Shown piece after piece: positions 1 to 64,000 of a stretch of DNA of 64,000 nucleotides. The notes under the pieces are model-generated. The model did not search any database and was not told the DNA's origin. It saw only the letters and a list, made by a program, of their open reading frames with translations. Position numbers and translations under genes: made by a program. Origin of the DNA: Nannocystis bainbridge (GTDB taxonomy: Bacteria; Myxococcota_A; Polyangia; Nannocystales; Nannocystaceae); NCBI RefSeq assembly GCF_028368995.1, contig NZ_JAQNDL010000001.1:928001-992000 (forward strand). Direction: 5' to 3'. Positions within the stretch are counted from its first letter, which is position 1; the number at the start of each line of letters is the position of its first letter.

Positions 1-64
1 CAGGTCGTCGGCCTGCTGCCTGTCTCGGGGTCAGGTCCTCGGCCTGCTCCGCTGGACCCATGAC

Positions 65-136
65 CGCCTGTCCCTCGGGCCAGGTCGTCGAATTGCATCC
101 GCTGCGCCCGTGTCCGCCTGTCTTTAAGGACAGATC
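65..136. repeat. Degenerate 14-bp-period GACATGTC-family pairs
   Basis: cctgtc-N6-gccagg (cores 67/81) and cctgtc-N6-gacaga (cores 117/131). Confidence 0.5.
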
Positions 137-188
137 ACATTTCGCGCCACCGCCCGTAACGTCGCCGGCCCGGCGGCGTAGACGCGCC

Positions 189-632
189 ATGCCAGCCCGT
201 CGCTCCGTCCTCGCGGGGTTCTCCGTCCTCGCAGCGTGCAGCAACCAGAACCCCGAGAGCGCCGAGGCGCTGTGGGACGAGCTGGAGTCCGCCGACTACC
301 ACGCCTGGGCGCGCCCGCCGGGCTACGAGGCGCGCACTCCGAGCGCCACGGTCCACGGCGACGAGGTCGAGATCTTCATCAACGACGTGTTCGTCGAGGC
401 GCTCGCGGGCGGCCCGCTCGCCGCCTGGCCCGACGGCGCGATCGTGGTCAAGGACGGCTTCACCGCCGGCGTCCCGCACATCGTGGTCGCCATGCAGAAG
501 CGCGGTGACGCCTGGTTCTTCGCCGAGTACGAGACCGACGGCGAGGTCGTCTACTCGGGCGACCCGCACGCGTGCACCCGCTGCCACGACGACGGCGCCG
601 ACGGCATCCTCGCGTTCGCCCTGCCGGATTGA
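189..632 (+). CDS. Cytochrome P460/c'-beta family lipoprotein
   Basis: Lipobox LAAC; WPDGAIVVKD motif; W.FAEY; C-terminal CxxCH (CTRCH). Confidence 0.7.
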   Translation: MPARRSVLAGFSVLAACSNQNPESAEALWDELESADYHAWARPPGYEARTPSATVHGDEVEIFINDVFVEALAGGPLAAWPDGAIVVKDGFTAGVPHIVVAMQKRGDAWFFAEYETDGEVVYSGDPHACTRCHDDGADGILAFALPD

Positions 633-654
633 CCTGCTGCTCCGCGCCGCGACG

Positions 655-1581
655 TCACGCCGGACGCCGCAGCGCCGGCGCCGAAGTCTTGAGCGCCGCC
701 AGCAGGCCGCGCGCCGCCTCCTCGGCCTCGCGGCGCCACGCCATGCGCCACGGGCGGCGCAGCGGGCCCGAGGCCAGGCGCTTGACCACCAGATCGCCGC
801 GCCCGAGGTGCGGCCCGGCCATCCACTCCGACAGCACCGCCACCCCCATGCCTGCGCGGGCGACGTCGAGGATCGCCTCGGTGAGCGGCAGCCGCTGCGC
901 GCGGCGGGGCGGGCGGCCGCGGCCGAACACCCGCTGCAAGAACCACCGCGTCTCCGCCTCCGGCGTCTCGCTGGTGATCAGCCTCGCCTCCCGCAGATCG
1001 TCGCGTGACAGCGTCGGCTTGCGCGCCAGCGGGTGCGTCGGCGCGACCACGAACACGATCTCGTCGGCGAACAGCGGCTGCGTCCCGATCTCCCGCGGCA
1101 CCTCGCCAGTCGTCAGCAATGCCACGTCGAGCTTCCCGGCCACCAGCGCCTCGACCGGCGCGCGCGTATGCTCGACCGCCAGCGCGAACTCGAGGTTGGG
1201 CGAACGCGCGGCCAGCTGCGCCAGCGCCGACGGCAGCCAGTGATAGGCCGTGTAGCACTCGCACACCAGGCGCACGCGCGTCGGCCGGGTCGTCGGCGCC
1301 CGCACCTGCCGCTCGAGCTCGACCAGCTCGGCCAGCAGCTGCGTCGCCCCGCGCACCACCTGCTCGCCCGCCGCCGTCGCCTGCAGCCCCCGCGGCGAGC
1401 GCTCGAACAGTCGCGCCCCCAGCCGCGCCTCCGCGGCCAGCAGCGCCCGGCTGACCGCCGGCTGCGACAGGTGCAGCGCCCCGGCGGCCGCCGCCGTCGT
1501 GCCCGCCGCGGCCACGGCGAGGACCACCTGGAGGTCGCGCAGATCGAGCCGCGGGCGGGGAATGCTGGCAATGCGCGTCAC
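655..1581 (-). CDS. LysR family transcriptional regulator
   Basis: HTH AAGALHLSQPAVSRAL, LFERSPRGLQAT; divergent from GST. Confidence 0.95.
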   Translation of the reverse strand: MTRIASIPRPRLDLRDLQVVLAVAAAGTTAAAAGALHLSQPAVSRALLAAEARLGARLFERSPRGLQATAAGEQVVRGATQLLAELVELERQVRAPTTRPTRVRLVCECYTAYHWLPSALAQLAARSPNLEFALAVEHTRAPVEALVAGKLDVALLTTGEVPREIGTQPLFADEIVFVVAPTHPLARKPTLSRDDLREARLITSETPEAETRWFLQRVFGRGRPPRRAQRLPLTEAILDVARAGMGVAVLSEWMAGPHLGRGDLVVKRLASGPLRRPWRMAWRREAEEAARGLLAALKTSAPALRRPA

Positions 1582-1616
1582 GCATCGATTCTATACCGAG
1601 GATGCGTTGGACGCAT
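1571..1616. promoter_or_regulatory. Two putative LysR boxes ATGC-N7-GCAT (1571-1585, 1602-1616)
   Basis: T-N11-A palindromes 31 bp apart between divergent lysR and gst; the first overlaps the lysR start. Confidence 0.6.
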
Positions 1617-1643
1617 GCGTCCGCGTGCGTCATCCTGCCCGCC

Positions 1644-2312
1644 ATGCAGCTCTACGGTCTCCCCCTCTCCTGCTCCCTGGCCACGCGCATCGCCCTGCTC
1701 GAGGCCGGCGCGCCGTTCGAGTACGTCGAGGTCGACGGCCCCACCAAGCGCACCCTGGGCGGCGCCGACTACCGCGAGATCCACCCGCTCGGGCTCGTCC
1801 CCGCGCTGCGCACCGACGACGGCCAGATCGTGATCGAGAACGCCGCCGTGCTGCAGTACGTCGCCGACCTCCTGCCGGCCGCCGAGCTGGCGCCGCCCGC
1901 CGGCAGCCTCGAGCGGGTGCGCCTGCAGCAGTGGCTGGGCTTCATCGGCACCGAGCTGCACAAGGGCCTGTTCGCGCCCCTGTTCGCGCCCGACGTGCCT
2001 GAGGCCGTCCGCGCTTACGCGCTCGCGAAGGGCACCTCGCGCCTCGACTACGTGGCGCGTCACCTCGAAGGGCGCGAGTTCTTGCTCGACCGCTTCAGCG
2101 TCGCCGACGCCTACCTCGTCACCGTGCTGGCGTGGACGCTCGTGACCCCGATCGACCTCAAGCAGTGGCCCTCGCTGGCCGCCTACGCCAGGCGCCTGCA
2201 CGCGCGACCGAGCGTCGCCGCCGCGTTCCACGCCGAGCGCAAGCTGTACACCGAGGAGCTCGCACGCCACGGCAAGCCGCTGCCCGCGGCCCTGCGCCCC
2301 CGCGCCGACTGA
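1644..2312 (+). CDS. Glutathione S-transferase (beta class-like)
   Basis: SCSLATRIALLE, HPLGLVPAL, ENAAVLQY, FSVADAYL. Confidence 0.92.
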   Translation: MQLYGLPLSCSLATRIALLEAGAPFEYVEVDGPTKRTLGGADYREIHPLGLVPALRTDDGQIVIENAAVLQYVADLLPAAELAPPAGSLERVRLQQWLGFIGTELHKGLFAPLFAPDVPEAVRAYALAKGTSRLDYVARHLEGREFLLDRFSVADAYLVTVLAWTLVTPIDLKQWPSLAAYARRLHARPSVAAAFHAERKLYTEELARHGKPLPAALRPRAD

Positions 2313-2407
2313 CGCGCAGCCGGCGGTCGGCGCACGGCGAGTCCGCCGCGCTCGTTCGCCCACGCGAGCCCGCTCGCTACGTGCCAGAGCTCGCCCGCGA
2401 TCGACCA

Positions 2408-2429
2408 AAAATGGCCCGAAGGACAGGTC
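2408..2429. repeat. 14-bp-period pair
   Basis: aaatggc-ccgaag-gacaggtc, cores 2410/2424. Confidence 0.45.
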
Positions 2430-2566
2430 GCGCCCGCGCCGCGATCGGTCGCGCCCGCTGTGTGCCCGCGACCGCGGTCGAGATCACGACGAGCGACAGC
2501 TTCACCAGCGCAGCCCCCCGGCGATCCCGCATGCGAGCCCCGCTGCGGTTCGCCTAGATTGGCGCG

Positions 2567-3991
2567 ATGACTCGCATCGCCTCCCTGCTCTCGACCACCT
2601 GTTTCGCGCTGTTCGCCTGCCAGGACCCCGGCAACGGGAGCACCGAGACCGAGGCGACGAGCGACCCCTCGACCTCCACGAGCACCGCCGGGCCCACCAC
2701 CGACGCTGCCACCACCGACGTCGCCACCACCGACGTCGCCACCACCGAACAGCCGACGACCGAGGCGAGCACCACGACCTCGACCACCGACGACACCACC
2801 ACGCAGGGCGTCGACACTACCACCATCACGACTGACGACACCACCACCACCACGACTGACGGCACCACCACCACCACCACCACCACGGACGGCACCACCA
2901 CCACCACGACTGGCGACACCACCACCACCACCACCACCGGCGACACCGACACCGAGACCACCGGTGAGCCCTCGCCGTGGGACGGCGAGCCGTTGCCGGA
3001 CGCGCCGGACGGCGAGTGGCAGTGGGTCCCGTTCCCCGAGTCGCAGTGCAGGGATGGCAGCAGCGCCGGCATCGCCGTGCGCTACGGCTCCGGGCCCGGC
3101 CTCATGATCTATTTCCAGAGCGGCGGCGCCTGCTTCAACGCCGCCACGTGCAACCAGAACGCCAAGAGCTTCGGCATGGCGAGCTACAACAACTTCGTCC
3201 AGAACGCCGGCGGCGCTGGCATCTTCGACGACGACGCGCCCGAGAACCCGGTCGGCGACTGGAGCGTCGTGTTCGTGCCCTACTGCACCGGCGACGTCCA
3301 CGCTGGCGCCCAGCCCGACGTCGAGATCGACGGCATCGCCGGCACCCAGCAGTTCGTCGGCTACACCAACGTCACCCACTACTTGAACCGCGTCGTCCCG
3401 ACCTTCCTCGGCACCGCCGAGCACGTCCTCGTCACCGGCGAGAGCGCCGGCGGCTTCGGCTCCGCCTTCAACTACGACCGCATCGTCGAGGCCTTCCCCG
3501 ACCGGCCCGTCACCCTCCTCGACGACTCCGGCCCCGTCATGTCCGACGCGTTCATGTCCCCCTGCCTGCAGCAGCACTGGCGCGACATCTGGAACTTCGA
3601 GGCCACCTTGCCCGCCGATTGCGCCGAGTGCTTCCAGCCGGATGGTGGCGGGATCTCCAACATCATCCCCTACCTCGCCGCCAAGCATAGCGACCAGCGC
3701 CTCGGCCTCGTCTCGTCGCTGCAGGACCAGACCATCCGCTACTTCTTCGGCTTCGGCCTCGACGACTGCGCCGGCGGCCAGATGAGCGGCGCCACCTTCA
3801 CGGCCGGCCTCGCCGACCTGCGCGACGACTGGATGGAGGATCCGGCCGGCACGTGGGGCGCGTTCTATCTGGCCGGAAGCCAGCACACCTGGCTGACGCC
3901 GAGCTTCTACTCGGCCCAGACCGACGGCGTCCTGCTGCGCGAATGGGTCGCCGACCTCCTCGCCGGCACCGCGACCAACGTCGCACCGTGA
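2567..3991 (+). CDS. Pectinacetylesterase-family lipoprotein with Thr-rich linker
   Basis: Lipobox LFAC; poly-Thr; GGACF, PYCTGDVHAG, GESAGG nucleophile motif. Confidence 0.85.
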   Translation: MTRIASLLSTTCFALFACQDPGNGSTETEATSDPSTSTSTAGPTTDAATTDVATTDVATTEQPTTEASTTTSTTDDTTTQGVDTTTITTDDTTTTTTDGTTTTTTTTDGTTTTTTGDTTTTTTTGDTDTETTGEPSPWDGEPLPDAPDGEWQWVPFPESQCRDGSSAGIAVRYGSGPGLMIYFQSGGACFNAATCNQNAKSFGMASYNNFVQNAGGAGIFDDDAPENPVGDWSVVFVPYCTGDVHAGAQPDVEIDGIAGTQQFVGYTNVTHYLNRVVPTFLGTAEHVLVTGESAGGFGSAFNYDRIVEAFPDRPVTLLDDSGPVMSDAFMSPCLQQHWRDIWNFEATLPADCAECFQPDGGGISNIIPYLAAKHSDQRLGLVSSLQDQTIRYFFGFGLDDCAGGQMSGATFTAGLADLRDDWMEDPAGTWGAFYLAGSQHTWLTPSFYSAQTDGVLLREWVADLLAGTATNVAP

Positions 3992-4032
3992 CCCTCCCGC
4001 GACGCGCGGCACAACCTCCATGTGCATCTTCG

Positions 4033-4082
4033 GACATGCTCCCATGGACATGTCCTGATGCGCATGTCTCCTGGAACATGTC
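4033..4082. repeat. 14-bp-period GACATGTC array (4 units)
   Basis: CATG at 4035, 4049, 4063, 4077; convergent intergenic. Confidence 0.9.
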
Positions 4083-4111
4083 CTAAACGCGCGCGTCCCT
4101 GACCCCTGCGC

Positions 4112-5023
4112 TCACGGGGACCGGTCGAGCTTGTCGAGCTCCGCGAGCACGTCCCTCCGCAGGCCATCGCTGGCGGCCTGCCAGCGCTCCAGCAGCGCGG
4201 CCCGGCCCGGCTCGCCGCGCATCCCGTGAAGCGCGTAGGCCAGCGCCCACGTGATGCTCTTGCGATCGTCGCGCCACTTCAGCGAGCCCGCGATGCGCTC
4301 GATCGACGCCAGCGCCGCCGGCGGATCGAAGCGCCCCAGCTCCTTGACCCGGAACGCCGCGGCCCGGCGGTCGCCCCGCTTGAAGTCGTCGGCGAGGGCA
4401 CGCTCGACCAGGCCGAGCTTCACCGCGCGGAACTCCGCCTCCGTCACCGTCGGGCTGGTCGCCGGCGGCTTCGCCAGGAGGGCCGCGAGGCCGCCGTCCT
4501 CGAGCCGCGCGAACTCCTCGCCCGTCAGCCAATCGACGTCGTCGATCAGCAGCAGCGGCGTGTCGATCAGGCGCGCATCGGCCTCGGTGACGAGACGGAC
4601 CCGCATCGACGTGGCCGGGCGGCGCAGACCGGCGACGAACGCGTCGTCGTCGAGCGACGCCTCCAGCCAGTCCCAGAACGCCTCCTCGTCGCCGCCCGGG
4701 CCCATCGCCAAGGCGTCGGGGCGCGCCTCCATCGCGGTGAACCACAGCTCGAGCTCGCGGCCATGAAACGCCAGCAGCGCCGCGTCCGTCGGGCTCGTCC
4801 CGTCGAGGTAAGGGCCGAAATCACCGAGCGGGACCGGCGGCCTGGCTGTGCCCGAGCACGCCCACGCGAGCGCCCGGGCCTTGGCGTCCGCGAGCTTCTC
4901 CGCGAACACGACCGCCGGCTCGGCGGCGTTCGGCGCCGACGGCCGGACCACGCGGACCAGCAATGCGATGGCGCCCGGTGTGGCGGCGGGAAAGAAATAG
5001 AAGCGATCGTGGGCGATGCCCAT
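4112..5023 (-). CDS. Hypothetical protein (helical C-terminus)
   Basis: Long ORF with normal amino-acid composition; no family recognised. Confidence 0.65.
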   Translation of the reverse strand: MGIAHDRFYFFPAATPGAIALLVRVVRPSAPNAAEPAVVFAEKLADAKARALAWACSGTARPPVPLGDFGPYLDGTSPTDAALLAFHGRELELWFTAMEARPDALAMGPGGDEEAFWDWLEASLDDDAFVAGLRRPATSMRVRLVTEADARLIDTPLLLIDDVDWLTGEEFARLEDGGLAALLAKPPATSPTVTEAEFRAVKLGLVERALADDFKRGDRRAAAFRVKELGRFDPPAALASIERIAGSLKWRDDRKSITWALAYALHGMRGEPGRAALLERWQAASDGLRRDVLAELDKLDRSP

Positions 5024-5215
5024 GCGCGACGGTGCCACGACCTCGCCGGCCGCGACAAGCACGAGCGACGCAGCGCCGCTCGCCTCACGCGAGCGAAGCC
5101 GAGGGCTTCCCGGCCGCCAACATGCGGCCGGGAGCCCCTCGTCCGCGCTGCCACGAATGCGCGGACGCTCATGCCGGCGCCTGACGCGAACGTCAGGCCC
5201 GGCATCCAGGCGACA

Positions 5216-6637
5216 TCACGCCGCCCAGAGCGACGCCTTGCAGCGCTCGAACATCGCCGTGGCGATCGCCGGCCCTGGCACGCCGCACAGGCGCGACACC
5301 TCGGCGTCGGGCTCGGTGGTCGCCAGTGCGACCGTCATGCGCGCCAGCTCGGCGGCCTCGGCCGCGCGCACCCGCTCACGGGCCGCCTCGTCGAGCTGAC
5401 CGTAAAGCCAGGTCGCGACGTCCCACGCCAGCGCCGCGTGGTCCAGCTCGTCCTCGGCGATGGCGGCGAACAGCCGGCGCAGCGGCTCGTCCGCGGCCAC
5501 CGACGCCTGGTAGCGGGCCACCAGCGCGCCGAACGTCTCGCGCACGCAGCCCTCGACCGCGTTCTCGAGCGCCAGCGCCTCGAGCGAGCGCACCTCCGTC
5601 GGCACCTCGATGGCCGGCGAACCGCAGTCGGTCGCCGCCAGCCGCTCGCGCAGGCCCGCGAACCCGGCCGCGTGGCGGACCTCGTCGCGCGCCGCAGCCT
5701 CGGCGCGCTCGATCAGCGCCGCCGGGGCGCCGTGATGCGCCAGCTCGCAGGCCAGGCGCTCGAACGCCGGCACGCTGGCCGCCTCGAGGTGGTGCATCTC
5801 GTCGAGGTAGGCCACGAGCGCGCTGTCGGGGGTGCGCGGCGCCGGGCGGAAGCCCTCGGGGCGGCGGCCCGCGACCGCGCAGCCGTCGTCCGGCTTGGTA
5901 AGGTCGACCTCGGCCTGCGACGTCACCGCATCGCCCTTCACCGTCACCAGGTGGCCGTGGAATTGATTGAGGCACTCGTTGAAGTTCTTCTTCGCCAGCA
6001 GCTCGTAGCCGCCCTCGACCTCGCGCACCTTGCTGGCGTCGCACAGCGGCGCGTAGCCGTCGAGCGTGGTCAGGAACATCGCCTCGACCGGCGCGTCGAC
6101 GGTGCCGAAGAGCGCCACCAGCTCGGCGCGGGTGGTGATCGTCGTGACGTCGGCGCCAGACTGGGCCACCAGGTACGTCGAGGTCGGCATGCGCCCGGCC
6201 CCCGGCGGGAACAACGAGTTGGGCGAGGTCGCCTTGGCGAGCGCCTTGGTGCACGCCTTGGCGGTCTTCGGATCTTTGCAGCTGGCGCCGAAGCTGGCCA
6301 CCACCTGCGAGTTGAGCACCTTCCATTGCTCGCCCTTGTCCGGCTGCAGCTGCGAGACCCGCAGCTCGACGTAATCATAGGACTTGGCGAGCTTGGCCTC
6401 GCCGAAGCGGGCGACCAGCGCGGCCGGATCGCAGGTGTCGCCCGCGAACTCGGCGACCGCCGGCCCGGACGGCTGCGCCGGCGCGGGCGGCTCGGCGGGC
6501 TCGGCAGGCGGCTCGGCGGGCGTGCTGCTGTCGGTCGGCGCCGGCTCGGGCGGGATTGTCGAATTCTTCTCGCAGGCGGCCGAAGCCAGAGCGGCGACGA
6601 TCGACGCGGTGAACACGGAATGGAGGCGGTCTCGCAT
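5216..6637 (-). CDS. Lipoprotein with C-terminal ferritin-like di-iron domain
   Basis: Lipobox-like SAAC; EAASVPAF..DEVRHA..ENAVEGCVRET..DELDHA. Confidence 0.75.
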   Translation of the reverse strand: MRDRLHSVFTASIVAALASAACEKNSTIPPEPAPTDSSTPAEPPAEPAEPPAPAQPSGPAVAEFAGDTCDPAALVARFGEAKLAKSYDYVELRVSQLQPDKGEQWKVLNSQVVASFGASCKDPKTAKACTKALAKATSPNSLFPPGAGRMPTSTYLVAQSGADVTTITTRAELVALFGTVDAPVEAMFLTTLDGYAPLCDASKVREVEGGYELLAKKNFNECLNQFHGHLVTVKGDAVTSQAEVDLTKPDDGCAVAGRRPEGFRPAPRTPDSALVAYLDEMHHLEAASVPAFERLACELAHHGAPAALIERAEAAARDEVRHAAGFAGLRERLAATDCGSPAIEVPTEVRSLEALALENAVEGCVRETFGALVARYQASVAADEPLRRLFAAIAEDELDHAALAWDVATWLYGQLDEAARERVRAAEAAELARMTVALATTEPDAEVSRLCGVPGPAIATAMFERCKASLWAA

Positions 6638-6764
6638 GTGCCGGCAGGATAGCCGGCTCCGCGAGACGCGGGGGACGATCTGCCCCGGGAGCGAGCGGCG
6701 GGCGCGAACTCGGCCGATCCGGGCGGGCGCTGGCCTGCATCGCCGCTGCCCGCGCTTATCGCGG

Positions 6765-6786
6765 GACATGTGCGAAAGAACAGGTC
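6765..6786. repeat. 14-bp-period pair
   Basis: gacatgtg-cgaaag-aacaggtc. Confidence 0.55.
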
Positions 6787-6832
6787 GTGGTGACCGATCC
6801 GCGCCGCGGGGACTCGCGGCCCCGACCGGGGC

Positions 6833-7990
6833 TCACGCCGACTCCGGCGATTGCGACCAGCCGCCGTCGAGGTAGCCGCGGGCCACGCGGGTGACGAACT
6901 CGTGGACCGCCTGCTCGCGCGGCGCGAACACTCCGGGCCGAAAGCCGCGCGACGACACCCCGCGCTGCACGCTCTCGACCGCGCACCAATCCTGGCGATT
7001 GGTCATGTCCCAAAATTCCGTCGCATACGCGGGCGAGAACGACGGCGCCGCGATCGCCTCCGGGTGGAACAACCACTGACACTCGACGCGGGTGCGGTCC
7101 GGCGCCAGAGCCTCGAGCCGGTGCGTCAGCACGTAATCGGGGTGGAGGCTGATCAGCAGGTTGGCGCCGACCCCGTAATAAAACACGCTGCGTCGCTGCT
7201 CGGCGGACAGTCGCGGCAGCGGCAGGCCGCCGCTCTTGCCGTCGAACGACATCGTCTCGACCCCGGGCATGAGCTGCATCGGCCCGCCGATCCACGCCCC
7301 CGCGCCGGCGAAGTTGCGGCCGCTGGCGGGCGGGCTGACGCGGCACAGCTGCGGGTGGATCTGCGGGCAGTGGTAGCACTCGTGGTAGTTCTCGATCACG
7401 AGCTTCCAGTTGGCCGCCAGCTCGTACGTATGCGTCGCGGCCATCTGCAGCGATTCGAGCGTGTGTGCGGCGGTCAAGGCGTCGAGGTCGCCGAGCCATC
7501 GCTCGAGTGGCTCCGCCGTGCCGGACAGGTTGACGAACACGAACCCGCCCCACAGCGCCACGCGCACCGGCACCAGCCCGCGCGGCTCGGCCTCGCGTCG
7601 CTGGCCTCGCAGCGCCCCGTCGAGCCCGTAGACCCAGCCGTGATACGGGCAGCGGATCTGCCCGCCGTGCACGCACTCGCCGATCTGGACCAGCTCGTGG
7701 GCGCGGTGGCGGCACACGTTGAAGAAGCCGCGGAGCTCGCCGGCCCCGTCGCGCACCAGCAGCACGGCCTCGCGCCCGGCGCGGATCGCCCGCTGCGCGC
7801 CGATCGGCCCCAGCGCCTGAGCCCGGCCGACGCACACCCACGAATCGTCGAGGAACGCGCCGAGCTCCCACCGGTGCACGGCCGGCGACACGTACGCCTC
7901 GCTCGGCAGGCCCTCGCCCTCGCCGAACGGCCGCAGCACCCGCGCCAGCGCGGCGGGATCGACCGGAGCGACGCGCGCGGGAGCGTCCAT
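6833..7990 (-). CDS. Rieske oxygenase alpha subunit (choline/glycine-betaine monooxygenase-like)
   Basis: CRHR..CPYHGW Rieske motif; NWKL..ENYHECYHC..IH; QD Fe ligand. Confidence 0.9.
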   Translation of the reverse strand: MDAPARVAPVDPAALARVLRPFGEGEGLPSEAYVSPAVHRWELGAFLDDSWVCVGRAQALGPIGAQRAIRAGREAVLLVRDGAGELRGFFNVCRHRAHELVQIGECVHGGQIRCPYHGWVYGLDGALRGQRREAEPRGLVPVRVALWGGFVFVNLSGTAEPLERWLGDLDALTAAHTLESLQMAATHTYELAANWKLVIENYHECYHCPQIHPQLCRVSPPASGRNFAGAGAWIGGPMQLMPGVETMSFDGKSGGLPLPRLSAEQRRSVFYYGVGANLLISLHPDYVLTHRLEALAPDRTRVECQWLFHPEAIAAPSFSPAYATEFWDMTNRQDWCAVESVQRGVSSRGFRPGVFAPREQAVHEFVTRVARGYLDGGWSQSPESA

Positions 7991-8085
7991 CGCAGCTCAG
8001 GATAGTCGACGTCTTCGCCGCGGTCGAACCGACCTGCGCACTGCGGGCGCGACCGTCACGGCGGGCGATCGGTCCCGCGCCGGCG

Positions 8086-9540
8086 TCAACCTCGCTTGCC
8101 GCCGAAGCGGTGCGCGAACACCCCCGCGATCGCGAAGAACACGGTGTGCTGGTCGCGGGCGAGGCCGGGCCCGCCGTCCATGATCGCCGGGCCGCGGTAG
8201 AAGAACCCGTTCGCGCTGGTCGAGTGGTCGTAGCGATACTCGAGGCGCACGAGCAGGTTGTTGAACACGCGCACGTTGTTGGTGAACGCCGCCGACACCA
8301 GCGTCTGCGGCACGCCGAACATCCGCCCGTCGCGGTCCCAGAAGAACTCGGGCCGCAGCGCCATGTCCCACGTGCGCTGCTTGCCGAGCACGCGCCAGCG
8401 GGTGAACACCGCCCCGTTCATCCACATCTGCCACGGCGACAGCGGCAGGTCGGTGCGTGGGTCGGCGCCGACGTCGAACAGCGCGCCGACGCCGAAGCGC
8501 TCGGTGTTGTAGACCGCCTGCGTGTCCGAGAACAGCCGCCAGGCCCGCGCCCGCATATCGGCCTGCTCGGGCCCGATCCACACGTACTCGCCGAAGTTGA
8601 ACTTCTCGCTCGCGGTGAACGTGTAGCCGAGCATCACGCTCGGCGCCTTGTTGTTGTCGGCCAGCAGCTGCCAGCCGTTGACGATCCACAGCTGCACCTG
8701 ATGGCGATCGCGGATCGTCTGCGCCAGCTTCAGGCCCGAGAGGTAGTACGGCACGCTGTTGAGCTGCCAGGTGACCGTGTAGTTCCAGTTGTAAGGGCTC
8801 CAGTGGACGCCGATGCCGACCGGGCTCAGTTGCAGGCCGACCGTCACCTCGGTGCCGTGACGGGTGCGTAGGCCGATGTTGGCGCGCGACAGGTGCTTCC
8901 ACACCTCGGGCCCGGCGAACTTGCCGTTGGCGCCGCCGGGGTTCGGCTCGTAGGCCACCAGCGCGTCGGCGGCCGGGCCGCCCTGGGCCGCGAACTCGAA
9001 CAGCGGCGAGAACTTGCCGGGGATGGCGTCGCGGCGCACGTACGCGACCGCGTGGTTGAGCGTGAACTCGCCGGTCCGCGGCTGCACGCTGGTGCCGCGA
9101 TACACGTGGTTGTCGGGGTTGTTGCTGTTGTAGCCGTAGTTGACGTCGATGAAGCCGCCGACCTCCCACGGCTTGAAGCCGGGCAGGTGCGGGTCCATGT
9201 GCTCACCGGCCGCCAGCGCCGGGTTGTTGACCGCCGCCGCGTCGGTGCCCGGCAGCGCCTCCTCGACGCGGTCCTCCTCGGCCGGGAGGGTCGCAGGGTT
9301 CACCGGGCGCACGGGCGGCCTCGCGGGTCGCGAGGACGGCACGACGGGTGTCTCGCTCGCCGCGACACCCTTTGACGCCTCGCTCGCCGCGACGGGCCCC
9401 GCCTCGAACGTCGGCTCGGGCACCTCGATCGCCCGCGTCGGCGTCCACGGCGGCAGCGCCAGCGCCCCGCTCGTCGGCTCGCCCGGTGCGGCGAGCACGA
9501 GCGGGACGAGCGAGGCGAGGGCGGAGATCGTCGGGCTCAT
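8086..9540 (-). CDS. Outer-membrane beta-barrel (BBP2/OmpL-like porin)
   Basis: Signal peptide; GGFIDVNYGYN, PYYLSG, VNGW..DNNK, LEYRYD. Confidence 0.75.
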   Translation of the reverse strand: MSPTISALASLVPLVLAAPGEPTSGALALPPWTPTRAIEVPEPTFEAGPVAASEASKGVAASETPVVPSSRPARPPVRPVNPATLPAEEDRVEEALPGTDAAAVNNPALAAGEHMDPHLPGFKPWEVGGFIDVNYGYNSNNPDNHVYRGTSVQPRTGEFTLNHAVAYVRRDAIPGKFSPLFEFAAQGGPAADALVAYEPNPGGANGKFAGPEVWKHLSRANIGLRTRHGTEVTVGLQLSPVGIGVHWSPYNWNYTVTWQLNSVPYYLSGLKLAQTIRDRHQVQLWIVNGWQLLADNNKAPSVMLGYTFTASEKFNFGEYVWIGPEQADMRARAWRLFSDTQAVYNTERFGVGALFDVGADPRTDLPLSPWQMWMNGAVFTRWRVLGKQRTWDMALRPEFFWDRDGRMFGVPQTLVSAAFTNNVRVFNNLLVRLEYRYDHSTSANGFFYRGPAIMDGGPGLARDQHTVFFAIAGVFAHRFGGKRG

Positions 9541-9682
9541 GGCGGTCGCCGCCGCATTGTGCGGCCAGATCTCGCTCGAACGCCAATTCGTCGCCGACCG
9601 GGCCAGGCGCGCGCCTCTCGAGGCTTCGCGCGCCGGATCGCCCGCCGTCAGTCCGCGCGCCGCGCGAACCGCCGCCGGCTTT

Positions 9683-9718
9683 CACATGTCCCGAAGGACA
9701 GGTTCAAGCGAGCACGGG
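9683..9718. repeat. 14-bp-period array (3 units) at bioB stop
   Basis: cacatgtc-ccgaag-gacaggtt-caagcg-agcacg; cores 9685/9699/9713. Confidence 0.7.
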
Positions 9719-10801
9719 CAAGTGCATCGCCCCGCCCCGCCGCTCGACGCGGGGGGCCATCTCCGGGCGCGGCGGCGGGGCCTCGCCGGTGGCGCACACG
9801 CGGCCGTGCAGGCCCAGCTGCTCGAGCATGTCGAGGTCGTCCTGGGTCGAGCGATTGGGCGTCGTCAGGAAGTCGCCGATCATCATGCCCGACGCCCCGG
9901 CGGCGAAGATCATCGGCTGCAGCTGCCCCAGGTGCTGGCGGCCGGCGGCGATGAAGATGTTGGGGCGCGGCAGGGCCAGGCGGAAGCAGGCGATGATGCG
10001 CAGCATCTCGCGCGGCGGCAGCGGGTCGACGTGCTGGAGGTTCGTGCCCTCGATGCTGACGAGGAAGTTGATCGGCACCTCGTCGACGTCGAGGCCGCGC
10101 AGCTCGAGCGCCAGCTCGGCGCGGTGCTCGGGCTGCTCGCCCATGCCGAAGATCCCGCCGACGCAGGTGCGCAGCCCGAGCTCCTTGGCCGCGCGGATCG
10201 TAGCGAGGCGATCGTCGTAGGTGTGGGTGGTGACGATCTGCTCGTAGTAGCTGCGGCCCGACTCGAGGTTGTGGTTGAACTCGGTCATGCCGGCGTCGCG
10301 CAGCTCGCGGAGCGCCTCTTTGCTGACGATCCCGAGCGACGCGTGAGCCTCGGTGTGGCCGGCGGCGCGGACCTGGCGGATGCCCTCGACCATGTGCTTG
10401 AGGCCCTTGGAGCCGTCGGCGTAGCCGCGCGTGGCCGTCACCAGCCCGAGCGCCGTCGCGCCCTGGCCCTGAGCCTTGCGGCTGGCGGTGACCATGTCGG
10501 CGTGATCGAGGAACTTGTCGGCCTTGATGTGGGTGGTGAAGTGCTTCGACTGCGCACAGAAGCCGCAGTCCTCGGGGCACCCGCCCATCTTGGCGTTGAC
10601 GATCGAGCACAGGTGGACCTCGTCGCCGAAGCGAGCGCGGCGCAGGCGATCCGCGGCCCCCATCAGATCGCCCAGCTCGCCCTCGCCGCGCAGGTAGCGG
10701 ACCAGGGTCGCCCCGTCGAGCGCATCCCACTCGCCGCCGAGGATCCGTTCGGCGATGGCGTGCGGAGCGGGGAGTGCGGGGCGGCCGTCGGTGCTCGTCA
10801 T
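9704..10801 (-). CDS. bioB: Biotin synthase (radical SAM)
   Basis: CPEDCGFC, FNHNLES, VPINFL, AAGR, G.FLTT. Confidence 0.9.
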   Translation of the reverse strand: MTSTDGRPALPAPHAIAERILGGEWDALDGATLVRYLRGEGELGDLMGAADRLRRARFGDEVHLCSIVNAKMGGCPEDCGFCAQSKHFTTHIKADKFLDHADMVTASRKAQGQGATALGLVTATRGYADGSKGLKHMVEGIRQVRAAGHTEAHASLGIVSKEALRELRDAGMTEFNHNLESGRSYYEQIVTTHTYDDRLATIRAAKELGLRTCVGGIFGMGEQPEHRAELALELRGLDVDEVPINFLVSIEGTNLQHVDPLPPREMLRIIACFRLALPRPNIFIAAGRQHLGQLQPMIFAAGASGMMIGDFLTTPNRSTQDDLDMLEQLGLHGRVCATGEAPPPRPEMAPRVERRGGAMHLPVLA

Positions 10802-11033
10802 GCGGCGAGGTATACCGCAAGCACGTGCGCCAGGGACCGGCTGTGCGCCTGTCGTGCGCGCTCGCCCGTCCGCCGCATCTCCCGCGCTCCATCCCCCCGT
10901 GGTCCGCGAGTGAGGTTTGCCGTGCACCGCCCTTCGCGTCCCCGCGCGCGTGCGCGGCGGGCTCGACGGATCTCGCGCTTTCACCGCTCCGTCGCCGGTG
11001 GTAACCTCCCCGCGCCCGCGAGAAGGCTCGCCC

Positions 11034-12140
11034 ATGAATCAATCAGAAGCCGCACCAGACCCCGCCCCGCAAGGCGACACGGACAACGCCGTGGACGCCG
11101 CCTACGAGGCCAAGCTCCGCGCCGACTACGACGGCCAGAGCCGCGACGACGTCCTGCGAGACTACCGCGAGATGCTGCGGATCCGCCGCTTCGAGGAGGC
11201 GGCCGCTCGCGCCTACACGCGCGGCAAGATCAGCGGCTTCCTCCACCTCTACATCGGTCAGGAGGCGATCGCCATCGCCACCCAACAGGTGATGGAGCCC
11301 GGCGATCGCGTCGTCTCGACCTACCGCACCCACGGCTTCGCCATCGCCCTCGGCTCCGATCCCAAGGCGTGCGCCGCCGAGCTGTTCGGCAAGGCCGCGG
11401 GCCTGGTCGGCGGCGTCGGCGGGTCGATGCACTTCTTCGACAAGGCGCGCGGGCTGTGGGGCGGCTACGCGATCGTCGGCAACCACATCCCGGTCGCCGC
11501 CGGCCACGCGTTCGCCTCGCAGTACACCGGCGACGGCCGCGTGACCCTCTGCTTCATGGGCGACGGCGCCGTCGGCATCGGCCCGGTGCACGAGGGCATG
11601 ACGATGGCCGGCATCATGAAGCTGCCGATCGTCTTCGTGGTCGAGAACAACCAGTACTCGATGGGCACCCCGCTCAAGCGCACCCTGCCGGTCGAGGACA
11701 TCACGGCGCGCGCAGCCGGCTACGGGTTCGCCAGCGACCGCTTCCACGTCACCTCCGTGCAGGAGACCCGGCGCCGCCTCGGCGAGGCCGTCGAGCGCGC
11801 GCGCAAGGACGGCAAGCCGACGCTCGTCGAGCTCATCACCTACCGGTTCCGCGGCCACAGCATGAGCGACCCGGCCAAGTACCGGCAGAAGGAAGAGGTC
11901 GATCGCTGGCGGCTCAACGATCCGCTCGAGCGGACGCTGATGGCGCTCAAGCTGATCCACAAGGTCCCCGAGGCCGAGCTCGACGCCGACGACGAGACGA
12001 TCGTCGCCGAGATGGACGCCGCCTACGAGTTCGCCGACAAGGCCCCCGTGCCCCAGCCCGCGGCGCGGTTCGACAACGTGATGGCCGAGGGCCCTTATTA
12101 CGGCGACAGCGCGACGACGCGGCCGGCGGGAGTGGAGTAA
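11034..12140 (+). CDS. pdhA: Pyruvate dehydrogenase E1 alpha
   Basis: GFLHLYIGQEA, GGSMH, GDGA..NN, YRFRGHSMSDP. Confidence 0.96.
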   Translation: MNQSEAAPDPAPQGDTDNAVDAAYEAKLRADYDGQSRDDVLRDYREMLRIRRFEEAAARAYTRGKISGFLHLYIGQEAIAIATQQVMEPGDRVVSTYRTHGFAIALGSDPKACAAELFGKAAGLVGGVGGSMHFFDKARGLWGGYAIVGNHIPVAAGHAFASQYTGDGRVTLCFMGDGAVGIGPVHEGMTMAGIMKLPIVFVVENNQYSMGTPLKRTLPVEDITARAAGYGFASDRFHVTSVQETRRRLGEAVERARKDGKPTLVELITYRFRGHSMSDPAKYRQKEEVDRWRLNDPLERTLMALKLIHKVPEAELDADDETIVAEMDAAYEFADKAPVPQPAARFDNVMAEGPYYGDSATTRPAGVE

Positions 12141-12144
12141 GACC

Positions 12145-13125
12145 ATGCCGATTCTGCAGATCCGCCAGGCGATCCGCGACGCGATGAAGGAAGAGATGGA
12201 GCGCGACGAGCGCGTCTTCCTCATGGGCGAAGAGGTCGGCTACTACAACGGCGCTTACAAGTGCAGCGAGGGCCTGCTCGACCAGTTCGGGGCCAAGCGC
12301 GTGATCGACACCCCGATCACCGAGACCGGCTTCGCCGGCATCGGCATCGGCGCCGCGATGTGCGGCCTGCGGCCGATCATCGAGTTCATGACCTTCAACT
12401 TCTCGGCGGTCGCGTTCGACCAGATCTTGAACAACGCCGCCAAGCTGCGCCACATGACGCACGGCCAGTTCGGCGTGCCGATGGTGTTCCGCGGGCCCAA
12501 CGGGGCCGCGCACATGCTCGGCTCGACGCATAGCCAGGCCTTCGAGCACTTCTACGCCCACATCCCCGGGCTCAAGGTGGTCGCGGTCGCCACGCCCTAC
12601 GACGCCAAGGGCCTGCTCAAGACGGCGATCCGCGACGAGAACCCGGTGCTCTTCCTCGAGAGCGAGCTGATGTACTCGGTCAAGGGCGAGGTGCCCGAGG
12701 AGGAGTACCTCATCCCGTTCGGCCAGGCCGACATCAAGCGCCCCGGCGACGCGGTCACCGTGATCACGTGGGGCCAGGGCGTGCCGGTCGCGCTCAAGGC
12801 CGCCGACCTCGCGGCCGCCGAGGACATCTCGTGCGAGGTCATCGACCTGCGCTCGCTGCGGCCGATGGACGAGGCCGCGATCATCAAGTCGGTCAAGAAG
12901 ACCAACCGCGCGGTCATCGTCTACCACGGCTGGCCCAACGGCGGCGTCGGCGGCGACATCATCGCCCGCATCCAGGAGCTCGCGTTCGACGACCTCGACG
13001 CCCCGGTCCTGCGCGTCTGCTACGAGGACCTGCCGATGCCGTACGCCGAGAACCTCGAGAACCTGATCCTCCCCTCGCCGGAGCGCGCCCTCGAGGCCGT
13101 CCGACGCGTCGCCTACAAGCGCTGA
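12145..13125 (+). CDS. pdhB: Pyruvate dehydrogenase E1 beta
   Basis: GEEVGYYNGAYK, DTPITE, EFMTFNF, DLRSLRP. Confidence 0.96.
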   Translation: MPILQIRQAIRDAMKEEMERDERVFLMGEEVGYYNGAYKCSEGLLDQFGAKRVIDTPITETGFAGIGIGAAMCGLRPIIEFMTFNFSAVAFDQILNNAAKLRHMTHGQFGVPMVFRGPNGAAHMLGSTHSQAFEHFYAHIPGLKVVAVATPYDAKGLLKTAIRDENPVLFLESELMYSVKGEVPEEEYLIPFGQADIKRPGDAVTVITWGQGVPVALKAADLAAAEDISCEVIDLRSLRPMDEAAIIKSVKKTNRAVIVYHGWPNGGVGGDIIARIQELAFDDLDAPVLRVCYEDLPMPYAENLENLILPSPERALEAVRRVAYKR

Positions 13126-13152
13126 GCGCACCTGGTCAAGGAGACAGACCCC

Positions 13153-14631
13153 ATGGCAACCGTGGTCACACTTCCCCGCCTCAGCGACACGATGGAAGAG
13201 GGCGTGATCGCCAAGTGGCGCATCAAGGTCGGCGACAAGGTCAAACGCGGCCAGGTCATCGCCGACATCGAGACCGACAAGGCGACGATGGAGTTCGAGT
13301 CCTTCGACGCCGGCACCGTCCTCAAGCTGGTCGCCCCCGAGGGCGAGGCGCTGCCCGTCGGCGCCACGATCGCCGTGTTCGGCCAGCCGGGCGAGAACCC
13401 CGACGCCGTCGACGGCGGCGCGAAGCCCAAGCCCGCCGACAAGCCCGCGACCGACAAGCCCGCGACCGACAAGCCGGCGACCGACAAGCCCGCCGACGAA
13501 GCGTCGGAGTCCGACGCCGACGAGGAGGCCGACGAGAAGCCGGCCAAGGCCTCGGCCAAGCCGGTCGCGCCCAAGCCCCAGCCCGAGAGCGTGGCCGAGG
13601 TGAAGCACGCCGAGGCCGTCAACGAGGCCTCGGCCGCCGGCGGCGATTCACCTGCCCCGAAGGCCACGTCCCAGGGGACAGGTCCCGAAGGACAGGCCGA
13701 TCGCGGCCGGATCCCCGCCTCGCCGCTGGCCCGCCGCCTGGCCCGCGAGCACGACCTCGAGCTGGGCCAGATCCAGGGCTCCGGCCCGCACGGCCGGATC
13801 GTCAAGGCCGACGTCGAGCAGGCGATCGCCAAGGGCCCGACCCGCGCGGCCGCGGCGACCGGTACTTCGGCACATGTCCCTTCGGCCAGCCAGCCGGCCG
13901 GCAGCCCCGCGGCCGACGTCGACGAGCACGGGCGGCCGTACATCAGCCGGCCCGACCGCTCGGTCAAGCTGTCGCAGATGCGCAAGGCGATCGCCAAGCG
14001 CATGGGCCAGGCGAAGCGGGAGATCCCGCATATCTACCTGACGATGCCGATCGTCATGGACCGGGCGGTCGCGCTGCGGGCCGAGTTCAACCTCTCGGTC
14101 GACGGCACCAAGGCCAGCCTCAACGACCTGGTGATCCTCGCGGCCGCCCGCGCGCTGCGCAAGCACCCGCGGGTCAACGCCCACTTCACCGACAACGGCA
14201 TCGTCGAGCGCGGCGATGTCCACGTCGGCGTGGCGGTCGCGCTCGACGACGGCCTCATCGTCCCGCCGGTCCGCTTCGCCGACCAGAAGACGCTCAAGCA
14301 GGTCTCGATCGACGTCCGCGACCTCGGCACCCGCGCCAAGGAGAAGACGCTGAAGCCGGAGGAGATGACCGGCAGCACCTTCACGGTGTCGAACCTCGGC
14401 ATGTTCGGCATCGAGGAGTTCTGCGCGATCGTCAACCCGGGCGAGGCCGCGATCCTGGCCGTCGGCGCGGTCCAGGACGAGGCCGTGGTCGAGGACGGCA
14501 AGATCGTCGCCCGCAAGCGCATGCGCGTGACGCTGTGCAGCGACCACCGCGTGTTCGACGGCGCCGAGTCGGCCAAGTACCTGCAGACCCTGCGCAAGCT
14601 GCTCGAGAGCCCGCTCTCGCTGCTGACCTGA
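13153..14631 (+). CDS. pdhC: Dihydrolipoamide acetyltransferase E2
   Basis: Lipoyl ETDKA, E3-binding ASPLARRLA..GSGPHGRI, DHRVFDG. Confidence 0.96.
   Translation: MATVVTLPRLSDTMEEGVIAKWRIKVGDKVKRGQVIADIETDKATMEFESFDAGTVLKLVAPEGEALPVGATIAVFGQPGENPDAVDGGAKPKPADKPATDKPATDKPATDKPADEASESDADEEADEKPAKASAKPVAPKPQPESVAEVKHAEAVNEASAAGGDSPAPKATSQGTGPEGQADRGRIPASPLARRLAREHDLELGQIQGSGPHGRIVKADVEQAIAKGPTRAAAATGTSAHVPSASQPAGSPAADVDEHGRPYISRPDRSVKLSQMRKAIAKRMGQAKREIPHIYLTMPIVMDRAVALRAEFNLSVDGTKASLNDLVILAAARALRKHPRVNAHFTDNGIVERGDVHVGVAVALDDGLIVPPVRFADQKTLKQVSIDVRDLGTRAKEKTLKPEEMTGSTFTVSNLGMFGIEEFCAIVNPGEAAILAVGAVQDEAVVEDGKIVARKRMRVTLCSDHRVFDGAESAKYLQTLRKLLESPLSLLT
13649..13892. repeat. Two intragenic 14-bp-period arrays in PdhC linkers
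   Basis: Cores 13651/13665/13679/13693 and 13859/13873/13887. Confidence 0.7.
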
Positions 14632-14644
14632 AGGACAGGTCGCC

Positions 14645-15496
14645 GTGGAGCCGCCCCGCCGCGCCCGCGTGACCCGCAGCGAGGCGGGCGGCTCACGCTG
14701 GGAGGTCGCCACCCGCGAGCTCCCGGCGGGCCTGCGGCCGCACGTGCGCGAGCTGCTCGGCTACGGCGAGGCGTCGGTGCTGCCGCGCGTGCAGCGGCAG
14801 TTCCCGCTGCCGCAGGTCGTCGTCATCATCGAGTTCGGCCCACCGATCCGCGTCCACGACGGCGCCGGGGTGCCGTCGCGCTACGCCGGCGGGTTCGTGG
14901 CCGGCCTCTCCGACGCCTGGAGCGACACCGGCCACGACGGGGCGCAGGCGGGCATGCAGCTCAACCTGACGCCGATCGGCGCGCGCCTGGTGTTCGGCGT
15001 GGCGCTGTCCGAGCTGACCGGCCACATCGTGCACCTCGACGACCTGCTGCCACCCACGCACCGGGGCCTGGCCGCGCGTCTGGCCGCGTGCGCCGACTGG
15101 GATGACCGTTTCGACATGGTCGAAAGTTTCATCGCCGCGCGCCTGGCCGCCGCCCGCGTCGCGGTCGACACCGTCGCCTGGGCCTGCCAGCGCATCGAGG
15201 CCAGCGCCGGCGCCGTCGACATCGGCCGCCTCGCCGGCGAGCTCGGCTACAGCAGCAAGCACCTGGTCGCCCTGTTCCGCGACCGCGTCGGCGTGCCGCC
15301 CAAGCTGCTGGCGCGGCTGGTCCGCTTCGACCGCCTGATCCACCGCCTCAAGACCGGTCCGGCGAGCACCTGGGCCGCCCTGGCGGCCGAATTCGGGTTC
15401 GCCGACCAGGCCCACCTGACCCGCGAGGTCCGCGGCTTCACCGGCGTCACCCCGACCGGGGTCCGGGCCCTGCTCGGCGAGCTCGTGATCGCCTGA
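14645..15496 (+). CDS. AraC family regulator (DUF6597-type)
   Basis: C-terminal FRDRVGVPPK..FGFADQAHLTRE. Confidence 0.9.
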   Translation: MEPPRRARVTRSEAGGSRWEVATRELPAGLRPHVRELLGYGEASVLPRVQRQFPLPQVVVIIEFGPPIRVHDGAGVPSRYAGGFVAGLSDAWSDTGHDGAQAGMQLNLTPIGARLVFGVALSELTGHIVHLDDLLPPTHRGLAARLAACADWDDRFDMVESFIAARLAAARVAVDTVAWACQRIEASAGAVDIGRLAGELGYSSKHLVALFRDRVGVPPKLLARLVRFDRLIHRLKTGPASTWAALAAEFGFADQAHLTREVRGFTGVTPTGVRALLGELVIA

Positions 15497-15510
15497 GCCC
15501 GCTGCCTCGC

Positions 15511-15530
15511 AGGTAAAATTTGTTCAAGAC
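15511..15530 (+). promoter_or_regulatory. AT-rich putative AraC site/promoter upstream of VOC gene
   Basis: aggtaaaatttgttcaagac stands out in GC-rich DNA between regulator and likely target. Confidence 0.4.
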
Positions 15531-15574
15531 CGGGCCCGCGCGGCCGCCTAGCCTTCGCGGGCAAGGAGCGACCC

Positions 15575-16042
15575 ATGACCGTCAAGCCCAGCCCCATCCC
15601 CCCTGGCCCGCGCCTGATCCCCACCCTCGTCGTCGCCGACGCCGGCGCCGCCCTCGATTTCTACGTCAAGGCCTTCGGCGCCGAGGAGATCTTGCGCCTG
15701 CACGGACCCGGCGGCCGGGTCGAGCACGCCGAATTTTCGCTGTTCGGCGGGGTGGTCTACCTCGGGAGTGAGTGGCCCTCGCTAGGCTTCCGTCCCCCCA
15801 CCCCTGGCCACACCGCCGCCACCGTCGTCCTCAACGTCGAGGATGTCGACGCCTTCGCGGCGCGCGCCGTCGCGGCCGGGGCCACGCTCGAGCGGCCGGT
15901 CGCCGACGAGTTCTACGGCGACCGGGTCGCCCGCCTGCGCGACCCGTTCGGCCACGCCTGGGCCGCGCACGCCCGGGTCGAGGAGGTCGCGCTGCCCGAG
16001 ATGCAGCGGCGGCTGGACGCCCTGTACGCCCAGCCCTCGTGA
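15575..16042 (+). CDS. VOC/glyoxalase (PhnB-like) protein
   Basis: ALDFYVKAFGAEE, FYGDR..RDPFGH. Confidence 0.9.
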   Translation: MTVKPSPIPPGPRLIPTLVVADAGAALDFYVKAFGAEEILRLHGPGGRVEHAEFSLFGGVVYLGSEWPSLGFRPPTPGHTAATVVLNVEDVDAFAARAVAAGATLERPVADEFYGDRVARLRDPFGHAWAAHARVEEVALPEMQRRLDALYAQPS

Positions 16043-16120
16043 GCGCGAGAGCGCCGGCGCGCCGGCGCGCGCACGCCGGAGATTGTCGCCGCGCGCCGCC
16101 TCCGGCATCCTCAGACGACC

Positions 16121-16681
16121 TTGGCACTGTCCGACGCGCCGTCTCACGAACTCAGTGAATTGCACGACCTGGTCGAGAAGGCGCTGCGCGCCGCGCAGGC
16201 CCACCCGACCGCCGAGGCGAGCCGCAAGGAGCGTCACAAGGCTCGCTCCCGCCACTTCGTGCTCGCCCTCGCCGACGCGTTCCGCGAGCACGAGGGCGGC
16301 GATGTCGACGCCATGAGCCGCTACCACGACGACGTCCGCCCGCACATCGGCCAGGGCGAATTGCTGCACGACGTCACCATCACCCGCAGCGTGCAGATCG
16401 GCGAGCACTGGTACATCACCGAGGTGCTGTGGCAGGTCGAGTCGGAGCTCTCGCTCGATACCAGCGAGGCGGTCCACGACTTCAACAAGCTGGTCCTCGG
16501 CTCGGCGCATCACAAGCTGTTCGTCGCCGCGATGGTCCCCGAGCCCGAGAACCTGCTGCGCACGCTCGAGCCCGCGGCCGCGCGCTGCACCGGCCGCGTG
16601 TTCCTGGCCCTGATCCCGCACCCCGACCACTGGGACGGCGACACCGCGGGCGGCGTGCGGACCTGGCAGTTCCGCCGCTGA
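16121..16681 (+). CDS. Hypothetical protein, possibly PD-(D/E)XK-like fold
   Basis: LHDV..WQVESE..DFNKL pattern; weak. Confidence 0.55.
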   Translation: MALSDAPSHELSELHDLVEKALRAAQAHPTAEASRKERHKARSRHFVLALADAFREHEGGDVDAMSRYHDDVRPHIGQGELLHDVTITRSVQIGEHWYITEVLWQVESELSLDTSEAVHDFNKLVLGSAHHKLFVAAMVPEPENLLRTLEPAAARCTGRVFLALIPHPDHWDGDTAGGVRTWQFRR

Positions 16682-16987
16682 TCGGCGACGTGCGCTTGCC
16701 TGCGGCTCGCAGCCCGCGAGCGAGCGTCGACGACCCGTGACTCCAGGGGGATGTCGCTGCGATCGGTCGATCACAGCGACGTCGGCGCCGGCCGTGGCCG
16801 CGCACCGGACCCGAACGCCGCCCGAAAGTGCCACCGGCGGATCGACGCGCGCCGCCGCCGGCGCCCCCGCCCAGCGCCGCACAATCGCCGCGCCCCGCCT
16901 CCGCAAAGGTCGAACGTGGCGCCCGAGGCGCTGAGAGAGCCCCTGCTGGCGTCTCGATCGCGGCCTCGCTACTGTCGTGGCATACCC

Positions 16988-17188
16988 ATGGGCGATGTGA
17001 TCAATCTGAGTCGTTATCGCAAGGCCAAAGCCCGCGCCGAGAAGGAGCAGAAGGCCGAGGCCAACCGAGTCCGCCACGGACGCACGCGGACCGAGAAGCA
17101 GGCCGTGCAGGTCGAGCTCGAGCGCCAGACCGCCGAACTCGACGGCAAACGCCTCGACAGCGCCGACGACGGGAAACAAAGCCCCTGA
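16988..17188 (+). CDS. DUF4169 family small basic protein
   Basis: MGDVINLSRYRKAKAR..ANRVRHGRT. Confidence 0.85.
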   Translation: MGDVINLSRYRKAKARAEKEQKAEANRVRHGRTRTEKQAVQVELERQTAELDGKRLDSADDGKQSP

Positions 17189-17422
17189 CCGTCCGGACAT
17201 GTCCTGCGGGACAGGGTCTCCGTCGCCCGCGAGCCGCGGGACCTGTGACTGTTCGGACATGTCCCCAAAGACACCATCCCCCGTTCGGGGCCTATGACTC
17301 TTCGGACATGTCCTCCGGGCCATATCTGAATTCTCCGGCTCGCAGGACTCGCCACCCGGTCTCGGGCGCAGCCCCGCGAGCCGCCGCGCATGACCGCTGC
17401 GACATGTCCTGAAGGCCAGACC
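17182..17422. repeat. Four modular TGAC-N5-(G/C)GACATGTCC-N5-G(A/C)CA triplets
   Basis: Central CATG at 17198, 17258, 17307, 17403, each flanked at +/-14 bp by degenerate cores. Confidence 0.85.
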
Positions 17423-17480
17423 ACCCCTCTGACCGCCCGCGCCCGTTGACCGCCGGCGGCGCGCGTGGGATGGTCCGGCC

Positions 17481-18461
17481 GTGTCCGCGTGGCTCCACTG
17501 GCTCGCTGCGCTGCTGCTGGTGCTGCTGGCGCTGGCGGCAGCGGCCTGGTTCACCGCGCGGCCGTGGCTGGCCCCGCCGGCCGCCGCGCCCGAGCACATC
17601 GCCGGCACGTGGACCCGGGTCGAGACGTGGGCCGCCGAGACGCGCCAGGCGAGCGGGCCGATCGAGCCGCTGCACGCCGCGCTCGCGCCCCTCAAGCGGG
17701 CCGGCGCGACCGACGAGCCGTGGGACCCGACGCGGCCGCCCGAGCCGGCCACCGACCCCGCCGCGCAGCAGGCCCTCGCCGGGCTGATCGTATGGGCCGA
17801 CGGCGGCGGCCTCGGCGACGAGCTCTGCATCGTCGACCCGGCCGACTTCACGGCCGGACCGCCGCGCACGGTCGAGATGTTCCGCCTGGCCCGCCTCGCC
17901 CTCCGCCACGGCCGCGACGACACCGACCCCGCGTTCGCGGCGGCGCTGCGCCTCGGCGCCTACCTGCGCGGCCGCGGCCCGCTGCTCGCCGGCGCCGTCG
18001 GCTTCGCCATCGCCCGCGACGCCCTGCAGGTCGCCGAGGCCCGCAACCTGCCCGCCGGCCCGGCCTTCGTCGCGTTCGCCCCGCGCCGCGAGGAGGTCCT
18101 GCCGATCCTCGCCCGCGAGGCGGTCTGCTCGCTGCGCATGGCCGAGGCCGCGTTTCACAGCGGCGCGAGCGAGGCCGCCCCCGTCGAGCCCGGCGTGGTC
18201 GCCCGCTGGTCGAGCGCGTGGGTGGGCCCCGAGCGCGAGCTGGCGATGGCCCGCTGGTACCTCGGCGAGCGCGTGGCCGCGGCCGCGGCTGCCGGCGACG
18301 ACCTCGGCGCCGTGGCTGCCACGCAGACCCTGCCCGAACAGCCCGACGCCCTGCCCGCCAGCCTGCTGGTCCGCTCGCTGGCGGGCAGCGGCGCCTCGAC
18401 GGTGAGCGACATGCAGGCGACCCTGGCCGGCTACGCGGCCCGCCTCGGCCCGCCTCCCTGA
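17481..18461 (+). CDS. Membrane-anchored hypothetical protein
   Basis: N-terminal hydrophobic helix. Confidence 0.65.
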   Translation: MSAWLHWLAALLLVLLALAAAAWFTARPWLAPPAAAPEHIAGTWTRVETWAAETRQASGPIEPLHAALAPLKRAGATDEPWDPTRPPEPATDPAAQQALAGLIVWADGGGLGDELCIVDPADFTAGPPRTVEMFRLARLALRHGRDDTDPAFAAALRLGAYLRGRGPLLAGAVGFAIARDALQVAEARNLPAGPAFVAFAPRREEVLPILAREAVCSLRMAEAAFHSGASEAAPVEPGVVARWSSAWVGPERELAMARWYLGERVAAAAAAGDDLGAVAATQTLPEQPDALPASLLVRSLAGSGASTVSDMQATLAGYAARLGPPP

Positions 18462-18483
18462 CATCTGTTTTAAAGTTCTTATG

Positions 18484-18561
18484 GACATGCTCTTCAGAGC
18501 ATGTCCATATCGACATGCTCCTCAGAGCATGCTCTTCGTGCCATGTCCTCTCCGACATGCC
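18484..18561. repeat. 14-bp-period array (6 units)
   Basis: CATG at 18486, 18500, 18514, 18528, 18542, 18556; convergent intergenic. Confidence 0.95.
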
Positions 18562-18647
18562 CTGGCTGGGCCCCCCGGACCGTCACCCGCGCCACCGCGG
18601 AGGCCCGCCGCAGCTCGCCCTTCGGCGAGCCCTCGCGCCCTCCCCGC

Positions 18648-19379
18648 TCACCCGCGCGGGCGCACGGCCACGAACAGCGGCCCGAGCTCGGTCTCTCGCG
18701 CGACCGCCTTGAAGCCGGTCTCCTCGAGCATGTCGAGCCACTCGCGGCGGGCGAACAGCCCGTAGGTGTGGCGCTCGTGCTCGCACACCACCTCGTCGCC
18801 CTCGCGCAGCAGCAGCGCGAAGTCGACGGTGTAGGTCGAGTCCTCGGGGTTCGGGTCGACCGTCCACTCGAGGTACCGCAGCCCGCGCTCGCCGTCGTCG
18901 TCGCCGCCGTGGGCGGTCCCGGGCGCGAACGTCTCGCGGGTGCAGTCGGGCGCGAACACGGCCACCCCGCCGGGGCGCAGGTGGGCCAGCGCCGTGCGCA
19001 TGACCGCCCGCAGGGCCTCGGCGCTGGTCATGTACATCACCGCGTCGTGGACCAGCACCGCGTCGAAGCTGCGCCCGAGCCGGAGCGTGCGCATGTCGCC
19101 GACCAGGTGCTCGCACTCGGGGTTGATCGTGCGCGACAGCGCCAGCATCGACGGCGACAGGTCGACCAGCGTGGCCGCGACGTCGCGCTTGTAGTGCGAC
19201 GCCATGTTGCCGCCGCCGGCCCCGAGCTCGAGCAGACTCGCCAGCGGCCCCGAGCCGGACTCGCGGATGATGCGGACCAGCTCGGCGGCCTCGTCGACGT
19301 AGTCGGCCGGGGCCGTGAGCAAGTGGAACCACGCGGCGCGCCGCGTGTACAGCGGGGGCAGCTCGTCGTCGTCGTCCAT
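18648..19379 (-). CDS. Class I SAM-dependent methyltransferase
   Basis: LLELGAGGG, DLSPSML, GDMR, LRPGG. Confidence 0.9.
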   Translation of the reverse strand: MDDDDELPPLYTRRAAWFHLLTAPADYVDEAAELVRIIRESGSGPLASLLELGAGGGNMASHYKRDVAATLVDLSPSMLALSRTINPECEHLVGDMRTLRLGRSFDAVLVHDAVMYMTSAEALRAVMRTALAHLRPGGVAVFAPDCTRETFAPGTAHGGDDDGERGLRYLEWTVDPNPEDSTYTVDFALLLREGDEVVCEHERHTYGLFARREWLDMLEETGFKAVARETELGPLFVAVRPRG

Positions 19380-19413
19380 CACCACGGCGATCCCGAGCTT
19401 AGGCCCCCGCGCA

Positions 19414-22131
<2,718 letters not shown>

Positions 22132-22328
22132 GAGCGGGCGGAAGATATCAAATCGTCGCCGGCCATCTGCCGCGCGAAGGCGCGCGCTGGCTCACTTGTC
22201 CTCCAGGCCCCCCACGACCGCCGCCGGCTCGCCGGGCCCGTCCACGGCCGTCGCGGCCCGCGCGGGGCGAGCGTCCGGTCCGCGTGCGCCGCCGGCCGCA
22301 CGCCGGCCGGCGTGATAGCGTCGCTGCA

Positions 22329-22817
22329 ATGCATACATTCGACCTCCCCGCCGGCGCGGACAGGGCCGAGATCTACACCGAGCTGATCGCCACGGCAGAG
22401 GCGCTCGTCGCGGGCGAGCCCGACCTGGTGGCCAACCTGGCCAACCTCGCCGCGTGCCTCAAGCAGCTGCCGGGCGTGTCGTGGGCGGGCTTTTATCGCC
22501 GGGTCGGCGACGACCTGGTCCTCGGGCCATTTCAGGGCAAGCTCGCGTGCACCCGCATCGGCCCCGGCAAGGGCGTGTGCGGCACCGCGGCGGCCCGCCG
22601 CGAGGCGCTCGTGGTCGCCGACGTCGCCGCCTTCCCCGGCCACATCGCCTGCGACGCCGACTCGCGCAGCGAGGTCGTGGTGCCGATCGTCCGCGGCGCG
22701 CAGGTCCTCGGCGTCATCGACCTCGACAGCGACCGCCTCGACAACTTCGACGCTCGCGACGCCGAGCACCTGACGCGCCTCGCCGCGCTCGTCGCCGGCC
22801 TCGACTGGCCGGCTTGA
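22329..22817 (+). CDS. msrC: GAF protein, free methionine-(R)-sulfoxide reductase-like
   Basis: WAGFY, LGPFQGKLACTRI..GVCG, HIACDADSRSE. Confidence 0.85.
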   Translation: MHTFDLPAGADRAEIYTELIATAEALVAGEPDLVANLANLAACLKQLPGVSWAGFYRRVGDDLVLGPFQGKLACTRIGPGKGVCGTAAARREALVVADVAAFPGHIACDADSRSEVVVPIVRGAQVLGVIDLDSDRLDNFDARDAEHLTRLAALVAGLDWPA

Positions 22818-22857
22818 CCGCAGCCGCCCCGCACGCGACCCTGGAGCTCCTGTTCGC

Positions 22858-23694
22858 ATGATCATCGTCACGGGCACCAAGCGCTCCGGCACCTCGATGT
22901 GGATGCAGATCCTGATCGGCGCCGGCTTTACGTACATCGGCGAGCAGTTCAGCGGCCGCTGGGAGCAGACGATCAAGGCCGCCAACCCCGACGGCTTCTA
23001 CGAGTCGCACCTGCGCCGCGGCATCTACTTCAAGACCAACCCGCACCCCAAGACCGGCGCCTACCTGTTCCCCGAGCAGGTCCAACACCACGCGGTCAAG
23101 GTGTTCATCCCCGGCCTGGTCCGCAGCGACCGCGCCTTCATCACCAAGGTCATCGCCACCGTCCGCGAGTGGCGCGAGTACGAGTCGTCGATCCGCCGCC
23201 TCTACGCGATGGAGGACGACAACCGCCGCAAGGAGGGCAAGGACGACCTGGTGCCGCTGCGCATGCCGGGCGCGCTCGAGTGGTGGGCCGAGAACTTCGC
23301 CCTCGTCCGCGACATCGCCATCCGCCGCTACCCGGTCCACGTGCAGTCGTACGAGGGCCTGCTGGCCGATCCGCAGCGGGTCGTGCGCGACGTGCTCAAG
23401 TGGATCGGCAAGGGCGACGCCGACGCCGCGCTGGCCGCCGTCAAGCCCGAGCACCGCACGCAGCACCGGCCGCCGTCCGACAGCGTCGAGCCCGAGGTCG
23501 CCGCGGTGTTCGACGAGTTCTACGCCGCCCTGCACGCCGGCAAGGGCCTGACCGCGCCGATGCTCGAGAAGCTGAACCACACCAACGAGCTGGTGGCGCC
23601 GCGCATCGCCGGGTGGCAGCGCAAGCTCGGCGAGGACGCCCGCCGCCGCCGCGCGATCAAGGCCGAGGCCAAGGGCCTGCCGCCCGAGAGCTGA
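22858..23694 (+). CDS. Sulfotransferase-family protein
   Basis: IVTGTKRSGTSMW PAPS-binding loop; SYEGLLADP. Confidence 0.7.
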   Translation: MIIVTGTKRSGTSMWMQILIGAGFTYIGEQFSGRWEQTIKAANPDGFYESHLRRGIYFKTNPHPKTGAYLFPEQVQHHAVKVFIPGLVRSDRAFITKVIATVREWREYESSIRRLYAMEDDNRRKEGKDDLVPLRMPGALEWWAENFALVRDIAIRRYPVHVQSYEGLLADPQRVVRDVLKWIGKGDADAALAAVKPEHRTQHRPPSDSVEPEVAAVFDEFYAALHAGKGLTAPMLEKLNHTNELVAPRIAGWQRKLGEDARRRRAIKAEAKGLPPES

Positions 23695-23825
23695 GCGCCG
23701 CAGCGCGGCCGTTCGAGCGGTGCTCCTCGCCGACGACGTCCCTCGCTCACGGCCGTTCGACCCGTGCTCCTCGGCGCCCGCTACAATCACTCGCGGTCAC
23801 CGCGGAGCCCGGCTGAGCTCCTGTC

Positions 23826-25121
23826 GTGGCCGCTGAACCCGCCGGCGCGGCTCGACGATCGCCCGCGCCCGTGCGACCCTCCGCGCGCGTGACCGCGGTC
23901 GTCGTCGCCGTCTTCGGCCTCACCTACGTCCTCATCGCCGCCCGGCGGCTGCGCGCGCTGCCGATCGGGCGGCCTGCGGGCGCCCTGCTCGGCGCCTTCC
24001 TCATGGTGGCGATCGGCGCGCTGCGGCCGGCCGACAGCTACGCCGCGATCGACGGTGACACCATCCTGCTGCTGTTCGCGATGATGGCGCTGGTCGCCTA
24101 CGTCGAGCGGGCCGGCTTCTTCGAGTGGGCGGCCGCCCGCGCGATCGCCCGCGCGCGCACCCCCGTCGGCCTGCTCGTCGCCGTCGCCGTGCTCGCCGGG
24201 GCCATGAGCGCCCTGTTCGTCAACGACGCCGTGTGCGTGTTCCTGACCCCGCTCGTGGTCGTGGCTTGCCAAAAGGCCAGGTTGCCGCTCGGCCCCTATC
24301 TGATCGCCACCGCCACCAGCGCCAACCTCGGCAGCGCCGCCACCCTGGTCGGCAACCCGCAGAACATGATCGTCGGCGGGCTCAGCGGCCTGTCCTTCAC
24401 CGCCTTCTCGGTCCTCGCCGCGCCCGTCGCCGCGCTCGCGCTCGCCATCAACACCGGCCTGCTGCTGCTCTACTACCGCCGCGCGCTCGGCGACGCCCCG
24501 CTCGCGGATGTCCCTTCGGCCAGCTTCGACCGCGGCCGGCTCACCCGCGTGGTCGCCGTCGTGCTCGGGGTCGTCGTCGCCTTCTTCGCCGGCGCCCACC
24601 TCGGCTACGCCGCGCTCGGCGGGGTCGTCGCGCTGTTCCTCGGCGAGCGCGAGGACCCCCACGCCGTGTTCGCCCGCGTCGACTGGACCCTGCTGGTGTT
24701 CTTCGCCGCGCTGTTCGTGGTCGTCGCCGGCCTCGAGACCACCGGCCTCGTCGACGCCGCCTGGGCCACTCTCGGGCCCAGCCTCGGCCACGACGGGCCC
24801 GCCGGCGTGTCGGCGCTGACGCTGCTCTACCTGGTCGGCTCGAACCTGGTCTCCAACGTGCCGATGGTGCTGCTCGCGGCCCCACACGTGGCCGCCGACG
24901 GCTCGACCTTCGCCTGGGTGCTGCTCGGCTTCGTCACCACCGTCGCCGGCAACCTCACCCTGATCGGCTCGGTCGCCAACATCATCGTCGCCGAGAAGGC
25001 CGCCGACGCCCACGAGCTCGGCTTCTTCGAGTACCTGCGCTTCGGCCTGGTCTCGACCCTCGTGGTCCTGGCCGTGTGTGTCCCGGCGCTGGTCGTGCTG
25101 GCGCGCGCGCTCGGGACCTGA
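23826..25121 (+). CDS. ArsB/NhaD/SLC13-type anion permease
   Basis: Many TM helices; FVNDA, ANLGSAATLVGNPQN, SNVP, GNLTLIGSVANII; start uncertain. Confidence 0.88.
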   Translation: MAAEPAGAARRSPAPVRPSARVTAVVVAVFGLTYVLIAARRLRALPIGRPAGALLGAFLMVAIGALRPADSYAAIDGDTILLLFAMMALVAYVERAGFFEWAAARAIARARTPVGLLVAVAVLAGAMSALFVNDAVCVFLTPLVVVACQKARLPLGPYLIATATSANLGSAATLVGNPQNMIVGGLSGLSFTAFSVLAAPVAALALAINTGLLLLYYRRALGDAPLADVPSASFDRGRLTRVVAVVLGVVVAFFAGAHLGYAALGGVVALFLGEREDPHAVFARVDWTLLVFFAALFVVVAGLETTGLVDAAWATLGPSLGHDGPAGVSALTLLYLVGSNLVSNVPMVLLAAPHVAADGSTFAWVLLGFVTTVAGNLTLIGSVANIIVAEKAADAHELGFFEYLRFGLVSTLVVLAVCVPALVVLARALGT

Positions 25122-25384
25122 CCTTTCGGACATCTCCGCCCATTCGCCGCGGCCCGCCTCGGGTCGGCGATCTCGCCGCGAGACGCCGCCAGGCCGGGGC
25201 CGTCGCCGGCCCTCTCGCGGGGTCGCCCGCGTCCGCCTGCGTGCAACAGCGATTTGTCGGGCCACGGGCGCCCGCCCGGGCGCCCGCGCCATTTCTCCGC
25301 CTGGCAGCGAGCATTCCGCGGTGATTGTGCCGGACCGGAGAACCGACGACGCTTGCCGCGAACCTCCTCCCTCTCCGGAGCCCC

Positions 25385-26200
25385 ATGCTCGTCGCAACTG
25401 AATACCTCCCCGACGTCTCGGCCGTCCTTCAACAGTACGTGATCCCGTTCCTGTGGAAGGCCGCAGGCGCGCTCGTCCTCTGGATCATCGGCGGGATCCT
25501 CATCTCCGGCGCCGGCCGGGTCGTGCGCCACGCCATGACCGCCCGCGGCATCGACCCGACCTTCAGCCACTACGTCAACTCGGCGCTCAGCGTGCTGTTG
25601 AAGGTCGTCCTGCTGGTCGCGATCCTCGGCATCTTCGGCGTCGAGTCGACCTCGTTCGCCGCCGTGCTCGCGGCCGCCGGCGTCGCCATCGGCATGGCGT
25701 GGGCGGGCCTCCTCGCCAACTTCGCCGCCGGCATCTTCCTCGTCGTCCTGCGCCCGTTCAAGGTCGGCGACGCTATCCACGGCGCCGGCGTGACCGGCGA
25801 CGTCCGCGAGATCGGCCTGTTCGCCACCACCGTCGACACCGGCGACAACGTCCGCGTGTTCATCGGCAACAACAAGCTGTTCGCCGACAACATCATCAAC
25901 TATTCGGCCAACCCGGTGCGCCGCGTCGACATGCGGGCCCAGCTCGCCCACGGCGTCGACGCCACCCAGGTCGCCGCCGCCCTCGCCGCGCGGCTGCTGC
26001 AGATCGCCAACGTCGCCGCGAACCCCGCCCCGCAGGTCGGCATCCTCGAGTTCAACGCCGCCGGCACGCTCCTCTACGTGCGACCGTTCTGCAACAACCT
26101 CCACTACAACCAGGTCGCCGACGACGTCCAGCGCGTCATCGCCGAGGTCACCGGCGGCCTGCCGGTCCCGGCCCCGCACCACGTCGAACACCGCGCCTGA
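25385..26200 (+). CDS. mscS: Small-conductance mechanosensitive channel
   Basis: LANFAAG..RPFKVGD..G.V.EIGLF.T. Confidence 0.9.
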   Translation: MLVATEYLPDVSAVLQQYVIPFLWKAAGALVLWIIGGILISGAGRVVRHAMTARGIDPTFSHYVNSALSVLLKVVLLVAILGIFGVESTSFAAVLAAAGVAIGMAWAGLLANFAAGIFLVVLRPFKVGDAIHGAGVTGDVREIGLFATTVDTGDNVRVFIGNNKLFADNIINYSANPVRRVDMRAQLAHGVDATQVAAALAARLLQIANVAANPAPQVGILEFNAAGTLLYVRPFCNNLHYNQVADDVQRVIAEVTGGLPVPAPHHVEHRA

Positions 26201-26245
26201 AGGCCCGCGCACGCCGGCCCGCCCGTCACGGCGCGCGGACCTCGT

Positions 26246-26323
26246 CGCATGGCCGTTGCGACATGCCCATGACGACATGTCCATCACGACATGTCCTCAT
26301 GCGCATGCCCCGAAGGACATGTC
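26246..26323. repeat. 14-bp-period array (6 units)
   Basis: CATG at 26248, 26262, 26276, 26290, 26304, 26318; convergent intergenic. Confidence 0.95.
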
Positions 26324-26324
26324 C

Positions 26325-27455
26325 TCAAGCACTAGCCGGCGGGTGGGCCCCGAGCTCGAGCGTGCGCGCCAGCTCGGGCCGCCGCACCTTCCAGATCCAC
26401 CCGTCGTAGAGGAAATGCAGCCACGACGTCGCGGTGTAATAGACCAGGTAGACATCGGTGCGGCGCTGCCCCTGGATCAGCCAGAACACCAGCAGCAGCC
26501 CCCCGGCGAGGGCCGGCACCGCCAGGCGGGCGTCGCCCAGCACCCGCGCCGCCGCCCCGCGCCGCTCGCCGCGGCCGTACTTCTTCGTCCCGAAGTGGTG
26601 CACGAACGCCATGTACTCGACCGCGTGGGCGGTCCCGAAGCACAGGTAGCCGACCACCGGCCCGTGGATCAGGAACACCGCGAACAGCAGCAGCGTCGAC
26701 GCCATCATCGCCAGCCGCGGCGCGCGTTGCCCGGGCGTCGCCGGGGCCCGCAGCTCGTGCGCCAGCCAGCGCAGCAGCACCCACGCGAACGCCCCGACCA
26801 CCGCCAGCAGCAGCGCCCACGCCCACCACGCCCCGGCCAACGGCGCCAGGAGCCGCCCGAGCTTGCGCGCATTGACGTGCCCGCCCAGCAGCTGCGGCCG
26901 CAGCAGCGGCAGCGCCACCGCCACGCACGCCGTCGCCAGCCAGATCAGCGCCCGGTCGCGCCGCGCCTGCTCCGGCCGCTCCGTCCCGCCGCCGAGCTTG
27001 CCCGCGTAGATGCGCAACATCCCGTAGCGCTGCTGCAGCGTGTGCCAGATGTTCCACGCCCCGGTCACGAACAGCGCGATCTGCCACGGCGACAGCTTGA
27101 TGCCCGCCACCGTCGCCGGCGCCAGCCCCGACGTCGCCCGCGCCAGGGCCACGATCGCCACGATCAGCGTCGGCGCCAGCCAGTACGCGCGGGCCCGCTG
27201 CGTGAACACGTCGCGGTCGCCGTACACCACCACGAAGGTGTAGTGGCGATGCACATAGCTGATCGCCAGCGCCGCCAGCACCGCCAGCGCCGTCGCCTCC
27301 TCGAGCTGCGGCTTCGCCAGCGGCGCCCCGCCGAACGCCTGCGCCCCGAGCCCGAGCCCGATCACCAGCCAGAGGTAAAAAGGCAGCCAGCCGAACGCCA
27401 GCGCGGCCACGTCCCACGCCGGCCCGATCATCCACGTCGCGCGGGCTGGCGGCAC
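26325..27455 (-). CDS. Multi-pass membrane protein with His motifs
   Basis: HRHYT, WHTLQQRYG, HAVEY, HFLYDGWIWK. Confidence 0.7.
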   Translation of the reverse strand: MPPARATWMIGPAWDVAALAFGWLPFYLWLVIGLGLGAQAFGGAPLAKPQLEEATALAVLAALAISYVHRHYTFVVVYGDRDVFTQRARAYWLAPTLIVAIVALARATSGLAPATVAGIKLSPWQIALFVTGAWNIWHTLQQRYGMLRIYAGKLGGGTERPEQARRDRALIWLATACVAVALPLLRPQLLGGHVNARKLGRLLAPLAGAWWAWALLLAVVGAFAWVLLRWLAHELRAPATPGQRAPRLAMMASTLLLFAVFLIHGPVVGYLCFGTAHAVEYMAFVHHFGTKKYGRGERRGAAARVLGDARLAVPALAGGLLLVFWLIQGQRRTDVYLVYYTATSWLHFLYDGWIWKVRRPELARTLELGAHPPASA

Positions 27456-27538
27456 CGCGCGACCATATCAGCGCGCCGACTTGCGCGGCAAGCGAGGCCC
27501 CTGGGGCCAGGCTACGCGCGGGCGCGCCACCACGGCGG

Positions 27539-28210
27539 TCACGGATACGACAGCTTCGTGTAGAAGTCGCCGCGCCCTGCGGGCGTGAGGTCGAACATGG
27601 CGAAGATCGGGCTCAGCATGTCGAGCCCGCGGTGGTCCTGTCCCGGTTCGCCGCTGGTGTGGGCCATCTCGGTGCCCCAGAAGTGGCGGACCTTTGCGCC
27701 CTCGCGGCGGAACAGGTTGAGCATCGTCGTGTCGCCGCCCTCGCGGCCCTTGCCGTGATAATCGCGGTTGTAGTGGTTGCCCGCGGTCGACAGCACGCGC
27801 AGGTTTCGCCAGCCGCGCTCCGCGGCGAACGCCGCCAGCCGCGCCGCCGGAGACTCTGCCACCGCCACCAGCGTCAGTCGCTGGCGGATGTTCGGCTCGG
27901 CCGCGTCGAGCCCGTCGAGCAGCGGCGTGCACATCGAGCACGGCCCCGCGCGCTCCGGCCCGAACATGTAGCTGTAGATCGCCAGCGTGTCCTTGCCCGG
28001 CGCGAACAGCTCCGACAGCCGCACCGGTCGCGACGCCCCGCCAACGCTCGTCTCGAACACATAGTCCTCCGGCACCACGCCGCCCGGCGGCAGCGCTCGT
28101 CGCTCGCGCGCAACCGCCTCGGTCAACTGGCGCAGCTCGATCTCTCGCGCCAGCAGGCGGTCGCGGGCCGCCCTGTACGCTTGCGATTCGCCGGGGAAGG
28201 TCGGTGCCAT
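27539..28210 (-). CDS. DUF899 thioredoxin-like protein
   Basis: YRAARDRLLAREIEL, RRALP, YSYMFGP..CSMC, DLTP.GR. Confidence 0.88.
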   Translation of the reverse strand: MAPTFPGESQAYRAARDRLLAREIELRQLTEAVARERRALPPGGVVPEDYVFETSVGGASRPVRLSELFAPGKDTLAIYSYMFGPERAGPCSMCTPLLDGLDAAEPNIRQRLTLVAVAESPAARLAAFAAERGWRNLRVLSTAGNHYNRDYHGKGREGGDTTMLNLFRREGAKVRHFWGTEMAHTSGEPGQDHRGLDMLSPIFAMFDLTPAGRGDFYTKLSYP

Positions 28211-28276
28211 GCCGGCAACCTAGCACGCGGTCGCCCGCTCGCAACCGCGCCCGCTGCATGCACCGGCTCGCGCAAT

Positions 28277-28326
28277 GACATTGTCTTTTGGACATGTCTC
28301 TTCCTACATGTCTCTCGGACCACCCC
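28277..28326. repeat. 14-bp-period array (4 units) in a divergent intergenic region
   Basis: Cores 28279, 28293, 28307, 28321. Confidence 0.75.
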
Positions 28327-28426
28327 GTACCGCGCGGCCCCCAGGCCTCACCTGCGCAGCGCGCGCAACTCACCCTCATGCGGCCGTGCCCCGCTTTTCG
28401 AGCGAGCGAAAAAATCTTCGATCGCG

Positions 28427-28453
28427 TGTCACAACCCGGCCTGCTCGCTCGAC
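28427..28453 (+). promoter_or_regulatory. Putative ECF41 promoter TGTCACA-N16-CGAC
   Basis: One mismatch to the ECF41 consensus TGTCACA-n16-CGTC; upstream of the CMD-sigJ pair. Confidence 0.7.
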
Positions 28454-28476
28454 AAGCCTACGAAGGAAGCCAACCA

Positions 28477-28908
28477 ATGAGCGACAGCCAACCCGTCCGT
28501 CTCGACCAGCAACTCCCCGACGTCGTCAAGGCCGCCATCGAACTGCACCGCGTGCTCGACGGCCACGGCCTCGATCGTACCCTCCATCACCTCGTGGTCA
28601 CCCGCGCCTCGCAGATCAACGGCTGCGTCAACTGCCTCAAGATACACCTCCGCGAGGCGCGTGAGCACGGCGAGACTCAGGACCGGCTCGACCGCCTCGT
28701 CGTCTGGGACCACGTCGACGACTTCAGCGAGCGCGAGAAGGCCGCCCTCGCGTGGACCGAGGCGCTCACCGTGCTCGATCGCAAGACCGACTACGGCCCG
28801 CTGCGGGCGCGCCTGCGCCGGCACTTCAGCGACGAGCACATCGCCGCGCTCACCGCCACCATCGGCATGATCAACTCCTGGAACCGCCTCCAGGTCTCGA
28901 CCCACTGA
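28477..28908 (+). CDS. Carboxymuconolactone decarboxylase/AhpD family protein
   Basis: RASQINGCVNCL..H, INSWNRL. Confidence 0.92.
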   Translation: MSDSQPVRLDQQLPDVVKAAIELHRVLDGHGLDRTLHHLVVTRASQINGCVNCLKIHLREAREHGETQDRLDRLVVWDHVDDFSEREKAALAWTEALTVLDRKTDYGPLRARLRRHFSDEHIAALTATIGMINSWNRLQVSTH

Positions 28909-28909
28909 C

Positions 28910-29779
28910 ATGAAGCTTCTCGACGACGACGACGACCACGAGTTCGCCGCGGCCCGGCCGATGCTGCTGGGCCTCGCCTATCGCCTGCTCGGCTCGCGCG
29001 CCGACGCCGAGGACGCGGTCCAGGACACCTGGCTCAAGTGGCGCGCCGCCGCCGTCGCCGTCGAGAACCCCGGCGCGTGGCTGACCACCGTGTGCACGCG
29101 GCGCTGCATCGACATGCTGCGCTCGGGCCACAAGGCGCGGATCGACTACGTCGGCAGCTGGCTGCCCGAGCCGCTGCCGACCGACGACGACGACGTCGGG
29201 GCCTCGCTCGGCTCGTCGCTGACGGTCGCGTTCTTGCTCGTGCTCGAGCGGCTGACCCCGAAGGAGCGGGCCGCCTATCTGCTGCACGAGGTGTTCGACG
29301 TCTCCTACGCCGAGACCGCGCGGACCCTGGCGATGGACGAGGTCAACTGCCGCAAGCTGGTCTCGCGGGCCCGCGGCCACCTCGAGCAGACCCGCGTTCG
29401 TCACGTCACCCCGCGCGATCGCCAGGACGAGCTGCTCGCCGCCTTCGAGGCCGCGATCGCCGGCGGCCACACCGAGCGGCTCGCCGCCCTGCTGGCCAGC
29501 GACGTCGAGCTGCGGGCCGACAGCGGCGGCAAGGTCCCGGCCCTGCGCGAGACCTTGCAAGGCAAGGCGGCCGTGCTCGCGTTCGTGCACGCCACCTTGC
29601 ACCGCTTCTGGGGCGCCTTCACGTGCGAGTCCCCCGACCTCAACGGCGCCCGCGCGCTGGTGTTCCGCGCCGGGGACGGCGCCGCGATCGCCGCCGTCTC
29701 GTTCGCTTACGACGAGCGAGGCGCCGCGACCGGCATCTACATCATGCGCAACCCCGACAAGCTGGCCGGGCTCGCGTAA
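28910..29779 (+). CDS. sigJ: ECF41 sigma factor (SigJ-like, SnoaL extension)
   Basis: AEDAVQD, WLPEP, DSGGK, RNPDKL. Confidence 0.92.
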   Translation: MKLLDDDDDHEFAAARPMLLGLAYRLLGSRADAEDAVQDTWLKWRAAAVAVENPGAWLTTVCTRRCIDMLRSGHKARIDYVGSWLPEPLPTDDDDVGASLGSSLTVAFLLVLERLTPKERAAYLLHEVFDVSYAETARTLAMDEVNCRKLVSRARGHLEQTRVRHVTPRDRQDELLAAFEAAIAGGHTERLAALLASDVELRADSGGKVPALRETLQGKAAVLAFVHATLHRFWGAFTCESPDLNGARALVFRAGDGAAIAAVSFAYDERGAATGIYIMRNPDKLAGLA

Positions 29780-29916
29780 ATGACGCCGAGGCCGCGCCGG
29801 GCTCGTCCGCAGCGGTCCCAGGCCCGCACCTCCGGGCCCGGGGGCGGTCTGCGGCGGCCGTCCGGCGAGGTGCGGCTAGACTTCGCGCGCGCCCAACCGC
29901 GGCGCGGACCGACCTC

Positions 29917-30258
29917 ATGGGCAAGAAGCGAAAGCTCCGCAAGAACCTGCACAAGCGCGAGATCGACGACCAGCCGGCGCTGGTGATCTGCGTCGGCAAG
30001 TCGTGCGCCCCGCGCGAGGTCTCGCGCCTGCTGGCCGACCAGACCCGGGCCTACGCCGCGGCCACCGGCGGCAAGGTGCGCGTGGCCCTGGTCGGCTGCC
30101 TGCACATCTGCAAAAAGGGCCCGCTCGCCGCGACCTGGCCCGACATCGAATTTTATAAAAAGGTCGACCTGGCCCGCGCCTGCCGCCTGGTCGACGAGCT
30201 GGCCGCGACGGTCCCCGACCTGCCCTTGCAGGCAGGTCCCTCCGGACATTCTCCATGA
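29917..30258 (+). CDS. Thioredoxin-like [2Fe-2S] ferredoxin domain protein
   Basis: ICVGKSC...GCLHICKKGP. Confidence 0.75.
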   Translation: MGKKRKLRKNLHKREIDDQPALVICVGKSCAPREVSRLLADQTRAYAAATGGKVRVALVGCLHICKKGPLAATWPDIEFYKKVDLARACRLVDELAATVPDLPLQAGPSGHSP

Positions 30259-30308
30259 GACATGCTCCCCGGGACATGCTCTGAAGAGCATGTCCTGGGA
30301 GACATCTT
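30217..30308. repeat. 14-bp-period array (7 units) overlapping the ferredoxin 3' end
   Basis: Cores 30219, 30233, 30247, 30261, 30275, 30289, 30303. Confidence 0.9.
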
Positions 30309-30663
30309 CTCCGCTTGCCCCGCAAGATCGCTGCGATCCGGCCCACGGCCGCGGAGCGCTGCGTGCCCACGGCCGCGCGTCCGCTCCCGCACCGCGCTTC
30401 GCGTGCGTCCCCCGCGATTCGCGCCCGAGCTCCACGTCCTGTCCCTTCGGACAGCCCGTCGATGCGTGCTGGCACCTGCCCGGAGCTCCAGGCCGCTGGC
30501 GTCGGCCCTCGCGCCAGCGCGCGCTGTGGCCCCTGCGCAGGCGGAGCGCCGCGTCGCCGCCGGGCGGTGACGGGACGTGTCGGCATGGGGGACGCGGGAC
30601 CTCGCGGCGTCCGGTCGCGGCTGATTGAGCGACCGACGCTCGCGCGGTAAGGTCACCGCCGAC

Positions 30664-31503
30664 GTGGCGAGGCAAGCAGCAGCGCGGAGTTGGTGGTCGC
30701 GCGCGATCGTGCGGGGACTGTTCGCGCTGACGGCCGGGTGCACGGGCGGATCGGAGCCCGCCGGCAGCGGCACGACGTCCGGCGGCACCGCGACGGGCGA
30801 GGCCTCGACCCTCACGACCGGCGGCACGACGCCGACCACCTCCTCGACCACCGGCGAGCCGCCGCCGCCGCCGACCGCCTGCGCCGAGCCGACCACCCTC
30901 TCTGCCGCGCCGCGCACCATCGCCGAGGCCGTCGCCTTCATCAACGAGCTGCCGCAGCCGCTCACGCTCGATTGCTTCCTCGAACGGCTCGAGCGGCCGC
31001 TGGCGATCGCCGCGACCAAGAGCGTGATCAGCCTGCAGCCGGCGGAGGGCGCGAGCAGCCCGCGGCTGTTCCTGTTCTTCGGCGAGTTCGTCATGTCGGT
31101 CGCGGTCGACGGCCACGGCTTCCAGCTGCTCGAGTTCGGCGAGCCCGTCGGGCAGTGGCGATCGATCAAGGCCGAGGTCTCCTTCCCGCTCACCGACATC
31201 ATGGGCATCGAGGCCCCGTTCACCCGCGTCCTCCGCGACCCGGGCGGCGGCGGCACCTCCTGCGGCGTGTGCCACGGCAGCGAGGCGCCCGCGCCCGAGT
31301 ACCCGCAGGCCTTCGCCTCCGACGCCCTGCGGTTCCCCGACTTCGAGCTGGTCTCGTTCGCCGACCTGCGCGGCGAGTACGAGCGCTGCGATCCCGCCGC
31401 CCAGCCCGAGCGCTGCGCCCGGCTCACGGCCCTGTTCGGCCACGGCGAGGTCGAGGCGGCCGCGTTCCCCGAGGCCATGCCGACGATCTACGACTACGAG
31501 TGA
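30664..31503 (+). CDS. Lipoprotein with single CxxCH (putative c-type cytochrome)
   Basis: TAGC lipobox, Thr-rich linker, CGVCH; start uncertain. Confidence 0.65.
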   Translation: MARQAAARSWWSRAIVRGLFALTAGCTGGSEPAGSGTTSGGTATGEASTLTTGGTTPTTSSTTGEPPPPPTACAEPTTLSAAPRTIAEAVAFINELPQPLTLDCFLERLERPLAIAATKSVISLQPAEGASSPRLFLFFGEFVMSVAVDGHGFQLLEFGEPVGQWRSIKAEVSFPLTDIMGIEAPFTRVLRDPGGGGTSCGVCHGSEAPAPEYPQAFASDALRFPDFELVSFADLRGEYERCDPAAQPERCARLTALFGHGEVEAAAFPEAMPTIYDYE

Positions 31504-31579
31504 CCGCGGCGACTTCGAGGGCCCGACGGCCGGGCCTCACGCGATCGGGAGCGGGCCGACCGCCCCCGTTGCGCTCAGA

Positions 31580-31629
31580 GACATGTCTCCTACGACATGT
31601 CCCGTGCGACATGCCCGAGCGAGCATGTC
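31580..31629. repeat. 14-bp-period array (4 units)
   Basis: CATG at 31582, 31596, 31610, 31624; convergent intergenic. Confidence 0.92.
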
Positions 31630-31678
31630 CGAAGCGCCACCTCGCGCCCGCGCGGCCGCGAGCGCCAGGCGGGCCGTC

Positions 31679-32461
31679 TCAGGCCGCGGTCGGCTCGGGG
31701 CCGACGATCGAGAACACCGCCCCGTACGGGTCGGAGACCACGGCGATGCGCCCGTGCGGCGAGTCGAACGGCCCGTGCAGCAGCTTGCCGCCGTGCTGGC
31801 GCACCCGCTCGGCCCCGGCGTCGGGGTCGGCGACGCGGAAGTAGGTCATCCAGTGCGGCGGCGCCTCGCCCCACTCCGCCGTCATCTGCAGGCGCCCGCC
31901 GACGGCCTTGCCCTCGAGGTTGTAGACCGTGTAGTCGAAGGTCTTGCCGTCGCCCATCTGCTGCTGCTCGAACGGGAACAGGCGGCGATAGAACGCGTCG
32001 GTCTTGTCGCCCTCGCGGGCGTTGACCTCGTGCCAGCACATCGCGCCGTCCTCGTCGAACGCCTGCGCGCCGGTGTGCGCCGCCGGCTCCCACAGGCCGA
32101 ACGCGGCGCCGCCGGCGTCGAACGCGAACGCCATGCGGCCCTGCGCGGGGATCTCCATCGGCGGCACCAGGATCTTGCCGCCGGCGTCCTCGATCCGGCG
32201 CACCGTCGCGTCGGCGTCGGAGGTCTTGAGGTACACGCTCCACGCCGAGGGCATGTCCTGCTGGTCGGGCATCTTCGGCGCCATGCCGATCACGCTGCGA
32301 CCGCCGAGCCGCGCCGTCGTGTAGTGGCCGAACTCGGCCACCGGCTCGTCGAAGCTCCAGCCGAACACCCCCGTGTAGAAGCGCCTGGCGCCGTCGAGGT
32401 CGGGGGTGTTCAGGTCGGCCCAGCAAGGGGCCCCGTCGGGATATCCGGTCCGCTGTGTCAT
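31679..32461 (-). CDS. Two-domain VOC family protein
   Basis: GAPCWADL..FYTGVFGW; GAMCWHE; DPYGA. Confidence 0.9.
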   Translation of the reverse strand: MTQRTGYPDGAPCWADLNTPDLDGARRFYTGVFGWSFDEPVAEFGHYTTARLGGRSVIGMAPKMPDQQDMPSAWSVYLKTSDADATVRRIEDAGGKILVPPMEIPAQGRMAFAFDAGGAAFGLWEPAAHTGAQAFDEDGAMCWHEVNAREGDKTDAFYRRLFPFEQQQMGDGKTFDYTVYNLEGKAVGGRLQMTAEWGEAPPHWMTYFRVADPDAGAERVRQHGGKLLHGPFDSPHGRIAVVSDPYGAVFSIVGPEPTAA

Positions 32462-32651
32462 GGTCGTGCTCCGTGCGCGAGTTCGCTCCTGCGTACCGCC
32501 CCGGCGCCAGCCCGTCAACCCCTCCCGCGCCCCCGCTCGCTGCACCACGGCCGCGCGACGCGGGTGTGACAGGCTGGCCTCAAGAACATGATCCATCACC
32601 CCGACGAGCGAGCCGAGCCGCGGTCCGCGGCGAGCGATCGCCGTTCCTCGT

Positions 32652-32673
32652 GACATGTCCCGAAAGACATGTG
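32652..32673. repeat. 14-bp-period pair
   Basis: gacatgtc-ccgaaa-gacatgtg just after the queA-like stop. Confidence 0.75.
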
Positions 32674-32685
32674 AACTCGCCTTCG

Positions 32686-33831
32686 TCAGGCCGCCCGCGC
32701 GACCGGGGGCAGCAGGCCCGGCACGATCAGCGCCGCGTCGCCGAACTCGTGGGCCAGGTAGCCGGCCCCGATCGCGTGCTCGAACGCGGCCCGCAGCGCG
32801 GCCTCGCCGGCGAACGCCTGCAGCAGGGCGAAGTGACTCTCGCCCGGCCCGTGCATCCCGGTGACGATGCCGTCGACCACGCGCGGGACGAAACCTGGCC
32901 CGAGGACCAGGTCGGTCTCGCCGCTGCCGGCCTGCAGCCCGCCGAAGCGGCGCACGCTGCCCTCGAGCGCGCGCACCACCGTGGTCCCGACGGCGATCAC
33001 CCGCCCGCCGCCGGCGCGGACGCGAGCGATCGCGGCGACGGTGGCCGCCGGCACCTCGAAGCGCTCGGCCAGGGGCAGCGCCGCGTCGAGCTCGGGGTCG
33101 CCGGTCGACGACAGCCCGGCCGCGTGGGTCACCGCTGCGATCTCGACGCCCGCGCGGCGCAGCGCCAGCAGCGTGTCCCAGTCGAGCGGCCGGCCCGCCG
33201 ACGGCATCTCCGCCGCCCACGGCCGCGCCGCGAACACCGTCTGCACCGACCACAGCGCCAGCGGCTCGCGCACGTGGGCGTACTGGACCGGTCGACCCAG
33301 GCGGTACAGCGCGGCCCACAGCGCCGCGCCTTCGCGGTCGAAGCGGAGCTCGCACAGCCGCGGCGACACCGGCGACACGCCCACGACCGCGGCCGTCAGC
33401 GCCTCGCTGAACACCAGCCGATCGCCGACCCGCAGCGCAGGCGGCGGCGGGCGCCGCTCGGTCGGCGTGCGCCAGTCGCCGGCCCCGAGCAGCGCGGCCC
33501 GCCAGGTCGCCCCGCCGACGCCCGTCAAGCGCACCTCGAGGTCCGCCGACAACATGTCCTCCGAGACATGTCGTTTTGGCCACCCGCGAGAGCCCGCGCC
33601 GTCGTCGAGTTCCGCATTTGACATGTCCCCGGAGACATGTTCTTTTCGCCAGGCGCGGGCGCGCAGCGACGCCGGCAGCGTCGCCGCGTCGTTGACGATC
33701 AGCAGGTCGCCGGCCCCGAGCCAGCGCGGCAGGTCGCGCACGCGGGCGTCGACATGGGCGCCCGTGCGCGGGTCGAGCAGCAGCAGCCGGGCCCCGGCCC
33801 GGTCGTCGCGGGGAGCGGTCGCGGGGTTCAT
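32686..33831 (-). CDS. QueA-family (QueA-like) protein
   Basis: GDLLIVND, EMPSAGRP, AVGTTVVRALE, HEFGD; ATGA overlap with SDR. Confidence 0.85.
   Translation of the reverse strand: MNPATAPRDDRAGARLLLLDPRTGAHVDARVRDLPRWLGAGDLLIVNDAATLPASLRARAWRKEHVSGDMSNAELDDGAGSRGWPKRHVSEDMLSADLEVRLTGVGGATWRAALLGAGDWRTPTERRPPPPALRVGDRLVFSEALTAAVVGVSPVSPRLCELRFDREGAALWAALYRLGRPVQYAHVREPLALWSVQTVFAARPWAAEMPSAGRPLDWDTLLALRRAGVEIAAVTHAAGLSSTGDPELDAALPLAERFEVPAATVAAIARVRAGGGRVIAVGTTVVRALEGSVRRFGGLQAGSGETDLVLGPGFVPRVVDGIVTGMHGPGESHFALLQAFAGEAALRAAFEHAIGAGYLAHEFGDAALIVPGLLPPVARAA
33551..33655. repeat. Intragenic 14-bp-period cores in the queA-like gene
   Basis: Cores 33553/33567 and 33622/33636/33650. Confidence 0.85.
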
Positions 33832-34568
33832 CGCCCGCCTCCTTGCCAGCCCTCGGCGCGCACGCGGTCGCCCGAGCCGACCGCGGCGTCCTTCACGATC
33901 GCCGCGATCGCCCGCGCGACCGCGGCCGGGTCGGCCAGGCTGGCGCGATCGGCCTCGGGGACCGCATCGGCATGCATCTGCGTGTCCATCTCGCCCGGGT
34001 CGACCGCCAGCACGCGCACGCCGGTGCCCGCGAGCTCGGCCGCCCAGGTCCGGCTCAGGTGATCGAGCGCCGCCTTGCTCGCCCCGTACGCGCCCCAGCG
34101 CGGGTAGGCCTCGACCGCCGCGTCCGACGACACGTGCACGATCGTGCCGCGTCCGCGCAGCGCCATCGCCCCGGCGATCGCCTTGCTCAGGCGGAACGGC
34201 CCGAGCAGGTTGACCTGCAGCGCGCGCTCGAATTCCTCGCACTCGGTGTCGAGCAGCAGCCGCAGCGGCGTCGGCCCGAGCGTGCTGGCGTTGTGGATCA
34301 GCAGATCGACGGGCCCGAGCAGCGCCGCCGCCTGGTGGGCGATCGGGTGGATCGCCCGCTTGTCGCCGACATCGCCGACGATCGCCTCGGCGACGACGCC
34401 GTCCGCCCGCAGCCCGGCGACCGCGGCCGTCAGCGCCGCCGCGTCGCGGGCCACCATCGCCACCCGGGCGCCCCGCCGGCCGAGTTCGCGCGCGAGGGCC
34501 AGGCCGAGGCCGCGGCTCGCCCCGGTGACGAGCGCCGCGGTGCCTGCAAAATCGAGGTTCATGGTCAT
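33828..34568 (-). CDS. SDR family oxidoreductase
   Basis: TGASRGLG, HNAS, YGASK. Confidence 0.93.
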   Translation of the reverse strand: MTMNLDFAGTAALVTGASRGLGLALARELGRRGARVAMVARDAAALTAAVAGLRADGVVAEAIVGDVGDKRAIHPIAHQAAALLGPVDLLIHNASTLGPTPLRLLLDTECEEFERALQVNLLGPFRLSKAIAGAMALRGRGTIVHVSSDAAVEAYPRWGAYGASKAALDHLSRTWAAELAGTGVRVLAVDPGEMDTQMHADAVPEADRASLADPAAVARAIAAIVKDAAVGSGDRVRAEGWQGGGR

Positions 34569-34689
34569 GAGAACAGCTCCTTTGGGTTGTCCTCAGCCTG
34601 GCGTCGCCCGGACGATTTACCAACCCGGCTGCTATTTCCTTGTCACGAGGTTATTGCGCCGACCGGGCCGACCCGGTCACAGTCGCGGC

Positions 34690-35250
34690 ATGGACGACGA
34701 CACCGTCCCGATGCACCTCGGCAACAACGTCCGCCAGCTCCGCGAGGCTCGCGGGCTGACGCAGCAGCAGATCGCCAGGGTCGCCGGCCTGCCGCGGCCG
34801 ACCTGGGCCAACCTCGAGAGCGGCGCCGCCAACCCCACGCTCGCGGTCCTGATCAAGGTCGCCGCCGCGCTGCAGGTCTCGCTCGAGGAGCTGATCAGCC
34901 CCCCGCGCACGACCTCGAAGTTCTACGCCGCCGCGACCTTGCCGACCCGCCAGCGCGGCAAGGTGCGGGTGCGCCGGCTGCTGCCCGAGCCGATCGTCGG
35001 CCTCGAGCTCGAGCGCATGGAGCTGCCGGCCGGCGCCAGCATGTCCGGCATCCCGCACACCCCGGGCACGCGCGAGTACCTGACCTGCGAGCGCGGCGAG
35101 ATCGAGCTCAGCGAATCCGGGCGGGTGTGGAAGCTCGGGCCCGGCGACGTCGTGGTGTTCCGCGGCGACCAGCCCCACGGCTACCGCAACGCCGGCGGCG
35201 CGTCCGCGATCGCCTACAGCGTCATCACCCTCGCGCCGCCGGCCGGCTGA
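34690..35250 (+). CDS. XRE-cupin transcriptional regulator
   Basis: LREARGLTQQQIA..LESGAANPTL; cupin H..GTRE..GD..F.GDQPHGYRN. Confidence 0.9.
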   Translation: MDDDTVPMHLGNNVRQLREARGLTQQQIARVAGLPRPTWANLESGAANPTLAVLIKVAAALQVSLEELISPPRTTSKFYAAATLPTRQRGKVRVRRLLPEPIVGLELERMELPAGASMSGIPHTPGTREYLTCERGEIELSESGRVWKLGPGDVVVFRGDQPHGYRNAGGASAIAYSVITLAPPAG

Positions 35251-35273
35251 CGGCGACGGGGCGCGCGCCTCGC

Positions 35274-35309
35274 CACCTGTCCCCGAGGCCATGTCCCAAA
35301 TACCATCCG
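35274..35309. repeat. 14-bp-period array (3 units)
   Basis: Cores 35276, 35290, 35304. Confidence 0.6.
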
Positions 35310-35398
35310 GGCCGATGCACCGACATGTACGGCTCGCGGCTTGCCCGCCTTCGCGGATGCGTGCTTTCACCCCCGCGAACTCGGTATCCTGGCGCTCC

Positions 35399-36532
35399 AT
35401 GGACGAGCGCAGCAGCCGGGCCCCCCACGTCGTCATCGAGTTGGACGCGGCGCTCCGCGTCACCGGCTGGAACCGGCGCGCAGAGCAGCTGTTCGGGGCG
35501 TCCGCGGCCGAGGCCGAGGGCAAGTCGATCGCCGAGCTGCTGCCGGTCGCCGGCCAGTCCACGGCCTGGACCGCCGCGCTGACGCGCGACAGCGAGGCGA
35601 CCGAGGTGCGCACGATCGCCGTCGGCGGGCGCGAGCTCGCGTTCGAGACGTGGTGGCAGGTCGACCGCGACGGCGACGGCCCGGTCACCGGCGTCACCAT
35701 CTACGGCCACGACGTCACCGCCCGGGAGACCGACGCGCGCCGCGGCCAGCTCGAGCGGACCATCCTGGCCAACCTGCTCGACACCCTCGACATCAGCGGC
35801 TGGGCGCTCGACTCGCGCGGCGTGTTCCTGTTCCAGGACGGCAAGGCGATGCGGGCCACCGGGCTTACGCCGCACCAGTTCGTCGGCGCCAGCATCTTCG
35901 ACGTCTACGCCAGCGAGTCGGGCCTCGACGAGGTCCGGCAGGCGCTGGCCGGCCAACAGCACCTCGGCCTCCAGTCCGAGACCTACGGCATCCACTGGAT
36001 GCACTGGTACATCCCGGTCAAGGACGGCACGGAGGTGGCGGTGGTCGGCCTCTCGCTCGACGTCACCGACACCAAGCGCAACGAGATCGAGCTGCGGGCC
36101 AAGCTCGAGCTGATCGAGCGGCAACAGGAGGTCATCCGCGAGCTCTCGACCCCGATCATCGAGGTGTGGGACGGCGTGATCACCCTGCCGATCGTCGGCC
36201 TCATCGACAGCGTCCGCACCGCCGAGATCATGGACAACCTGCTGCAGCAGGTCGCGCGCACGCGGGCCCGCTTCGCCATCCTCGACCTCACCGGCGTCGA
36301 GGTCGTCGACACCGGCACCGCCAGCCACCTGATCGGCATGATCCAGGCGATCCGCCTGCTCGGCGCCGAAGGCATCCTGACCGGCATCCACCCGCTCATC
36401 GCCCAGACGATCGTCGCGCTCGGCGTCGACCTCACCCGCGTGACCGTGCACGCCAAGCTGCGCGACGCCCTGCAGTACTGCATCGGCCAGCTCAGCCGCA
36501 AGCGGGCGGCCGCGCAGGCCAAGGGCGTCTGA
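35399..36532 (+). CDS. PAS-PAS-STAS protein (RsbR-like)
   Basis: WNRRAEQLFG PAS; ELSTPII..LPIVGLIDS..DLTGV.VVDT..TGI. Confidence 0.9.
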   Translation: MDERSSRAPHVVIELDAALRVTGWNRRAEQLFGASAAEAEGKSIAELLPVAGQSTAWTAALTRDSEATEVRTIAVGGRELAFETWWQVDRDGDGPVTGVTIYGHDVTARETDARRGQLERTILANLLDTLDISGWALDSRGVFLFQDGKAMRATGLTPHQFVGASIFDVYASESGLDEVRQALAGQQHLGLQSETYGIHWMHWYIPVKDGTEVAVVGLSLDVTDTKRNEIELRAKLELIERQQEVIRELSTPIIEVWDGVITLPIVGLIDSVRTAEIMDNLLQQVARTRARFAILDLTGVEVVDTGTASHLIGMIQAIRLLGAEGILTGIHPLIAQTIVALGVDLTRVTVHAKLRDALQYCIGQLSRKRAAAQAKGV

Positions 36533-36536
36533 TCGG

Positions 36537-36593
36537 CGCCTGTCCCTCCGGACATCTGCGTCACGCGGGCGCGTCTGTCCCTTCGGACAGCTC
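36537..36593. repeat. Two 14-bp-period pairs
   Basis: Cores 36539/36553 and 36574/36588; convergent intergenic. Confidence 0.7.
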
Positions 36594-36604
36594 GATCGGC
36601 CCGC

Positions 36605-37378
36605 TCACTCGCACGCCGGGAACTGCCCCGCGCCCGCGGCGTCGCCGGCCTCGACGAACGGGATGTCCATGTCCTCGAGGACATTGTTCTCAGTGTCGGT
36701 GACGCGAAACGCGTACGGCCCCGGGCCCATGCCCGCCTCAGCGACGAAATAGTTGTAGTCGAGCCGCGGCACCGCCTGCCACGCGCCCTCGCCGTCCTTG
36801 TATTCGAAGGCGGCGATCGGGTTTTTGTGCCCGCGGACCTGCACGGCCGTCCACCACTGGTTGCTGCCCTCCTTGAAGTGGTAGACGATCGGGCCGCTGG
36901 TCGCGCACGACACGAAGCCCCAGGAGATCGGCACACGGCCGAGCTCCTTGGCGGCGATCATGGGGAATGCAGCCTCGCTCAGATCGATGTCGCCCTGCGG
37001 ACATCCCGGACAACTGTCCACAATACGGACAATGATCGATCCGTCCGGTCCGTCGATCGCAACACACGCGCCGCACGCCGCCGAGTCCGCGTAATCGACG
37101 ATGTTCATCGCCGCCACCATCGGCTCGCCGGGGTCCGCGGCGAAGCTGCAATTGCCGCTGCCGTCCGCCGCATAATAGGTCGCCTCGCCGGTGTGGACCT
37201 CGCCCTCGCACACCTCGCCGCCCCCGCTCGCGGCGCCCGGATCGCTGTCTGCGTCCGTGCCCTCGCCGTCGCTGCTGGCGGCGCCCGGATCGCTGTCTGC
37301 GTCCGTGTCGGCGCGGTCGCTGCCGCCGCACGCCAGACACACCGACACCGCCACCCATATGCCGCGAGCTCCGCTCAT
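36605..37378 (-). CDS. Bacterial expansin (EXLX1-like) lipoprotein
   Basis: GEATYY..GNCSF, CGAC, VDSCPGC..IDLS, KEGSNQWW, YNYF. Confidence 0.9.
   Translation of the reverse strand: MSGARGIWVAVSVCLACGGSDRADTDADSDPGAASSDGEGTDADSDPGAASGGGEVCEGEVHTGEATYYAADGSGNCSFAADPGEPMVAAMNIVDYADSAACGACVAIDGPDGSIIVRIVDSCPGCPQGDIDLSEAAFPMIAAKELGRVPISWGFVSCATSGPIVYHFKEGSNQWWTAVQVRGHKNPIAAFEYKDGEGAWQAVPRLDYNYFVAEAGMGPGPYAFRVTDTENNVLEDMDIPFVEAGDAAGAGQFPACE
37230..37307. repeat. 30-bp direct repeat (period 48) in expansin linker
   Basis: gcggcgcccggatcgctgtctgcgtccgtg x2, encodes TDADSDPGAA. Confidence 0.85.
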
Positions 37379-37880
37379 GCCACCAGCAGGCCACGCGCCG
37401 ACCACCCTGTCAACGCTGGCGAACGGTGATACCATCGAGGCCGTGGGTCGTTACCGCGTGACTACCGAGGCCGATGTCGTCGGTGCCCGCGTGGCCGCCG
37501 AACGGCTCGCGCTGCAGGAGGGGTTCCCGCGGCTGGCGGCGCAGGAGGTCGCGCTCGTCACCTCGGAGCTGGCGTGGAACCTGGTGCGCCACGCAGGCGG
37601 CGGTGAGATCGATCTGGCGATGACGAACGGCCCGCACGGCCCGGCGATCGTCGTCGCCGCGATCGACGGCAGCCCGCCGATCGCCGACCTCGAGACCGCG
37701 ATGCTCGACGGCCACACCGCGAACGGGCCCATCCCGCCGGAGGAGCGGATGCGCCGGCGCGGCCTCGGCAGCGGCCTCGGAGCGGCGCTCCGCCTCAGCG
37801 ACCGCCTGGTCCAGGAGGCCTTGCCCCGGGGCAAACGCATCGTCGCCACCCGCTACCTGGTGCGCCCGGGCCGGCTGTGA
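37377..37880 (+). CDS. RsbT-like Ser/Thr kinase (anti-sigma type HATPase)
   Basis: EADVVGAR..VTSELAWNLVRHAGGG, GLGSGLG; start uncertain (37377 or 37443). Confidence 0.8.
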   Translation: MPPAGHAPTTLSTLANGDTIEAVGRYRVTTEADVVGARVAAERLALQEGFPRLAAQEVALVTSELAWNLVRHAGGGEIDLAMTNGPHGPAIVVAAIDGSPPIADLETAMLDGHTANGPIPPEERMRRRGLGSGLGAALRLSDRLVQEALPRGKRIVATRYLVRPGRL

Positions 37881-37958
37881 GACATGTCCAAAGGGTCATG
37901 TCCTCGAGGACATGACCTCATCGACATGCCCTTCAGAGCATGTCCTGAAGTACACGAC
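37881..37958. repeat. 14-bp-period array (6 units)
   Basis: Cores 37883, 37897, 37911, 37925, 37939, 37953; begins right after the stop codon. Confidence 0.93.
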
Positions 37959-38135
37959 GCGTCCGAATCACCACGCGCCCGGGCGAGCTCGCCGCGCGGC
38001 GAGGGACCGAGCGCCCGACCGAAGACCGCCGCGCATCCGTGACGACCAAGCGCGCCAACAGGGCGCCGCTTCAGAAAGCGACCGAGCGCGCGACGGAGGC
38101 CGTCGCGCGCTCGCCGGGGTCCGCCCGCGGGCGGC

Positions 38136-38969
38136 TCAGGACGCCGCGATCGCGGCGAGGTCGAGGACTTGCTCCTCGCGGGTGACGCGGAAGCCGAGGC
38201 GGCGCAGGCAGAAGCGCAGGCCCTCGCGCAGGCTGCGGAGCGTGACCACGCCCTGCAGCTCGAGCCCGAGGCCGACGATGATCTGGGCGACCGCGGGCTG
38301 GATGCCGGTGATGACGCAGCGGGCCCCGAGCAGGCGGACCGCCCGCATCACGCGGAGCAGGTGGTCGGCGGTGGCGGTGTCGACGGTGTCGACGCCGGTG
38401 AGGTCGACGATGGCGAAGCGCGCCCCGGTGCGGGACACCGCCTCGAGCAGGGTGTTCTTCATGTCGGCCGCGCGCACGCTGTCGACCAGGCCGACCACCG
38501 GCATGGTGACGATGTCGTCCCACACCTGAATGATGGGCGTCGAGGTCGCGGCCGTGATCGCCTCTTGTTGCAGGAACCGCCGCTGCAGCTCCTCCTCGAG
38601 CCGCAGGCCCTCGCTGAGGTCGCGGGCGACGATCGCCGCCGCGCTGACGCGACCGTCGTCGCGGATCGGGACGATCGTCAGCTGCACCGGCACCGAGGAG
38701 CCGTCGTTGCGCCGCAGCTCGCCCTCGCCCTCCCACTGGCCCTGGGCGATGGCGGTCGGGATCCACTCACCGATCAGCTGGGCCGCGTGCGGGCTCAGCT
38801 GGTCGATCCTGTGGCCCTGGAGCTCGTCGGACGCGCGGTCGACCAGGCGCAGCCCCGCGGCGTTGACGTGCAGCACCGCCCCGTTCGGATCGACCAGCGC
38901 CGCAAAATCCGCGAGGCCGGCGAACATCGCCTTGAAGGACGCAATGTTGGACTGTGGCTCGGCGCTCAT
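38136..38969 (-). CDS. PAS-STAS protein (RsbR-like)
   Basis: PAS (VNAAG, WEGE..RRNDG); TPIIQVW..DLTGV.TVDT..TGIQPAVAQ. Confidence 0.9.
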   Translation of the reverse strand: MSAEPQSNIASFKAMFAGLADFAALVDPNGAVLHVNAAGLRLVDRASDELQGHRIDQLSPHAAQLIGEWIPTAIAQGQWEGEGELRRNDGSSVPVQLTIVPIRDDGRVSAAAIVARDLSEGLRLEEELQRRFLQQEAITAATSTPIIQVWDDIVTMPVVGLVDSVRAADMKNTLLEAVSRTGARFAIVDLTGVDTVDTATADHLLRVMRAVRLLGARCVITGIQPAVAQIIVGLGLELQGVVTLRSLREGLRFCLRRLGFRVTREEQVLDLAAIAAS

Positions 38970-39148
38970 CGGCTCAGCTCCTTGGACATTCGACATCGTC
39001 GCGGACGGCCCGCGAGGCGCGGCGCCCGGCGGCGCGGCGATAGAGGCCCGAAGGGCCCGGTTGAGAGACGCCCCGCGCGTGGCTGACGACGACGGAGTTG
39101 TGCGGGTAGCGGGCGGTCATGGCGAGGGCGAGAGGGATACGCCGCCGG

Positions 39149-39601
39149 TCAGTCGGCGGACTTGGCGAAAGACGCCGCGCTCGTGATGGTCTCGGGGGTC
39201 GCGTCGTCGTAGTCGTCGGGCTCGAGCTCGCTGACGACCGCGCTGACACCGAGGCGCTCGAGCGCGTCCTCGAGGGTCAGCGCCGTCTGGGCCAGGCGGA
39301 AGTCGGCGCCCATGGTCTGCAGCGTCATGGCGATCGGCGCACTCATGCCGCAGATGACCGTCGGCGTGCCCATCAACCGGGCCGCGGCGGCCAGGTTGGC
39401 GATCACGTGGCAGAGGTGGCTGTCCATCGTCCACATGCCCGTGACGTCGATGACGAGCCCGGCCGCCGAGGTGTCGCGGATCGTCCGCAGCACGTCGTCG
39501 ACCAGGAACGCGGCGGTCTCGTCGGTCACGTCGCCTTGCAAGGGGACGACGATGCGCTGCCAGAGCTGAATGACGGGGATGCGGTTCTCGAAGGTCTTCA
39601 T
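39149..39601 (-). CDS. rsbS: RsbS-like STAS protein
   Basis: IPVIQL, GLVIDVTG..MDS, ARLMG..GM..IAMTL. Confidence 0.85.
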   Translation of the reverse strand: MKTFENRIPVIQLWQRIVVPLQGDVTDETAAFLVDDVLRTIRDTSAAGLVIDVTGMWTMDSHLCHVIANLAAAARLMGTPTVICGMSAPIAMTLQTMGADFRLAQTALTLEDALERLGVSAVVSELEPDDYDDATPETITSAASFAKSAD

Positions 39602-39605
39602 GGCC

Positions 39606-40193
39606 TCAAGCCTCGGTGTCGCAAACGAGCACGCTGGCGTCGTCGTCCGGTTTTCGGTGCTCGCGCATCAGGGTGTCGCACAAAGGTTCAGGGTCGAGGT
39701 GCCGCAGCGAGTCGAGCGGCGTCCGCTGCGAGATGCCGTCGGAGAACAGGACCAGCCGCGCGCCCGCCGGCAGCTCGCCGCGGCAGATCCGGAAGCTCTG
39801 CACGCGCGCGCCGAGCACCCCGGGGCTGAGCAAGATCGGCAGCTTGGCGCCGAAGCAGCGGATCTCGACGTTGCCGACCCCGCAGCCGACGAACGACACG
39901 GTGGCGGGGTTGGTCGTCGGGGTCACGCCGAGCTGGCACACCGCCGCCGCCGCGCCGCGGGTGCCGCGGAGCGCCTCGTGCACCGCCCGCATCGCCTCGT
40001 CGAGGTCGACGGTGACCGGCAGGCGGTTCAAGCAGTCGATCGCCGCGTGGGCCGCCAGCGCCGCCAGGCGCCCGTGACCGAGGCCGTCGATCACGGCCAG
40101 CATGATCGCCTCGGGGCCGCGACGGACGAGCACGGCGTCGCCGTTCTCGCGCTCGCCCGTCTTCGGGCTCGTCCGCTGGGCGGTCTTCCACAT
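39606..40193 (-). CDS. rsbX: RsbX-like PP2C/SpoIIE phosphatase
   Basis: ENGD, VIDGLGHG, GVGN, FSDGI, DDASV. Confidence 0.85.
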   Translation of the reverse strand: MWKTAQRTSPKTGERENGDAVLVRRGPEAIMLAVIDGLGHGRLAALAAHAAIDCLNRLPVTVDLDEAMRAVHEALRGTRGAAAAVCQLGVTPTTNPATVSFVGCGVGNVEIRCFGAKLPILLSPGVLGARVQSFRICRGELPAGARLVLFSDGISQRTPLDSLRHLDPEPLCDTLMREHRKPDDDASVLVCDTEA

Positions 40194-40833
40194 CAATAGT
40201 TCACCTCGACCTCGATCCGGGTGCCCGTAGGTCCGGTCTCGATCTCGAACTTGTCCGACAGCCGCTTGGTCCCGAGGATCCCGAGCCCGAGCCCGCTGCG
40301 GCTCTTGTATTTGCCGGACATGATCTCCGGCAGGTTCTTGATGCCGCCGCCCTTGTCGCTGCCGATCACGTGCATGCAGCGGCGGCCGCCCGGGCACGGC
40401 TTGATGACAAGCCTGCCGCCGCCGGCGTAGAGCACCTGGTTGCGCGCCAGCTCGCTGACCACGGTGGCCAGCTTCTGCAGGATCAACGCCGAGGTCCCGA
40501 GCGCCATGCAGATGTCGCGCGCGGCCAGGCGAGCGCGGGCGATGTCCGCCTCGATCTTCACTTCGATCTCGATCGCCTCGATCGTCTTGGGCGAGGCGGC
40601 CCGCGTCAGCTCGGCGAACGCTCTGCGCGACTCGTTCTCGCCGACGAACGAGCGCACGCCCTCGACCAGCCGCGCGATCAGCTGGCTGTCGGTCGCCGGC
40701 CGCCCGCGCAGCTCGGAGCGCGCGCGCAGCAGGATGCCCTGGGCCCGCGCCGTGCCGACGAAGCGCGCCAGCACCGACACCAGCGCGGCGTCGTCCAGGC
40801 CGGGAGCGCCTGGTGGTTTGCCTCGCAGATCGG

Positions 40834-40837
<4 letters not shown>
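40193..40837 (-). CDS. rsbT: RsbT-like kinase with N-terminal extension
   Basis: VVSELARNQVLYAGGG, DKGGGI, GLGLGILGTKRL. Confidence 0.85.
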
Positions 40838-42801
<1,964 letters not shown>

Positions 42802-43037
42802 CGCCGTCTCCTCGCCACGCGCCGCGCGCTGGGTGTCGCCGTCAGACACGAGGCTTGGATTGTAAGGGGGGACGCATCCCCCGTGTGGGATCCTTTTTCG
42901 CGCACGTTCTCCGACCCACCGGCGAGCGCAGCGCACATCGTCCTTCCTCGACCGCGGCTTCGGGACCTCCCCGGCTTCGCCGCGACCTCGCGGTCCGCGT
43001 CCGGGACGGCGCAGCGATTCCCCGCCCTGCTACCGTC

Positions 43038-43685
43038 ATGTGCGTGTGGCTCGCCCTGCTCACCCGCCTGCTCGCGGTCCCGGAGCTCGACGCCGCCGCG
43101 CTGCGTGACGGCGACATCCTGCTCCACACCTCGCGCAGCGCGCAGGCCGTCGCCGTCGCCGCCGCCACCGCCAGCCCCTACACCCACGTCGGCATCGTCG
43201 ACCGCATTGGCGACGACGCCTTCGTGATCGAGGCCGTCGGCCCGACCCGCCGGACCCCGCTGTCCGAGTGGCTGGCCCGGGGCGCCGGCGGCAAGGCCAC
43301 CGCGGTGCGCCACCCCGGGCTCGACGCGGCCGCGCGCGCCGCCGTGGTGGCCGCCGCCACCAGCTACCTCGGGCGCCCTTATGACCTGTCCTTTACGCCA
43401 GGTGACGACGCCCTCTACTGTAGCGAACTGGTGACGCTCGCCTACGCCGCCGTCGACGTCGCGGTGGGTACGTGGCGCCCTCTGGGGGATCTCGCACTCG
43501 ACGACCCGGCCACGCGCCGACTGCTGAAGCGTCGCTGGCGAGCGCACCCGGCCTGCCGCGGCGCGCCCTCGCTCGCCGCGTGTCGGCCGGCGCTCGCAGC
43601 AGTCCCGGTCGTCACGCCGGAAAGCCTGGCGGCCGACCCTCGCTTGCGGATCGTCGGCACCAGCTACCTTCTCCGACCTCGCTGA
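43038..43685 (+). CDS. YiiX/YebB-like permuted NlpC/P60 cysteine hydrolase
   Basis: GDIL, THVGIV, IEA, LGRPYD, YCSELV. Confidence 0.88.
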   Translation: MCVWLALLTRLLAVPELDAAALRDGDILLHTSRSAQAVAVAAATASPYTHVGIVDRIGDDAFVIEAVGPTRRTPLSEWLARGAGGKATAVRHPGLDAAARAAVVAAATSYLGRPYDLSFTPGDDALYCSELVTLAYAAVDVAVGTWRPLGDLALDDPATRRLLKRRWRAHPACRGAPSLAACRPALAAVPVVTPESLAADPRLRIVGTSYLLRPR

Positions 43686-43865
43686 AGCATCACGAGAGAT
43701 CTCATCACCGCGGCGTGCGGCCGCGCGCCGCGCCGACGGCTGCCCCGCACGGCTCGGCGACGGCGGCGAAGCTCCGCCGCTCCGCGAACACCGCTCCGGC
43801 GACCCGCCGCACTCGCCCTCGGCCCGCGCGGCGCCGCATCACGGCCCGTGTGGCACCATCCGACG

Positions 43866-45521
43866 ATGTCCCGCCGCCTCGTCGACCTCGCCCGCGATCT
43901 CGGCATCGACCCCGAGAACCGCGCCTACGTCCCCTATGGCCACGACTTCGCCAAGATCGACACCGTCGCCGCCGGCGAGGGCTCGGCGCACGGCAACCTC
44001 GTGGTCGTCTCCGCCGTCACCCCGACGCCGCTCGGCGAGGGCAAGACCGTCACCTCGATCTCGCTCGGCATGGGCCTGTCGCGGATCGGCGAGCCCGCGC
44101 TCGCGTGCCTGCGTCAGCCCTCGCTCGGCCCGGTGTTCGGGGCCAAGGGCGGCGGCGCCGGCGGCGGCAAGGCGCAGGTCGTGCCCGCCGATCGCATCAA
44201 CCTCGGCGGCACCGGCGACGGCCAGGCCGTCGGCGCCGCGCACAACCTGCTCGCCGCCATGCTCGACGCGCATCTGCGCCACGGCAACCCGCTCAAGGTC
44301 GACCCGGCACGCATCGCCTTCTCGCGGGTCACTCCCGTCAACGACGGCAGCCTGCGCAAGGTCATCACCGGCCTGGGCGGCCCGCTCAACGGCGTCCCGC
44401 GCGAGTCCTTCTTCGAGATCAACGAGGCCAGCGAGGTCATGGCGATCCTCGCCCTCGCCCGCGATCGCGGCGACCTCCGCAAGCGCCTCGGCAACATCGT
44501 CCTCGGGCCCGACCAGGGCGGCGCGCCGGTGCGGGCCGAGCAGCTCGGCGCGGCCGGGGCCATGAGCGTGCTCCTGCGCGACGCCCTCTACCCCACCCTC
44601 GCGCGCACCAGCGAGGGCACGCCCGTGCTGCTGCACGCCGGCCCGTTCGCCAACATCGCCCACGGCAACAGCAGCCTGATCGCCACCCGCTGGGCCCTCA
44701 CGCGCTCGCCATGGGTCGTCACCGAGTGCGGCTTCGGCAGCGACCTCGGACTCGAGAAGTTCGTCCACATCAAAGCCCGCCTCGGCAACCTGCGGCCCGC
44801 CTGCGTCGTCGTCGTCTGCACCGTGCGCGCGCTCAAGGTCCACGCCGGCCTGGCCAAGGCCGTGCTCGGCAAGCCGCTCGACCAGGCCGTGCTCACCGAG
44901 GACGTGAGCGCCGTCGAGAAGGGCGCCGCCAACCTGCGGCATCACCTGCGGATCGCCACCAATTTCGGCCCGCCGGTGGTCGTCGCGCTCAACCGCTTCC
45001 CGACCGACACGGACGCCGAGATCGCGGTCGTCGAGGGCATCGCCCGCGAGTTCGGGGCCGGCTTCGCCGTGCACACCGGCTTCGCCGACGGCGGCGCCGG
45101 GGCCGAGGATCTGGCGCGCGCCGTCGTCAAGGCCGCCCGCCCCACCGACCTGCGCTACCAGTACGAAGGCACAGGTCCGCTCGCCGCCCGGCTCGAGAGC
45201 CTGGCCAAAAACGTCTACGGCGCCACCGGCATCGAGCTGGCCCCCGCCGCCCGCACGCGCCTGGCCCAGCTCGAGAAGTGGGGCCTCGGCGAGCTGCAGC
45301 TGTGCGTCGCCAAGACCCACCTCGCCACCACCCACGACCCGGCCGACGGCGGCCTGCCGAAGCCGTTCGTCCTGCCGGTGCGCGACATCCTGGTCCGCGC
45401 CGGCGCCGGCTTCGCCACCGTGCTGACCGGCGAGCTCACCACCTTGCCGGCCCTGGGCGCCCGCCCCAACGCCGTCGACATGGACCTCGACCCCGCCACC
45501 GGCGCCGCCATCGGACTCTAG
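43866..45521 (+). CDS. fhs: Formate-tetrahydrofolate ligase (divergent)
   Basis: TPTPLGEGKT, LRQPSLGP, HAGPFANIAHG, GFGSDLGLEKF. Confidence 0.9.
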   Translation: MSRRLVDLARDLGIDPENRAYVPYGHDFAKIDTVAAGEGSAHGNLVVVSAVTPTPLGEGKTVTSISLGMGLSRIGEPALACLRQPSLGPVFGAKGGGAGGGKAQVVPADRINLGGTGDGQAVGAAHNLLAAMLDAHLRHGNPLKVDPARIAFSRVTPVNDGSLRKVITGLGGPLNGVPRESFFEINEASEVMAILALARDRGDLRKRLGNIVLGPDQGGAPVRAEQLGAAGAMSVLLRDALYPTLARTSEGTPVLLHAGPFANIAHGNSSLIATRWALTRSPWVVTECGFGSDLGLEKFVHIKARLGNLRPACVVVVCTVRALKVHAGLAKAVLGKPLDQAVLTEDVSAVEKGAANLRHHLRIATNFGPPVVVALNRFPTDTDAEIAVVEGIAREFGAGFAVHTGFADGGAGAEDLARAVVKAARPTDLRYQYEGTGPLAARLESLAKNVYGATGIELAPAARTRLAQLEKWGLGELQLCVAKTHLATTHDPADGGLPKPFVLPVRDILVRAGAGFATVLTGELTTLPALGARPNAVDMDLDPATGAAIGL

Positions 45522-45598
45522 ACCTGTCCCTAAGGGCATGCTCTCCAGGGCATGCCCTCAGCGCCATGTTCGCGGGGACATGTCCCCGCGGACAGGCG
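45521..45598. repeat. 14-bp-period array (6 units)
   Basis: Cores 45523, 45537, 45551, 45565, 45579, 45593; fills almost the whole convergent gap. Confidence 0.93.
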
Positions 45599-45601
45599 GC
45601 T

Positions 45602-46624
45602 TCAGCCCTCGTGGATCGACAGCACGAACTTGCCGGCCTGCCCGCCGACCCCGTCGACCACCACGATCACCGGCTGGCCGCCGAGCAGGAACACCGCCGT
45701 CGCCGGCAGCAGCCCGTTGGAGTCGTCGTTGCAGGCCATCTCGCTGCCCTGGCACGACCCGTCGAGCAGGTACAGCACCGGGTCGAAGTCGGCGTCGATC
45801 ACCTCGAACACGAACACCCCGTCGAACGGCGCCGTCCACTGCGCCTCGATCTCCGGCGACTCGAAGCCGTTGCAGCTGCCGCCGCGCACGTTGGTCGCCC
45901 CGGCCGTCTGGCCGTCGATCGTCAGCGGCACGAACGGGTCGAACACCGTATCGGGGCACTCGTCGACCACCGGCACCTGGGTGATGTTGTAGACCACGTC
46001 GGCGCTGCTCTGGCCGAAGCTGTCGATCACCAGCGTCACCGTCTGGCCGACGACCAGGTCGACCTCGACCTTCGAGGTCAGGCTGCCGCCGCCGTCGTCG
46101 TCGCAGGCCAGCTCGTTGCCGAAGCAGACCCCGTCGAGCACGGCGATGAGCGAGTCGAAGCTCGAGCCCATGGTGTCGAACTGGAACCGACCCGTGACCG
46201 GCGCCGTCCACACCACCTCGAGATCGGTCCCGCCGACCCCGCCGCAGCTGAGCGAGAAGTCATCGCCCTTGGCCTGCAGCGAGTCGACCTGATGGATCGG
46301 CACCGTCGCCGGCAGGACGATGCTGCCGCACTCGTTCGGCCCCTCGGTCGTCACCGTGGCGGTGATCGTGGGATCGCTCGTGATCGTCGTCTCGGTGTCC
46401 GACGTGATCGTCGGCTGGACCGTCGTCGGGCTGACCGTCGTCGGGCTGACCGTCGTCGGGCTCAGCGTCGTCGGGCTCAGCGTCGGCCCGGCGGTCTCCG
46501 ATTCGGTCGACGGGTCGAACGTATCGCCGTCGCTCTCGGTGCCGGGGAAGAAGCCGAACCGGTGTTCGTTGCAACCCGCGAGCACGAGCCCGCAGGTCAG
46601 GACGGAACGGAGGCCGCGTCGCAT
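45602..46624 (-). CDS. Lipoprotein with two PPC-like domains and PTT(L/V)S repeats
   Basis: LAGC lipobox; 15-bp tandem repeats at ~46421-46480; WTAP..ACDDD/ACNDD. Confidence 0.75.
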   Translation of the reverse strand: MRRGLRSVLTCGLVLAGCNEHRFGFFPGTESDGDTFDPSTESETAGPTLSPTTLSPTTVSPTTVSPTTVQPTITSDTETTITSDPTITATVTTEGPNECGSIVLPATVPIHQVDSLQAKGDDFSLSCGGVGGTDLEVVWTAPVTGRFQFDTMGSSFDSLIAVLDGVCFGNELACDDDGGGSLTSKVEVDLVVGQTVTLVIDSFGQSSADVVYNITQVPVVDECPDTVFDPFVPLTIDGQTAGATNVRGGSCNGFESPEIEAQWTAPFDGVFVFEVIDADFDPVLYLLDGSCQGSEMACNDDSNGLLPATAVFLLGGQPVIVVVDGVGGQAGKFVLSIHEG

Positions 46625-46682
46625 AAGCCAGGGATACGCCGACGATACCACAGCCGCCGGCGCGTCCCAAGCCAGCGGCCGG

Positions 46683-46994
46683 CTAGTTCGTCAGGATTCG
46701 ATTGAGCTTGTCGATGACCCGGCGGAACTCGTCGACTGCCTCGGTGTGGCCGTTGACCTCGTCGAGCGGGTAGGTCTTGAACTGCTTGGTGACGGCCGAG
46801 TAGCCGAAGTTGCCGATGCCCACGTCGGCGAACTTGGCCGACAGGTAGTTGATGTCCAGCGGCTTGTAGCCCGACCCGTACGCCCCGACGTGCAGGTGCG
46901 TGTTATTGCTCGAGTCACCGAAGTGATACAGGTACCCGTCGGTAGCCTTGACGAAGCCCAGCTCCTCCAGATCGCGCTTATTGACCTTTGGCAT
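46683..46994 (-). CDS. Small hypothetical protein
   Basis: GGAGG RBS, protein-like composition, lower GC. Confidence 0.7.
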   Translation of the reverse strand: MPKVNKRDLEELGFVKATDGYLYHFGDSSNNTHLHVGAYGSGYKPLDINYLSAKFADVGIGNFGYSAVTKQFKTYPLDEVNGHTEAVDEFRRVIDKLNRILTN

Positions 46995-47141
46995 CTACCA
47001 CCCTCCGTTGATTCGCCGGGCACCCTAGCCGATAGCTGCCGGCTTGTCGCCGGTCGAGAACGCACGTGCGCGGGCGAAACCGCCGGCTCTGGCGCCCGCT
47101 CCAAGCCGCATCGGGGTTACCCTCGACGACCAGGACCGCGC

Positions 47142-48038
47142 ATGCAGCTCCAGATCCGCAACCTCTCGAAGACCTATCCCAACGGTGTCCGTGCCTTGCG
47201 CGGAGTCGACCTCACGATCGGGCCCGGCATGTTCGGCCTGCTCGGGCCCAACGGCGCCGGCAAATCGAGCCTCATGCGCACAATTGCGACGTTGCAAGAT
47301 CCCGACGCCGGCAGCGTGCGCTTCGGCGACATCGACGTCCTCACTCAAAAAGATCGCCTGCGCAGCGTCCTCGGCTACCTCCCGCAGGAGTTCGGCCTCT
47401 ACCCCAACCTCAGCGCCGAGGCGATCCTCGATCACTTCGCGGTCCTCAAGGGCATCGTCGACACCAAGCAGCGCAAGGCCCAGTGCGCCGCTCTGCTCGA
47501 GCAGACCAACCTCACCGCCGCGCGCAAGAACGCCGTGGGCGGCTACTCCGGCGGCATGAAGCAGCGGCTCGGCATCGCCATCGCGTTGCTCGGCAAGCCG
47601 CAGCTCGTCATCGTCGACGAGCCGACCGCCGGCCTCGACCCGACCGAGCGCCACCGCTTCCTCAACCTGCTGGCCGACATCGGTGACGACGTCGTCGTCA
47701 TCCTCAGCACCCACATCGTCGAGGACGTGCGCGAGCTGTGCAGTCAGTTCGCCATCATCGCCGCCGGCGAGGTCAAGTTCAGCGGCGCGCCGGCGGCCGT
47801 GATCGAGGGCCTGCGCGGCAAGATCTGGCGCCGCGTCGTCGCCCGGGCCGAGCTCGAGGACATGCAGCGCAAGCTCCGCGTCATCTCGACCCGGCTCGTC
47901 ACCGGGCGCCCCGTCATTCACGTGTTCCACGACGGCTCGCCCGGGCCCGAGTTCGAGGCCGTCGAGCCCGACCTCGAGGACGTGTACTTCTACCACATCA
48001 CCGGCGCCGCCCAGGGCGCCGCCTCGGAGGCGGCATGA
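47142..48038 (+). CDS. ABC transporter ATP-binding protein
   Basis: GPNGAGKS, YSGGMKQR, VDEPTAGLDP. Confidence 0.96.
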   Translation: MQLQIRNLSKTYPNGVRALRGVDLTIGPGMFGLLGPNGAGKSSLMRTIATLQDPDAGSVRFGDIDVLTQKDRLRSVLGYLPQEFGLYPNLSAEAILDHFAVLKGIVDTKQRKAQCAALLEQTNLTAARKNAVGGYSGGMKQRLGIAIALLGKPQLVIVDEPTAGLDPTERHRFLNLLADIGDDVVVILSTHIVEDVRELCSQFAIIAAGEVKFSGAPAAVIEGLRGKIWRRVVARAELEDMQRKLRVISTRLVTGRPVIHVFHDGSPGPEFEAVEPDLEDVYFYHITGAAQGAASEAA

Positions 48039-51000
48039 GCCAGCTGCTCAGCTTCGCCGGCTTCGAGGTCCGCTACCACCTGCGGCGGCCGGTCACCTAC
48101 GTGTTCGCGTTCGCCATGGCGCTGTTCGGCTTCCTCGCCATGACCACCGAGGTGGTCCGCTTCGGCGGCGCCGGCGGCAAGGTGTTGAACAACGCCCCGT
48201 GGCTGATCAGCACCGCCGTCATGGTCTTCACCCTGATCGGCACCATCTTCACCTCGGCGATCGCCGGCACCGCGGTGCTGCGCGACTTCGAGTTCAAGAC
48301 CCACGAGCTGCTGTTCACCACCCGCCTGCGCAAGCCGGCCTTCGTGTTCGGCCGCTTCCTCGGCTCCTACCTCGTCACCGTCCTCGTGCTCGCCTGCAGC
48401 GCTTTCGGCCTGTGGCTCGGCGCGCACATGCCCTGGCTCGACGCCGAAAAGATCGGCGCCGTCCCGCTCGGCACCTACGTCTGGCCGGTCCTCCTCTACG
48501 TCGTCCCGACCGGCCTGTTCGCCAGCGCCCTGTTCTTCGCCGTCGGCGTGCTGACCCGCAGCTTCGTCGCCGTCTACATCCAGGGCGTCGTCCTCTTCAT
48601 CGGCTACTCGATCGCCAACAACATCATCAGCGACATCGAGCAGGAGCGGCTGGCCGCGCTGCTCGACCCGTTCGGCTTCAACGCCACCAACCTCGTCAAC
48701 CGCTACTGGACCGTCGCCGAGAAGAACAGCCTGCTGCTGCCGCTCGACGGCGTGCTGCTGCTCAACCGCCTGCTGTGGGTCGGCCTCGGCGTCGTCATCC
48801 TGCTCGTCGCCTACCGCATGTTCCGCATGGAGGCCGCGACGCGCACGCGCAAGGCCGGCAAGGCGCGCGAGGTCGAGGCCGACATGCCTGCGGTGCGGGC
48901 TCCGGCCGTGCTCCCGCGCGTCACCCCGATCGCCGGCGCGCGCGCCGACCTCGCCCGCGTCGGCGCCCTCGTGCGGCTCCACTATCGCAGCATCGTCCGC
49001 GACCGCGCCTTCCTGGCCCTCGGCGTCATCGCCGTGTTGATGACCGTCATCAACGCCTTCTACGCCGACCTCATGTACGGCACCACCGTCTACCCGGTGA
49101 CCTACGCCATGGTCGAGGTCATCGCCGGCGCCGGCCTGTTCTTCGTCATCATCTCCGCGCTGTACGCCGGCGAGCTGGTGTGGCGCGAGCGCGGCCTCAA
49201 GTGCGACCAGCTGCTCGACGCCACGCCGACCAACAGCCCGCTGGTGTTCTTCAGCAAGGTCGGCGCGCTCCTGGCCGTCGAGGCGACCCTGTGCGGCGCG
49301 CTCATCCTCGCCGGCATCGCCGTGCAGGCGCTCAAGGGCTACGGCCACTTCGAGCTCGACGTCTACCTCGGCTTCATCTACGGCGTCGCCTTCCCCGGCA
49401 TCACCCTCCTCACCCTGCTCGCCTTCTTCATCCACGTCGTCGTCGACCAGAAGCTCGTCGCCAACGGCCTCATCATCGCCTACTACGTGGTGACGCTGGT
49501 CCTCAGCTACTGGGGCGTGCACGACAACCTGTTCCGCTACAGCCAGTTCCCCGACCCCGTCTACAGCGACATGAACCGCTACGGCCCGAGCATGGGCGCG
49601 TGGCTGTCGTTCATGGCCTACTACTTCGCCTTCGCCGGCCTCATGCTGGCGGTCGCCCGCCTGTTCCTCGTGCGCGGCCAGGTCCACGGCCTGCGGGCCC
49701 GCCTGCGCCTGGCTCGCGCGCGCATCAACCCGCGCTGGCTCGCGGTCACCGGCGGCCTGCTGGCCGTCTTCATCGGCCTGTTCGCCTTCATCCGCCACAA
49801 CACCCACGGCCTCAACCGCTTCCGTGACCAGGACGACGACGAGGAGCTGCAGGCGAGGTACGAGCGCGAGTACAAGCAATACGAGAAGCTGCCGCAGCCG
49901 CGCATCGTCGCCGCCGACGTGCGCGTCGACCTCGATCCCGCGCGCGGCCACGGCGTCTTCAAGGGCACCCTGCGCCTGGCCAACAAGTCAGGTGTGGCCA
50001 TTCCCACCGTCCACCTGACCCTGCGCGATCAGCTGACGATCCGCGAGCTCCGCTTCGATCGCCCGTCCGAGGTCGAGCGCGACGACGAGCACCTGCGCTA
50101 CATCATCCACCGCCTGGCCGAGCCGCTCGCGCCCGGCGCCGAGATGACCCTGCACTTCGAGTTCGCCGACCAGCGCGAGGGCTTCGGCAACCGCGGTCGT
50201 GACACCGCCATCGTCGCCAACGGCAGCTTCGTGTCGAGCGACGGCATCGCCCCGAGCATCGGCTACAACCGCGGCCTCGAGCTCGACAACGACGACGACC
50301 GCAAGCAGCACGACCTGCCCGAGCGCGAGCGCATGCCCTCGATCGACGACGAGGCCGCGCGGGTCAACACGTACATCGGCCACGACTCCGACTGGATCGA
50401 TTTCCGCGGGACCGTGTGCACCGACCCCGACCAGATCGCCATCGCCCCCGGCTACTTGCAGAAGGAGTGGACCGAGGACGGCCGGCGCTGCTTCGCCTAC
50501 GCGATGGACAGCAAGATCCTCAACTTCTACTCCTTCCTGTCCGCCCGCTACGAGGTCCGGCGCGACAAGTGGAAGGACGTCGACATCGAGATCTACTACC
50601 ACCCCGGCCACGAGTACAACCTCGACCGCATGGTCGACGCGATCAAGAAGTCGCTCGACTACTTCACCGCCAACTTCAGCCCGTACCAGCACCGTCAGGT
50701 CCGGATCCTCGAGTTCCCGCGCTACGCCAGCTTCGCCCAGTCGTTCCCCAACACGATCCCCTACTCCGAGGCGATCGGCTTCATCGCCCGCGTCCGCCCC
50801 GGCGACCCCGAGGACATCGACTACCCGTTCTACGTCACCGCCCACGAGGTCGCGCACCAGTGGTGGGCCCACCAGGTCATCGGCGCCAACGTCCAGGGCG
50901 CCACCATGCTGTCCGAGTCGCTGTCACAGTACTCGGCGCTGAAGGTCCTGGAGAAGGAGTACGGCAAGGACAAGATGCACAAGTTCCTCGCCTACGAGCT

Positions 51001-51619
51001 CAAGGGCTACCTGGCCGGCCGCAGCAACGAGCGGAAGAAAGAGCTGCCGCTGATGCGCAACGAGAACCAGCAGTACATCCACTACCAGAAGGGTTCGCTG
51101 GTGTGGTACGCGCTGGCCGACTACATCGGCGAGGACGTCCTGAACGCCGCCCTGGCCCGCTACGTCAAGCAGGTCGCGTTCCAGAGCGCGCCCTTCACCA
51201 CCACCAAGGAGCTGGTCGCCATCCTCAAGGAGGTCACCCCGCCGGACTATCAGTACGTGATCGAGGACATGTTCGAGACGATCACGCTCTACGACAACAA
51301 GGTCGTGTCCGCCGAGGTCACCCCCGAGGGCGCCAAGTACAAGGTCCGCTTCACTGTCTCCGCTCGCAAGCTGCGCGCCTCGGAGCTCGGCGAGGAGACC
51401 GAGGTGCCGGTGGCCGACTTCATCGACGTCGCCGTGTTCGCCGCCCCCGCCCCCGGCGACATCGACCTCGGCAAGCCGCTGTTCTTCGAGCGCCGCAAGC
51501 TGACCGGCGGCGACAACGTGATCGAGGTCGTCGTCGACGAGCTGCCCGCGCGCGTCGGCATCGATCCTTACAACAAGCTCATCGACCGCGCCCCGCGGGA
51601 CAACCGCATGGGCGTGTGA
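48035..51619 (+). CDS. ABC-2 permease fused to M1 aminopeptidase domain
   Basis: Two TM blocks; HEVAHQWW..SES..Y.KG. Confidence 0.92.
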   Translation: MSQLLSFAGFEVRYHLRRPVTYVFAFAMALFGFLAMTTEVVRFGGAGGKVLNNAPWLISTAVMVFTLIGTIFTSAIAGTAVLRDFEFKTHELLFTTRLRKPAFVFGRFLGSYLVTVLVLACSAFGLWLGAHMPWLDAEKIGAVPLGTYVWPVLLYVVPTGLFASALFFAVGVLTRSFVAVYIQGVVLFIGYSIANNIISDIEQERLAALLDPFGFNATNLVNRYWTVAEKNSLLLPLDGVLLLNRLLWVGLGVVILLVAYRMFRMEAATRTRKAGKAREVEADMPAVRAPAVLPRVTPIAGARADLARVGALVRLHYRSIVRDRAFLALGVIAVLMTVINAFYADLMYGTTVYPVTYAMVEVIAGAGLFFVIISALYAGELVWRERGLKCDQLLDATPTNSPLVFFSKVGALLAVEATLCGALILAGIAVQALKGYGHFELDVYLGFIYGVAFPGITLLTLLAFFIHVVVDQKLVANGLIIAYYVVTLVLSYWGVHDNLFRYSQFPDPVYSDMNRYGPSMGAWLSFMAYYFAFAGLMLAVARLFLVRGQVHGLRARLRLARARINPRWLAVTGGLLAVFIGLFAFIRHNTHGLNRFRDQDDDEELQARYEREYKQYEKLPQPRIVAADVRVDLDPARGHGVFKGTLRLANKSGVAIPTVHLTLRDQLTIRELRFDRPSEVERDDEHLRYIIHRLAEPLAPGAEMTLHFEFADQREGFGNRGRDTAIVANGSFVSSDGIAPSIGYNRGLELDNDDDRKQHDLPERERMPSIDDEAARVNTYIGHDSDWIDFRGTVCTDPDQIAIAPGYLQKEWTEDGRRCFAYAMDSKILNFYSFLSARYEVRRDKWKDVDIEIYYHPGHEYNLDRMVDAIKKSLDYFTANFSPYQHRQVRILEFPRYASFAQSFPNTIPYSEAIGFIARVRPGDPEDIDYPFYVTAHEVAHQWWAHQVIGANVQGATMLSESLSQYSALKVLEKEYGKDKMHKFLAYELKGYLAGRSNERKKELPLMRNENQQYIHYQKGSLVWYALADYIGEDVLNAALARYVKQVAFQSAPFTTTKELVAILKEVTPPDYQYVIEDMFETITLYDNKVVSAEVTPEGAKYKVRFTVSARKLRASELGEETEVPVADFIDVAVFAAPAPGDIDLGKPLFFERRKLTGGDNVIEVVVDELPARVGIDPYNKLIDRAPRDNRMGV

Positions 51620-51624
51620 ACCGC

Positions 51625-51666
51625 GAGCCCCGTTCGCGCCGGCACGGGCCGGCGCGCGCGGGGCTC
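51625..51666. terminator. GC hairpin between convergent genes
   Basis: gagccccg-tt-cgcgccggc-acgg-gccggcgcg-cg-cggggctc; no U tract. Confidence 0.5.
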
Positions 51667-51697
51667 AGGACGTCGGGCTCCGCGGCGTCCGACGAAC

Positions 51698-53059
51698 TCA
51701 GCCCGACGTCGTGCGAGGCGTCAGCCGCATCTCGAGCCCCGAGCGCGGACGCGGCACCGGCACCTGCTTCATCGTCAGGTCTTGCCCCGGGACCAGCGTC
51801 AGCGCGCAGCGGCGCGCCAGCAGGGCCGCGAACGCCCGCATCTCCAGGCGCGCGAACTCCATGCCGAGGCAGATCCGCGCGCCCCCGCCGAACGGCAGGT
51901 AGCGGCCCTCGTGGGCGTGCGCGTGGACCCGTCCGTGAGGACATGTCTCTTCGAACACGGCGAAACGGTCGGGGTCGAAGCGAGCTGGCTCTGCGAACAG
52001 GGACGGATCGCGGTGGGTGTCGCGGATCCGGTAGCCCGTCAGCCAGCCCGCCGGCACCGTGAAGCCGGCGACCTCGAACGTGCGCGTGCACTTGCGGAAC
52101 GCCGCAGCCACCGGCGGCTCCAGCCGCAGCGTCTCGGCCAGCGCGCGCTCGGTCTCCGCCAGCCGGCCCAGCGCCTCGACCGTCAGCGGCCCGCGCGGCG
52201 TGACCCGATCGACCTCGGCGCACACGCGCGCGTAGGCCTCGGGGTGCTGCGCCATCAGCATGCAGAAGTTCGTCAACCCCGAGGTCAGCGTCTCGTGGCC
52301 GGCGAACAGCAGCACCAGCATCTGCTCGGCCAGCTCTTCGCGCCCGAGCTTCGAGCCGTCGTCGTCGCGGGCGGCGAGCAGCAGCCCGAGCACGTCCTGG
52401 CCGGTCTCGCCGCTGGCGATGCGCGCGTCGATGGCCGCGTGCAGGTGGGCGATGAGGCGCCGGCGAGCCCGCTTGGCCCGGCCGAACGCGGTGACGGGCA
52501 GGTCGGCGGGGATCGTGAACAGCCCGGCCGCGAAGGTCTCGAAGTCGTGTACGAGCGCCGCGTCGGTGCGCTCGTGCGCGCCCATCATCAACGCCGCCGC
52601 GACGTCGAACGTCAACGCGCGGATCTCCGGATACAGCGCCAGCTCGCCGCGTGCGAGCCAGCGATCGACCGCCGCCGCGATCCGCGACTCCATCGGCGGC
52701 AGGTAGCCGAGCAGCGCCCGCGGCCGGAACGCCTGGGCCAGCAGCCGCCGCCGGCGCATATGCAGCTCGCCCTCCTGCGTCGAGAGCGTGTTCGGCCCCA
52801 GCAGCTTGAGCGTGCTCGCCGGCCAGGTCGCCTCGACGAATTTATGCTCGCCGCGGAACAGCAGCAGGTTGTTCTCCGGCCCCGCCAGCAGCGCCATGTC
52901 CTTGCCGAACAGGCGCGTGCGCGACACCGGCCCGAACTCCGCCCGCCGGTCGGCGCCGAAGCGCGGGTTGAACAGAATCTGGAACCACTCGCCGACGAAC
53001 GGCAGGCCGGAGCGACCCGGCGGCAGACGAGGCGGCGAAGACACGGTCGGAGTCGTCAC
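51698..53059 (-). CDS. Cytochrome P450 (CYP120/CYP26-like)
   Basis: LPPG, AGHET, ETLR, FDPDRF, PFGGGARICLG. Confidence 0.95.
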   Translation of the reverse strand: MTTPTVSSPPRLPPGRSGLPFVGEWFQILFNPRFGADRRAEFGPVSRTRLFGKDMALLAGPENNLLLFRGEHKFVEATWPASTLKLLGPNTLSTQEGELHMRRRRLLAQAFRPRALLGYLPPMESRIAAAVDRWLARGELALYPEIRALTFDVAAALMMGAHERTDAALVHDFETFAAGLFTIPADLPVTAFGRAKRARRRLIAHLHAAIDARIASGETGQDVLGLLLAARDDDGSKLGREELAEQMLVLLFAGHETLTSGLTNFCMLMAQHPEAYARVCAEVDRVTPRGPLTVEALGRLAETERALAETLRLEPPVAAAFRKCTRTFEVAGFTVPAGWLTGYRIRDTHRDPSLFAEPARFDPDRFAVFEETCPHGRVHAHAHEGRYLPFGGGARICLGMEFARLEMRAFAALLARRCALTLVPGQDLTMKQVPVPRPRSGLEMRLTPRTTSG

Positions 53060-53306
53060 CTCCGCATGCTGCCCGGCGCGCGCGCCGACGGCAACCGGGA
53101 CCTCGCCCGCGACGCCGGGGCCCGCGCCGGCGAGCTCGGCCGAATTCGGCCTCCTGCGCGCGGTTCGGCGCCGGCCGCGGACCTGGTCGCTCGCCCCGCC
53201 GACGGCGCTCGCCGCCCGGCTCGTCGCCTCCACGTCCTCGCCCCGCCCTGCAAAGCCTGGCTTCAGCCCGGGGCCGAGGTATCGAGCGTCCAGGGAGGAT
53301 CCTCGC

Positions 53307-53483
53307 ATGATCCGCTGGGCGCTCGTGTTCCTCATCATCGCCGTCATCGCCGCCGTGTTCGGCTTCAGCGGCCGCTCCAGCGCCACTTCGGAGGGCGCGC
53401 AGGCGCTGTTTTTCATTTTCCTCGGCGTCTTCTCGCTGATGCTGCTCGCCGCCCTCATCGGCGGCGACCAGCTGCGGCGCTGA
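53307..53483 (+). CDS. DUF1328 small membrane protein
   Basis: MIRWALVFLIIAVIAAVFGFSG; GGAGG RBS. Confidence 0.88.
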   Translation: MIRWALVFLIIAVIAAVFGFSGRSSATSEGAQALFFIFLGVFSLMLLAALIGGDQLRR

Positions 53484-53490
53484 CCCGAGT

Positions 53491-53568
53491 CATATGCCCT
53501 CGAAGACATGTTTGATGGGAAATGTCCTCAAGAACATTTTCCATGAGACATGTCTTTAAATACATATC
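53491..53568. repeat. 14-bp-period array (6 units, AT-rich)
   Basis: Cores 53493, 53507, 53521, 53535, 53549, 53563. Confidence 0.88.
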
Positions 53569-53792
53569 TCCCGCATAGCCCGACCCGGCCCCTCCGCGGC
53601 GACGAGATCTGGCCTCCGCGTCCCCCGGGCGATCGCCGACAGCGACTGCGCCCGTAGCCCCTCGGAGAGCCCTGCCCTGGCAGACGCGCGGCCTCTCGGT
53701 GCTCCGTCGCCTCCACGCCCCTCGCCGCCAGCCTTGACGGCGGGCCGGCGTTCGCGCTGTCATGACGGCCTTCGCCTGTCCGGAGGTCGCGC

Positions 53793-54926
53793 TTGTCTCG
53801 AATCCTTGCCTGCAGTCCTTTCTTGTTCCTCTTCACCGTCGCCTGCGGCGACCTCGAGAAGCTCTCGTCGACCGAGGGCGACGACCCCGGCAGCTCGTCC
53901 ACCACCGGCGCCAGCGACGGCTCCGCCACCACCGAGCCGGCCAGCCCCACCGGCGAAGCGACCGACAGCTCGACCACCGCCTCCACCCCCGATCCACTCA
54001 CCACGGGCGACCCCGTCACCACCGAGCCCGATCCGACCGACGGCCTCACCACCACCACCACCACCACCACCACCACCGATACCTCGACCACCACCGACAT
54101 CGGCACCTCGACCACCGACGACACCTCGACCACCGGCCTCGACCCGGTCGGTCCCGAGCTGCCCGTGCCGACCGCCGACTGTCCCGACATCGTCGACGGC
54201 GACGTCAGCTTCCACCCCGCCGGCCTCGACAGCCCGCGCGACGTGCGGATCTGGGTCGACCTCGACACCGCCCAGCAGGCCGACGGGCCGGTCGTGTTCT
54301 ACTGGCACGGCACGGGCGGCTCACCGCAGGAGGCGCTCACCGGCATCGGCGAGCTGGGCATCCAGGAGATCCTCGACCTCGGCGGCATCGTCATCGCGCC
54401 CACGCACGACCCGATGGCCGGCATCTTCCCGTGGTGGCTCGTGCTCAGCGAGACCGACGATGACCTGCAGCTCGCCGACGAGGTCCTCGCCTGCGCCCGC
54501 GAGCAGATCGGCGTCGACGCCAGCCGGATCTACGCCGCTGGTTTCAGCGCCGGCGGCCTCAACACCGCGCAGATGAGCATCCGTCGCTCGGGCTACATCG
54601 CCGCCGCCGCCCCCTACTCGGGCGGCCTCATCTTCGGCGCCAAGCCGCCATTCCAGGACCCCGACAACAAATTCTCCGCCATGATCTTCCACGGCGGCCC
54701 CGGCGACGTCGTCGTCGTCGGCTTCGAGCAGGCCAGCAAGGACTACGCCGCCTACCTCGACGACAACGACGAATTCAACTTCCTCTGCAACCACGGCGGC
54801 GGCCACTCGATCCCCGACGCCCAGGACAGCGTCATGCAGTTCTTCTTCGACCACCCCTACGGCGTCGGCGCCTCCCCGTACGCCCAGGGCCTGCCGGGCG
54901 ACTTCCCCGGCTACTGCGACCTCTGA
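53793..54926 (+). CDS. Thr-rich lipoprotein alpha/beta hydrolase (esterase)
   Basis: VAC lipobox; WHGTG, GFSAGG, HGG..D, GGH. Confidence 0.8.
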   Translation: MSRILACSPFLFLFTVACGDLEKLSSTEGDDPGSSSTTGASDGSATTEPASPTGEATDSSTTASTPDPLTTGDPVTTEPDPTDGLTTTTTTTTTTDTSTTTDIGTSTTDDTSTTGLDPVGPELPVPTADCPDIVDGDVSFHPAGLDSPRDVRIWVDLDTAQQADGPVVFYWHGTGGSPQEALTGIGELGIQEILDLGGIVIAPTHDPMAGIFPWWLVLSETDDDLQLADEVLACAREQIGVDASRIYAAGFSAGGLNTAQMSIRRSGYIAAAAPYSGGLIFGAKPPFQDPDNKFSAMIFHGGPGDVVVVGFEQASKDYAAYLDDNDEFNFLCNHGGGHSIPDAQDSVMQFFFDHPYGVGASPYAQGLPGDFPGYCDL

Positions 54927-54933
54927 CCGAAGG

Positions 54934-54983
54934 GACACGTCCTCTCGGACATGGCCATGCGGCCATGTCCTCTCGGACATGTC
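54934..54983. repeat. 14-bp-period array (4 units)
   Basis: Cores 54936, 54950, 54964, 54978; fills the convergent gap. Confidence 0.9.
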
Positions 54984-54986
54984 CCA

Positions 54987-55796
54987 TCAATCGAGCTTGC
55001 TCGTCTTCGAGCGCGTGTCGCGTTGCAGCAAGCACATCAGCCCCGGGAAGTGCTGGCCGAGGAACGCCCCCAGCTTGCCGTGGGCCGTGAACGTGTACTC
55101 CCGCTTGCGCGCCGCGATCGCCTTGACCATCACCCGCGCCGCGTCGTCGGCCGTCCACATCAGCGCCGCCGGGCGCTTGTCGCGGCGGCTGGCCTCGAAC
55201 TGGCCCTGATTGTCGACCTGCCCGATCTCCGTGCTGACGAACCCCGGGTTCAGCAGCGTGCAGCTCACCCCCGAGCCGCGCAGCTCCATCGCCAGCGTCA
55301 GCCCCACCGCTCGCAGCGCGAACTTCGAGGCCGAGTAGGCGCCCACGCGCGGGCTGGCGAGGAGCCCCGACACGCTGCTGACCAGGCCCAGGCGGCCGCC
55401 CGTGCGGCGCAGCGCCGGCAGGCTGTGGCGGATCACCGCCATCGCCCCGAAGAAGTTGGTCTCGAACTGGCGCTGCCAGTCGTCGGCGGTCAGGTCCTCG
55501 ACGCGGCCGATCACCCCGAAGCCGGCGTTCGCCACCGCCACATCGAGGCGACCGAAGTGGGCCACGATCGACTGCACCGCCGCGGCGACCTCGTCGTCGC
55601 GGCGCACGTCGCAGGGGACCGCGAGGGCGCGGCGACCGAGGCCCTCGACCTCCGCGACCACCTCGGCGAGGCGCTCCTGGCGGCGCCCCGACACCGCCAC
55701 ATCGGCCCCGCGGCGGGCGAACTCGCGGGCCAGCGCCCGCCCGATCCCCGCCGTCGCGCCGGCGATCCACGCGACCTGTCCGTCGAACTGCGTCAT
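54987..55796 (-). CDS. SDR family oxidoreductase
   Basis: GATAGIG, ANAG, YSASK. Confidence 0.93.
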   Translation of the reverse strand: MTQFDGQVAWIAGATAGIGRALAREFARRGADVAVSGRRQERLAEVVAEVEGLGRRALAVPCDVRRDDEVAAAVQSIVAHFGRLDVAVANAGFGVIGRVEDLTADDWQRQFETNFFGAMAVIRHSLPALRRTGGRLGLVSSVSGLLASPRVGAYSASKFALRAVGLTLAMELRGSGVSCTLLNPGFVSTEIGQVDNQGQFEASRRDKRPAALMWTADDAARVMVKAIAARKREYTFTAHGKLGAFLGQHFPGLMCLLQRDTRSKTSKLD

Positions 55797-55843
55797 GGCG
55801 CGCACCTTACCGCAAGCCGCGGCCGGTGCGCGCCGCTGACCGC

Positions 55844-56776
55844 TCAGAAGGCGTACAGGAGGTTCTGGTTCCAGCCGTCGAGGCCGATGGAGATCTGGCC
55901 GCTCTGCGTCTGGTACCCCGCCTGATACGACGCCTTGAGATCGGCCAGGCTGAACTCGAGCGACACGGTCGGCGCCGCGTCGCAGAGGTCGCCGTTGGCG
56001 TCGTGCGAGATCTCGAGGCCGACCTGGACCGGCTCCGACTCGGCGAACAGCCCGTCCCAGCACAGCGCGAAGTCGTGTTCAGCGCAGCCGCCGCCGTACT
56101 GGATCTCGACCTTCAGCGCATCGCCGACGATCGCCGCGTCCAGCACCTGGTACGGATCGGCCGGCGCCGGATCGGAGCACGCCAGCGCCCCCTCGATCGT
56201 GCACTCGCTGCTGCAGCCGTCGCCGCTCACCGTGTTGCTGTCGTCGCAGACCTCGTCGCCCTCGACCACCCCGTCGCCGCACACGCTCGCGCTGGTCGTC
56301 GACGACCCCTCGGTCTCGTTCGGCTCGCCGTCCGTGCCGGTGCCCTCGGTCTCCTCGCAACCGATCTCGGTGCAGGCCCAGTCCCCGCCATAGCACGTGC
56401 ACGTGTTGCAGCCGTCCTCGGCGGGCTTCGTCTCGCCCTCTTCGCACTCGAGGCCCTCGCACGCGATCTCGGTGCAGGCCCAGCCGCCCTCGGTGCACGT
56501 GCACGTGTTGCAGCCGTCTTGCGCCGGCTTCGTCTCGCCGTCTTCGCAGCCATCGTCGCAAGCCTTCAGCGTGCAGCTCCAGTCGCCGCCCTCGCACGTG
56601 CACGTGTTGCAGCCATCCTCGGACGGCTTGGTCTCGCCGTTCTGGCAGGTCAGGTTGCCGGACGTCTCGTCGCCGATCTGCTTGGGGTCGCAGGCCGCGG
56701 CCGAGGCGCCGAGCAGCGCCCCGACGAGCAGCAGGTTGCGGTGGATGTTCAGGGCATTAAGGAAAGTGAAGCGCAT
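55844..56776 (-). CDS. Lipoprotein with three pacifastin-pattern domains and a myxobacterial Cys-rich repeat
   Basis: AAAC lipobox; C-x11-CNTCTC-x2-G-x3-CT-x3-C x3; CGDG..EVCDD.N..GDGCS..C. Confidence 0.8.
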   Translation of the reverse strand: MRFTFLNALNIHRNLLLVGALLGASAAACDPKQIGDETSGNLTCQNGETKPSEDGCNTCTCEGGDWSCTLKACDDGCEDGETKPAQDGCNTCTCTEGGWACTEIACEGLECEEGETKPAEDGCNTCTCYGGDWACTEIGCEETEGTGTDGEPNETEGSSTTSASVCGDGVVEGDEVCDDSNTVSGDGCSSECTIEGALACSDPAPADPYQVLDAAIVGDALKVEIQYGGGCAEHDFALCWDGLFAESEPVQVGLEISHDANGDLCDAAPTVSLEFSLADLKASYQAGYQTQSGQISIGLDGWNQNLLYAF

Positions 56777-56899
56777 GGTGGTCGTTCCTGAGATGGGTGC
56801 TTCGTAGTTGTCCGCCCTGCCGCCCATCTGTGTCCGCCCTCGCGATTTTTTTCGAAGCGTTCGCGGCGCCATGGCCCCGGCGCTTCCGCACCCCCTGCA

Positions 56900-57760
56900 T
56901 CACGGCTCGGCGCAGCCCAGGCGCACCCGCTCGGCCAGCGCCGACCCGCCGTGCGCGCGCAGGAACACCTGCGCCGCCGCCCGGCCCTCCGCCGCGCGAT
57001 CGCCCGCGCACAGCGCCAGCGCCCGCAGGGCGTCGTGCTCCTCACGCAGCGCCCCGCGCGGGAACTGCTGCGCGTATGCATGCAGCAGCGTCAGCGCCTC
57101 CGCGGCCCGCGAGCCCTGGATCGCCGCCTGCGCTCGCCCCAGCAGCTCCGCCTCCTGCGCCAGCGAGCTCGCCTCCACCGCGCTCGCCTCGCTCTCCGCC
57201 GCGCTCGCCTCATGCGAGCCCGTCGGCGAGCTCCGCCGCTCCGATGCGCGCGCCTCGCCGCTGCCGCGACCGACTCGCAGCGAATGATCTGTCCCCTTGA
57301 ACATGTCCCTCACGACATGCTCTCTGGCGCTATCATCATCCCTCGACGAAGTCGCGCTCGGTTGTTCCTCACGGTTCTCTGTCTCTCGGACCATGTCCCC
57401 CGAGACAGGCTCGCTCGCGCCCGCCCGCACCGGCTCGCTCGTCGCCGCCTGCCGCTCCGCGTACGCCGCCGCCTCGCCGCCCTGGCGGGACCCGACCAGC
57501 GGCCCCAGCACCCCTGCGCGCGAGGCCAGTAGCACCGCCGCCGCTGCCGCGACCACCACCCCGGCCCACACCCATTCCGACACGCCCCTTCGGACCTGCC
57601 CTTTCGGCCATGTCCCTTCGGCCCGGGTGCTCGCCGCCACGCGGGCCCACACCCGCGCCTCGGTCGCGGCCGGCAGCTCCTCCGCGACGCGGAACGCCCG
57701 CAACGCCGCTGCTGCCTGCGGATCGAGCTCCCCCTCGCGCCCCCGTGGTCCCGTCGTCAT
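56900..57760 (-). CDS. Putative anti-sigma factor (TM helix + C-terminal TPR-like region)
   Basis: ATGA overlap with ECF sigma; FPRGALREE..ALC. Confidence 0.75.
   Translation of the reverse strand: MTTGPRGREGELDPQAAAALRAFRVAEELPAATEARVWARVAASTRAEGTWPKGQVRRGVSEWVWAGVVVAAAAAVLLASRAGVLGPLVGSRQGGEAAAYAERQAATSEPVRAGASEPVSGDMVRETENREEQPSATSSRDDDSAREHVVRDMFKGTDHSLRVGRGSGEARASERRSSPTGSHEASAAESEASAVEASSLAQEAELLGRAQAAIQGSRAAEALTLLHAYAQQFPRGALREEHDALRALALCAGDRAAEGRAAAQVFLRAHGGSALAERVRLGCAEP
57286..57628. repeat. Three intragenic 14-bp-period arrays in the anti-sigma gene
   Basis: Cores 57288/57302/57316; 57378/57392/57406; 57581/57595/57609/57623. Confidence 0.8.
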
Positions 57761-58299
57761 CCTGCCGCAGCCCTTCCGCGCAGCCCGTCTCGCTCGGCCA
57801 GCGCTCGTTGAAACAGCTCTCGCGTCGCCCGCAGCCGCGAGTACGCCGTATTGAGGTTCAGCCCCAGCGCCTCCGCGATCTCCGGCACCCGCATGCCCTC
57901 GATGTCGGCCAGCGCGAACAGCATCCGCCGCTCCTCGTCGAGCCCGTCGAGGAACCCGCGCACGAACGCCGCCGCCTGCTCCTGCGCCGCCCCGGTCTCC
58001 GGATCGGGCCCCGACCCCGGCACCGGCGCCACGCTCAGCCTTCGCTCCGCGCGCACGTTGCTGCGGCGGTGGTTGGCCGCCACGCCGCGGGCGATCCCGT
58101 ACAGCCAGCTGGTCAGCGCCGCCCGCCCGTCGTACTCGCGCAGCCGGCGATGCACCACCAGGAACACGTCGTGCACCACGTCCTCTTGCGCCGACTCGGC
58201 CACCCCGAGGCGCCGCACCACCCGCCACACGAACCCCGCGTGCGCGCGGTAGACTTCCGCGAGCGTCAGCGGGTCGGCAGAGGGGCTTTCGCCGGGCAT
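57757..58299 (-). CDS. ECF sigma factor
   Basis: EDVVHDVF, SWLYGIA, EIAEAL..NTAYSRL. Confidence 0.93.
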   Translation of the reverse strand: MPGESPSADPLTLAEVYRAHAGFVWRVVRRLGVAESAQEDVVHDVFLVVHRRLREYDGRAALTSWLYGIARGVAANHRRSNVRAERRLSVAPVPGSGPDPETGAAQEQAAAFVRGFLDGLDEERRMLFALADIEGMRVPEIAEALGLNLNTAYSRLRATRELFQRALAERDGLRGRAAAG

Positions 58300-58391
58300 C
58301 CCGCGTGATTGTCCAGCTTCTCGGGTTTCTGTCACCCCACCCCTCGTGCGCGCTGGCGCACCCACCCGCCCCCGGGGCATCCTCCTCTTCG

Positions 58392-59828
58392 ATGCACCCC
58401 GCGCGCGTCCTCCCCGTGGTCGTCCTGCTCTCGGCCCACTGCGCCGACGAGCCCACCAGCGGCTTCTCGGCCACCGTCCCCGCGGACACCACCGCGCCGA
58501 TCACCAACCCCCAGAGCAGCTTCCCCGACGCCACCGACACCGCCGACGCCACGACCACCACGACCGGCAGCCCGACGACCACCACCGGCACCACCACCGA
58601 CGCGCTCACCACCACCGAAGCTGCGTCGACCTCCTCGACGACGACCACGACGACCTCGACCACCGGCGACCCCTCGACCACCACCGCCACCGGGATCTGC
58701 GGCGACGGCGTCGTCGACGACGGCGAGGTCTGCGACGACGGCGACGCCGACGACGACGCCTGCCTCGGCGACTGTACTTCGGGACAGGCGCTGCTCGTGC
58801 TCGCCGGCGCCGGCCCGACCCCCGCCCTGGCCGCCCGCTACGTGCCCGGCCCCGGCTGGACCGTCGCCGAGCTCGACGTCGACCTCGGCGAGACCGCCCT
58901 CGTCGCCACCCACCTCGGCGCGCTCGGCGTCGGTCGCCGCGCCGCCGCCGACGCCGACGCGGAGAACGAGCTGACCTTCACGACATGGTCCAAGGGACAG
59001 CCCGAGACCTGGACCTCCGCCCAGCCGGTCGGCGCGTTCGGCTTCGCCATCGACGGCCCCGGCCTGGCCGCGGTCGGCGAGACCGTCACGCTCGCCTTCC
59101 TCGGCACCGACTTCAAGCACTACACCGCCCTGTGGACCGACGGCACCTGGGCCACGTTCGGCCCGCTGCCGGCCGGCATGCCGCAGGTCCAGGCCTTCGG
59201 CCCCAGCGCCGCCGTGCTCGCCTCGGGCCCCGCCGAGACCTACGCCGCCTACGCCGGCGACAACGGCAAGATCTTCTACAACTTCAAGGCCTCGCCGGGC
59301 GGCGCCTGGCAGTCGTCGATGCAGGCCCCGCCGCCGCTCGTCGTCAGCGGCCTCACCCCTGCCGCCCTCGTCGACGCCGACGGCGACCTGCTGATCGCCT
59401 ACGTGCGCGCGACCGACGGCAAGATCGCCGTCGTCAAGCTGCTCACCCCGCAGAACGCCTGGACCGTCGAGGCCATCGTCGACGACCTCGCCATCACCGC
59501 CAGCGAGCTCGCCTTCGTCGCCGTTGACGACGGCGCCTATTACATCGCCTGGAAGGGCTACGACGACGACGGCGTGTACGCCGTGCGCGGCCTCGACCAC
59601 GACGACTGGGGCGCCCCCTTCACCGCCGCCGAACCTGCGACGACCACCCTCCCGCCGGCCCTCGCGCGCGGGGCCGCCGGCGCCGACGCCGAGCTCGTCT
59701 ACGTCACCGGCGGCGCGCTGCAGCACGTCCGCCTCGTCGGCGACAGCCCCAGCCAGCCCAGCGTCGTCCCGGGCGCCACCGGCCTCAAGGCCCGCCCCGC
59801 CGCCGTGCGCGTGCAGATCGGCGGCTGA
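58392..59828 (+). CDS. Thr-rich lipoprotein with Cys-rich repeat and beta-rich C-terminal domain
   Basis: Signal peptide with Cys; CGDGVVDDGEVCDDG. Confidence 0.75.
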   Translation: MHPARVLPVVVLLSAHCADEPTSGFSATVPADTTAPITNPQSSFPDATDTADATTTTTGSPTTTTGTTTDALTTTEAASTSSTTTTTTSTTGDPSTTTATGICGDGVVDDGEVCDDGDADDDACLGDCTSGQALLVLAGAGPTPALAARYVPGPGWTVAELDVDLGETALVATHLGALGVGRRAAADADAENELTFTTWSKGQPETWTSAQPVGAFGFAIDGPGLAAVGETVTLAFLGTDFKHYTALWTDGTWATFGPLPAGMPQVQAFGPSAAVLASGPAETYAAYAGDNGKIFYNFKASPGGAWQSSMQAPPPLVVSGLTPAALVDADGDLLIAYVRATDGKIAVVKLLTPQNAWTVEAIVDDLAITASELAFVAVDDGAYYIAWKGYDDDGVYAVRGLDHDDWGAPFTAAEPATTTLPPALARGAAGADAELVYVTGGALQHVRLVGDSPSQPSVVPGATGLKARPAAVRVQIGG

Positions 59829-59835
59829 CTCAAAG

Positions 59836-59899
59836 AGTATGTCCATTCGGACATGTTCTTCACAACATGTCGATGAAGCTATGTCTCCAAGGACATAGA
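59836..59899. repeat. 14-bp-period array (5 units)
   Basis: Cores 59838, 59852, 59866, 59880, 59894; convergent intergenic. Confidence 0.9.
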
Positions 59900-60112
59900 A
59901 CATCGCCCCAGCAACACCCGATCTCGCCACCATTCCGATCGAACAGCCGCCGCGTCTATCGGTGAAGCACAGCGCAGACCCGCTGCGATGACCCTGCCGC
60001 TCCCTGGGTGCGCCTCATTCCAAATGCAGCGCGCCGCGCGGAAGTGCCGGAGCGTCCGCGCCGTTCGGTGCTCCTCATCCGCTCCACCAGCGGCCCGCGC
60101 CGCCCCCCGCCC

Positions 60113-61189
60113 CTACCGCAGCCGCACTTCCATGCCCGCCAGCACCTGCCCGCCGAGGCGCGCCGCCTCGTGCACCCTCACCCCACCGGCCGTCACGAAG
60201 CTCGGCCGCAGCAGCGCCACGACCGCGTCGGCGCCGGCCCACAGCCCCACGCGCCCGCGCGGGTGCCACACCACGGACGCCCCGAGCGTCGCTGCCAGCC
60301 ACGGCGAGCGCTCCGAGGTCGTCGTCATCAGCCCGCTGCCGCGGCCGCGGCCCTCCATCGCCCCGACCTGCAGCCCCAGACACAGCGGCACCGCCACCTG
60401 CCCGCGGCGCAGCACCGGGCACCCGCGCAGCTCGACCGCCCCCGCCTGAAACAGCCCCCCGATCGCCGCCGTCCCGCCCGCCACTGGCGGCGCGTAAAGC
60501 CCGCCGAGCTCCGCCCGCCAGCGCCGGCCGCCCACGCTCAGCGCCAGGCTCAGCGCCGCGCTCGGCCCGGGTAGCAGCCGCGCGAAGCTCACCCCCGCCG
60601 CCACCCGCACCCCGACCTGCACGCGCCGCCCGGGCCCTGCCGCCGGCTCCGCAATATCCGGCGCCACGGCCACCGGCGCCTCCATCTCGTCCGATACCGG
60701 CGGCTCACTTGGCCCTTCGGACATGTCCTTCACGACCGGTCCTTTCGGACCTTCCCTATGCGACATGTCCTCCACGACCTGTCCATTCGGGCCTGCCCCT
60801 TGCGCCACGTCGACCGGCGGCGCCGGGACCACGGTCTCGCCCGTCGCCGGGGCCGCCAGCGCCGCGCGTGGATCGACCGCGATCGCCACCACCAGCGCGG
60901 CAGCGTCGACCAGCTCCTCGCAGCGCGGCGCCGTCAGCTCGCGGCGACCGCCGCCGCTCGTCCCTGTCAGCTCGAGCGTCAGCGCCCAGCGGCCCGGGCT
61001 CGCCTCGCGGACCGTCGCCCGGGCCGTCAGGTTGGCCCGCTCGGCGGCCTCCTGCCCCGTCATCCGCACCACCCGCGCCCGCACCTCGGCCTCGCCCGGG
61101 CAGCCCTCCGGGGCCGTCCACGCCAGCACCAGCCCCGGGGGCGGCTCGGCGGCAGCGACGATCGTCGCCGCCATCAGCACGGCGAGCAT
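60113..61189 (-). CDS. Secreted protein with probable C-terminal beta-barrel
   Basis: Signal peptide, WTAPEGCP..C..L, amphipathic beta strands. Confidence 0.65.
   Translation of the reverse strand: MLAVLMAATIVAAAEPPPGLVLAWTAPEGCPGEAEVRARVVRMTGQEAAERANLTARATVREASPGRWALTLELTGTSGGGRRELTAPRCEELVDAAALVVAIAVDPRAALAAPATGETVVPAPPVDVAQGAGPNGQVVEDMSHREGPKGPVVKDMSEGPSEPPVSDEMEAPVAVAPDIAEPAAGPGRRVQVGVRVAAGVSFARLLPGPSAALSLALSVGGRRWRAELGGLYAPPVAGGTAAIGGLFQAGAVELRGCPVLRRGQVAVPLCLGLQVGAMEGRGRGSGLMTTTSERSPWLAATLGASVVWHPRGRVGLWAGADAVVALLRPSFVTAGGVRVHEAARLGGQVLAGMEVRLR
60706..60811. repeat. Intragenic 14-bp-period array (8 units)
   Basis: Cores 60708, 60722, 60736, 60750, 60764, 60778, 60792, 60806. Confidence 0.85.
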
Positions 61190-61196
61190 CGTCGCG

Positions 61197-61820
61197 TCAG
61201 CCTAGCAGATCTGCGCTGCCCCGGACCACACCGCCGGCTGCACGCACCGCGTCCAGCGCGGCCGCCACGTCCCCCGGCTGCAGCTCGACCCCGCGGCAGC
61301 CGTCCTCGACCAGAGTGGTCGTGAGCCCCAGCGACAGGGCGTCGAGCGCCGTGAACTTCACGCAGTAATCGGTGGCGAGCCCGAGCACCACCGCCTCCAC
61401 GACCGCGCGCGCCCGCAGGAACTCGCCGAGCCCCGTCGAGCGCCGGCGGCCGTTGTCGAAGAACCCGCTGTACGAATCGACCGCCGGATCGACCCCCTTG
61501 ACGAACACGTGCGCCTCCGGCCCCAGCCGCAGCCCGTCCGCGAATTCGGCCCCCGGCGTGCCCTGCACGCAGTGCATCGGCCACAGCACCTGCTGCAGCC
61601 CCGCCAGCGTCACCACCTCGCCCGGCGTGCGGCCCGGGTGATTGGCGGCGAAGCTGCCGTGCTCCGGCGGGTGCCAGTCCTGCGTCGCCACCACCAGCGG
61701 GAACCTCGGCATCAGCGCGTTCGCCACCGCGATCACGCGATCGCCCTCCGGCACCGCCAGCGCCCCACCCGGCAAAAAATCGTTCTGGATGTCGACCAGG
61801 ATCAGCGCCCGCATCCTCAC
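61197..61820 (-). CDS. pncA: Nicotinamidase/pyrazinamidase
   Basis: VDIQNDF, QDWHP, WP.HC, KG, GLATDYCV. Confidence 0.95.
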   Translation of the reverse strand: MRMRALILVDIQNDFLPGGALAVPEGDRVIAVANALMPRFPLVVATQDWHPPEHGSFAANHPGRTPGEVVTLAGLQQVLWPMHCVQGTPGAEFADGLRLGPEAHVFVKGVDPAVDSYSGFFDNGRRRSTGLGEFLRARAVVEAVVLGLATDYCVKFTALDALSLGLTTTLVEDGCRGVELQPGDVAAALDAVRAAGGVVRGSADLLG

Positions 61821-63258
61821 CGCTCCCTCCGCGCCTCGGCCATCAACCTGGCCTTCAGGTCAGCCAGCGGTCGGTCGAGCGCGACCGGATAGCTCGCCGG
61901 CGCGTCGAACCGCCGCACCGCCGGATCGAGCCGCTGCAGCTGCGCCTGCGTCCGCGCCCGCACCTCGTCGAGCGGCGGCGGCAGGTAGACCGGCGCCCCG
62001 CCGCGCAGCACCGGCACCAGCAGGTCCTCGACGCTCGCCCCCGCCGGCGGCGCGAACTCCCCGGCCGCGTCGACCCGCGCGCCCGCGCCGTGCAGCCCGA
62101 GCCCCTCCTCGTAGATCAGATCGCCGAGCAGACGTCCCGCCGGATCGGCGTGGCGCCGCACCTGCTGCACGCCCGGGTTCGACACCTTGACTGGCTCTTC
62201 GGACAGCTTGATCCGGTACTCCCAGCCCGCCGGCCCGCGCAGCGCCGCCAGCTTGTACACCCCGCCCAGCGCCGGCTGGTCGTACGCCGTCACCAGGCGC
62301 GTGCCCACGCCCCACACGCCGATCGCCGCGCCCCTGGCCTTGAGCGCCGCGATCTCGCGCTCGTCGAGGTCGTTGCTGGCGACGATGGCGGCCTGCTCGA
62401 GCCCGGCGTCGTCGAGGATCTCGCGGGCCGCGCGCTGAGCGCCGCGAGGTCGCCGGAGTCGAGGCGCACCCCCGCCATCGCGTGCCCACGCGCCGCCAGC
62501 TGCTTACCGACCTCGGCCGCGCGCCGCACCCCCTCGATCGTGTCGTAGGTGTCGACCAGGAACGTGCAGTTGTTCGGCAGCGCCTCGGCGTAGCTGGCGA
62601 ACGCCTCGCGCTCGTCGGCGAACGACATCACCCAGCTGTGCGCGTGCGTGCCCCGGACCGGGATCCCGTAGCGCATGCCGGCGAGCACGTTCGAGGTCGC
62701 CGCGCACCCGCCGATGTACGCCGCGCGCGAGGCCGTCAGCGCCCCGTCGCTGCCCTGCGCCCGCCGCAGCCCGAACTCGACCACCGGATCGCCGCCCGCC
62801 GCCTCGCAGATGCGCGCCGATTTGGTGGCGATCAGCGTCGAGAAGTTGATGAAGTTGAGCAGCGGTGTCTCGAGCAACTGACACTGCGCCAGCGGCCCGC
62901 GCACCCGCAGCAGCGGCTCGTGGGGGAACACCGGCGTCCCCTCCGGCACCGCCTCGACGTCGAGCGTCAGCTTCAGCGCCCCCAGATATTCCAGGAACCC
63001 GGGCTCGAGCAGCCGCCGGCCGTCGTTGCCGCGCAGCGTCGCCAGGTAGGCCAGGTCCTCCGGCGTGAACCGGAACTCGGCCATGTACTGCAGCGCGTCC
63101 TGCAGCCCGGCCGCGATCGCATAGCCGCCGCGGAACGGCGACCGGCGAAAGAACAGGTTGAACACCGCCTCTTCGTCCGCGCGCCCCAGCTTCCAGTAGC
63201 CGCAGGCCATCGAGACTTGGTAGAGGTCCGTAAGCAGCGCCAGCGAGCCGCGCAACAC
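61817..63258 (-). pseudogene. pncB: Nicotinate phosphoribosyltransferase with a 1-bp frameshift near 62430
   Basis: [31 protein letters not shown] in one frame; ASNDLDE, GVGT, YKL in another. Confidence 0.85.
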
Positions 63259-63365
63259 GTCGCTGGGGGTAGCGCGCCGGCCCTGCCCGCGTCAAGGCGC
63301 GCGCGCTGCCGATCGCTCGCGCGTCAATGCGCGCCTCGCATCACCGCGCGATCGCGCGGATGACG

Positions 63366-64000
63366 TCATCGCGCCTCGCCGAGCACCGCCGCGCGCGGAC
63401 GCAGGGGCGCGCGCGCGTCGAGCAGCGCCGTGCAGCCCGGCCCCGGTCCGCCCGTCGACGCGTCGGTGTTGTCGATCGAGCCCTCGGCGTCGAGCATCAC
63501 GCAGCGCGGCTCCTCGCAGTGATCGAGCCCGAGCACGTGCCCGACCTCGTGCACCGCCGTGTTCGTGACCCGCCACGCGACCAGCCGCGGATCCTTCGTC
63601 TTGCGCCACAGCCGATGCCCCGAGACCACCGCCGCGGTCCCGCCGAGCTCGCCGAGCCCGAACACGCCCCAGTCGACGATCTTGCCCTTGCTCGTCGAGA
63701 TGTCGACCGACGTGAGCCCGAGCACCCGCGTCCCGCGCGGCATCGCGGCCACCTGTTGGCCCAGGTGCTCCAACAACACATCGGCCCGGTAGCGCCGCCG
63801 CGGCGCGTACCAGGCCGACTTCGGCAGTGCGATCGGCGAGGCGCGCTGCACCTCCACCTGATACGTCGAGCGCAGCGCCGCCTCGATGCCGTCGACGAGC
63901 TCCGCCGGAAATTCTCCCAATACGACCAGCACCACCACCGCCCGGATCTGCGGCTGCTGCACGCTCGCAGCGACATCTCCAGGGATCTCTGCAGCGAGCG
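63366..64000 (-). CDS. Archaemetzincin-like Zn metalloprotease (M54), probably 5'-truncated by the window end
   Basis: HEVGHVLGLDHC..CVM; VFGLG. Confidence 0.85.
   Translation of the reverse strand, partial: LAAEIPGDVAASVQQPQIRAVVVLVVLGEFPAELVDGIEAALRSTYQVEVQRASPIALPKSAWYAPRRRYRADVLLEHLGQQVAAMPRGTRVLGLTSVDISTSKGKIVDWGVFGLGELGGTAAVVSGHRLWRKTKDPRLVAWRVTNTAVHEVGHVLGLDHCEEPRCVMLDAEGSIDNTDASTGGPGPGCTALLDARAPLRPRAAVLGEAR

Follow-up and report, generated by a model that had tools for sequence, protein, structure and literature searches.

In ribbon-helix-helix lattices (MetJ met-boxes, omega heptads and ParG/ParR centromeres), protein dimers touch their neighbours and coat the DNA, and each known example is confined to one locus, a promoter or a plasmid centromere. 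Uptake sequences (DUS/USS) are genus-level 'dialect' motifs that occur within genes and also downstream of them or in terminators, there as inverted pairs; in the known ones the half-site-type motif is enriched on its own. For REPs, roles in termination, mRNA stability, supercoiling and protein binding have been proposed in the sections drawn on here of two sources (PMC3733652, PMC2817692), and those of the former give a GTAG or CGTC tag as characteristic. HIP1 is described, in the part of the source used, as conserved within and between ORFs (PMC5861425).

Here we describe a family of 14-bp dyads from Nannocystis, present at about 2400 loci of the chromosome at the 3' ends of genes, for which we found no description in a literature search or in Rfam. 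We tentatively read its tandem arrays as tiled binding lattices that a putative dimeric DNA-binding protein may occupy at the ends of transcription units.

Phased arrays of a 14-bp dyad

We analysed the whole of a 64,000-nt stretch of DNA (the window) together with an 11-Mb Nannocystis genome. Among the 253 CATG tetranucleotides of the window, 34 pairs are spaced exactly 14 bp, 19 are at 28 bp and 16 at 42 bp, whereas 200 dinucleotide shuffles gave a mean of 0.55 pairs at 14 bp (sd 0.76, maximum 4). Genome-wide, the distance histogram of 39,940 CATG sites peaks at 14 bp (3736 pairs), 28 bp (2073) and 42 bp (1586), as a sequence-only reading of the window had predicted, and also at 56 bp (751) and 70 bp (383), over a background of about 70-120 pairs at distances not divisible by 3 and about 260-300 at those divisible by 3; no excess was seen at 13 bp (72) or 15 bp (262). 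The 14-bp arrays are thus a real, dispersed chromosomal element, present genome-wide. Counting as an array at least two units that score at least 6 bits on a position-weight matrix (PWM), the window holds 19 arrays, of which 11 have three or more units, and a further 5 dyads stand alone. This is fewer than the 'about 30 clusters' first reported, although the six arrays given then as examples were all found where they had been placed. The elements carry no strand assignment; signs refer to genes.

4032-4083: array, 4 strong units, between convergent genes 2567-3991 (+) and 4112-5062 (-)
9682-9705: 2-unit array, ending GGACAGG
17200-17213: isolated dyad TGTCC-TGCG-GGACA, directly 3' of ORF 16751-17188 (+)
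17386-17409: 2-unit array
18483-18562: array, 6 units, with six CATG at 18486-18559; starts 22 nt past the stop of 17481-18461 (+); the convergent partner is a methyltransferase-domain gene, 18648-19385 (-)
26259-26324: array, 5 strong units, with six CATG at 26248-26321; fills the gap between an MscS-like gene, 25325-26200 (+), and gene 26325-27455 (-)
28290-28313: 2-unit array
30244-30295: array, 4 strong units, with degenerate units out to about 30219-30303
30440-30453: isolated dyad ccTGTCC-CTTC-GGACAgc
31579-31630: array, 4 units, after gene 30625-31503 (+)
32651-32674: 2-unit array
33550-33573: 2-unit array
33619-33642: 2-unit array
36541-36554: isolated dyad ccTGTCC-CTCC-GGACAtc, immediately past the stop of 35291-36532 (+)
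36576-36589: isolated dyad tcTGTCC-CTTC-GGACAgc
36670-36683: isolated dyad caTGTCC-TCGA-GGACAtt
37880-37945: array, 5 units, of which units 2-3 form a perfect 24-bp palindrome
45520-45585: array, 5 strong units (first core CCTG, other four CATG, then a CAGG half-site); opens with ACCTGTCC 2 nt past the TAG of formate-tetrahydrofolate ligase (43848-45521, +) and ends GGACAGG; convergent gene 45602-46651 (-)
53504-53555: array, 4 units, adjoining P450 gene 51698-53509 (-)
54933-54984: array, 4 units, starting about 6 nt past the stop of 53793-54926 (+)
57299-57322: 2-unit array
57592-57615: 2-unit array, cores CCTG and CATG
59835-59872: array, 3 units, starting 6 nt past the stop of 58305-59828 (+)
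60761-60784: 2-unit array, beyond the range covered by the sequence-only reading

The repeating unit is the 14-bp dyad TGYCC-N4-GGRCA and not CATG, which is the joint of two abutting dyads (GGRCA followed directly by TGYCC), so that head-to-tail abutting produces 'CATG every 14 bp'. None of the 888 perfect single-copy dyads, which extend to ACCTGTCC-N4-GGACAGGT, carries CATG, and both single copies and array ends read CTGTCC...GGACAG. Array termini are inward-facing half-sites (CTGYCC...GGRCAG): in the register unit past the left end only the inward half-site is kept (T.48, G.67, C.57, C.58), as in that past the right end (G.55, G.55, C.72, A.51), and from this pattern each array contains a whole number of dyads. 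The arms TGYCC and GGRCA are found 2828 times with a 4-bp spacer, whereas the other lengths from 0 to 9 bp yield 23-93 sites each (29 sites for a reversed control motif in the same count), making N4 the only enriched arm spacing in the range of 0-9 bp. In contrast, the isolated half-site is modestly enriched (23,769 observed vs 14,333 expected, 5,033 of the copies lying within dyads).

In unbiased middle units the CA/TG positions are conserved at 92-94% and the arms at 50-74%. Their cores (n=2073) are CATG in 1670 cases (81%), then CCTG (70), CAGG (62), CATT (58), AATG (41), CATA (22) and TATG (22); transition variants are rare in comparison (CACG 7, CGTG 4), and of the variant cores listed previously CCTG, CAGG and TATG were recovered but CACG hardly occurs. 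The spacers are free and near random, yet 52.6% A+T in a genome of 71.5% G+C, and the most frequent one accounts for 3.7% of 3726. Identical 14-mers mark some arrays as plainly recent tandem duplications, and adjacent units share identical spacers in 4.3% of cases vs 1.1% at random, indicating that slippage contributes to array growth. Nevertheless, the lack of a 13- or 15-bp excess, the single enriched arm spacing and the near-random spacers fit a phased protein lattice better than plain slippage, in line with the selection on geometry suggested earlier.

Gene ends, taxonomic range and conservation

With crude gene calls, based on third-codon-position GC (GC3) and the first start codon per ORF, dyad centres per 20-bp bin rise from 32 just before the stop codon to 310 and 409 in the next two bins after it. 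Relative to gene interiors, the density is 30-40-fold higher just past stop codons. A dyad lies at most 80 nt past the stop of 967 of the 6758 called genes, against 5 of 6758 for a control motif, and the median distance from gene stop to array start is 16 nt, with 62% within 0-40 nt (1228 gene-end/array pairs). Arrays occupy 608 of 1147 gaps between convergent genes (53%), compared with 592 of 2653 between tandem and 105 of 959 between divergent genes. About 29% of the perfect single dyads (254/888) are located inside GC3-supported ORFs. Each of the five contigs carries arrays; 250-kb bins contain 0-43 of them, the zero coming from a short terminal bin of a contig, and these counts show no sign of origin-centred clustering or of an ori/ter or segregation pattern.

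The dyad is a hyper-abundant, lineage-specific motif: exact TGTCCNNNNGGACA occurs in 114-2090 copies in each of 11/11 Nannocystis genomes, in 87 and 161 copies in two sister genera, and in 0-8 copies in the other 28 genomes searched (control motifs 0-10). Tandem arrays are abundant only in large-genome Nannocystis, whereas the dyad is found in every genome of the genus examined, with 114-959 exact copies in members nearly devoid of arrays. A four-CATG pattern is present 409-869 times in six 11-13 Mb genomes but only 13 times in G009, whose 9.1-Mb assembly comprises 40 contigs; compared with G000, two orthologous gaps of G009 are short, and in one of them a lone dyad takes the place of the G000 array. 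Across 76 orthologous gaps of G000 and G007, 50 keep a chain of at least three units and 14 keep two. ORF-internal single dyads are kept in 18/20 alignments to G007 (at least 83% identity), and none of the 20 shows an indel inside the dyad. In orthologous arrays the spacers are the least conserved class of positions (identity 0.51-0.60); the arms reach 0.68-0.90, which is not clearly above other intergenic DNA (0.795; 12 ungapped orthologous pairs, two out-of-register).

A proposed protein lattice and its alternatives

In the reading that we tentatively prefer, a symmetric, homodimeric protein would recognise the dyad in double-stranded DNA. Within one Nannocystis subclade, single sites just past stop codons would have been amplified into head-to-tail tiles, so that successive dimers, possibly binding cooperatively with their neighbours, would lie 14 bp apart on a phased lattice, each step turning by about 120 degrees and three units spanning four helical turns. 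Because the arrays sit at transcription-unit ends, most often between convergent genes, we infer that such a lattice marks or insulates these ends; it could stop read-through both ways or deal with colliding supercoils. The strict N4 argues for a protein site, as an RNA hairpin would tolerate 3- or 5-nt loops. Arrays made of whole dyads, conserved ORF-internal dyads and the modest half-site enrichment point the same way, as do placement at stop codons and persistence in orthologous gaps. Conversely, a dimer every 14 bp is tight tiling, for which the protein must be small or wrap the DNA, and both the near-intergenic arm identity and the slippage-made arrays count against a lattice.

Symmetry and pairing bear on whether the dyad acts as DNA or as RNA. 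Over 3012 dyad units, Watson-Crick pairing of the arms is close to that expected under independence (observed/expected frequencies 0.393/0.399, 0.559/0.539 and 0.546/0.533). In single and internal dyads the observed/expected ratio is 1.00-1.08 for pairs 2-13 to 5-10, and the 1.25 of the outermost pair 1-14 in single dyads is attributable to chance GC-rich matches; no compensatory change was found across the arm pairs tested. Since a palindromic consensus preserves the fold even when the arms do not covary, this is weaker evidence than it appears. The motif also remains symmetric where it is oriented by one upstream gene, so that its symmetry does not simply result from two-way transcription. 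Together with conservation that follows the consensus, these properties favour the lattice.

It is possible, though rather doubtful, that the arrays instead constitute a REP/BIME-like stem-loop element acting via nucleic-acid structure. Hairpins in the transcript would then serve as U-tract-free bidirectional terminators or as 3'-UTR protectors, so that mRNAs are ended or stabilised whichever side transcription comes from, and the spread of the repeat would be selfish or semi-domesticated. Predicted RNA folding of the arrays is indeed strong (mean z -4.35 over 120 arrays, 88% below -2, vs -0.25 for random segments), and this, with starts 0-20 nt past stop codons as in terminators and REPs, speaks against the lattice; the strong enrichment in convergent gaps, the arrays behind 5/102 tRNA genes and the lineage specificity, as in REP families, suit a stem-loop as well. 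Hairpin-plus-T-run terminators in window positions 17000-36999 are at shuffle level (4 found vs 4.6 expected), so something else must end transcripts there. Adjacent units reach a complementarity score of 7 or 8 out of 8 in 5.1% of pairs vs 1.8% of random pairs, and sense strands are slightly enriched in T/G (T-G 541 vs C-A 381 at pair 3-12), which could reflect G-U pair tolerance or mutational skew; both observations lean towards RNA and away from the lattice. However, a hairpin would explain neither the missing compensatory changes nor the strict 4-nt loop and 14-bp step, no T-run was found after the dyad, and the conserved copies within ORFs fit poorly. The spacers are too diverse for copy-and-paste spread. 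Membership of the REPs proper, raised by the sequence-only reading, was rejected, even though the location at gene 3' ends agrees: the 90.5% complete genome has no Y1/RAYT transposase (PF01797, 0 matches; control genomes matched), the dyad flanks carry no GTAG or CGTC tag, and the dyads are not confined to intergenic DNA.

Molecular drive, with functionless arrays, seems unlikely. The motif would be over-represented like HIP1 or DNA uptake sequences, through methyltransferase or repair bias or a dimeric DNA-uptake/recombination receptor, and the arrays would have grown by slippage and persisted only where the DNA is most permissive, just past stop codons. Its hyper-abundance within one lineage would follow, as would its presence and conservation inside and between ORFs, reported likewise for HIP1 in the part of the source consulted (PMC5861425). 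The arrays are moreover a derived state of one subclade, judging from the four-CATG counts and the short G009 gaps, active slippage is evident from runs of identical 14-mers, and the genome encodes many N6/N4 methyltransferase homologues. Nonetheless, no methyltransferase is tied to the dyad, its half-site alone is barely enriched in contrast to known uptake sequences, and drive alone leaves unexplained the exact-register abutting of units with unrelated spacers, the density step exactly at the stop codon and the at least two in-register units kept in 64/76 orthologous gaps.

Finally, CATG lattices read by a SeqA-like methylation-sensing protein or a segregation protein are highly improbable: CATG is the best-conserved tetranucleotide of the arrays, but it forms only where two dyads abut, is missing from array ends and perfect singles, and cannot account for the hundreds of dyads in genus members almost without arrays, while the arrays track gene ends on all contigs. 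What holds of the sequence-only reading is the element, its absence from the literature and Rfam as searched here, and the selection on geometry; its CATG-centred unit is not supported, and its methylated-CATG reader has no basis.

Comparison with described systems

Like REP/BIME elements, the dyads are short consensus palindromes that number in the hundreds to thousands, are found downstream of genes, often in regularly spaced clusters, and are genus- or species-specific. They differ in lacking a RAYT and the GTAG/CGTC tag, in a fully symmetric unit of only 14-20 bp with a free 4-bp centre, in abutting without linker at a strict 14-bp step, in the share of perfect singles within ORFs and in stems without covariation. 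With HIP1 (GCGATCGC, cyanobacteria) they share, as far as the consulted parts of the sources go, lineage-specific over-representation of a palindrome by orders of magnitude, inferred selection and a possible chromosomal role (PMC5861425, PMC4390886). HIP1 is, however, a contiguous 8-mer linked to orphan methyltransferases, is not anchored at stop codons and has no known phased tandem arrays, whereas the dyad is bipartite (5-N4-5), without a linked methyltransferase, denser past stops and tiled. Rho-independent terminators resemble the arrays in lying directly past stop codons, in convergent-gene enrichment and in strong predicted RNA structure, but the arrays have no U-tract, follow one consensus at all loci and have copies inside ORFs too. 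As with DUS/USS, a genus-level motif is found in genes and behind them; here, the half-site is scarcely enriched, the arm spacing is fixed and the units form tandem arrays. Compared with the single-locus ribbon-helix-helix lattices, the dyads are spread over about 2400 loci along the chromosome, at the 3' ends of genes, and they share with them short boxes in fixed phase, separated by unconstrained and often A+T-rich bases.

Repeat unit and abundance of the arrays

In the window, 34 pairs of CATG lie exactly 14 bp apart, where 200 dinucleotide shuffles gave a mean of 0.55 (sd 0.76, maximum 4). Across the assembly of this genome (11.05 Mb in five contigs, 71.5% G+C), CATG-CATG distances peaked at 14 bp (3736), 28 bp (2073), 42 bp (1586), 56 bp (751) and 70 bp (383) over a background of ~70-300, and no excess was seen at 13 bp (72) or 15 bp (262). 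The genome-wide peak expected by the sequence-only reading, which had described arrays of a CATG octamer every 14 bp, is thus present at 14 bp and its multiples up to 70 bp, and the arrays it cited as examples were found at their positions in the window. Its figure of about 30 clusters there is above our count: a position-weight definition yields 19 arrays, 11 of them with at least three units, plus 5 isolated dyads. By the same definition the genome holds 2416 arrays of at least two units and 1081 of at least three (reversed genome, 5); a strict definition (at least three CATG in register) returns 954. Array density per 250 kb is ~24-37 in the full-length bins of contigs C3 and C4 and 4-40 (mostly 4-21) on contig C2, an unevenness that may separate core from accessory regions.

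The unit itself is defined by the ends of the arrays. The register position just outside the left end keeps its inward half (..TG.CC; T.48, G.67, C.57, C.58), as does the one outside the right end (GG.CA..; G.55, G.55, C.72, A.51), and the outward halves of these positions are at background. Because the end positions keep the inward half-site alone, an array is a whole number of 14-bp dyads, TGYCC-N4-GGRCA, and CATG is the joint GGRCA/TGYCC between neighbouring dyads. The octamer was therefore abandoned as the unit, all the more since 888 perfect dyads stand without a flanking neighbour and without CATG. The consensus of these single copies, a palindrome of about 20 bp, reaches ACCTGTCC-N4-GGACAGGT. 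The spacing of the arms is rigid: 2828 sites have N4, against 23-93 for N0-N3 and N5-N9 and 29 for a reversed control, and the exact dyad has 1987 copies where its reversed control has 3. The half-site alone is 1.66-fold over Markov expectation, with 5,033 of its 23,769 copies already paired in dyads. The complete anatomy can be seen behind one gene of the window:

43848-45518: formate-tetrahydrofolate ligase gene, its TAG directly ahead of the array at 45520-45585; its product is 95% identical to a ligase recorded for Nannocystis pusilla and 70-78% identical to those of two Nannocystis sp. MAGs
45520-45585: array that opens with ACCTGTCC two bases past the ligase TAG and closes with GGACAGG

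The window carries other tandem repeats as well. An imperfect CAC/ACC-rich repeat (2683-2964, periods of 15, 27 and 54 bp) lies within an ORF with a pectinacetylesterase domain (2567-3991, plus strand) and probably encodes a low-complexity Thr/Pro/His-rich linker. A 102-bp repeat (56353-56638, 2.9 copies, 78% identity) within ORF 55844-56872 (minus strand) encodes a repeat segment of the protein, for which no family is assigned. Two copies of a 48-bp repeat occupy 37213-37323, and a 15-bp repeat (46408-46485, 5.2 copies, 93% identity) falls within ORF 45602-46651 (minus strand).

Placement at gene ends and inside coding sequence

By a home-made and crude GC3-based gene call (GC3, third-codon-position GC), an array is present in 53% of convergent gaps (608 of 1147), in 22% of tandem gaps (592 of 2653) and in 11% of divergent gaps (105 of 959). 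In a caller-free test on the 1081 arrays of at least three units, GC3 phase on either side gave the coding strand, and the arrays fell into the classes '+-' (357), '+0' (209), '0-' (146), '++' (106), '--' (100), '00' (90), '0+' (38), '-0' (29) and '-+' (6); among 5000 random positions, '+-' was found 184 times and '-+' 114 times. The median distance from stop codon to first strong unit is 16 nt, with peaks where the stop codon itself is in register. Dyad centres number 32 in the 20-bp bin preceding the stop, then 310 and 409 in the following two. A dyad follows the stop within 80 nt in 967 of the 6758 called genes (control motif, 5) and precedes the called start within 80 nt in 172. For tRNA genes, an array lies within 150 bp after 5 of 102 and before one. 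Density steps up at the stop codon and 53% of convergent gaps are occupied, which puts the function at transcription-unit ends; there we infer a role as barrier, insulator or topological element. The 'promoter-side' arrays (n=73) were dropped as a route to a putative reader protein, since by gene calls most are located behind a preceding gene.

The crude caller also placed 708 of the 2416 arrays fully inside a called gene, an unreliable count because it makes 5' ends too long and calls shadow ORFs as genes; it was replaced by caller-free GC3-phase tests. By these, continuous GC3-supported ORFs contain 254 of the 888 perfect singles, compared to 761 of 1500 random positions. When 24 in-ORF dyads were aligned to 1.2 Mb of another Nannocystis genome (G007), 20 alignments were 83-96% identical, and 18 of these kept the dyad, with no indel within it. 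The other four, gapped and 75-78% identical, are probably not orthologous.

Standard consensus scans for promoters and terminators are uninformative in this genome. At window positions 17000-36999, hairpin-plus-T-run terminators numbered 4 against 4.6 in shuffles, none of them at arrays, and sigma-70-like promoters 1 against 0.6. No T-run follows the post-stop dyads (n=186), T counts in the 12 nt after them being about those before. Intrinsic terminators, which need a G+C-rich hairpin with a U-tract behind it, were rejected on the T counts and the terminator scan. The sequencing runs that matched were metagenomes and metatranscriptomes alone, with 5-14% of sampled words, and the contigs placed from them belong to relatives, mostly 90-99% alike. 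A contig from run set X1 covers the formate-tetrahydrofolate ligase gene and its neighbour with no alignment across the array, and an RNA contig from run set X7 ends ~8 nt before the array at 37880; such contigs cannot show transcript ends.

Constraint on the unit, range and history

Constraint was measured on units in the middle of CATG-N24-CATG (n=2073), whose own core played no part in their choice. Their commonest cores are CATG (1670), CCTG (70) and CAGG (62), transition products being rare (CACG 7, CGTG 4), and the consensus at arm positions is held at 50-74%. The spacers are diverse (the commonest makes up 3.7% of 3726) and 52.6% A+T in a genome of 71.5% G+C; identical adjacent spacers account for 4.3% against 1.1% in random pairs. 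Dyads abut exactly, with no out-of-phase neighbours, although their spacers are unrelated, which supports the earlier argument for selection on geometry.

Hairpin covariation was looked for between adjacent 10-mers, within arms and pair by pair, and essentially none was detected. When units were oriented by their one upstream gene (n=3012), observed and expected Watson-Crick pairing of the arms was 0.393/0.399, 0.559/0.539 and 0.546/0.533, and the dyad profile is symmetric in this orientation, as are post-stop singles in the sense orientation. For single and internal dyads, one-pair ratios were 1.00-1.08 for pairs 2-13 to 5-10; the ratio of 1.25 for pair 1-14 in singles is attributed to chance GC-rich matches. 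The sole signal in these tests was near-perfect complementarity of adjacent 10-mers (5.1% against 1.8% in random pairs). An apparent orientation bias at flank positions -2/+15 was set aside, being independent of transcription direction. Predicted RNA folding is strong in 120 arrays (mean z -4.35, against -0.25 in random segments), a behaviour that any chain of a single palindrome must show.

The other genomes were sampled as pattern counts and as pieces of 0.2-1.2 Mb. Counts of the four-CATG pattern are 869 in the window's own genome, 409-527 in five more genomes of the genus (12-13 Mb) and just 1-13 in five smaller ones, among them G009 (9.1 Mb, 40 contigs); the pattern is absent from 30 genomes of other genera. 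A sample of 400 additional genomes from the phylum contained 15 with 1-5 matches, and among the matches listed most were simple tandem repeats of a single 7- or 14-bp unit. The exact dyad, however, is found in all 11 genus genomes (114-2090 copies; 959 in G009), against 0-8 copies in 28 remaining genomes (controls 0-10). Two genomes of sister genera, G011 and G013, show a moderate enrichment with 87 and 161 copies (controls 10 and 1), so that the dyad may predate the genus, to judge by these counts. The dyads seen there (loci L186-L201) are single copies in mixed contexts.

Across 200 kb of G009, dyads are nearly all single (cTGTCC-N4-GGACAg, 95 per Mb). Six gaps were matched between G009 and the window's genome, two of them clearly intergenic. 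One measures 37 bp in G009, with one unit-like sequence, against 131 bp; the other measures 52 bp, with one dyad (CTGTCC-CAAA-GGTCAG) two bases past a TGA, against 241 bp. By these comparisons, the single dyad looks ancestral to the genus, and the tandem arrays seem to have arisen by amplification within one subclade. Tandem duplication is active, as runs of identical 14-mers and one array outside the window attest:

C3:1054303-1054411: eight-unit array with all cores CAGG (GGACAGGYCC) and three consecutive units identical

This array appears to be a variant unit that was recently amplified in tandem. Dyads can also travel in larger repeat units, since in G007 (locus L002), downstream of the orthologue of 17481-18461, a ~49-bp tandem repeat in at least 5 copies has one dyad junction in each copy.

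Orthologues were compared in one species pair and in small samples (76 gaps, 12 ungapped pairs and 20 in-gene sites). Among the 76 array gaps matched to G007, 50 keep a chain of at least three units, 14 keep two and 12 fewer, and just 24 have the same chain length. In the 12 ungapped pairs, identity per unit position was.84.86.68.79.83;.60.51.57.57;.75.71.68.90.73, figures lowered because 2 of the 12 are visibly out of register, compared to.795 in other intergenic DNA and.919 at coding edges. Altogether, the arrays look to be held in place while unit number and spacers turn over.

Reading of the dyad and comparison with known families

The reading we favour, at slightly less than an even chance, is that a homodimeric protein would read the dyad symmetrically on double-stranded DNA at transcription-unit ends. 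Sequence-specific recognition of this kind is preferred to a generic hairpin because N4 and the 14-bp step are rigid, conservation is graded along the consensus, symmetry is independent of transcription direction and compensatory change is absent; in addition, the dyad centres are A+T-rich yet otherwise free, array ends are whole dyads and in-gene copies are conserved. Exact abutment despite unrelated spacers further suggests that neighbouring dyads act together. A more specific proposal, which we regard as rather unlikely, is that a small, dimeric, Nannocystis-specific protein would coat the tiles as a helical lattice at transcription-unit 3' ends, including those of more than half of the convergent gene pairs. 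The lattice would serve there as a bidirectional terminator, insulator or supercoil barrier, an undescribed form of chromosome 'punctuation', and single dyads would represent its ancestral state, with low occupancy.

Little is understood of how very G+C-rich bacteria without obvious intrinsic terminators end and insulate their transcription units, and lineages filled with one palindrome (REP, HIP1) have posed an open question for decades. The dyad family is an unusually clean case, with a rigid 14-bp unit, a sharp stop-codon anchor and coverage of about half of the convergent gaps. In a single genus it also offers both an ancestral single-copy state and a derived tandem one, so that array-rich and array-poor species can be compared. 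Nannocystis is known for natural products, and its arrays would be natural choices as insulator or terminator parts. They are in addition a source of assembly breaks and provide 14-bp VNTR-like markers in the genus.

The strongest rival to a protein-read dyad, though rather unlikely in our estimate, is a REP-like RNA element, which would likewise appear as consensus palindromes chained just behind stop codons. The sequence-only reading had named such a family, and part of this stands: like REP/BIME elements, the dyads are imperfect palindromes capable of forming stem-loops, in regularly spaced clusters behind genes. According to passages of PMC3733652, a GTAG (or CGTC) tetranucleotide at one palindrome end marks REPs; no such tag was found around the 888 perfect singles, whose flanks show only A/G-C/G-C (left) and G-G/C-T (right). 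The RAYT gene that accompanies REPs is likewise missing, with no match to the IS200/IS605-type Y1 transposase family PF01797 in this genome (90.5% complete) and matches in 6 of 14 control genomes, and the dyads are not strictly extragenic as REP/BIME copies are.

Another proposal of that reading, a SeqA-like protein that recognises methylated CATG, is very nearly dismissed, nothing being left for it to stand on once CATG is a mere joint between dyads. Cognate orphan DNA methyltransferases are a mark of HIP-type palindromes; of methyltransferases, the genome has homologues in PF01555 (12 matches) and PF02384 (10), N6/N4 adenine or cytosine families, and none in the C5 cytosine methylase family PF00145. 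CRISPR arrays were discarded, since they need 23-50-bp repeats and unique spacers of similar size, and the dyads have a 14-bp period and 4-bp spacers. Protein-binding iteron lattices have a cognate protein that binds the unit cooperatively; the comparison with them used DNA-side signatures, namely fixed spacing, symmetry and no covariation. That reading had not recognised the motif, and we agree: no Rfam family matched anywhere in the window at gathering thresholds, and viral contigs gave 0 stretches with three GRCATGYC at 14-bp steps. In the literature, supplementary files apart, GGACATGTCC was not found in a myxobacterial context. Searches for the dyad in any of several spellings, for Nannocystis intergenic or palindromic repeats in titles and abstracts, and for repetitive extragenic palindromic elements in myxobacteria retrieved nothing related.

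Much of the dyad abundance could stem from slippage together with a drive of the HIP kind or of the kind seen in uptake sequences, which favour the uptake of DNA that carries them; we consider this less probable than a REP-like element. According to the abstract of PMC5861425, a HIP-type palindrome is over-represented 15-300-fold, and HIP1 is conserved both within and between ORFs. The dyad resembles this in its excess over controls (exact dyad, 1987 against 3; Y/R form, 2828 against 29) and, in small samples, in being kept within ORFs (18 of 20) and between them (64 of 76 gaps with at least two in-register units). Unlike HIP1, however, it is bipartite, stop-codon-anchored and tiled. Judged by sequence features, the dyad family would thus belong to the class of lineage-specific hyper-abundant palindromes, within which the phased tiling of dyads at gene ends appears to be a new architecture.
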